A DNA stretch of 31,290 nucleotides, taken from the IMG/VR virus record IMGVR_UViG_2651869845_000001; one strand, written 5' to 3'. Positions 1 to 31,290 of the stretch are shown here, piece after piece. Origin of the DNA: an uncultured virus (IMG/VR IMGVR_UViG_2651869845_000001). Taxonomy: Duplodnaviria; Heunggongvirae; Uroviricota; Caudoviricetes. Both the position numbers and the translations under genes were made by a program. The notes under the pieces were generated by a model. That model did not search any database. It had not been told where the DNA came from and saw nothing but the letters and a program-made list of their open reading frames with translations. How positions within the stretch are numbered: position 1 is the stretch's first letter; every line of letters starts with the position of its first letter.

Positions 1-663
1 GATGTTCACGCCGGAGGAGAAGCTGATGTCGGTGCGGCGGGCCCCCAACCGGGGCCAGCCGAGGCGGATCCGGCGGATCGCATCGGTTTTGTCGGCGTTC
101 CAGGCGACCGTGCATGAGTAGTCCGGGCTGGCGTCTGCGGATACCTGGTCGTCGACCAGGTCACCCAGGGCCCTGGCGTCCCACCGGTTCGAGTGCAGGA
201 CGTCCTCGGGGGTTCCGACGGTCGACGTGGAGGTGGTGCTGTCGACGACGACTCCCAGGTTCCCGTCGGTGATGGACTGCGCGTACGCCCACACGTCGCG
301 GATGACTTTGCACCGGTCGGCGTAGACGTAGGGGCCGCGGCCGTTGAGTTCGCCGTCCAGGTCGTACCGGTGCATCAGGTACGACGACCAGCTAGCGGCC
401 TCGATGGCGTACTCCGAGCCCTGGGGACGGGCGTCCCACACCAGGCCACCCCAGGTCAGGTCGCCGGCCTCTTCGACGTATATGAGGGTGGTGCCCGGGT
501 CGAGGAGGGTCGGGTTCTGGGCGACCAGGCGTGGCGACAGCTTCCCCGACAGGGACCCGGGGCCGTTGAGTTCGTCGCCGTACTCGCGGGCGGTGAGCGG
601 CAGGGCGGGTGACAGCCACTCCCCGGTGAGGGCGTTCTGGGTGAGGATGCGGGTCCCGGTCAC
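1..663 (-). CDS. Minor tail protein (baseplate hub/Tal-like), truncated by window edge
   Basis: Not in the ORF track; translated by hand from GTG at 663 (GTGA overlap with upstream stop): MTGTRILTQNALTGEWLSPALPL...ELNGPGSLSG...LTWGGLVW...IRLGWPRLG, open to base 1. LNGPG and WGG-W patterns are typical of actinophage minor tail proteins. Confidence 0.8.
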   Translation of the reverse strand, partial: MTGTRILTQNALTGEWLSPALPLTAREYGDELNGPGSLSGKLSPRLVAQNPTLLDPGTTLIYVEEAGDLTWGGLVWDARPQGSEYAIEAASWSSYLMHRYDLDGELNGRGPYVYADRCKVIRDVWAYAQSITDGNLGVVVDSTTSTSTVGTPEDVLHSNRWDARALGDLVDDQVSADASPDYSCTVAWNADKTDAIRRIRLGWPRLGARRTDISFSSGVNI

Positions 664-1595
664 CGCGGCGCCTCGGAGAACTCGATGTCGTAGGACCAGG
701 TGCTGCTGGAGTCGGCTGCGACGGTGCCGGCGTTGCCGGTGCTGCCGCCGAACTGGGGGCGCAGGAGCTGGCTGGTGCCCCGGTAGGCGTCGGGGATCGT
801 GAACGTGTCGCAGCACTTCGCGTACAGGCGCCGGACCCCGCTCCCGTTGTCGTCAACGATGACGGGCTGCATCGTCAGCGACGCCCCGAACGTCGCCCTG
901 ATGTTCCCGAACACCGCGGCGGTCGCGAGGCGCAGGCCGCCCACATCGACGATGACTCGGGCGGTGGATGCCCAGTCCGGGACGGGGACGCTGATGCCGG
1001 CCGTGGTGGAGAAGTAGCTGTAGACGAGGGTGGTGCCGCCGATCTGTGTCGACGTGGACGCCGGGGACTGGGTGAACAGGGTTCGGTCCCGGCGGGGGGT
1101 GGCGACCTTCCGGATATCCTTGACCATCGCGTTCGTGATGGTGCTGGTCGACGAGGGGATGTCGATGCGGGCCAGGGGGATCCCTGTCCGGCCGTCGGGG
1201 ATGGTCGTGGCGCTGGACGACACGTTCGAGATGACTTGGAAGTAGCAGATTTGGTCCGTGACCGGGTCGAGGTCGCCCTCGTACTCGGGGTCTTCGACAC
1301 GGAGGATCACCATGTCGGATCGGGCGCTGCCGCCGGTCGCGGAGATGTCGACGAGGGCGGTCCCGATGTTGCAAACCGAGTAGTGGCCCTGGTTCGCGTT
1401 GGCTCGGCCGCGGATGACCCCGGACCCATCGGCAACCTGAACCCCGGATCCGGGTGTGCTGCGCTGGGTGACCTTGAGGTCGTCGCCCTCGGTGATGCCC
1501 TCAGCGGCGGACACCAGGTCGCGGACCATCATGCGGAACTGCTGGGCGGAGTGGGTGGCGCCGTTGGTGAGGATCGGCACCTGGAACAGGGTCAT
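660..1595 (-). CDS. Minor tail/baseplate protein (311 aa)
   Basis: Follows Dit; RSDMVILRVEDPEY and IPLARIDIP segments resemble actinophage minor tail proteins; GAGGAG RBS upstream. Confidence 0.8.
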   Translation of the reverse strand: MTLFQVPILTNGATHSAQQFRMMVRDLVSAAEGITEGDDLKVTQRSTPGSGVQVADGSGVIRGRANANQGHYSVCNIGTALVDISATGGSARSDMVILRVEDPEYEGDLDPVTDQICYFQVISNVSSSATTIPDGRTGIPLARIDIPSSTSTITNAMVKDIRKVATPRRDRTLFTQSPASTSTQIGGTTLVYSYFSTTAGISVPVPDWASTARVIVDVGGLRLATAAVFGNIRATFGASLTMQPVIVDDNGSGVRRLYAKCCDTFTIPDAYRGTSQLLRPQFGGSTGNAGTVAADSSSTWSYDIEFSEAPR

Positions 1596-1607
1596 CGCTG
1601 TCGCTCC

Positions 1608-2510
1608 TCAGAGGGCGTTGTAGGCGTTGCGCCAGGTCAGGCGCATGCGGGCAGTGTTGGTGTTGTCGAACGCGGTCCAGCGCATCTCGGACTGGCCGGG
1701 CGGCAGGGAAAACAGGTCGATCCGCGACGACGGGGACATGAGGGTGGAGGCGTTGCCGCCGGTCTCGCGGGTGACGGTGCGGTAGCCGGGCCGGGTGTCG
1801 ATCTCGATCCACTGGCCTGCGCTCAGGTTCAGGGTGGGGAAGGAGAGCTGCCGGCCGGATTCGGCGTGGGTGATGGTGACGGTGGCGCACGGCCCGGTGA
1901 TGCGGATGATCGGCCACGCGTCCGCGGTGCCGTCGTTGTGGGCCCACCCAGGCCGGTCTGCGGCGACCGTTCCGTCCTGCACGAAGATCGGTGCGACGAC
2001 CGGGGCTGCGAACCCGCCGCCGGTGAGCCAGCCCAGGGGGATCTCGGTGACGGAGATGGTGTCGCCGTACCAGACGGGGTCCTGGGCGATGAACTCGATG
2101 TCGAGGGGCATGTAGCCGTAGATGACGCGGGCGTACTCGGGGTCGATCTTCCGGACGCGTCCGGTGAGGCGCTTGACCGGGCGTCCGGGGCGTTTGATGC
2201 GGAGCGTGGTCCCGACGCCACCCGTGAGGCGTGTCGCCGGGTCGGCGTACGCCTGCAGGAGGGTTGCGAGGATCTCCTCGCACGCCTCACGGTCTCCTGG
2301 GATGCGGATCGCGGCGTCGATCTGGACCTGCCGGGATGCCCAGTAGTCCGGGCCGGCCCAGGCGCCGTCCATGGAGGGCTGGTCGACGTCGTTGGTGCGG
2401 ACCGGGGGGCGTCCCAGGCCGGCCACGTCGATGATGTTGATGGCGGTGTCCGGTCCGAGGAGGATGCCTCCTAGGTCGATCTGACCGTCGATCAGTGCAA
2501 GGTCAGGCAC
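1608..2510 (-). CDS. Distal tail protein (Dit)
   Basis: 300 aa immediately after tape measure; FIAQDPVWY, N-G-A-AWPIIRITGP, IEIDT, LPPGQS motifs of the siphophage Dit family. Confidence 0.85.
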   Translation of the reverse strand: MPDLALIDGQIDLGGILLGPDTAINIIDVAGLGRPPVRTNDVDQPSMDGAWAGPDYWASRQVQIDAAIRIPGDREACEEILATLLQAYADPATRLTGGVGTTLRIKRPGRPVKRLTGRVRKIDPEYARVIYGYMPLDIEFIAQDPVWYGDTISVTEIPLGWLTGGGFAAPVVAPIFVQDGTVAADRPGWAHNDGTADAWPIIRITGPCATVTITHAESGRQLSFPTLNLSAGQWIEIDTRPGYRTVTRETGGNASTLMSPSSRIDLFSLPPGQSEMRWTAFDNTNTARMRLTWRNAYNAL

Positions 2511-5500
2511 GGGCTGCCACCCCTCCTCTGCGGGCGCGCCGCACGCTGCGACCGACCTGCGCTCCGATGTCAGATCCGGACGCGTTGCTGCGTACGGGGG
2601 TGACGGTGACGTGGGTGTCGCCGGCCTGCTGGACTACGACTACGGGCCGGTTGGAGGAGAGGTCCGTCATGGACACCCCGAACCTGCCGGCGACATCGCG
2701 GAGGACCTTGGTGGCGGCGCCCCGCTTGTTGGACCCGAGGGGGATGTAGGCCTCCCCGCCGGTGGACGGCTCCGCAAAATTCACGATGCCGCCCTGGGTG
2801 GCATACATGCCGGCCCTGATCCCCCCGTCGGCGTACGACAGGTGCTTCTGCGCCCTGCCCAGGTCAGCAAGGAACTTCGTGGCACGGGAGCCAAGGGCGG
2901 ACTTGATCTGGGCGGTGGAGCGGGTAGCGGTGGAGATGATGTCGTCCTCGCCCAAGCCCGTGGCCGCGGCAACGTCGTGGATTCCGGTCTTGGCGGTCTT
3001 CACCGCGGCGATGATGGAGACGAGCTGCTGAACCTGCTCCCCCGTCAGGGCGTTGTTGGCCTTGCCCGCAGCGGTGTTCGCGGTCGCGGCCTTCTTCGGG
3101 TCGGCCACAGCGGCCGCCGCCAACTGCTGCGCCGCCTCATCCCCCTGCGCGGCAAGCTGCTTCGCGAGTTCCCCGAACCCTTTCCCGGCGAGCTTGGCCA
3201 GGTTGGAGGCGAACGTGGTGTTGGTGGTGGTGGCCTTGCCGATCTCCCGCGTGTAGTCCGTCAGGGAGGCCTTGGCCGTGGCCGCCAAACCGCGCAGCGC
3301 CGCAGACATCTGCTTCAGGTAGGACGTCGACCCGGTCGCCATCTTGTGGGTGAGGGCGATGCCGTCCTTGCCCATGGACGCGAGGGCGTCCGCGACGTCC
3401 CCGCCGGCGAGGTCGGCAACCTTCTGCAGGTCCTTGTTCCACGCCGCGGTCGCTTTCGACGTCGACTTGAGCTTCGACTCGACCGTGGACAGGTCGAAGA
3501 AGTCGACTTCCTTGGTGACCTTCTTGCCCTTGACCTTGGTGGTGACCTTCTTGGTCTTGTTGCCTGCCGACCCGGCCTCGGAGGCGCTGTACAGGGATCC
3601 GGTGGACGGGTCGTACCGGAAGTCGGTGACACCTCCGTCGGCTTTCCAGGCGATGCCCTTGCCGCCCAGGCGTCGCACAGTCTCTTCTGCGATCTCGCGG
3701 GACCGTCCGCGCTTGGACGGGGCGAGGGGGATGTACGCCTCGCCCTGCGTTTCGGGTTCCGCCCATACCCGCCACTGCCCGCCGGGGGCGATCTGGGCGA
3801 CGTGGTTCTCGCCACCGTCGGCGAAGTACCGGATCCCGTTCTGGGTGAGTCCGCCGTTGGCGTTGGGCCGGGGGTGGGTCTCCATGAAGGTGGAGGGGGT
3901 TCCGACGGTGCGGAACACGCTGGTGATGTTGATGGTTCGGTCGTGGAGGGACGCGATGGCGTTGCGGGCGGCGGCTACCGCCCCACCGGTCTTGTTGATC
4001 GCCAGCAGGGCGAGGGCCTTCTGCTGCTTCAACGAGTTGACCTTGCGCTGCGCCGCGCTGACCTGGGCGTCCAGCTGCTTCTTGTCCGCGCCGACTGCGG
4101 TCTTGCGCTTCTGCTTCAGGGAGTCGACCCGCCCCTGAGCAGATTTGATCTTCGCGTCGAGGTCGGTGATGTCGCCCTTGAAGATGGCCTTCGGGGTCGG
4201 CATTGTCAGGATCCGGTCGGCGAGCTGGCTGGCCTGAGTCTTCGTGAGGCCCATCGCATCACCCTGGGCGATGATCTGCGAACGGCCCCGCTCGTAGATG
4301 GCGCTGACCTGCGACCAGGACCCGCCGGACTCCCGCACCGACGACGCGTACTCATCCGTGCTGGAGGCGATCGTGCGGAGGGCTGCTTCCTCGTTTCGGG
4401 CCTTCTCCGAGCTGAGGTCCAGCTGCCCGTTGTGCATGGACAGGGCGGCCCCGTTGTCCTTCAACGCCTTCGTGCCGGCGTCGATGGCGGCCTCGAACGC
4501 GTTCTGCCCGCCCAAGCTCGCCCGCTGCACGTCGTTCAGGGCGACGAGGGACTGCCGCAGCCCGTCCGCGGACTGCTTCTGCGCGGCGAGCTTCGCCTGC
4601 ACAGCCTGGGCCTGGTCACCGAACAGGCCCATCGACTGGGCGGCCATCTTCTGCTCGAACGCCGCGTCCTTGATCGACTGCTTGTAGTCGTCCAACTGGG
4701 CGTCGACCTCTTTCGAGGTCAGGCCCTGCTTGCGCAACTGCACTTCGATCTCTGCCAGTGCGGCCTTCGCCTGATCGGCGTGACCACTCGACACCATCCC
4801 GGCCAGAGCCTTGTCGAGTCCGTCCCACGCCGCCTTGGCGTCCTTGACTGGGGTCGAGTCCGTACCGAACAGCGAGATCAGCGACTGTTGGGCCTGGTCC
4901 AGGCCCTTAGGGTCGACGATCTTCTGCAGGCTGTCTCCCAGGCCCGCCAGGTCCTTCCCGAACACGCGGGCCGCTTCGCCGCTGACCTTGCCGGTAGCTG
5001 CCAGCCGGGCGAGTGAGGTGGTGAGTTTGTCGACGTCTGGAGGGGTCTTCTTCCCTCTGTCCGACAGTGCCATCAAGGCGACTACGAGCAGCCCGATTCC
5101 GGTCGACGCGACCGCTATGCGCGCCGAGACGGACATGGCCATGAAGGCGACCCTGAGCGTCGACAGGGCACCGGATGCTCCGATGGCTGCCGTGCCGGCC
5201 AGGGTGACCTGTGCGGTGATCGCCGCCATGGCCATCTTGATTGCTGCACCGCCTGCCACGGCGAGCTTGACGGCCTTGATGGCGATGGCGAGCTGCAGCA
5301 GGTTCGTGATGACCGACGTGGGGACGGCGTTGACGAGGTGGGCGAGGATGCTGACCAGGGTCAGCATGCCGACGCCCACCCCGGACGCGGCGCTGATCAA
5401 GTGGATGATCGCTGTGGCCAGGTCCTTGAGGGTCTTCCCGACGAGGGGCCCGTTCTCCCGGGCGTACTGCATGAACTCGGTGATCTGGCTGTCGCCGGTG

Positions 5501-7293
5501 CCGTTCTCGAGGGCCTGACCGAACCTCAGCACCCCAGTCGTCGCGTCCCGCAAGGCCCCGGCGGCGAGCTTGTCGACCTTGCCCATGAACGTGTCGAACC
5601 CGGGGCTCTCCATGCCCCCGGCGATGATCGTCTCCATGCGGGACAGCTCAGTGCTGGACGTTTTCGCGAGGGGCGACAGGTGCTCGAGCAGCCCGGAGAA
5701 GATGCCCAACCCCTTGGTGACGACGGGCATCGTGTCGCCCGCCAGGGAGTCGCTCCAGGCCTTGTACGCATCCTGCGCGACCGCCAGTGCTGCCGCAGCC
5801 TGCCGGGTGGCGGGGGGCATCTTCTGGACGCTCTGCAGGTACGCCGTCTCCGCCTGCGCCGCTTCCTTCGATGCCGCCCCGTGCTTGGCGACCGCGTCGT
5901 CGAAGGCCTTCTCCGCTTTCGCCGCGTCGGTGAGGGCACTGATCTGCCCGATCAGGGCTGCCCCGAAGGCGCCGACGGACAGGCCAGCCGCGCCGGCGAG
6001 CGGAATGATCGGTGCGATCGATGCGGCGATGGGCAGGAGCGCGGGGGCCAGCATGAGGGCGACCGACATGAGCTTGTTCATGCCGCCGGCCGCGTTGCCG
6101 CTGGATCCTCCGAGTCCCCCGAGGTTGCCGTTGAGGCCGCCCATGTGGCCGCCGACGGTGGTCAGTACCCCGTCCAGGTCGTTGAGGTCGGTGCGCAGGG
6201 TGCGGGCGCGGCCGGCCAGGGCATCGAGCCTGCCGTCTCCGGTGGAGGCGTGGTTGTTGAGGGTGCGCAGGGCTACACCCGCGGCGAGGGCGTTGGTGCG
6301 CAGGTCCCCCAGTGCCTCAGCGGTTGCGGCGGCCCGGCCGCGGAGCGTGCGCAGGGCGTTCGACGCGTTCTGCGCGGCCTCTTTCATCGCGTCCAGGGCT
6401 GCTGCGGCGGCGGTGGCTCGGGTCGCGAGGGTGGTGAGGGCGGTGTTGGCGCGGGACGCGTTGTCCCGCAGCTCTGCCATCGCTGTGGCTGCGGCGGTGA
6501 TCTGTGCGGAGTCTCCGTCGAAGACGACGTTCAGCTGCACGGGGCTGAGGAGCCGTAGGGCATCGACTGCTTCACGGACTTCCCGCAGCCCGGGCCCGGT
6601 GTCGTCATCGACGGTGGCCCGCAGCTGGACGGGGCTCATGCTCTCGAGGGCGGCGATGGCCTCACGGACTGCGGCGAGCCCGGGGCTGGTCTCGTCATCG
6701 AGGTTCGCGACGAGCTGGACAGGACCTAGGGTCTCGAGGTCTGTGATGGCGGTGCGCAGGCCGGCGATCCCCGCGGTGGTTTGGTTGTCGAGTTGGGCGA
6801 CGAGTTCGATGGGGCTGAGTGCGCGCAGACCGGTTATGGCGGTCTGGATTTCGGTGGTGCCGGTGGAGGTCTGGTTGTCGAGGGTGGCGGTGATGCGTAC
6901 GTCGCTGACGGCCCGCAGCTGCTCGTCAGCAAGCTCCGCCGCGGCAGCCAACTCCAGCATCTGACGGGATGCCTTGCCGGCTTCGCCGGCGAGCTGGTCG
7001 AGGCGGCCCTGCGTGGTCTGTGCCGACGTCCCGAGGCTGAGGATCTTCCCGTCGGTGGTTGTGGCCGCCCCGCCCAGGTCCTTGACGTTGCGTTTGGCGG
7101 CAGTCGCCGACGTGCCGAGCGAGTCGAGCCGGCCGGATGCGACGAGCGACGCGTCACCCAGGCCCTGAATGTCGTTCTTCGCAGCGCGGGAGGCTACCCC
7201 GAGGGCGCGGGCTTCCTTCGCGTCGGCTCGCAGCTTCGTCGACAGGTCATTGTCCCGACCGGTCAGGTCCACTGACAGATTCCAGTTGGCCAC
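2503..7293 (-). CDS. Tape measure protein (1596 aa)
   Basis: Largest ORF, Ala-rich helical with hydrophobic central segments and ADGG...AEP-T-GEAYIPL C-terminal motifs; located after tail chaperones. Confidence 0.95.
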   Translation of the reverse strand: MANWNLSVDLTGRDNDLSTKLRADAKEARALGVASRAAKNDIQGLGDASLVASGRLDSLGTSATAAKRNVKDLGGAATTTDGKILSLGTSAQTTQGRLDQLAGEAGKASRQMLELAAAAELADEQLRAVSDVRITATLDNQTSTGTTEIQTAITGLRALSPIELVAQLDNQTTAGIAGLRTAITDLETLGPVQLVANLDDETSPGLAAVREAIAALESMSPVQLRATVDDDTGPGLREVREAVDALRLLSPVQLNVVFDGDSAQITAAATAMAELRDNASRANTALTTLATRATAAAAALDAMKEAAQNASNALRTLRGRAAATAEALGDLRTNALAAGVALRTLNNHASTGDGRLDALAGRARTLRTDLNDLDGVLTTVGGHMGGLNGNLGGLGGSSGNAAGGMNKLMSVALMLAPALLPIAASIAPIIPLAGAAGLSVGAFGAALIGQISALTDAAKAEKAFDDAVAKHGAASKEAAQAETAYLQSVQKMPPATRQAAAALAVAQDAYKAWSDSLAGDTMPVVTKGLGIFSGLLEHLSPLAKTSSTELSRMETIIAGGMESPGFDTFMGKVDKLAAGALRDATTGVLRFGQALENGTGDSQITEFMQYARENGPLVGKTLKDLATAIIHLISAASGVGVGMLTLVSILAHLVNAVPTSVITNLLQLAIAIKAVKLAVAGGAAIKMAMAAITAQVTLAGTAAIGASGALSTLRVAFMAMSVSARIAVASTGIGLLVVALMALSDRGKKTPPDVDKLTTSLARLAATGKVSGEAARVFGKDLAGLGDSLQKIVDPKGLDQAQQSLISLFGTDSTPVKDAKAAWDGLDKALAGMVSSGHADQAKAALAEIEVQLRKQGLTSKEVDAQLDDYKQSIKDAAFEQKMAAQSMGLFGDQAQAVQAKLAAQKQSADGLRQSLVALNDVQRASLGGQNAFEAAIDAGTKALKDNGAALSMHNGQLDLSSEKARNEEAALRTIASSTDEYASSVRESGGSWSQVSAIYERGRSQIIAQGDAMGLTKTQASQLADRILTMPTPKAIFKGDITDLDAKIKSAQGRVDSLKQKRKTAVGADKKQLDAQVSAAQRKVNSLKQQKALALLAINKTGGAVAAARNAIASLHDRTINITSVFRTVGTPSTFMETHPRPNANGGLTQNGIRYFADGGENHVAQIAPGGQWRVWAEPETQGEAYIPLAPSKRGRSREIAEETVRRLGGKGIAWKADGGVTDFRYDPSTGSLYSASEAGSAGNKTKKVTTKVKGKKVTKEVDFFDLSTVESKLKSTSKATAAWNKDLQKVADLAGGDVADALASMGKDGIALTHKMATGSTSYLKQMSAALRGLAATAKASLTDYTREIGKATTTNTTFASNLAKLAGKGFGELAKQLAAQGDEAAQQLAAAAVADPKKAATANTAAGKANNALTGEQVQQLVSIIAAVKTAKTGIHDVAAATGLGEDDIISTATRSTAQIKSALGSRATKFLADLGRAQKHLSYADGGIRAGMYATQGGIVNFAEPSTGGEAYIPLGSNKRGAATKVLRDVAGRFGVSMTDLSSNRPVVVVQQAGDTHVTVTPVRSNASGSDIGAQVGRSVRRARRGGVAARA
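6510..6900 (-). repeat. 30-aa (90-bp period) tandem repeat in tape measure N-terminal region, ~4.3 units
   Basis: VRITATLDNQT.., IELVAQLDNQT.., VQLVANLDDET.., VQLRATVDDDT.., VQLNVVFDGD; unit starts near 6900, 6810, 6720, 6630, 6540. Confidence 0.85.
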
Positions 7294-7310
7294 CGCCCCG
7301 CCCTCCTCTC

Positions 7311-7682
7311 CTACGCCTCAGCCAGCTCTTCTTGGACCCGCAGCGCTGCGACGATCGACGCCGGCAGCAGCACGACTTTCATCCCGGCCGACGCGGGCCC
7401 GTCCGGGATTTCCTTCTGCACGCGGGCGACCTCTTCGCAGCCGAAGCACATGTGGGTGCTCGCCTCGTAGGCGTAGGGGTCGCCGCCCAGGTCGGGGTCC
7501 CAGTCCGCTTCGCGGGTCCCGCACTGGGGGCACACGCTGCGCTGGTACTCCTGGTAGGCGAGGGCCTTGGCCCGGTCGCGGGCTGTCCACCTGCCGTCCC
7601 CGGCGCCTCGGAAGAGGGAGTGCGGGATGCCCCACCGGTCGCACAGCTCGAGTTCTTTCCGCAGACCGTCATCTGCGATCAA
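7311..7682 (-). CDS. Tail assembly chaperone, second (T) frame, expressed by -1 frameshift
   Basis: Overlaps end of G gene in the -1 frame, reached via GGGAAAA; contains CPQC and CFGC pairs; directly before tape measure. Confidence 0.85.
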   Translation of the reverse strand: MIADDGLRKELELCDRWGIPHSLFRGAGDGRWTARDRAKALAYQEYQRSVCPQCGTREADWDPDLGGDPYAYEASTHMCFGCEEVARVQKEIPDGPASAGMKVVLLPASIVAALRVQEELAEA

Positions 7683-8266
7683 CCTTTTCCCACGTCAAAG
7701 CGCACCACCTGCTGGACGTCCCAGGCGGCCTGGAACAGTTGGGCGGCTTCGGCGACCGCCCATTCGTTGAGGTAGGCGCGGGCGTCGTCCTCGGTGATGC
7801 CGTCCATGGAGCAGCGGGAGATGAGGACCGGGCCGATGGTCTCCGCGTTGGCGAGGGCCCCCTCGTCGGCCTGGGTCTCGGTCGGGGGGTGTTCGGCTTT
7901 CAGCTCGTCGAACTCGTCGCGCGGGAGGGCCTGAAAGCGCAGAACCATGGCGACCGCGTCGAACGCCTCCTGCGCGGCAGCGACATCGGCGGCGGCCTTC
8001 TCCAGGGCTTCCTTCAGCTCCGCGTTGTCCTCGTCCACGGCGAATCGGTCACGGAGCCGTCCCTGCGCGTACTGGGCGGCGGCGAGGGCCTGCTTGACCT
8101 CGTGGTCGTCGCAGATCGTCAGCTTTGCCGTGGGCCGGGTGCGGTTCCGCAGGCGTTCGCGTGTGGCAGCCCAGTGGGCGTCCTGCGCAACTGCCTGCGC
8201 GGGCGGCTCGGGCTTGTCCGCAGCCGGCTTCGTGGCGGCGGTCTTCTTCGCTGTGGTGGTGGTCAT
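7679..8266 (-). CDS. Tail assembly chaperone (G)
   Basis: 195 aa between tail tube and tape measure; GGAGG RBS; ends ...DVGKG over a slippery heptamer. Confidence 0.85.
   Translation of the reverse strand: MTTTTAKKTAATKPAADKPEPPAQAVAQDAHWAATRERLRNRTRPTAKLTICDDHEVKQALAAAQYAQGRLRDRFAVDEDNAELKEALEKAAADVAAAQEAFDAVAMVLRFQALPRDEFDELKAEHPPTETQADEGALANAETIGPVLISRCSMDGITEDDARAYLNEWAVAEAAQLFQAAWDVQQVVRFDVGKG
7685..7691 (-). other. Programmed -1 ribosomal frameshift site G GGA AAA
   Basis: Minus strand GAC GTG GGA AAA GGT TGA; -1 frame reads GGG AAA AGG TTG ATC into the 7311-7682 ORF. Confidence 0.9.
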
Positions 8267-8285
8267 GTGGTGGGTCCTCCGTCAG

Positions 8286-8326
8286 GGGAAGGGGACCCGA
8301 CCGGGCACCGCAGGGTGCCCCTTCCC
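8286..8326 (-). terminator. Stem-loop downstream of tail tube gene
   Basis: gggaagggg...ccccttccc inverted repeat with inner gggcacc/ggtgccc stem; no U-tract. Confidence 0.5.
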
Positions 8327-8377
8327 AAGGTCACCTTTGGGCCCGGCCGGGAGCTGGGGAGCGAGTGAGGTGACTGG

Positions 8378-8860
8378 TCAGGGGGTGACTGCGGGCACGG
8401 GGGCGCCCTGCACCGGGCGGGAGGTGATGGAGCAGGTCACGACGAACTGGGCGGCCTGGTTCTCCGCGGTGTACTGCGGGGACTGCGAGGCGACACGGAT
8501 CGGGAAGATGTCCATCGACGTGGAAGCCGCGACGTCGCCCTTACGGAGGATGACGACGAATCCCTCCGTGCCCTTGGCGAACGTGGCCTCGGTGGTGGCG
8601 GTGTCTTCGTCCTCGTAGAACGTGAAGCTCGAGGACTCCGCCTTGTCCGAGCCGGGGATGGTCGAGTCGTAGGTGTCCGCCATGTTCGGCGTTTCGATCT
8701 CGTTGTTGGTGACCGTCCAGCCGTCCATGGCGGCGATCTGCTCGGAGAACTCCTCGCCGCCGGTCAGTTCGGCCCGGGTGGGGATCATGGAGGGGGCGGC
8801 GATCTCTTCGAGGAAGAAGAACTTCGACGTTCCCCTACGCATGTACTTCTTGACTGGCAT
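8378..8860 (-). CDS. Major tail (tube) protein
   Basis: MPVKKYMRRG...PTRAELTGG...IAAMDGW...IPG...GFVVILRKG...DIFPIRV; actinophage tail-tube pattern; start moved to ATG 8860 (AAGGGG RBS). Confidence 0.9.
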   Translation of the reverse strand: MPVKKYMRRGTSKFFFLEEIAAPSMIPTRAELTGGEEFSEQIAAMDGWTVTNNEIETPNMADTYDSTIPGSDKAESSSFTFYEDEDTATTEATFAKGTEGFVVILRKGDVAASTSMDIFPIRVASQSPQYTAENQAAQFVVTCSITSRPVQGAPVPAVTP

Positions 8861-8916
8861 GGGTGGACCCCTTGTCATGGGGCCATCCGTTGGTGCGGAC
8901 CCGGCCCCTACACGTG

Positions 8917-8975
8917 ATGTGTGGGTGCGGCCACCTGCGTGGTGGCGTCCGCGTGGGGTCCCGCCGCGGTGCGGT
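8917..8975 (-). promoter_or_regulatory. Conserved leader element, copy 1 (upstream of tail tube gene)
   Basis: atgtgtg-ggtgc-ggccacctgc-gt-ggtggcgtccgcgtggggt ... ggtgcggt matches 14681-14752. Confidence 0.6.
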
Positions 8976-8992
8976 AAAACACCTGACCAGAG

Positions 8993-9442
8993 TCAGGTGG
9001 AGGTCAGGTCGAACCTGAACCTCTGCACATAACTCATGATGGCATCGGAGGGATCATTCGTTGCCCCGGGTTCGGTGTCGAGCTCCCGGCAGACGACCTT
9101 TGCGCCGGGGATATCCAGTTGGTTCAGCCACAGTCCGGTCGTCGGGTCCCGTCCGAGGATCGCTTTGCGGGTCTTGTCGGCCATCCACTCGGATTGGTCG
9201 GACACGCCGAACGAATCAGGGTCGGTGGGGTCCGGGCCGGACACGCTGGTGATCTGGTAGACGAACGACGCGTCCTCGTTCAGGTCGGAGAAGGGGGCGC
9301 CGGACGCGATGGCTTCCAGGGGGTACAGCAGGGAGTAGGGCGGCACCGCACCTAGTGGCCGTCGGCCGCGGCCCGCTGGCTTCCCTGTGGCCGCCGCCAC
9401 CAGGACGCTCAGAGCCATCGTGAAGGGCAGACGCTCGATCAC
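8993..9442 (-). CDS. Tail terminator/completion protein (149 aa)
   Basis: True start GTG 9442 (GTGA overlap); PPYSLLYPL and VYQITSV patterns; precedes tail tube. Confidence 0.7.
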   Translation of the reverse strand: MIERLPFTMALSVLVAAATGKPAGRGRRPLGAVPPYSLLYPLEAIASGAPFSDLNEDASFVYQITSVSGPDPTDPDSFGVSDQSEWMADKTRKAILGRDPTTGLWLNQLDIPGAKVVCRELDTEPGATNDPSDAIMSYVQRFRFDLTST

Positions 9443-9825
9443 GACAAGACCTCCTCTACCGCGTTCCGCATCCCCGCCTGCAGTGCTGCCTCTATGGCGG
9501 GGATGGCTGTGCCGACGTGCGGGAACGGCGGCTGGTCGTAGTACCTGCCGATGGAGTCGACTCCGGTGAAGCCGAACTCGAGGCGCCGTCCCTGCGGTGC
9601 GTCGGTGCCGATCGTGCACTCCGCGCCGTTCGGCAATGACCTGGTCTGCGTCTGCCACGAGGCCCGGTAGTGACCGGTGATGACGTTCGGCCCGGGCCGG
9701 CCCGACGCGTTCGCCCGGATCATGCCGCGCCCCAACTCGCCGGCGTGCTGAACCCGTCCCCGGATCGCGGAGGGCAGGGCGTCAGCCGCCTGGTCGAGGC
9801 GGGTAGCGACTTCGTCTGGGGTCAC
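9439..9825 (-). CDS. HK97 gp10-like tail completion protein (128 aa)
   Basis: PNVITGHYRASW...IGTDAPQGRRLEFG...PPFPH match the PVxTGxLRxS / VEFG / PxPF pattern; GTG 9825 overlaps upstream stop. Confidence 0.85.
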   Translation of the reverse strand: MTPDEVATRLDQAADALPSAIRGRVQHAGELGRGMIRANASGRPGPNVITGHYRASWQTQTRSLPNGAECTIGTDAPQGRRLEFGFTGVDSIGRYYDQPPFPHVGTAIPAIEAALQAGMRNAVEEVLS

Positions 9826-10271
9826 GGCGCCACCACCGGGATGGGTTTCTGGTCGATCGGGGTCCGCCGGACAACTTCCACGGTGCTGGCCAGGCCGGGG
9901 TCGGCGCAGATCCATGTGCGTCCGAGTAGGGCCGTCCGTGCCGGGTCGTGGACGGCACGGACGGAGATCAGGGCGTACTGCGGGGCGATCGGGGCCTCGA
10001 GCGGGGTAAGGAGCAGCCCGGACGATTTGGTGTCCTGCGTCCAGGGCTGGGTGGCGTCGGAGACGACGTTGATGTCGCCGGTGCCGGAGCGTGGGATGAC
10101 GGCCCCCGGGCCTTCGTACAGCATCTCGCCGTCCGGCTGCTCGAGTAGGCCGGTCTCGGTGTTGAGAACGGGTTCGGCGGTGCTGGGGAGGGTGATCCGT
10201 ACGGTGTCGATGAGGATGGTGTCCTCGAGCCAGGTCTTGACTCCAGCGAGGACTCCATCGAGGCCGGCCAT
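9822..10271 (-). CDS. Head-to-tail stopper-like protein (DUF6093-like)
   Basis: DTVRIT...LNTETG...LYEGP pattern and position before gp10-like gene. Confidence 0.7.
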   Translation of the reverse strand: MAGLDGVLAGVKTWLEDTILIDTVRITLPSTAEPVLNTETGLLEQPDGEMLYEGPGAVIPRSGTGDINVVSDATQPWTQDTKSSGLLLTPLEAPIAPQYALISVRAVHDPARTALLGRTWICADPGLASTVEVVRRTPIDQKPIPVVAP

Positions 10272-10648
10272 CAGGTGTTGCCTTTCGCCCAGTCAGCGAG
10301 CTGCGCGAGCATGGCCCTGGTCAGGTCGCCCTTGCCGTTGCCGAGGTCTGGCCTGTCGAGGGCGGCCCGCTCAAGCGCGACCGGATCGATGGTGGTGAGG
10401 AACCCGGTGATGGCATCGGCGGGGTTGGTCTGGTCGGCGACCGCGATGTGGGCCTCGCCGTCGAAGGTGGATCCCGCGTTGGGGTGGGCGTAGAGGACGA
10501 CCAAGGGGAGTTGTCCAGGGCGGCCTTCGATGTTGTAGCCCTGGACGTGGCGGCTGATGTCCGTGTCGTCCAGGACAACCCGTGCGGTGAGGCCGTCGCC
10601 GGTGACGGAGATATGGCGCGGTTTCCAGTCCATGCTCGGGTCACTCAT
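10271..10648 (-). CDS. Hypothetical protein (125 aa)
   Basis: ATG at 10648 with GGAGAGG upstream, overlapping exonuclease stop; track start at 10810 overlaps the real upstream gene. Confidence 0.7.
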   Translation of the reverse strand: MSDPSMDWKPRHISVTGDGLTARVVLDDTDISRHVQGYNIEGRPGQLPLVVLYAHPNAGSTFDGEAHIAVADQTNPADAITGFLTTIDPVALERAALDRPDLGNGKGDLTRAMLAQLADWAKGNT

Positions 10649-11237
10649 GCTGCGCGTCCTCTCCTGCGGCCAGCCAGCGTCGTACGACTTGGTTGTGCCT
10701 GGCGTCGGCGAGCGCGTTGTGTACGCCGGACTCCTGCGAAGGGAGGCCAGCGGGGTCGACTCCGAGGCGTTCGATCTCCTGGCGCAGGTCGTGCGTCCAC
10801 ATGGGCACACCCGCCGGGAGTTGCATCATCGTTCCCCAGAGCTGGCACAGGGCCACGTGATCGTAGGCGCCGTAGTCGGCCCACAATTGGGGTTCCGCAG
10901 TGTCTGTCGCCTGGATGAAGTCGCGCACCTCATTGGCGATCACCTGGTGCGGCTTGACCCGTGTGTCCCCGAGGTCCGGTCCGACCATGTCGAGCGGCGG
11001 CCTGGGGTGGATGTTCGGAGACTGGGCGCAGTAACTGTCCAGCGCCCTCTTTCCGGTCATGGGGAGGGACGGTAGGACGTTGCGGACCAGCCAGTCGTTC
11101 TCCTTGATGCGGTCCCAGGGGGCGTCGCTGTTGACGGCGTAGTACTCGCGTCCGTCGTCGGCGACCATCCCGATCGAGATCACCTCGATGGTGTGGCCGT
11201 CTTCCAGGAACTCAAGGTCGTAGTCGATGGCGGTCAT
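10641..11237 (-). CDS. DEDDh 3'-5' exoribonuclease, RNase AS (Rv2179c)-like
   Basis: DYDLEFLEDG (ExoI), ISIGMVADDGREYYAV, LWADYGAYDHVALCQLWG (ExoII), HNALADA (ExoIII). Confidence 0.9.
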   Translation of the reverse strand: MTAIDYDLEFLEDGHTIEVISIGMVADDGREYYAVNSDAPWDRIKENDWLVRNVLPSLPMTGKRALDSYCAQSPNIHPRPPLDMVGPDLGDTRVKPHQVIANEVRDFIQATDTAEPQLWADYGAYDHVALCQLWGTMMQLPAGVPMWTHDLRQEIERLGVDPAGLPSQESGVHNALADARHNQVVRRWLAAGEDAQHE

Positions 11238-12070
11238 GCGGGGGCTCCTAGGCGGGCGGGGCGTTCGAAGTAGGGCAGGAACTCGCGCTGGCAGTGCGAG
11301 TGAGCGACCGGGTGGGCGAGAGCGTCCTCGATGTCGCGGCGTGATCCGTCGGCCCGGTCAGGGTCGTTGTGGTCACGCCATCCGCAGCCATCACCATCCC
11401 GGACTTGCAGCTTGGTGCAGCCGAGTTGTTCGAGGGCGGTGTGGGCGGCTCCGGCGTTGGCGGTGGTGACGGCCTGCCAGGAGACGGCGGCGCGTGCCCA
11501 GGAGTCGACGGGGTGTCGGGTGTCGTTGGCGTAGATGACCGTGTTCAGCGGGTGCTCTGCCAGGAGGGCGGCACGGTTGAACCGGGCTACGCGGAACTGG
11601 GTGGTCCGGGCGCGGGCGGCTTCCAGGGCTGCCCGCAGGAAGGCTTGTGCGCGGCGTAGGGCTTCGCTACGGCGTCCCATGAGGTCGGCGTAGTACTGAG
11701 AGCTGGTGGCGGTGATGACAGCCTGGTGGCGGGGCGTCCAGGACCACAGGCGGTGGGGGCGGTCAGCCCGGTCGAGCATGCCGAAGGCCCCTTCTCGGTA
11801 GGCGAGGGGCAGGTCTGTTGCCGCCCAGCGTTCGGTGAAGGCGACCATGCTGCGGTCGAAGTCGGCCAGGGACCGTTGGAAGGCTGTGCCTGCGGCGCGG
11901 ATGCGGGCGCTGGCTGCACGGCCGGGGCGGATTCCGGCGAGTGTGTCGAGGAGCCTGCTCTGGGCGGTGGTGAGGATCCGCCAGGCCGCGGTGAGCCGGC
12001 CGGTGGCGTCGGCGATGAACTCGAGGAGGCGGGAGCGGAGGGTGCGGCGGCCGCGCACGGGCGTGGTCAC
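11234..12070 (-). CDS. MuF-like/minor capsid protein (278 aa)
   Basis: Helical N-terminus and C-terminal VRDGDGC...HPVAHSHCQREFLP, resembling the C...HPNCR motif of MuF/minor capsid proteins. Confidence 0.65.
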   Translation of the reverse strand: MTTPVRGRRTLRSRLLEFIADATGRLTAAWRILTTAQSRLLDTLAGIRPGRAASARIRAAGTAFQRSLADFDRSMVAFTERWAATDLPLAYREGAFGMLDRADRPHRLWSWTPRHQAVITATSSQYYADLMGRRSEALRRAQAFLRAALEAARARTTQFRVARFNRAALLAEHPLNTVIYANDTRHPVDSWARAAVSWQAVTTANAGAAHTALEQLGCTKLQVRDGDGCGWRDHNDPDRADGSRRDIEDALAHPVAHSHCQREFLPYFERPARLGAPA

Positions 12071-12408
12071 CGTCGGGGCCGCTCTCTGAGGAGGATCACT
12101 CCGAATCCGTTGTCCCCGGCGATGCCGTCGCCGTCTGGGTCGTCCTCATCCGGGGCTACGGGCTGCCCGTTGCGGAGGTCGGCGATCTGCTTCTGCAGCG
12201 CGGCGATGTTCGCGGAGAACGACACGCTGACGACGCCGGAAACGTTGACGGTGGTCGGTTGGGCGATGAACGCGGCGAGGCGTTCGCCCAGGACCTCGAG
12301 CGCCACAGCGCGGGCTTTGCCGAGGCGGGTGAAGCGTGCCTCAAGGTCGGGGAGGGGGGTGGCGGTTCCGAGCTGGGCGATGAGCCAGGCGCGGGTGGCT
12401 GCGTCCAT
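12067..12408 (-). CDS. Probable head-to-tail adaptor (113 aa)
   Basis: ATG 12408 with GGAGGAG RBS; size, helical-beta-helical pattern and position after capsid genes. Confidence 0.6.
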   Translation of the reverse strand: MDAATRAWLIAQLGTATPLPDLEARFTRLGKARAVALEVLGERLAAFIAQPTTVNVSGVVSVSFSANIAALQKQIADLRNGQPVAPDEDDPDGDGIAGDNGFGVILLRERPRR

Positions 12409-12453
12409 GTGGCTCCTCCAGGTCAAGGCGGTTGGGTGGGAAGGGGTGAGCGG

Positions 12454-12499
12454 GTGCGGGCCTGCCTGGCGCCCCCACCAGGGGAGTTCAGGCCCGCAC
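12454..12499 (-). terminator. Stem-loop downstream of capsid unit
   Basis: gtgcgggcctg ... caggcccgcac 11-bp inverted repeat; no U-tract. Confidence 0.5.
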
Positions 12500-12551
12500 A
12501 CCGCCTAGTGGCCGCCGGTGCCCTCGCGGCGGCCGTCCGGCCCCGAGCCGG

Positions 12552-12842
12552 TCAGTTGGCCGTGGTCTTGCGGGCGGCCGTCTTCTTGGCCGCCTGCTTC
12601 TTCACGGCCGGCTTGGTGTCCTCGCCAGGGTCGGCGGGGTTTCCGGGGTCGGTGGGTGCCTCGGGCTCCACCGGTGGGGTGTCGCCGCCGGGGAATACGG
12701 GCAGTTCCCCGTCCTCCCAGGCGCTGGGGTTCGTCACCAGGGCCGCGAGGTGCGGCTCAGGCAGCGTCCCGGGCGCCAGCTCCACCGTCTGGTGGGTGTC
12801 CGGGTCCGTGACGTACACGGTCCCCTTCAACTGGGCGGCCAT
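12552..12842 (-). CDS. Small post-capsid protein (96 aa, Pro/acidic linker, Lys/Ala tail)
   Basis: Starts 3 nt after MCP stop; typical small gene following actinophage major capsid. Confidence 0.75.
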   Translation of the reverse strand: MAAQLKGTVYVTDPDTHQTVELAPGTLPEPHLAALVTNPSAWEDGELPVFPGGDTPPVEPEAPTDPGNPADPGEDTKPAVKKQAAKKTAARKTTAN

Positions 12843-12845
12843 GGG

Positions 12846-13907
12846 TCACCACACCGTCGCAGCGATGTGAATGTCCGGGGTGTACATGACCGGCATGGCG
12901 GCCGCGGACCCCTTACTCCACACCTGGACCGGGTCGTCCTGGTACCCGGAGGTGACGATGATGCCGGGCGCCTCGGAGCGGTCGATGGACGGGTTGCCGC
13001 CGGAGGAAAGGACCAGCCCTTCAGCGGTGAGCCCGTACTGGGTCTCCGCCCACTGGTTCACGTTGGGCGGGATCAGGAAGAACATGTTCTCCGGCAGGAC
13101 CCGTACGTCGGTGCCGTTGTCGAGGGGGATCGTCACGTCGTACGTGGTGATCGGCGGCAGTCCGTAGCGGGTCCGGACCACGTTGACCTCGTTCGGTCCG
13201 AGGACCGCGGTCGGAGTGGCACTCGGGGAGACGCTGCCGTAGTAAGCGGCCCGGTAGGAGTTGTTACCCATGGCCAGCGCCATCGTGGTGTACGAGGTGA
13301 GGGCCCTGGCGGGGATGGGAGCCCCGGACGCGCGGAGCACGCCGATCCAGCGCAGCTCGTCTCCGAGCATGTCGGCGGCCGGGTCGGTCCACACGACGGG
13401 CGCGGTGGGCATGTTCGCCGCCGGCACGTTGTGGTTGGCCTCGACAGTGAGGCCGTTCTCGCCGGTGAGGGTGAACTTGCCGTCGACCAGCAGGTCTCCC
13501 GCGGCGAGCTCCATGCGGTGCTTGATCGACAGGACGTGCGCGGCGGAGTCGTCGTAGACGCTCTTGACGAGATCTCCGGCGTCCATGCCGCGGTCGACGT
13601 TCTCGAGGATCGTCTCGAGTTCACCGACGATGTACTTCTGGCCCAGGGGCAGGAGCTTCCCGGAGGTCGCGAACTGCGTGATCTCACGCGTGGCGACCTT
13701 GGTCTGCGCATCCCACGCCCGGTAGGACGCTGCGGCGACCCGGCGGCGGTTGCCGCGGGTCTCCCACTTCACGGAGTCGATGGTCCGCTCGGGAATGACG
13801 GTGCGGGTGAGCTCGTAGTCGGCCGGCGTCTGGATCTCACGCACGAAGGCGTTGATGACGGTCGGGTTGATGTCGCGGAGCAGGAGCTCCAGCATGTCGT
13901 TCGGCAT
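12846..13907 (-). CDS. Major capsid protein (lambda gpE-like family)
   Basis: 353 aa; ASYRAWDA, LLPLGQK, RMELAAGDLLVDGK, DDPVQVWSKGSAAAMPV patterns. Confidence 0.92.
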   Translation of the reverse strand: MPNDMLELLLRDINPTVINAFVREIQTPADYELTRTVIPERTIDSVKWETRGNRRRVAAASYRAWDAQTKVATREITQFATSGKLLPLGQKYIVGELETILENVDRGMDAGDLVKSVYDDSAAHVLSIKHRMELAAGDLLVDGKFTLTGENGLTVEANHNVPAANMPTAPVVWTDPAADMLGDELRWIGVLRASGAPIPARALTSYTTMALAMGNNSYRAAYYGSVSPSATPTAVLGPNEVNVVRTRYGLPPITTYDVTIPLDNGTDVRVLPENMFFLIPPNVNQWAETQYGLTAEGLVLSSGGNPSIDRSEAPGIIVTSGYQDDPVQVWSKGSAAAMPVMYTPDIHIAATVW

Positions 13908-13917
13908 GTCGGGCCCC

Positions 13918-14652
13918 TCAGACCTTGTAGATGAACTGGGTGTTGGATCCGGCGGGAACGTCTGCCGGGTCGAAGGCGACGGGGAGCTTGGCCACGTCGA
14001 TCTGTCCGTGGACCATCAGCGCCGCACCGATCTTGCTGCTGCCGGGGTAGAAGGACTCCTCCGTGAAGAGGAACCCGGCGAACTTCTGGGTGCCGTCGGA
14101 CGCGGTGGCCGTTCCGCCGGCGGTGGTGGTAGCCATCGTCACGCCGGGGCTGGTGCCGCCGGTGAAGGACGCGGTCGCGGTGAGCGAGGCGACGTTCTCA
14201 CCCAGGAGCGCGCCGCCGAAGGTCAGCGTGTACGGCCCGCCGGTTGCGCCGGTAACGACGACATCGCCGGGTGCCAGGTTCGATAGAGCGACGAGGGCAG
14301 CCTGAACTGTTGCGGCGGTCGCGTTGTAAGCGATGGCCGTGGTGGTCTGGCCGCTGTAGGTGAGGGTGAAGGTGCCGCCTGTGGGTCCGCCGGTGACGGT
14401 GGCCGTCTGGACCTCGTTGGTGATGGCCGCGTACGGCTCGTACAGGCCGGAGGTGGCGTTCTTCCCCAGGGGGATACCGGACTTGAGCTTGCGCTCGGGC
14501 TGGAACGCGGACCCGGCCGTCCAGTGGACGTTCTCGTCGAACGCGGTGAGGTCGAGGGTGACGGAAACGTTGGCTTCGATGCCGAGCATGCTCATCAGCC
14601 ACGGGCGGCCGACGGCGAGCGTCTCGGTGGTGGTGTACGGCTGGATGTCCAC
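13918..14652 (-). CDS. Head decoration protein (gpD-like) with inserted Thr/Gly-rich domain (244 aa)
   Basis: GTG 14652 with AAGGGG RBS; LKSGIPLGK..SGLYEPY and DG...AGFLF...MVHGQI...KLP flanking a ~100-aa NEVQT...GGTFTLT insert; directly before MCP. Confidence 0.85.
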   Translation of the reverse strand: MDIQPYTTTETLAVGRPWLMSMLGIEANVSVTLDLTAFDENVHWTAGSAFQPERKLKSGIPLGKNATSGLYEPYAAITNEVQTATVTGGPTGGTFTLTYSGQTTTAIAYNATAATVQAALVALSNLAPGDVVVTGATGGPYTLTFGGALLGENVASLTATASFTGGTSPGVTMATTTAGGTATASDGTQKFAGFLFTEESFYPGSSKIGAALMVHGQIDVAKLPVAFDPADVPAGSNTQFIYKV

Positions 14653-14680
14653 GCCGTTCCCCTTTCGCGAGTTTCGCGGA

Positions 14681-14752
14681 ATGTGTGAGGGCCCCTGCTG
14701 GGTGCCGTCCACGTGGGGTGAGGGCGTGGTCCCTGGTCTGCGGTGGTGCGGT
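14681..14752 (-). promoter_or_regulatory. Conserved leader element, copy 2 (upstream of decoration/major capsid genes)
   Basis: atgtgtg-ag-ggcccctgc-tg-ggtgccgtccacgtggggt ... ggtgcggt matches 8917-8975. Confidence 0.6.
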
Positions 14753-14755
14753 GGG

Positions 14756-15589
14756 TCAGGCGGTCTCGGTGCGCAGGCCCATAGCGATGGCGCGGGCTCG
14801 GGCGGCTTCCTTGATGGCGTCCTTGCCGCTGGCGGGGGTGCGCTGCGGCGGTCCGCCTGCGGGTGCACCGCCGGGGGCCGGGGGCAGGGTCTGCGGGGCG
14901 GTTGTGGGTCCGCCGAAGTCTGTGGGGCGGCGGGTCTTCAGCTTCTCCGCGTACTCCTGGATCTGCGCCTCGGTGGGGTTGTCCATGCCGGTCATGTCGT
15001 TGCGGAGTACGGCTCCGACATCGACGAGGTCTTCGGCCTTCACTCCGAGGCGGGTGAGGATGATGGTCTGCTGGGCGTCCCGGGCGACGCGCTGCGCGGC
15101 GAGGGTTTCCTGCCGGGCCGCGGCGACCTGCTGGGCGGCCTTGTCGGCGGCCGCTTTCGCGTCGGCTTCGCGGCGCTCTACGTCGCTCATGCGCTGGCGC
15201 TGCGACTCGTTGGCTTCCTTGATGAGCTTGCCGACCTGGTCGAGGTCGACCTCGTCGGGGTTCAGGCCGGCCGATTCGGCGAGGGCCCGCAGCGCAGCCC
15301 GGCGGCCCTCTTCCTTCTCATCCCGCATGATCGTGTTAAGGCGCCGCTGGGTGAAGGTGACCTTCTCCTCGTCCGGGTCGACAACCGGGTCGGGCGGCGT
15401 CACGGCCGCCGTACCGGGGGCCAGGCGGGCGGCGAGCTCAGCCGGGGTGGGCACGGCTGCCGGGACCGGCGGGGCCTCTACCGCACCGGAGCTGTAGAAC
15501 ACGGGGGAGAACAGGCCCGTCGGGTACGGGTGGGACCACGCCGACGTGTCGACGAGGTGTCCCGGGTGGTGCAGCGCGGGGCGACGCAT
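14756..15589 (-). CDS. Capsid scaffolding protein (277 aa)
   Basis: ATG 15589 with GGGAGG RBS; VTFTQRRLN motif, long charged coiled coil, Pro/Gly C-terminal linker; between portal and decoration genes. Confidence 0.85.
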   Translation of the reverse strand: MRRPALHHPGHLVDTSAWSHPYPTGLFSPVFYSSGAVEAPPVPAAVPTPAELAARLAPGTAAVTPPDPVVDPDEEKVTFTQRRLNTIMRDEKEEGRRAALRALAESAGLNPDEVDLDQVGKLIKEANESQRQRMSDVERREADAKAAADKAAQQVAAARQETLAAQRVARDAQQTIILTRLGVKAEDLVDVGAVLRNDMTGMDNPTEAQIQEYAEKLKTRRPTDFGGPTTAPQTLPPAPGGAPAGGPPQRTPASGKDAIKEAARARAIAMGLRTETA

Positions 15590-15615
15590 GGGGGCAGTTC
15601 CTCCCAAGGAGTGTC

Positions 15616-15641
15616 CAGGCCCCGCGCCTAGGATCAAGGTA
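15616..15641 (-). promoter_or_regulatory. Putative late promoter (motif copy upstream of scaffold)
   Basis: Minus strand TACCTT-GATCCT-AGGCGCGGGGCCTG. Confidence 0.6.
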
Positions 15642-15654
15642 AGCACGGTTCTGC

Positions 15655-17541
15655 TCACGCGTTGCCCCTGCTCCCCTGGGCTGGTTCCTCTTCCAGCTCC
15701 TGGGGGTCTTCTTCTTGCCCGGGCAGGCCGGGCAAGACCACAGCGGGCGGTGCCGGGTCGGGTTCGAAGTCGATACCGAGATAGGTACTGACGGCGTCGC
15801 TCGAGCCGGTCGCGTCGGCCAGCAGCTTCGCGTCGTCGAAGGACCGCGACTCGATGCGTTTGATCTCTTCCTTGATGTCGTCGATGGGGAACCCGGCTTC
15901 GCGGAGCATCCCCACGGCCGTTTCGAGGCTGATGGCGTGAGCGGTGAGGGCTTTGGTGACCTGTTCGAGGACCGCGGTGCGGTCGGTGGGGGTGTAGGGC
16001 CCGCGGACCAGTTTCGCCGGCAGTGGTGTCACTCCTGCCCAGTCGGGGTGCTGGCCGGCCAGGTTCAGGCGCTGGACGAACTTCAGGGCGAGGGCTTCCT
16101 TGTCCTCGCGGGCGAGCCGCATCCCCGACATGAGCGAGTCGAGGGGGCCCAGGGTCAGGGCGAGTGCGTACCCGGAGGGGACTTTGGAGGGGTCCATGGT
16201 GCCCAGCGAGACCGGGGGCAGGCGTACGACGTTGGCTGCCTGGTCGGCGAGGTCGTGGCGCTGGTTGCGGAGTTCCTGCAGCTGCGGGGCGGTGTTGAGG
16301 GTGCTCATGCCGCCGCCTTCGCCCAGTTCCAGGACCATTCCAGGGGCGACGGACATTTCCCTCTTGCCTGTTCCGCTGGCCGCCTTGCCCCACAGGGCCA
16401 CCATCGGGGACCCGGTTGTCGAGGATGCCCGGCTGGAGTCGGTGTCGGTGCCCTGGAGATCGTCGAAGACCTGCAGGGCCTTGGCGAGGCTGGGCTGCCC
16501 CCAGTGCTCCTCCGCCGGCGGGACGGTGTTGGGGATGTGGACGACCGGGATGAAGTCGATGTACAGGTCGAGGGCATCGAGTACTTCGCCGTCGGAGCGG
16601 GTCGCGAATCGGGCCTTTTCCATGGGCAGGTCGTCCACGTCGGAGTTTTTGAGGTCTCCGAGTTCCCAGGTGGCGTCGGTGAGGTAGCACGTCTGGGCGG
16701 AGGGCCGGTCGTTCCACAGGTACTGGCGGGTGATGGTCCCGGAGTCCGCGTCGAACATGTCGCCCATGCCGAGGAGCGGTGCGGGTGCTTCCCCGTTGGG
16801 GCCGGGGTCGGACATGACGGGGGCACGGACTTCGCGGCCGGCCCGGTCGACGCCGGGTGCGGTGACGGGCCGGATCCAGTCGAGTTCGAACGTGATGCGG
16901 CGCAGTCGGGCCTTGAGGTTCCTCTTGGGGTCTTCGGGGAGTTCCCATGCGAAGTGGACCCGGTCGGGGAACTCGCCGGCGTCGTCGTCTTCGCCGATGA
17001 CGGGGAAGTAGAAGCCGGGGTCAGTGACGCGGAGGGTGACGCGCTGCTTGGCCGGGTCCCAGGCGAAGCGGTACACGCCGTCTCCGAGGCTGACGGCTTT
17101 CCGTTCGCACTGCAGCATCCGCATGGGCAGGCGTTCCTCGACAGCCCACGCCCGCAGGAGGTCCTGGACGTGCTGTGCTTGCGCCTGGTCGGGGCTTGCA
17201 CCGTCGGTGCCGGGGGTGTCGGCGCCGGGGACGACGATGCTCTGGCTCTCCCCCAGGACCTTCGAGACGAGGGTGTCGATGAACATGCTGACGTCACCGA
17301 ACTCGCGCCGGTCCCGTACGGAGTCACCGTCACGGATCTGGGCGAGTTCCGCGGCCTGGTTGTTGTCGTACGCGGCGAGCAGTTTGTAGGCGGCGAGACG
17401 ACGCTCGTCGGCTGCGGGCACCCAGGACAGGGTCGCTTCGGGGAAGGCCCTGCGGTGGGGCATGCCGTGGTTGGGGTCGCTGTAGACCGGCTTGTAGTTC
17501 AGCCATGACCACGCGTCGATGACGACCTGCTTCAGGCCCAC
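15655..17541 (-). CDS. Portal protein (628 aa)
   Basis: Follows terL; AVSLGDGV, DPGFYFP, FIPVVHIPN, WGQPSL, SGYALAL, ISLETAV motifs of SPP1 gp6-like portals. Confidence 0.9.
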   Translation of the reverse strand: MGLKQVVIDAWSWLNYKPVYSDPNHGMPHRRAFPEATLSWVPAADERRLAAYKLLAAYDNNQAAELAQIRDGDSVRDRREFGDVSMFIDTLVSKVLGESQSIVVPGADTPGTDGASPDQAQAQHVQDLLRAWAVEERLPMRMLQCERKAVSLGDGVYRFAWDPAKQRVTLRVTDPGFYFPVIGEDDDAGEFPDRVHFAWELPEDPKRNLKARLRRITFELDWIRPVTAPGVDRAGREVRAPVMSDPGPNGEAPAPLLGMGDMFDADSGTITRQYLWNDRPSAQTCYLTDATWELGDLKNSDVDDLPMEKARFATRSDGEVLDALDLYIDFIPVVHIPNTVPPAEEHWGQPSLAKALQVFDDLQGTDTDSSRASSTTGSPMVALWGKAASGTGKREMSVAPGMVLELGEGGGMSTLNTAPQLQELRNQRHDLADQAANVVRLPPVSLGTMDPSKVPSGYALALTLGPLDSLMSGMRLAREDKEALALKFVQRLNLAGQHPDWAGVTPLPAKLVRGPYTPTDRTAVLEQVTKALTAHAISLETAVGMLREAGFPIDDIKEEIKRIESRSFDDAKLLADATGSSDAVSTYLGIDFEPDPAPPAVVLPGLPGQEEDPQELEEEPAQGSRGNA

Positions 17542-17558
17542 CAGAGTCCCCTCTGTAC

Positions 17559-17585
17559 CAGGCCCCGCGCCTATTGATCAGCGTA
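17559..17585 (-). promoter_or_regulatory. Putative late promoter (motif copy upstream of portal)
   Basis: Minus strand TACGCT-GATCAAT-AGGCGCGGGGCCTG. Confidence 0.6.
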
Positions 17586-17622
17586 CGGGCGGGAGGCCGG
17601 TCTGTTCCCCCCGCCCTACCCG

Positions 17623-20163
17623 TCAGCGGCGCCCAGCCAGCCGCTGATCCCGGTACGGAGTGGCGACCAGGCCCGCAGATGCAGAGCCGGCCAGTTCCGT
17701 GAACAGGTGCACGGCGGCGTCCAGACGGTCCGGGGAGTCCATGCCCGGGAGCCAGGAGATGTACTGGATCTCGAGTCCCGGGAACTCTCCGACGTGGTGG
17801 ACGTGTCCGTTCTCGTAGAGTTGCGCGATGGGTTCCGCACGCAGTCGTTTCCCGACCTTCGCGGTCACCTCGATGATGCGGGGCATGAGCATGCCCTTGG
17901 TGAGCCCCTCGCGTTCCAGTTCGGCCCATGCCTGGCGAATGATCTGAGCGGCCATGTCGCCGCCGAAGTTCGATTCGACCACGAACGCGTCGGCCTCGAG
18001 CTCGATGGCCAGCAGACAGGCAGTGCGACCCCATTCGGCTGCTCCCATCTTTGATGAGCGGTCGGCGAGGAGGTACATCTCGCCTGCCTCGTCCCGGCCG
18101 CCGCCGATGAGCCCGACTTCGTCGCTGTCCTCGCGGCCGCCGGCGGTATCGATGGACACGATGGTCCGGGTGAGGTCGACGCCACGGAACGCCTGGGGGG
18201 TGATGCGGTGCTGCGTAATCCAGGGCCATTTCCATACGCCGCCCTCAAGGGGGCGTGGCTGCTGCTGGTAGAGGGCCCACCAGCCGCGTTCGCCGACGTC
18301 TTTCTTGAACCGGTCCAGGTGCTTGCGGCGGAAGCGTTCAGGCCAGAGGGGCTCTCCGAGTTGGCGTCCAAGCGGATCATCGGGAGACATAGCCAGGGCA
18401 GGCAGGTCGATGACTGTCCAATCCTCGGCGCCCTGTTGGAGGATCCGTCCGGCCAGGTCGTTCTCTGACCAGCGGGTTTGGATGACGATGATGGACCCGT
18501 TGGGTTCCATACGCGTGTTCATGACCTGCTGCCACCAGTCCCACAGGTTCGCCAGCTTGACGGGGCTGTCGGCCTCTTTGGCGTCCTTCAGCGGATCGTC
18601 GACTATGGCGATGTTTGCGCCCATCCCAGTCAGCGATCCTCCGACGCCAGCGGTAACGAGACCTCCTGGGGTGCCTGCGAGGTCGAACCGGTTGGCTGCC
18701 ATCGAGCCGTAGCGCAGCTCAACGCCGATCTGCGGACCGAACTCCTTGATGCCGTCACGGATCCACCGGCCGTGGCCTTCAGCAAGCTTGGCGGCGTAGG
18801 AGGCGATCATGACCCGGTGGTCTGGGTGTTTCGCCAGGTACCAGAGCGGAGCCCACCGTGCTGCCCGAGCACTGTTGTGCGTGGGGATCAGGGCACGCCC
18901 AACGAGGTAGAGACCGCCTTCGACCTGGATGCACCGCCCAGGCTCCGGGGCGACAGGCTCGATTGCCGCGAAGCCGACGCGTCGCTTCGTCTTCAAAGCG
19001 AGCTTGGTCGCCTTGCGCGGCAGCATTCCCTGCGGGATCCCGTCGTGCGGCGTCCAGTCCGTGACCCAACAGGCACCGCCCCTCAACGGGTGACCACCCC
19101 AAATGGACCGCTTCCGCAGGTCGGGCCCCCGCCAGGAGAGGTTCGCGCGGTATCCGAGGGTCCGAGCAAGATCGCGGACATCGCTTGCGAGTTCCTCGGA
19201 GGCAGACACGAATCGGATGCGCCCGTCACGCCCAAGGGAGCCGTCAGTGTCGACCAGACCAGCCAGAAGATCGCGCCGCTGCCGCTCGGACGCAATGAGG
19301 TAGACCTGCGGGATGTGCTTCCGCTTGAGCACGCCAGCCGCCCTGAGAGGCGCCATCAGCCCCTTGATGTACTGGTAGTGAACGCCGGTATTGGGGTGGA
19401 CCCAGCGTGCCCCCAGGACGTAGGGGATGCGGTCCGCGATGTGGTTGACGTCTTCTTCCGTTCCGCAGAACGAGGCTTTGCCGGTCGCGCCGTCACCGAG
19501 CCATACCCCAAGCGTGTAGGGGTCTACGGGAAGGTCGGCGTCGGGGTTCTGTAGCGGGCCGACCTGCGGAAGCTGGAACCGGTAGCGCCCCCCGCGCCGG
19601 CCCTCCGGCCCAGAGTGCAGTTTCTGCGTCGCCAGGTATCGCGTCTCAACGGTCCTCCACGCGCCTGCGCCTCTGTCGTACACCGACCATTCATGGTTGG
19701 GATGGACCAGGACGGATTCACCGTCGCTGAACGTGACGCGCACCTTCTCGTCCGACGGGTCTGAGACCCATTCGACCATCGCGGGGCTGCCGCTCGGGGC
19801 GTACACGTAGTCGCCTACTCGAAGGTCTCCGTGCCGCTTCCATCCCCCAGTGGTCAGCACCGGCTCCGAGTCGGCGACCTGCTTGCCGTGGCGTGGTGGC
19901 ATGTTCAGCAGGACGCGCATCCGCTCTCCGTTGGCGATGCGCACGAATGCCTTGTCGATCAGGTCAAGGTGCCGGGCCTGCCACTCTCTACCGCCGGTGA
20001 GGACCGCGGCCATCGAGCCGGGGGAGCGCCCGATGGCCATCTTCCGCTCAGCCCAGGCGAGGACCTTGCGCAGTTCGTCGTCGGCGAGGCGGGCCATGGC
20101 TGTCCGCTGGGCTGGCGGCAGACGCTGGTACCTGGCTACTTCCTCTTCGAACTGGCTGGTCAC
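17623..20163 (-). CDS. terL: Terminase large subunit containing an intein (846 aa precursor, 510 aa spliced)
   Basis: Walker A MPPRHGK/S split by insert, Walker B IAIVDDP, IQTRW coupling motif, YQQQP, nuclease VESNFGG and SPDRLDA. Confidence 0.96.
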   Translation of the reverse strand: MTSQFEEEVARYQRLPPAQRTAMARLADDELRKVLAWAERKMAIGRSPGSMAAVLTGGREWQARHLDLIDKAFVRIANGERMRVLLNMPPRHGKQVADSEPVLTTGGWKRHGDLRVGDYVYAPSGSPAMVEWVSDPSDEKVRVTFSDGESVLVHPNHEWSVYDRGAGAWRTVETRYLATQKLHSGPEGRRGGRYRFQLPQVGPLQNPDADLPVDPYTLGVWLGDGATGKASFCGTEEDVNHIADRIPYVLGARWVHPNTGVHYQYIKGLMAPLRAAGVLKRKHIPQVYLIASERQRRDLLAGLVDTDGSLGRDGRIRFVSASEELASDVRDLARTLGYRANLSWRGPDLRKRSIWGGHPLRGGACWVTDWTPHDGIPQGMLPRKATKLALKTKRRVGFAAIEPVAPEPGRCIQVEGGLYLVGRALIPTHNSARAARWAPLWYLAKHPDHRVMIASYAAKLAEGHGRWIRDGIKEFGPQIGVELRYGSMAANRFDLAGTPGGLVTAGVGGSLTGMGANIAIVDDPLKDAKEADSPVKLANLWDWWQQVMNTRMEPNGSIIVIQTRWSENDLAGRILQQGAEDWTVIDLPALAMSPDDPLGRQLGEPLWPERFRRKHLDRFKKDVGERGWWALYQQQPRPLEGGVWKWPWITQHRITPQAFRGVDLTRTIVSIDTAGGREDSDEVGLIGGGRDEAGEMYLLADRSSKMGAAEWGRTACLLAIELEADAFVVESNFGGDMAAQIIRQAWAELEREGLTKGMLMPRIIEVTAKVGKRLRAEPIAQLYENGHVHHVGEFPGLEIQYISWLPGMDSPDRLDAAVHLFTELAGSASAGLVATPYRDQRLAGRR
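18874..19881 (-). mobile_element. Class 3 intein with LAGLIDADG homing endonuclease (336 aa, TerL residues 95-430)
   Basis: QVADSEPVLTTGGW...DLRVGD (blocks A/N2), HPNHEW (B), PYTLGVWLGDG and LAGLVDTDG (C/E), RCIQVE (F), IPTHN/S (G). Confidence 0.93.
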
Positions 20164-20666
20164 CCGGTGGACGCCTCTTCAGTCCCGTCCTCGTCGTCCG
20201 CTGTGGAGGTGGCACTGTTGCGCGGGTCGGCCTGGTCGAGCCGGCTGGTGGCCTCAATGAGGGAGACGAGATCTTCGGGGCTGGCACTGGACAAAGCGAG
20301 GGGCCCGCCGTCGGCTCCGGTCACCTCGGTGCGCACGGGGGCCTTCCAGCCGTTCAGCTCGCTGAGGTCGGCTACCAGTTTCCGGGCTTGCTCGTTCGCT
20401 CGTATGTCTCCGGATGTGGCGTCGGACCATACGGCGGCGAGGAGCTGTTCGTAGCGGTCGGTCTGGAACTGTCTCCAGACGTCAGCCTCAACGTTGACTG
20501 CTTTGAGGTAGGCCCGGTAGGCGCGGGTGAAGTCTTTCGACAGGGTGTTGGGTGACATGCCGAACGATTCGGCGATGTCGTTCATGTGCTCGCCGGCGGC
20601 GCGGCGGCGGAACATTTCCTTGCGGCGTGCGGCGGTGAGGGCTTGCGCGGTTCGAGATGCTGGCAT
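20160..20666 (-). CDS. Probable terminase small subunit (HTH, 168 aa)
   Basis: ATG 20666; HTH-like MNDIAESFGMSPNTLSKD, TEVTGADGGPL motif common in TerS C-termini; GTGA overlap with terL. Confidence 0.8.
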   Translation of the reverse strand: MPASRTAQALTAARRKEMFRRRAAGEHMNDIAESFGMSPNTLSKDFTRAYRAYLKAVNVEADVWRQFQTDRYEQLLAAVWSDATSGDIRANEQARKLVADLSELNGWKAPVRTEVTGADGGPLALSSASPEDLVSLIEATSRLDQADPRNSATSTADDEDGTEEASTG

Positions 20667-20704
20667 GACGGTCGGGGCTCCCGCATGGTCGTCTGTTGTT
20701 GTGT

Positions 20705-20731
20705 CAGGCCCCGCGCCTGTTCCTGATGATC
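20705..20731 (-). promoter_or_regulatory. Putative late promoter (motif copy upstream of terS)
   Basis: Minus strand GATCAT-CAGGAAC-AGGCGCGGGGCCTG; hexamer is weaker than in the other copies. Confidence 0.55.
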
Positions 20732-20768
20732 CCTGATGTGGGCGGTTGTCTTGCCCCGGGCGCGGGTT

Positions 20769-20799
20769 GGCCCCCACCAGCGGGGGGCTGGTGGGGGCC
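20769..20799. terminator. Perfect 13-bp stem hairpin downstream of the FtsK-like gene
   Basis: ggcccccaccagc-ggggg-gctggtgggggcc; near-identical to 30466-30495. Confidence 0.65.
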
Positions 20800-20989
20800 G
20801 GGTGAGCCTGTACGGCGGGGGGTGCCGTTGGGGTGGGCTCGGGTGGGGTTTGTTTGCACGGCCCGGGTTCCTCGACACACCTCGGGCGCGGGGACGCTGA
20901 AGGCATGAGTTGTCCGGGCCGTGCTCTTTCAGGGTGGCGTATGGGGGGCTGTTTGTCCGGGCTGCTATCCCCCGGTGCTGGTGGGGGGC

Positions 20990-23323
20990 CTACGCCTCGT
21001 CGTCGGTGGCCGGGGCGTCGTCCTCGGATGCGGGTCCGAGTCCGTACATGCCTCGGGTGACTTTGCCGTCCACGATCTGGCGGTGGATCTTCCGTGCCTT
21101 GGTGAGGCTGGTGAGGGAGTTGTTCAGTGTCGGCGATCCGGCCTCGAGTCGGGCCATGGCGGCGATCTGGTCTTTGTGCTGGTAGACGGGTTCGATGCCG
21201 AGCGGGTCAGCGACTTCCTGAAGGACGCGGAGGATTTTGTCGCTGGCGCTGGCCGGCTTCTTCGGTGCGGCGGCGGGGCCGGTGAAGAACATGCCGTCCC
21301 CGTCGTCTCCGTCGCCGTCCTCGTCGTCGCCGGGGAGGACGGACTGGGTGGCGAGGTTGTGGCGGTCGTCCCAGAACGGCCAGTCGGCGGGGATGCGGAT
21401 GTCGTTCTGGTCGATGTAGGGGGTGGCGTCCTCGAGGATCCAGTTGCGCATCATCTCCGCGTGGCCGCCGGGGCTGGCGGCGAAGGCGAGTCCGAAGGTC
21501 CGCTTGGGGTCGTTGAGGGGCTTGCTGGGGTCGTAGACCATGTCGCGTTCGCCGGACCAGGCGGGGGGGATGTCGGCGGGGTTGCAGCCGGCGAAGTTTT
21601 CGGGGAGGTCGATGAGGTGTTTCTGCTGGGAGTCGGAGCGCAGCATGATCAGGGATCCGCCGTAGAAGACGTTGTCGCGGATCGCTGCGTCGCCTCCGAA
21701 CTCCTTGAGCTGCATGAGCTGGTTGGCGAGGATCACGGGCATGCCGAGGGACCTGCCGAGGGTCGCGCCGGCGTTGATGATGAACGTCGCTTCCTTGCGG
21801 TACTCAGCGTTCTCACCCAGGAGCTTGCTGGCCTCATCAAGGATCAGGGGGGCCCAGGGGCGTTCGTCGCTGGCCTGGAAATTCTTCATGCTGAGCCGCG
21901 CGGATTCTTCGACCCGGAACATCAGGCCGTGGTACCAGATGCGGAGGGCGCCCATGGCGTCGTCGGGGCCCAGGCCGGAGTAGGCGGCCATCTTCTCGAT
22001 GGCGGGGTTGGAGGAGCCCTTGGGGTCGGCGTAGATGATCGCGGAGCCGTTGACGTGGTGGGCGAGGGAGATGAGCTGGAGGGTGCCGCCCTTTCCGGAG
22101 CCGGTGACGCCGGCGATGATGCAGTGCTGCGCACCGAGGGCGGGGTCGTGGAGTTGGATGCGGGCGGGAAATCCGGAGACGCCGGGTCCGAGCTGGATGT
22201 ACCCGTTGGGGTTGGGCTTGAGGACGTGGACGCCGGGGAACACGGCGCCCTTTTCGAGGGGGTTGTGGTCCATACGGCGGATGACGGCTTCGCGGGGGTT
22301 CTGGCGGGGCTCGTAGGAGACGAGGAGCGGGTTGTCGACGCGGAGCGCACCGGCGAGGTCCATGCGGTCGGGGTGGGTGAGCCGGTCGCTGTTCTCGCCG
22401 GCGACGACGAGGGCGACTTGGCCGCCGGTGTTGGGGTCGTCCTGGATGTTCTCGAGGCGGGTGCCGTCCATGAGTCCGCCTTTGCGTGCGGCCCACTTCT
22501 GCCAGGCCCCGGCGAGGGTGGTGGGGTCGAGTTCGGGGGGCGGGGTGAGGTTGACGGTGATGTGGCGTTCCCCGGCGTGGGCGCCGGCCGTGAAGGTGAT
22601 CCAGTTGATGGGGACGCGGTAGACGGAGGACACCGTGTCGGGGGTGACGGTGACGGATGTTCCGATGGGGGCGGTGATGGTGCCGGTCCAGCGTGCGGTG
22701 CCGAGGGTGCGGAGGGTGAGGATCTGCCCGCGGTGCGCGCCGCCTTCGGGGTCGGAGATGTGACGGCCCCACAGTGCGGCGATCTGGTCTGCCGGGGTCA
22801 GGGGCTGGCTGGGCGTGTTGCTGGGGGCCTTCGCCTGGGTGGGGGTTGTCTTGGCGGGTGCGCGGCGGAGGACGTTGCGGAGCTTCCACGGGGTGAGGGC
22901 GACGGCGGCCCACCAGCCGAGGGAGACGATGCCGGGGATGGACGGGAGGGCGAGGAAGCCGGCCATGAGGGCGTCGGCACCGTCGGGGCCCATGGTGATG
23001 CCTATGCCGAGGGACATGCCGGCGGCGACGGTGGAGAGGAGCATCGGTGAGCGGTGGGCCTGGATGATGTCGCCGGCCGGCAGGTTGTCCATGAGCCCGT
23101 TCGGGAGGCGGTCCATGTAGTTGGCGAACATGAGGCTGGCGCCGGCGGCGTAGGCCACACCTGTGGTGAGTTCGGCGCCGCCATCGAGGAACGGGGCGAC
23201 GAGACCGGTGATGACGGGCGCGGCAGAGGTGGCGAGGGCGATGGTCCGTTCGGTGCCGGCCGCGCCGGGTGTGGTGTTGGTCGGGGGCTGGGTGGTGGTC
23301 TGGGGGACGGTGTCCTGGCTCAT
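20990..23323 (-). CDS. traB: TraB-like FtsK/SpoIIIE-family ATPase (777 aa)
   Basis: N-terminal hydrophobic segments, Walker A IAGVTGSGKG, ADPKG, Walker B LILDEA, GRSLGMPVILANQ, C-terminal winged-helix-like segment; ATG 23323 with GGAG RBS. Confidence 0.82.
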   Translation of the reverse strand: MSQDTVPQTTTQPPTNTTPGAAGTERTIALATSAAPVITGLVAPFLDGGAELTTGVAYAAGASLMFANYMDRLPNGLMDNLPAGDIIQAHRSPMLLSTVAAGMSLGIGITMGPDGADALMAGFLALPSIPGIVSLGWWAAVALTPWKLRNVLRRAPAKTTPTQAKAPSNTPSQPLTPADQIAALWGRHISDPEGGAHRGQILTLRTLGTARWTGTITAPIGTSVTVTPDTVSSVYRVPINWITFTAGAHAGERHITVNLTPPPELDPTTLAGAWQKWAARKGGLMDGTRLENIQDDPNTGGQVALVVAGENSDRLTHPDRMDLAGALRVDNPLLVSYEPRQNPREAVIRRMDHNPLEKGAVFPGVHVLKPNPNGYIQLGPGVSGFPARIQLHDPALGAQHCIIAGVTGSGKGGTLQLISLAHHVNGSAIIYADPKGSSNPAIEKMAAYSGLGPDDAMGALRIWYHGLMFRVEESARLSMKNFQASDERPWAPLILDEASKLLGENAEYRKEATFIINAGATLGRSLGMPVILANQLMQLKEFGGDAAIRDNVFYGGSLIMLRSDSQQKHLIDLPENFAGCNPADIPPAWSGERDMVYDPSKPLNDPKRTFGLAFAASPGGHAEMMRNWILEDATPYIDQNDIRIPADWPFWDDRHNLATQSVLPGDDEDGDGDDGDGMFFTGPAAAPKKPASASDKILRVLQEVADPLGIEPVYQHKDQIAAMARLEAGSPTLNNSLTSLTKARKIHRQIVDGKVTRGMYGLGPASEDDAPATDDEA

Positions 23324-23374
23324 GGTGGGCTCCAAACGGGGTTGGCGGACGCGGACAGGCAGGCGGTGCGAGGG

Positions 23375-23755
23375 CTATTCCTGGGCGAACCAGGTGCGGT
23401 TAACGGCGCTCAGGTCGACCGGGGATCGGTTGAACGCCTCGGCGATGCCCTGGTGGGAGTCGCGGTTCTGGTCGTGGGCGGCCTGGGCGGCGCGGGCAGT
23501 GGTGTCGGCGGTGGATACGTAGGCGGTGGCGGAGGCGCTGAGGCCGTCCATGAGGCGGGCGAGGCCCCGGGTTTCGGCGACGGTGTCCGGGTCGATGCCC
23601 ATGCCAGCGATGCCCTCCGCGGTACGGGCGGTGTCGACGGCGGCATCGCTGATGACCAGAGACTCGCCCTTGATGGCTTCGGATCCGCGGGAGACCCGCT
23701 TCGCAAAACCGGTGACCGCGCTGTTGAGCTGCCGGTAGGTGATCTTGTCGGGCAT
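23375..23755 (-). CDS. Small helical-hairpin protein next to TraB-like gene (126 aa)
   Basis: Ala-rich amphipathic helices around a GIDPDT turn; 1-nt overlap with upstream stop. Confidence 0.8.
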   Translation of the reverse strand: MPDKITYRQLNSAVTGFAKRVSRGSEAIKGESLVISDAAVDTARTAEGIAGMGIDPDTVAETRGLARLMDGLSASATAYVSTADTTARAAQAAHDQNRDSHQGIAEAFNRSPVDLSAVNRTWFAQE

Positions 23756-25794
23756 CAGTTGGACTCCTTGTAGTAGGCCATTTCGGCGGGGCCGGTCTCG
23801 GGCGAGTCGACGACGGCCTTGTACATGCCGGAGTAGCGGGTGCTCACGTTCGTGAGGACGGCGTTGCAGGCGTCAGCAGACCGGACTGCCCTCTTGTAGA
23901 CCTGCTCCGCGTCGGCGGCCTGGGCCTTGGCCTTGTCCGCGAGGCGTACGAGCTTCCCGGTGAGCCTGTCGCCACCTTCGATGCTCTTGGCCTGTTCGAG
24001 GTAGGTCTGTGCTTCTCCTGCCTGGTTCTGGGCGTGGACGTGGAGCTTCTTCGTGGTCTCCGCGACCGTCGCAAGAGCGAGAGCGCGTTCGGTGAGACGC
24101 CGCTCGAACTGCTTGAGGGAGCGGACTTCGCCGCGGCTGACGGTGTTCCGGGCGGATCCTTCACCGAGGTAGAGGTGGGTGCCGTCAATCCGGTCGACCT
24201 TGATGGGCTGCGGGCCGGCCGGTGCGGGCTGCAGGCGTTCGAGGCGTTCGTCGATGTCTTTGCCGATCTTGTCGGCGACTTCCTGGTCGCCGGCTTCGGC
24301 CGCTGAGGTTTGCATCCAGCGGAGGGTGCTGATGGCTTCTTCGTCGGTCAGCTTGGGTTCGGCGGGCACGGGGGCTCCTGTCTGGTGGTAGTCCGCACTG
24401 GATCGGGGGGTGGCCAGCGGGCTCTCCTCGATCTGCTTCTTGTGGTCGGCGTGGGCTTTGTCGAGGCGCTTCTTCTCCTGTGCGGCGGCCTCGGTGACGT
24501 CGCTGTAGCCGTCCTTGACGCCGTCGCGGTACGCCTTGACGTGGGCGGTGGTCTTGCCGATGCGGGTGCCGTCCCGGTAGCCGGTCTCGCGTGAATCGCG
24601 GACGCTGAACGTCTTGCCGGTCTTGCCCTTGGTGCCGTCCGGGGTTTCGTGTCCCTTCGCTGGGGGCTTGTCGGGGGTGGTCTTCTTCGTGAGGTCGTTC
24701 TTCTTGTCGGTGCTGGCCGGCTTGGCGTTGGAGTCCTTCGTGGCCGCGGTGTCCTTGGTCGAAGCGCCGGGTGTGCTCGTGGTGCCCTTCGGGTCGGTCT
24801 TCCGGCCGGCCTTCGGATCGGGCTGCTTCCGGCTGTCCTTGTCCGACTTCGGGTCCTTGGGGTCCTTCCGCAGGCTGATGCGCCCGCGGTCGCTGCTGCC
24901 GTCGTTCTTGGGGGTCTTGGGGCTGTCGCCCTTGGGGCCCTGGCCGCCGCCGGGTGCCGTCTTGGCGTTGCTGCCGGCCTGCCCGGAGGGTCCGGCCTTG
25001 CCGCCGGCGGAGGTTCCGCTGTTCTTCTGGTTGCTGCCGTTCGGCGTCTTCGGGGCGGTGCCGCCCCCCGCAGCGCCCTTGCCGTCGGCGCCTTTGCTCC
25101 CGGCGCCCTTCGGGCCCTTGGAGCTGGAGTCCGGCTTGGGCTGCTTGTGAGCGCCGCCGCCAGGCTGCTTGCTGCCGCCCCCCGAGCCGGCACCTGAACC
25201 GCCGCTCCCACCACTGCGGCCGGGCCCAGAGCCGTTCCCGGACCGTCCTGACGGGCCCTTATTGGTGCTGCCGTTGGTGTTCTTCGGGCCTTTAACCGGA
25301 CCCTTTCCAGGGCCTTTAGAGGCGCCCTTACCTGATGCTGAATTAGAGCCCTTACCGGAGGCACCTGAACCGCCGGAGAAGAGGCCTCCGGAGCGGTTCA
25401 AGGACACCTGCCGGGTTTCCTTGACCTGCATGGCGGAGGCTTTCGCTTTCCGCATGTCGAGACGCTTGTTCTGTGTGCCACCGCCCTTGGCCCAACGGGT
25501 TGCCCCGGCAAGGAACCAGGCCCGGATGATGCCCTTCTTTTCCGTGGTCGAGCTGTTGCTGCTGCCGGTTTTGTCGTCGGCGTCAGTGGTGCCGTGGTAG
25601 GTGGCGCTGCTGGTCCCGTCAACGGGGGCTTCGGGTGTCCCGGTGGTGGTCAGGTCGGGGCCGGTGGGGGCGGGTCGGGCGGGTCCGATGGGGGTGAGCA
25701 TGGTGGAGAAGAGGCCCGCACTGGGGGTGGTGGCGGGGGTGTTCGGGGTCGGGTCGTTGGGGTTGGGGACGGGGGCGGGGATGGCGTCGGCCAC
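23755..25794 (-). CDS. Large protein with G/K/S/P low-complexity region and C-terminal helical domain (679 aa)
   Basis: GTG with GAGGAG RBS; long basic disordered centre, GYRDG..AYRDGVKDGY motif, helical C-terminus. Confidence 0.85.
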   Translation of the reverse strand: MADAIPAPVPNPNDPTPNTPATTPSAGLFSTMLTPIGPARPAPTGPDLTTTGTPEAPVDGTSSATYHGTTDADDKTGSSNSSTTEKKGIIRAWFLAGATRWAKGGGTQNKRLDMRKAKASAMQVKETRQVSLNRSGGLFSGGSGASGKGSNSASGKGASKGPGKGPVKGPKNTNGSTNKGPSGRSGNGSGPGRSGGSGGSGAGSGGGSKQPGGGAHKQPKPDSSSKGPKGAGSKGADGKGAAGGGTAPKTPNGSNQKNSGTSAGGKAGPSGQAGSNAKTAPGGGQGPKGDSPKTPKNDGSSDRGRISLRKDPKDPKSDKDSRKQPDPKAGRKTDPKGTTSTPGASTKDTAATKDSNAKPASTDKKNDLTKKTTPDKPPAKGHETPDGTKGKTGKTFSVRDSRETGYRDGTRIGKTTAHVKAYRDGVKDGYSDVTEAAAQEKKRLDKAHADHKKQIEESPLATPRSSADYHQTGAPVPAEPKLTDEEAISTLRWMQTSAAEAGDQEVADKIGKDIDERLERLQPAPAGPQPIKVDRIDGTHLYLGEGSARNTVSRGEVRSLKQFERRLTERALALATVAETTKKLHVHAQNQAGEAQTYLEQAKSIEGGDRLTGKLVRLADKAKAQAADAEQVYKRAVRSADACNAVLTNVSTRYSGMYKAVVDSPETGPAEMAYYKESN

Positions 25795-25818
25795 TTCATC
25801 AACTCCTCACTGTGGGTT

Positions 25819-25918
25819 ACTACTCCCTACCGGCTTCCCGGCCGAAGAACCCGAATCGGTGATCCCTTACGTGTGACGGATCATGGGTTCTTCGGTCGGG
25901 AGGTAGGTAGGAAGTAGT
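25819..25918. repeat. ~100-nt imperfect inverted repeat (34-bp arms)
   Basis: 25819-25852 vs reverse complement of 25885-25918 match at 29/34; inner tgatcc/ggatca stem. Confidence 0.9.
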
Positions 25919-26526
25919 CAGGACTGATTACTGCGGGTGCCCTTCTTGGCGGCCACGACGACGAACAAGCCGAGCGCCGCACCACCGAGGAGGAGGCCCT
26001 TGTTGACCCCTCCGCCGCCGGTGCTGGCGTCGTTCGCGGCGGCCGCGGTCTGCACGTCGCTGGTGTTCGTGCTGGTGGAGTACTGGGCCTGGCAGTCATC
26101 GACGATGTCCCGGTGCGCCGGCGAACCGAGGGTCTTCCCGGAAAGGTGTGCGTTGGTCTTGACGCATTTGTCGACGGACGCCTGCCGGGCGTGTTCCTGA
26201 GTTACTACCGCCTTACGGTCTGCTTCCTCCTGCCGATTCAACTCACGGACTTTCTGTAGGTCGAGGGCCTTGGCCTGGAGGGCGATCTCCTGCTGCTTCG
26301 CTTCACTCTCCGCAACATTCCCGGCGTGAATCTGGTAGCCGATCAGTCCGGTACCGGCGATAACCACTGAACCGACGGCGATAACGGCCTTCCCGCGTTT
26401 CGTAAGACCGGGCTTCGTGGGGTGCGCGGGTGCACCGTAGGGGCCGGTCTGCGGGATGGTCTGCACGGGGATTTCTGTGCCCATTCCGGCAACGATCCGG
26501 TCGAATTCTTCGTTGGGGTCGGTCAT
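25918..26526 (-). CDS. Membrane protein with two TM segments and coiled coil (202 aa)
   Basis: KRGKAVIAVGSVVIAGTGLIGY and LLLGGAALGLFVVVAAKK hydrophobic stretches; Cys pair between. Confidence 0.8.
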   Translation of the reverse strand: MTDPNEEFDRIVAGMGTEIPVQTIPQTGPYGAPAHPTKPGLTKRGKAVIAVGSVVIAGTGLIGYQIHAGNVAESEAKQQEIALQAKALDLQKVRELNRQEEADRKAVVTQEHARQASVDKCVKTNAHLSGKTLGSPAHRDIVDDCQAQYSTSTNTSDVQTAAAANDASTGGGGVNKGLLLGGAALGLFVVVAAKKGTRSNQS

Positions 26527-26527
26527 T

Positions 26528-27061
26528 TCACTCTCCGTTCCTTCGGGCTTTTACTGCGGACTCTTTGATGAGGGTTTCGACGGCAGAAAACTGCTGGTCA
26601 GGGAGGTCGTTCCAGGCGAAGAACTGCATGCGGATTCCGGCGTCGGCGAGGACTTCCTGCATGTAGTCGACGGCCTTGTCGCGGGCGTGGGGGGTGACGT
26701 GCCCGGTTTTCTGGAGGAGGTTCTGGGCGCCGCGGACGCAGAGCCGGCCGGTGACGGTGACGTCCAGGGACTGGCACCACCCGTACCGGTGGAGGACGGC
26801 GAGGACTTGCAGGAGGTGTGTGGAGGGGGGTTGGGGGGTGGGGTCCTGCCACATGCCCAGGTCGGCGAGGAGCCCGCGTACGGGGGCGGGGAGGAACCGG
26901 TGCCCCCATGACGGGGTGTCGGGTGCTGCCGCGTAGGCGGGGAGGGTGGCGAGGGCTTCGTCGACCAGCTGCTGAGTGGTCTTCGTACGCAGGGGCGTAC
27001 CCGCGACCGGCCCCGCCTGGGGGGCGGGGGCCGGCGCGGAGCGGGTGATCAGGTGCGGCAC
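26528..27061 (-). CDS. Hypothetical protein, DUF6197-like (177 aa)
   Basis: GTG 27061 with GGAAGG RBS; LHRYGWCQ..GRLCVRGA..AWND pattern. Confidence 0.7.
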   Translation of the reverse strand: MPHLITRSAPAPAPQAGPVAGTPLRTKTTQQLVDEALATLPAYAAAPDTPSWGHRFLPAPVRGLLADLGMWQDPTPQPPSTHLLQVLAVLHRYGWCQSLDVTVTGRLCVRGAQNLLQKTGHVTPHARDKAVDYMQEVLADAGIRMQFFAWNDLPDQQFSAVETLIKESAVKARRNGE

Positions 27062-27095
27062 GTGCGTTCCTTCCTGGCGGGGTGGGTGAGGCGGT

Positions 27096-28097
27096 TTAGA
27101 GGTAGCCGCCGTCGGTGGCGGCGCGCTGGCGGTTGATGCGGGACAGGACGGTGCGGACGTAGTTGGCGTCCGCATCAACGCCGTGATGCGCGAGGCGCTT
27201 CACGATCTGCGGCGCCGATGCGGCGGGGTCCGCATCACGCATCGCGCGGACTGCGGCGGCCTTGCTCATGCCGGCGAGGTGGAGCGCTTCACTGTCGCCG
27301 TGGGGCGCCGCATCACCGGCTGCCGTGGTCCGCGTCAGGGGCGCATCACGGTTCTCATCAGCGGCTTCACTGAGCGCAGCAGTACGGTGCGCGGCCGCGG
27401 TGAGCATGGTCTGCTGCGTCTGCTTGGCGCTGAACGCGGCGGGCGCATCACTGACGAGGCGGGACTGCTGCGCATCGGTGATGCGGGGCGTATCAGTGTC
27501 CGTGTCACCGGTGACGTCGATGGTGCGGCGGCGCATCAGTTCGCGGGTCTTGTCCTGCCGCATCAGTTCGATGTCGAAGTCGACGGACACTTCGGCCATG
27601 TGGCGTTCGGCGCCCATCTCGCGGCGGCGCATCTCGATGCCGTGCTGGGCTTCCTCGAAGGCCATGCCGCGTTCCATGCGGGCGAGGGCGTGGTTCTCTT
27701 CGTCGGTGAGGGCGGCGGGGTTGCGCATGTCGGCGAGGGCGAGGACCCAGACGGCTTTGGCACCGAAGGGGAGGAAGGGGCCGGCGGCGGCCATGGCGAG
27801 GCTGTTCTTCTCGATGCCGTGCATGGCGAGGAAGCCGGCGACGATGAGGAGGGTGATCCAGCCGAAGGCGGGGACGACCCAGGGTTTTTCGGTGACGCGG
27901 AGGCCGCGGGCTTCGGCGATGATGACGGATCCCCAGATGATGTCGGCGCCGGCGGCGACGGTGGCGCCGATGAGGCCGGTTCCGAGGAGGTCGACGAGGC
28001 TCCAGGTGGTCCAGGCGAGGGAGGCCAGGGAGAGGAGCGCGGCCGGGTAGAGGAGCGGTGAGAGGCGCCGCTGGGGGGTGGTGGGGTTGGTCTTCAT
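27096..28097 (-). CDS. SpdB-like spread protein: ~4 TM helices, coiled coil, C-terminal HTH-like domain (333 aa)
   Basis: Hydrophobic N-terminal 120 aa (LAWTTWSLVDLL..), charged helix, C-terminal SKAAAVR..SAPQIVKRLAHHGVDADANYVRTVLSR. Confidence 0.75.
   Translation of the reverse strand: MKTNPTTPQRRLSPLLYPAALLSLASLAWTTWSLVDLLGTGLIGATVAAGADIIWGSVIIAEARGLRVTEKPWVVPAFGWITLLIVAGFLAMHGIEKNSLAMAAAGPFLPFGAKAVWVLALADMRNPAALTDEENHALARMERGMAFEEAQHGIEMRRREMGAERHMAEVSVDFDIELMRQDKTRELMRRRTIDVTGDTDTDTPRITDAQQSRLVSDAPAAFSAKQTQQTMLTAAAHRTAALSEAADENRDAPLTRTTAAGDAAPHGDSEALHLAGMSKAAAVRAMRDADPAASAPQIVKRLAHHGVDADANYVRTVLSRINRQRAATDGGYL
27134..27565. repeat. CGCATCA/TGATGCG repeat array inside SpdB-like gene
   Basis: Exact cgcatca at 27171, 27231, 27309, 27342, 27444, 27532, 27559; tgatgcg at 27134, 27184, 27479; further one-mismatch copies. 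Confidence 0.9.
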
Positions 28098-28145
28098 GGC
28101 GGTCGGTTCCTTCCTGGTCGGTGGTGAGCGGGGGCTGGTGGGTGG

Positions 28146-28706
28146 TTAGGCGGCTTGGGTGAGGTGGAGGTTGAGCCAGGTCTCGTAGACGCCGGCGACC
28201 CAGTGCTCGTCGGGTTTGGTGCCGTGGGCGTCTTCGAAGGAGGCCAGGCCCTGCTCGGTGGTCCAGGCCCAGTGGCCGATGGCGTCCTGTCGGCGTCGCG
28301 CGTCGGCCAGGATCTTGTTGTGGTCGAAGGCCAGGTTGTTGCCGGGGTTGGCGATCGGGTTCCACTGGACGGAAGTGGCGTCGTCTCCGGCGCGGGCTGT
28401 GGTGCCGGCGGGGACGGTGACGGTGTAGGCGACGGTGACGTACCGTCCGCGGGGGTCGCGGTTGGGGTCGTCGTAGACGCCGATGAGGGTGAGGTCGTCT
28501 TCGGTGACGTGGATGCCGGTCTCTTCGAGGAGTTCGCGTACGGCGGCCTGCTTGGCGGTTTCGCCGGGGTCGACGTGGCCGCCGGGGAGGGCGAGGTGGC
28601 CTTTGTAGGGGGGCCAGCCGCGGTTGATGAGGAGGACGTTGCCGTCGGGGGTGGTGGCTACGACGTCGGCGGTGTAGCGGATGGTCTCGAGGTCTTCGGT
28701 TGCCAT
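28146..28706 (-). CDS. Nudix hydrolase (186 aa)
   Basis: Nudix box GGHVDPGETAKQAAVRELLEETGI, RDPRG, AGDDA, LAFDH; ATG 28706 with AAAGGA RBS. Confidence 0.93.
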   Translation of the reverse strand: MATEDLETIRYTADVVATTPDGNVLLINRGWPPYKGHLALPGGHVDPGETAKQAAVRELLEETGIHVTEDDLTLIGVYDDPNRDPRGRYVTVAYTVTVPAGTTARAGDDATSVQWNPIANPGNNLAFDHNKILADARRRQDAIGHWAWTTEQGLASFEDAHGTKPDEHWVAGVYETWLNLHLTQAA

Positions 28707-28776
28707 GGGTGGTCCTTTCTGCGGGTTGGGGGTGGGGGCCGGTCTGTCGGCTCGACCGGCCCCCAGGGGTGGGTGG

Positions 28777-29175
28777 TTAGGGGGTGTCGATGTGGGCGAT
28801 GGCGTCGGCGATGGTCTGGCGGGGTGCGAACTGTTCGGTGAGGTGGGCGTGCTGCTCGCCCAGGTGCTGGATGTCCTTCTGTCGATCAAGGGGGAGGTTG
28901 CGGAGGGTGGGGTTGGTGTCGGGGTTGGTGAGTCGGGTGATGAGGAGGGTGAGGGCGGTGAGGATGTCCGTGCCCTCCGCCCCGGCGAGGCTGTAGAGGA
29001 CGGTCTGGGTCTGCGCCTTGGTGAGGCGTTCCATGGCGAGGGACTCAAGACCGTGGCGGATCTGGTCGATGCCGTAGTGCACGCCGTCCAGGTCGGCGAG
29101 GACGCCGGCGAGGTCGTCGTCGACGGCCGGGATTGCGTTGCCGGGTGTGTGGAGGGGGCCCAGGTAGTCGCCCAT
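28777..29175 (-). CDS. Hypothetical protein (132 aa)
   Basis: Coding-like codon bias; 1-nt overlap with upstream stop. Confidence 0.75.
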   Translation of the reverse strand: MGDYLGPLHTPGNAIPAVDDDLAGVLADLDGVHYGIDQIRHGLESLAMERLTKAQTQTVLYSLAGAEGTDILTALTLLITRLTNPDTNPTLRNLPLDRQKDIQHLGEQHAHLTEQFAPRQTIADAIAHIDTP

Positions 29176-29522
29176 CAGAGTTCCCCGTCCTGTTCGGCCT
29201 GCGGGTCGGCGACCTGCCCGAACATGTCGTCCATGGCCCGGATCGCGTTCATCTGCTGACCAGCCGGCACGTCACGCAGGACCGTGTGGGTGAGGTCGAT
29301 CAGGTCCAGGGCGTCGTACAGGTCTTCGATGTCGGCGACCAGGAGGTTGTGCAGGTGCTGGTCGATGAGCCCGGTGGTGAGGTCGCGGAAGTGGAGGGTG
29401 GTGTCGAGGACGTTGGTTCCGACCTGGGAGGGGTCGGCGGTGACCGGGGTGAGGGCGTCCTCGACAGCGGCGGTCAGCTGCGGGTCTGCCTCAAAGGGCA
29501 TGTCGGCGGCGTTCATGGTCAC
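29175..29522 (-). CDS. Hypothetical acidic protein (115 aa)
   Basis: Coding-like codon bias; coupled to both neighbours. Confidence 0.75.
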   Translation of the reverse strand: MTMNAADMPFEADPQLTAAVEDALTPVTADPSQVGTNVLDTTLHFRDLTTGLIDQHLHNLLVADIEDLYDALDLIDLTHTVLRDVPAGQQMNAIRAMDDMFGQVADPQAEQDGEL

Positions 29523-29641
29523 CAGCCCCTGATGTTCAGGGCGCGGCGCCGGGCTGCGGGCTCCGTGGGCAGCGGGCGCGCCGGGGGCTGCTCGGTGGCC
29601 GGCTTGTCCTTCGGGGCCGGCGCCGGGTCGGTGGCGATCAT
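29519..29641 (-). CDS. Small 40-aa ORF (MIATDPAPAPKDKPATEQPPARPLPTEPAARRRALNIRGW)
   Basis: Not in track; ATGA overlap upstream and GTGA overlap downstream, fills the gap exactly. Confidence 0.65.
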   Translation of the reverse strand: MIATDPAPAPKDKPATEQPPARPLPTEPAARRRALNIRGW

Positions 29642-30033
29642 GCGGCCACCGCCCGGGTGGAGCGAATGTTGATCGTGGCGAACCGGCCGACGCGCGTCAC
29701 GGTCCCAGTAAGCGTGACTCGTGATCCTGCGTGAAGAACCCTGCTCAAGTTCGGCAGCGTGTTCCGGTCGACGGTGAAGATGGCCGTGCCGGTGTTGTTC
29801 TCGACAACCCCTCGGGCGCCACCGTCGGCGGAGGGCGAGAAGGACTGCACGTACACCGTGGCTTGCACGGTGGCATCGGTCTGCGCGTGTCGCAGAACCT
29901 GGGACTTCTGTCCGGCAGGTCCTGTGATCTGGACCCTGAGTCCGCCGGGGCCTTCCAAGGGCCGGCGCGGCCGGAAGACCGGGCGTGCGGTGTCGGTGGC
30001 CAGCGTGTTGTGCTGGATGGCATGCTGATCCAT
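29638..30033 (-). CDS. Hypothetical protein, possible OB-fold (131 aa)
   Basis: ATG 30033 with AGGAGG RBS; beta-rich GVVENNTG..IFTV..LHAGSRVTLTGTV pattern. Confidence 0.7.
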   Translation of the reverse strand: MDQHAIQHNTLATDTARPVFRPRRPLEGPGGLRVQITGPAGQKSQVLRHAQTDATVQATVYVQSFSPSADGGARGVVENNTGTAIFTVDRNTLPNLSRVLHAGSRVTLTGTVTRVGRFATINIRSTRAVAA

Positions 30034-30127
30034 GCGGATCGGCCTCCTGTTACGGCAGGTAGGGCTTTTCTGTTGGAAGGCCTCGGGCACTGGCGGTGCA
30101 ACGCTGGTGTTCCGGGGCCTGACTTCT

Positions 30128-30340
30128 TCAGGCGACAGCGGACTCGCTCAGGAAGCTGTCGACGGCCGACTTCGGAATGCGGAGCCCGCGGGCTCGCAGC
30201 TGTCCGGTGCCGAAGCGGTGCGCGTTGATGCGCTTCTCCCTGACCAGTCGACGAACGGTCTGCGGGTGAAGCTTCAGAATCGCCCCGACCTGCACGGCGT
30301 CCAGCAGATCGTTGGTCTCATCCGCGTTCTGCTTGTCCAC
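30128..30340 (-). CDS. Excisionase-like HTH DNA-binding protein (70 aa)
   Basis: LLDAVQVGAILKLHPQTVRRLVREKRINAHRFG..LRIPKSAVDSFL (HTH_17/MerR-like); GTG 30340 with AAGGAG RBS. Confidence 0.88.
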   Translation of the reverse strand: MDKQNADETNDLLDAVQVGAILKLHPQTVRRLVREKRINAHRFGTGQLRARGLRIPKSAVDSFLSESAVA

Positions 30341-30375
30341 GGGCTTCTCCTTCCTGGTCGACATCAAGGGTTGCA

Positions 30376-30430
30376 ACTTCCCTAGGGGAGTCACTTGCTT
30401 CATTGAAGACCAGTTCCCTATGGGAGTCAA
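30376..30430 (-). promoter_or_regulatory. Promoter with two imperfect palindromic operators
   Basis: acttccctaggggagtca (30376-30393) and agttccctatgggagtca (30412-30429); minus strand TTGACT-17 nt-TTCAAT. Confidence 0.75.
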
Positions 30431-30454
30431 GCGCTCCGAGCGAACACGGCCCGA

Positions 30455-30495
30455 GAAAACAAAAAAGCCCCCACCAGCGGGGGCTGATGGGGGCT
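30455..30495 (-). terminator. Rho-independent terminator after GntR gene
   Basis: Minus strand AGCCCCCATCAGC-CCCC-GCTGGTGGGGGCT followed by TTTTTGTTTTC. Confidence 0.85.
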
Positions 30496-30507
30496 CAGGA
30501 GTGCGGG

Positions 30508-31272
30508 TCAGTCCGTGAAGTCGTACTCCATGACGAACCGAGAGGCGTCCAAGGTCATGTCGTTGACCTCCACGATCCGGCCCTCCGCGTCGGCGGCCGT
30601 ACGGACGATGTGCATGATGGGCGTGCCGGCGCCCATGCTCAGGCGCTCCGCTCCCTCGGGCTGCGGCATCCTCGCCCGCAGCTCCTCACGGAACCGCTTG
30701 GGCTCGTGCCCAAGGTCGGCAAGGCGGGCATAGATACCCCCGGGGCCGGTGTCGACCTGCATGATGGGCGAACCAGCGACTACGTCCATGGGCAGGTAGG
30801 ACACGGCGGACATCACGGGGACGCCTTCGACCATGTAGATGCGGGAGCGTCGGCAGACCTTGAGGCCCGCGGGCAGGTCCATCGTTCGGGCGATGCCATC
30901 AGGCGGGTCGACTTCTTCGGGTTGTTCGTTGGCCGGGATCATGTCGCGGTCGTGTACGTCTACGGACCACATCGACTGGCCGGCGCCCCATAGTTCCTTG
31001 GATAGGCGCTTGGTGGCGTTCCGGCGGATGGGTTGGAACGACCGGACGAAGAATCCCCTGCCGTGCTGGCTCTCGAGGAGCCCTTGGTCGCGAAGGGAGA
31101 CCAGGGCGTTCCTGGCGGTCATCTTGGACACGCCGTACTGCGCGACGAGCTGTGTTTCGCTGGGGGCTTTGTCGCCGGGGGCGAGGGATCCGTCGTGGAT
31201 CAGGGCGCGCAGGTCCGCCGCGATCCGCTGGAAGTGCGGTTGCGTTCGGCTCTGTGGCTTCTGGTCCGACAA
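30508..31272 (-). CDS. GntR-family (HutC/UTRA) repressor, KorSA/TraR-like
   Basis: wHTH PSETQLVAQYGVSKMTARNAL..GRGFFV plus UTRA-type C-terminus; TTG start with AAGGAG RBS. Confidence 0.93.
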   Translation of the reverse strand: MSDQKPQSRTQPHFQRIAADLRALIHDGSLAPGDKAPSETQLVAQYGVSKMTARNALVSLRDQGLLESQHGRGFFVRSFQPIRRNATKRLSKELWGAGQSMWSVDVHDRDMIPANEQPEEVDPPDGIARTMDLPAGLKVCRRSRIYMVEGVPVMSAVSYLPMDVVAGSPIMQVDTGPGGIYARLADLGHEPKRFREELRARMPQPEGAERLSMGAGTPIMHIVRTAADAEGRIVEVNDMTLDASRFVMEYDFTD

Positions 31273-31290
31273 CGACGTCTCCTTCGGTGA

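What the first reader, a model, noticed from the sequence alone, without database searches (positions are those of the whole stretch)
17623..31272. Conjugation/spread module fused directly to a complete siphovirus virion module: candidate conjugative prophage
Seen: a GntR-UTRA, Xis-like HTH, Nudix, SpdB-like and FtsK/SpoIIIE cluster ends only ~320 bp before terS, on the same strand, with no integrase, att-like tRNA or host gene between. Known: these gene classes match KorSA/TraR, Pif, Spd and TraSA/TraB of pSAM2-type AICEs and Streptomyces plasmids; a few Streptomyces plasmid-phages (e.g. pZL12) combine transfer and virion genes, so the concept is not wholly new. Inference: one element with two dispersal modes, TraB-driven hypha-to-hypha transfer and virions.
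Basis: partly seen in the sequence, partly recalled or inferred. Interest (0 to 1): 0.85.

Follow-up and report, generated by a model that had tools for sequence, protein, structure and literature searches.

The report
Streptomyces plasmid-phage with TraB transfer genes
This stretch belongs to a roughly 90-kb Streptomyces element that is both a tailed phage and a plasmid and also carries plasmid-type mating genes; this kind has been known since pZL12, so it is a new member rather than a new kind.

Summary
All genes lie on the minus strand. The order is GntR-UTRA, excisionase-like HTH, Nudix, an SpdB-like membrane protein, a TraB/FtsK-like translocase, a 323-bp spacer, then terS, TerL, portal, capsid and siphovirus tail genes.

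This is not a recent fusion. All 21 virion genes are collinear with the plasmid-phage pZL12 (32-81% aa). In 18 of 18 Streptomyces plasmids listed in both my TraB and TerL searches, the two genes lie on one strand 1.2-2.8 kb apart. The window's own TraB sits on a 93,290-bp contig, and 33 of 34 TerL-family plasmids are 85-94 kb.

The slot between the GntR gene and terS holds different FtsK-type transfer modules in different members (window type, pZL12 type, pCQ4 traA/traB). This points to long-term retention of transfer genes with module swapping.

A model of the TraB-like protein matches the FtsK motor and TcpA. It also has predicted N-terminal membrane helices and a C-terminal winged helix.

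No integrase, tRNA or att-like repeat lies in the window. It is probably an extrachromosomal plasmid-prophage, not an integrated prophage or an AICE insertion.

Neither transfer nor virion production was tested. pSAM1, a relative, gave almost no particle DNA. Verdict: new member of a known, under-appreciated kind.

The parts
1..816 (-). minor tail protein; its C-terminal end runs off the window
   Evidence: phrog_1885, E 2.8e-38; 67% aa to pZL12
660..1595 (-). minor tail protein
   Evidence: phrog_25212, E 1.2e-75
1608..2510 (-). distal tail protein (Dit)
   Evidence: Pfam SPP1_Dit 9e-8; phrog_33 and phrog_5577
2503..7293 (-). tape measure protein (1596 aa), assigned by size, position and homology
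   Evidence: No family hit. 49% aa to pZL12.51c in the collinear position
7311..8266 (-). two genes in the tail-assembly-chaperone position (7311-7682 and 7679-8266)
   Evidence: phrog_19456 and phrog_19248. The role is inferred from position
8378..8878 (-). tail tube protein
   Evidence: Pfam Phage_TTP_16, E 5e-41
8993..10810 (-). head-tail connector genes, including an HK97-gp10-like gene (9439-9915) and DUF6093 (9822-10271)
   Evidence: collinear with pZL12
10641..11237 (-). Rv2179c-like 3'-5' exonuclease / RNase H-like gene inside the virion module
   Evidence: Pfam 3.2e-13; phrog_2259 1.8e-49. Among the loci compared, shared only with pZL12
11234..12842 (-). three conserved virion-module genes of unknown role
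   Evidence: phrog_37388 for 11234-12070; collinear homologs in pZL12, L001 and L007
12846..13907 (-). major capsid protein
   Evidence: Pfam Phage_cap_E 2e-18; phrog_29 6e-47. Best phage hit is phage ZL12, 50% over 98% of the protein
13918..14751 (-). head decoration-like protein
   Evidence: phrog_3583, E 8e-31
14756..15619 (-). scaffolding protein (start codon approximate)
   Evidence: phrog_2303, E 2.6e-13; reading frame from third-position GC
15655..17541 (-). portal protein
   Evidence: phrog_64, E 2.9e-11; 63% aa to pZL12.66c
17623..20163 (-). large terminase (846 aa) interrupted by an intein
   Evidence: phrog_38 1e-97; Terminase_6N; LAGLIDADG_3; alignment A2
18874..19881 (-). 336-aa intein with a LAGLIDADG endonuclease, in the TerL P-loop (between GK and S)
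   Evidence: Absent from the 510-aa TerL of CP108738.1, pSAM1 and pZL12; present in NZ_CP109524.1. It ends in HN followed by S
20160..20666 (-). small terminase-like protein (168 aa)
   Evidence: Lies directly upstream of TerL and overlaps it. Weak N-terminal HTH hits; phrog_645
20667..20989 (.). 323-bp spacer between traB and terS, with a perfect 13-bp hairpin at 20769-20799
   Evidence: Any role as terminator, late promoter or cos/pac site is inferred
20990..23335 (-). TraB-like FtsK-family dsDNA translocase (777-781 aa)
   Evidence: Walker A at 409-417 and Walker B at 497-502 are invariant in 28 homologs. The model matches the FtsK motor and TcpA. Homologs are named T4SS conjugative DNA transfer protein or FtsK
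23375..23755 (-). 126-aa protein directly upstream of traB, conserved alongside it
   Evidence: Collinear in 6 of the 8 loci compared; no family hit
23755..25794 (-). 679-aa low-complexity, Gly/Ser/Lys/Pro-rich protein with a helical C-terminus, conserved alongside traB
   Evidence: no family hit
25819..25918 (.). inverted repeat with 34-nt arms (85% complementary) upstream of the 679-aa gene
   Evidence: repeat I1; function unknown
25918..26526 (-). 202-aa protein with two predicted membrane segments
   Evidence: collinear in relatives
26528..27064 (-). DUF6197 protein (start approximate)
   Evidence: Pfam, E 2.7e-15
27096..28097 (-). SpdB-like membrane protein with a C-terminal HTH
   Evidence: Hydropathy. 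ESM-Atlas nearest clusters carry SpdB_N/HTH_SpdB_C, score 0.96. No hit in the local Pfam copy
27133..27565 (.). array of 10 copies of TGATGCG/CGCATCA, in both orientations
   Evidence: 21 copies in the window against 5.1 expected; 0 of 100 shuffles reach 21. The array forces rare GAT codons: 8 of 18 here against 46 of 593 elsewhere, p 5e-5. It is conserved in the homologous gene of L006, pSAM1 and pCQ4
28146..28706 (-). Nudix hydrolase (pif-like by family)
   Evidence: Pfam NUDIX 1.8e-21. Related genes occur on many Streptomyces plasmids
28777..30090 (-). three small ORFs (28777-29175, 29175-29522, 29638-30090)
   Evidence: The first two have homologs in pZL12 and relatives; the third has none
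30128..30430 (-). HTH_17 / excisionase-family DNA-binding protein
   Evidence: Pfam 1.6e-8; TIGR01764 4.5e-7. No homolog in the 8 loci compared
30465..30496 (-). terminator-like hairpin with a T-run, downstream of the GntR gene
   Evidence: Its stem resembles the hairpin at 20769-20799
30508..31272 (-). GntR-family regulator with a UTRA domain (Kor-like by family)
   Evidence: Pfam GntR 1e-19; UTRA 1e-23. Only 27-29% aa to the GntR genes of pSAM1, pZL12 and pCQ4, which are divergently oriented

Best explanation
The window is about one third of a roughly 93-kb Streptomyces plasmid-phage (phage-plasmid) of the pZL12 / pSAM1 / pSLE1 / pCQ4 family.

Shown:
- A siphovirus packaging, head and tail module homologous throughout to that of pZL12.
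- Immediately upstream on the same strand, a plasmid-type transfer module. It comprises a membrane-anchored FtsK-fold translocase (TraB-like) with a C-terminal winged helix, two co-conserved upstream genes, small membrane proteins, an SpdB-like protein, a Nudix gene and a GntR regulator.
- The family keeps a transfer slot between the regulator and terS, filled by different FtsK-type modules in different members.

Inferred mechanism:
- In the carrier state the element replicates as a plasmid.
- The GntR protein holds the tra genes in check, as Kor proteins do.
- TraB hexamers pump the double-stranded element into neighbouring hyphae.
- SpdB-like and small membrane proteins spread it through the recipient mycelium.
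- The Nudix protein limits redundant transfer, as Pif does.
- On induction, terS and TerL package the whole ~90-kb genome, tra genes included, into siphovirus particles.
- The 323-bp spacer with its hairpin separates the two transcription units and may hold the late promoter or the packaging site.
For: Virion module: 21 of 21 virion genes have collinear homologs in phage ZL12 at 32-81% aa. ZL12 is the MCP's best phage hit.

Same gene order in relatives: pZL12, pSAM1, CP108738.1, NZ_CP109524.1 and pCQ4.

Adjacency: of 34 TerL-family plasmid records (33 of them 84.8-94.1 kb), 18 also appear in the top 60 of 173 TraB hits. In all 18, TraB and TerL lie on one strand 1.2-2.8 kb apart.

Size: the window's own TraB (P0001) is on a 93,290-bp contig, and 46 of the 120 best homologs are on contigs of 83-99 kb.

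TraB: Walker A and B motifs are invariant in 28 homologs of 55-81% identity. The model (pLDDT 68) matches the FtsK motor 2ius (E 7e-8), TcpA 6o1w (E 1.4e-7) and EccC. It shows N-terminal helices at 25-156 and a helix-helix-helix-strand-strand winged helix at 697-766.

One element, not two: no integrase, att repeat or Rfam-supported tRNA lies between the modules.

Against: - Nothing in this window shows replication, partition, circularity, lysis genes or an integrase. Two thirds of the contig is unseen and no genome is held.
- The window's TraB and 679-aa protein are not detectably similar to pZL12.71c/72c (hhalign probability 3%). The experimental precedent therefore concerns a different tra module.
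- pSAM1, which carries the window-type TraB (52% aa), gave <0.01% of reads in purified particles. [quoted passage not shown]
- TraB has no Pfam FtsK_SpoIIIE hit at sequence level.
- No clt was identified. The one repeat array found tracks the SpdB-like gene, not the TraB type.
- In one relative (CP075614.1) TraB is split into 4 tblastn pieces.
- Five plasmids of 91-93 kb with the window-type TraB have no window-type TerL in the listing.
- 14 of the 34 TerL-family records were not examined for tra genes.
Confidence: 0.75

Rival explanations
1. A conjugative plasmid carrying a defective or domesticated prophage. Only TraB-driven transfer still works, and the virion genes are a remnant or serve some other use.
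For: pSAM1 gave <0.01% of virion reads in S. ambofaciens, and its phage was called defective and/or not induced (PMC11302927). The lysis genes and tail end are outside the window. TerL carries an intein that must splice for the enzyme to work.
Against: All 21 virion genes in the window are open and collinear with those of pZL12. pZL12 is deposited as a phage genome, and its paper's title reports a lytic cycle. The narrow size range of the family, 33 of 34 records at 85-94 kb, fits a capsid size limit. The same intein sits in an otherwise conserved TerL in NZ_CP109524.1.
Confidence: 0.13
2. The TraB-like module does not mediate transfer between strains. It serves the phage-plasmid itself, for example by moving copies between hyphal compartments or into spores, or by excluding rivals.
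For: PHROG files the nearest phage family as a moron-type FtsK/SpoIIIE-like protein. No clt was identified. MOB-suite types 29 of the 32 matching plasmids as non-mobilizable.
Against: Homologs at 41-54% identity sit on large plasmids of 62-494 kb without this virion module, and one family member's TraB is 77-93% identical to such plasmid genes. Typical companions of plasmid transfer are present: an SpdB-like protein, Nudix and GntR. pZL12 and the pSVH1 TraB mechanism are cited as conjugative (PMC3583192). MOB-suite looks for relaxases, which this mechanism lacks (my knowledge).
Confidence: 0.08
3. Two separate elements lie side by side: an AICE or small plasmid recently inserted next to, or into, a prophage.
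For: The excisionase-like HTH, GntR and Nudix genes recall pSAM2-type AICEs (recalled). The right-hand 2 kb (HTH_17, the 150-aa ORF and the co-directional GntR) has no counterpart in the 8 loci compared.
Against: The order is conserved in 18 of 18 co-listed plasmids and in pZL12, pCQ4 and NZ_CP109524.1. There is no integrase, no Rfam-supported tRNA and no bracketing direct repeat. G+C is even across the window.
Confidence: 0.02
4. The element is an integrated chromosomal conjugative prophage.
For: pSLE1 has two putative integrases (PMC4487206). Earlier notes of this scan describe integrated relatives in other genomes (unchecked). An excisionase-like gene is present.
Against: The source contig is 93,290 bp, which is the family's plasmid size. 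No chromosomal genes appear in 31 kb.
Confidence: 0.05

Closest known systems
Streptomyces plasmid-phage pZL12 / phage ZL12 (GQ919031.1, 90,435 bp; Zhong et al. 2010, J Bacteriol 192:3747; seen only as a title in reference lists, paper not held)
   Same: The whole virion module is collinear, 21 of 21 genes at 32-81% aa. The order is the same: GntR, small ORFs with Nudix, a large FtsK-like ATPase plus a large partner protein, terS, TerL. The size class matches.
   Different: Its tra proteins 71c and 72c are not detectably similar to the window's TraB and 679-aa protein. Its GntR gene is divergent, and two extra genes lie between tra and terS. Its TerL has no intein.
pSAM1 of S. ambofaciens ATCC 23877 (NZ_CP012383.1, 89,658 bp)
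   Same: It has the window-type tra core: TraB 52%, the 126-aa protein 52%, the 679-aa protein 38%, and the SpdB-like protein 58% with a TGATGCG array. TerL is 62% identical, and the spacer before terS is 374 bp.
   Different: No Nudix or HTH_17 homolog in the stretch compared, and its GntR gene is divergent. Virions were not detected in one study.
pCQ4 of Streptomyces sp. W75 (NC_019307.1, 84,833 bp) and pSLE1 (NZ_LN831788.1, 86,370 bp)
   Same: Same family layout. pCQ4 keeps the SpdB-like gene with 9 TGATGCG copies. In pSLE1, TraB is 48% and TerL 62% identical, and the two are adjacent.
   Different: pCQ4 carries annotated traA/traB of a different type with no BLASTP similarity, and four genes lie between traB and terS.
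TraB of Streptomyces conjugative plasmids (pSVH1 type), as described in a passage of PMC3583192; structural details are recalled
   Same: FtsK-like motor fold, membrane anchor and C-terminal winged helix. Homologs are common on large Streptomyces plasmids.
   Different: No Pfam FtsK_SpoIIIE hit, no TRS/clt identified, and it is encoded inside a phage genome.
Classical phage-plasmids (P1, N15, etc.), as reviewed in PMC12282955
   Same: A temperate tailed phage kept as a plasmid, with a narrow size range for the family.
   Different: [quoted passage not shown] This family carries transfer genes of the relaxase-free Streptomyces type.

Membership tests
pZL12-family Streptomyces plasmid-phage | Virion module homologous to and collinear with that of pZL12 | tested here: met
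   21 of 21 genes, 32-81% aa, same order; MCP best phage hit is ZL12
pZL12-family Streptomyces plasmid-phage | FtsK-type transfer module between the GntR regulator and terS, on the virion strand | tested here: met
   Window; same slot in pZL12, pSAM1, pCQ4 and NZ_CP109524.1. The proteins filling the slot differ between members
pZL12-family Streptomyces plasmid-phage | Replicon of about 85-94 kb | tested here: inconclusive
   Source contig is 93,290 bp, and 33 of 34 TerL-family plasmids are 84.8-94.1 kb. Circularity and completeness of the contig are unknown
pZL12-family Streptomyces plasmid-phage | Plasmid replication and partition genes (rep, parAB) | not testable with these tools
   They would lie outside the 31-kb window. 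No genome is held, and exact-match scans found no source contig
pZL12-family Streptomyces plasmid-phage | Forms infectious particles and transfers by mating | not testable with these tools
   Experimental. The only indirect data concern relatives
Streptomyces TraB (FtsK-like dsDNA conjugative translocase) | FtsK/HerA-type motor domain with Walker A and B | tested here: met
   Foldseek 2ius E 7e-8, TcpA 6o1w E 1.4e-7. GVTGSGKGG and LILDEA are invariant. Sequence-only searches are weak
Streptomyces TraB (FtsK-like dsDNA conjugative translocase) | N-terminal membrane anchor | tested here: met
   Hydrophobic segments at 32-50 and 122-140; helices at 25-156 in the model. Prediction only
Streptomyces TraB (FtsK-like dsDNA conjugative translocase) | C-terminal winged-helix DNA-recognition domain | tested here: met
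   Helix-helix-helix-strand-strand at 697-766, pLDDT 76-86. 7 of the 28 aligned homologs carry an extra FtsK_gamma tail
Streptomyces TraB (FtsK-like dsDNA conjugative translocase) | Cognate clt with short repeated recognition words | tested here: inconclusive
   A TGATGCG array exists, but it recurs in pCQ4, which has an unrelated TraB. It tracks the SpdB-like gene
pSAM2-type AICE | Integrase, att sites at a tRNA, and a RepSA-type replication gene | tested here: not met
   None in 31 kb. Only an excisionase-family HTH is present. The rest of the contig is unseen
SpdB spread protein (Pfam SpdB_N / HTH_SpdB_C) | Match to the family models; membrane N-domain plus C-terminal HTH | tested here: inconclusive
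   The architecture fits, and ESM-Atlas neighbours carry both domains (0.96, 223 of 256 features). The local Pfam copy gave no hit at E<=1

The most novel reading that the evidence does not exclude
A large, old family of ~90-kb Streptomyces phage-plasmids (dozens of members) keeps a dedicated transfer slot beside its packaging genes. Over time the family refills this slot with unrelated FtsK-type conjugation modules taken from ordinary plasmids. These phages would then routinely spread both as virions and as naked dsDNA between hyphae. That contradicts the current review statement that no phage-plasmid is conjugative. The TGATGCG array inside the SpdB-like gene would be the conserved cis site that hands the genome to whichever pump is present.
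Probability: 0.4. Interest if true: 0.65.

Novelty: new member of a known kind. Interest (0 to 1): 0.4.

Why it matters
Phage particles and conjugation are usually treated as mutually exclusive routes for one element. A 2025 review states that no phage-plasmid is known to be conjugative (PMC12282955), and MOB-suite types these plasmids as non-mobilizable.

The pZL12 family shows otherwise. It appears common: 34 TerL-family plasmids in PLSDB, and 46 of the 120 best TraB homologs on contigs of 83-99 kb. This window adds a member with the shortest tra-terS spacer among those I compared. Comparison with relatives also shows that the transfer slot has been refilled several times.

That makes a long-standing question testable in a tractable, harmless host: when does each transfer route pay off?

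For this single window the result is confirmatory rather than surprising. Earlier notes of this scan already describe several such elements.

Tried and rejected
- **Whole genome:** none is held.
- **Source contig:** exact 61-base scans of viral contigs and metagenome contigs found nothing, so the window could not be extended.
- **Sequencing runs:** no RNA holder is listed. Only two DNA holders kept as contigs were found, both possible sources.
- **pZL12 paper (PMC2897331):** not held.
- **TGATGCG array as the TraB clt:** not supported. The same word array sits in the SpdB-like gene of pCQ4, whose TraB is unrelated.
- **Repeat clusters at the same position in other loci:** the GCCGAAGC cluster in L005 is a coding repeat, since all spacings are multiples of 3. 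L004 has a different word, SGGCTCA, 19 copies; this was not followed up.
- **ARAGORN tRNA-Glu:** rejected. It is 89 nt, antisense inside traB, and has no Rfam hit.
- **Local Pfam:** no SpdB or DUF2637 hit for any tra-module ORF even at E<=1.
- **TraB against PDB by sequence or profile:** only weak P-loop hits, E 0.05-0.4.
- **Cross-comparisons of tra proteins:** pZL12.71c/72c against the window proteins gave no similarity. The 126-aa protein against pCQ4 TraA gave none.
- **att-like direct repeats:** none convincing. One search covered only repeats within 400 bp.
- **Context of the nearest GntR DNA match:** a linear 134-kb plasmid, uninformative.
- **Phage collection:** megablast and TraB tblastn found no match.
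- **Genome-contig scan:** 3 loci. None has window-type virion genes within 10 kb downstream of TraB (L005 has only a 54-aa TerL fragment). Only L004 was examined further: it has a different TerL family 8 kb downstream.

Full report
**1. What is in the window**

The window is about 68% G+C with no compositional break. Third-position GC shows that every real gene is on the minus strand.

Reading in the direction of transcription, from 31,272 down to 1, the genes are:
- a GntR+UTRA regulator, 30508-31272 (Pfam E 1e-19 and 1e-23), followed by a terminator-like hairpin with a T-run;
- an HTH_17 / excisionase-family protein, 30128-30430;
- three small ORFs;
- a Nudix hydrolase, whose real gene is probably 28146-28706;
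- a 333-aa protein with N-terminal membrane helices and a C-terminal HTH, 27096-28097;
- a DUF6197 protein;
- a 202-aa protein with two membrane segments;
- a 679-aa low-complexity protein;
- a 126-aa protein;
- a 777-781-aa P-loop ATPase, 20990-23335;
- a 323-bp spacer;
- terS (20160-20666), TerL, portal, scaffold, decoration protein, major capsid protein, connectors, tail tube, two chaperone-position genes, a 1596-aa tape measure, Dit and minor tail proteins.

The last tail gene runs off the left end of the window.

**2. The ATPase is TraB-like**

Sequence searches alone are weak: HerA_C at 0.0016, PHROG FtsK/SpoIIIE-like at 1.2e-6, and PDB sequence or profile hits at E 0.05-0.4.

Stronger evidence comes from homologs and structure:
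- 391 homologs were found. The named ones among the best 120 are called 'type IV secretory system conjugative DNA transfer family protein', 'DNA translocase FtsK', 'helicase HerA-like domain-containing protein' or 'hypothetical protein'.
- In an alignment of 28 homologs (55-81% identity), the Walker A motif GVTGSGKGG and the Walker B motif LILDEA are invariant.
- An AlphaFold model built on that alignment has mean pLDDT 68 and is low in several loops. It shows a helical N-terminal region (25-156), a central α/β domain and a C-terminal helix-helix-helix-strand-strand unit at 697-766.
- Foldseek ranks the E. coli FtsK motor first (2ius, E 7e-8). The pCW3 conjugation coupling protein TcpA, P. aeruginosa FtsK and EccC/EssC follow.
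- ESM-Atlas neighbours include actinomycete FtsK_SpoIIIE+HTH clusters (a lead only).

The architecture is therefore that of Streptomyces TraB. That protein is described as a DNA translocase resembling FtsK/SpoIIIE that moves unprocessed double-stranded DNA (passage of PMC3583192).

**3.

Its nearest named Atlas clusters carry SpdB_N and HTH_SpdB_C (score 0.96). The local Pfam copy gave no hit, so this remains a lead.

**4. The layout is a family trait, not a new fusion**

*Plasmid matches.* Megablast of 17,000-31,290 found no phage record. It did match 32 Streptomyces plasmids, and 18 of the 20 listed are 85-94 kb. Among them are pSAM1 of S. ambofaciens and pSLE1 of S. leeuwenhoekii.

*Link to pZL12.* The capsid protein's best phage hit is Streptomyces phage ZL12 (pZL12, 90,435 bp), at 50% identity over 98% of the protein. 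A local tblastn shows that 21 of 21 virion genes of the window have collinear homologs in pZL12 at 32-81%. The pZL12 record has the same order: tail, capsid, portal (66c), TerL (67c), terS (68c), two genes, an FtsK/SpoIIIE-like 725-aa protein (71c), a 766-aa protein (72c), a membrane protein (73c), small ORFs, and GntR (80).

*Adjacency count.* tblastn of the post-intein part of TerL found 34 Streptomyces or Kitasatospora plasmids at 54% identity or more, 33 of them 84.8-94.1 kb. tblastn of TraB found 173 plasmid records. Eighteen records appear in both top-60 lists. In all 18, the two genes are on one strand, 1.2-2.8 kb apart (2.1 kb in the window, which includes the intein).

*The remaining 16 TerL-family records.* I examined two:
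- NZ_CP109524.1 has a TraB 42% identical to the window's, 2.5 kb upstream of terS.
- pCQ4 has annotated traA/traB in the same slot.
The other 14 were not examined.

*Size of the source contig.* The window's own TraB is on record on a 93,290-bp contig. Of the 120 best homologs, 46 sit on contigs of 83-99 kb, 13 on longer ones and 61 on fragments under 60 kb.

**5. The transfer slot has been refilled**

- The window's TraB and 679-aa protein show no BLASTP similarity to pZL12.71c/72c. hhalign aligns only the Walker A to Walker B stretch, at 3% probability.
- pCQ4's TraB and TraA are likewise unrelated at BLASTP level.
- The TraB of NZ_CP109524.1 is 77-93% identical to genes on plasmids of 72-494 kb.
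- The window-type TraB has 41-54% relatives on 37 of the 60 listed plasmids, and these lie outside the 85-94 kb class.
- Conversely, five plasmids of 91-93 kb with window-type TraB have no window-type TerL in the listing. In genome contig L004 (93 kb), a TerL of another PHROG family lies 8 kb downstream of a 71%-identical TraB.

So tra modules and virion modules recombine. The association of an FtsK-type pump with a ~90-kb tailed-phage genome persists through this exchange. The spacer between tra and terS holds 0-4 small genes in the relatives examined (374 bp in pSAM1, up to 2.9 kb in pCQ4). None is annotated as an integrase.

**6. Tests of the rival 'AICE inserted in a prophage'**

No integrase family was found in any ORF. 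The ARAGORN tRNA-Glu is antisense inside traB, 89 nt long and without Rfam support. No direct repeats bracket the tra genes within the window.

The right-hand 2 kb is the one non-syntenic part. The GntR gene is co-directional here but divergent in pZL12, pSAM1, pCQ4 and NZ_CP109524.1, and it is only 27-29% identical to the GntR genes of pZL12, pSAM1 and pCQ4; no similarity to that of NZ_CP109524.1 was found. HTH_17 and the 150-aa ORF have no homolog in the 8 loci compared. What lies beyond 31,290 is unknown.

**7. A repeat array I could not explain**

TGATGCG/CGCATCA occurs 21 times in the window against 5.1 expected, and 0 of 100 shuffles reach 21. Ten copies, in both orientations and in different reading frames, lie in 27133-27565. 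This is the part of the SpdB-like gene that encodes the linker before the HTH.

The array forces rare codons. GAT makes up 8 of 18 Asp codons there, against 46 of 593 in the other genes (p 5e-5).

The array recurs in the homologous gene of L006 (8 copies), pSAM1 (6) and pCQ4 (9). Because pCQ4 has an unrelated TraB, the array tracks the SpdB-like gene rather than the pump. I therefore do not call it the TraB clt. It could be the binding site of the SpdB-like HTH, or a cis site shared by the family.

**8. How it most likely works**

Shown: gene content, fold, conservation and size class.

Inferred from the named families and from relatives:
- The element is maintained as a plasmid. pSLE1 has ParA/ParB.
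- GntR represses the tra genes.
- TraB pumps dsDNA between hyphae.
- The SpdB-like and small membrane proteins spread the DNA within the recipient.
- Nudix acts like Pif (recalled from the pSAM2 literature).
- On induction the whole element is packaged.

The narrow size range fits the capsid limit that the review describes for phage-plasmids.

Against a working phage in every member: particles from S. ambofaciens contained <0.01% pSAM1 reads (PMC11302927).

**9. What is known**

[quoted passage not shown] - It is listed as the only extrachromosomal temperate actinophage outside cluster A (PMC7157519).
- ΦNon1 of Nonomuraea is called reminiscent of it (PMC5431353).
- pSLE1 was annotated from it.
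- My searches for 'phage-plasmid'/'Streptomyces'/'TraB' and for 'phage-plasmids'/'Streptomyces'/'conjugation' found no paper describing this family as conjugative. The library lacks most subscription journals, and I saw no supplements.
- Earlier notes of this scan report similar elements in other genomes. They agree with this reading but are not independent evidence.

**10. Verdict**

It needs correcting on three points. The element is probably extrachromosomal rather than an integrated prophage. It does not derive from an AICE. And the junction is an old family layout, not a new fusion.

It is a new member of a known but under-appreciated kind. Interest 0.4.

Noticed in passing
window 18874-19881 (-), inside TerL 17623-20163: A 336-aa intein with a LAGLIDADG endonuclease splits the TerL P-loop between GK and S. 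It begins with Gln rather than Cys/Ser and ends in HN followed by S. It has Trp, Cys and Thr at positions that, from memory, mark class 3 inteins. The same intein is in NZ_CP109524.1 (84% aa), but it is absent from CP108738.1, pSAM1 and pZL12.
   Followed up: partly
relatives listed (H123, H125, H129, H131, H141) and pCQ4 (L008 13954-16464): In several family members the TerL match is split in two pieces, with an annotated HNH endonuclease under the match, or the TerL is about 836 aa. TerL in this family seems to be a repeated target of homing elements.
   Followed up: no
window 27133-27565: An array of 10 TGATGCG/CGCATCA words lies inside the SpdB-like gene. It is kept in pSAM1, pCQ4 and L006 whatever the TraB type, and it forces rare GAT codons. 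Its function is unknown.
   Followed up: yes
L004 5774-6444: At the equivalent position upstream of DUF6197 in a S. kaempferi contig, a non-homologous gene carries 19 copies of SGGCTCA in both orientations. All 8 GGGCTCA and 11 of 13 CGGCTCA in the locus are in this stretch.
   Followed up: partly
window 20769-20799 and 30466-30495: Two hairpins share nearly the same stem (CCCCCACCAGC / GCTGGTGGGGG). One lies after traB and one after the GntR gene; the latter has a T-run. This may be a reused terminator.
   Followed up: no
window 25819-25918: An inverted repeat with 34-nt arms (85% complementary, 32 nt apart) fills the gap between the 202-aa gene and the 679-aa gene. It may be an operator or a structured RNA.
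   Followed up: no
window 10641-11237 (-): An Rv2179c-like 3'-5' exonuclease / RNase H-like gene sits among the head-tail connector genes. Among the loci compared it is shared with pZL12 only.
   Followed up: no
window 22361-22449 (+): ARAGORN calls an 89-nt tRNA-Glu(CTC) antisense inside traB. Rfam finds no tRNA there, so this is probably a false positive.
   Followed up: yes
PLSDB typing of the matching plasmids: MOB-suite types 29 of 32 and 116 of 173 matching plasmids as non-mobilizable. Relaxase-based typing misses TraB-type transfer. This may explain why reviews state that no phage-plasmid is conjugative.
   Followed up: partly
L002 (pSAM1) about 13883: Six of the 7 copies of GGGTCGGA in the locus cluster inside the ORF at 13407-14936, next to the GntR gene and a DnaB-like gene. 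These are possibly replication iterons.
   Followed up: no
CP075614.1 77744-79992: In this 89.6-kb family member the TraB match is broken into 4 tblastn pieces under three annotated hypothetical proteins. This may be decay of the transfer gene or an assembly error.
   Followed up: no
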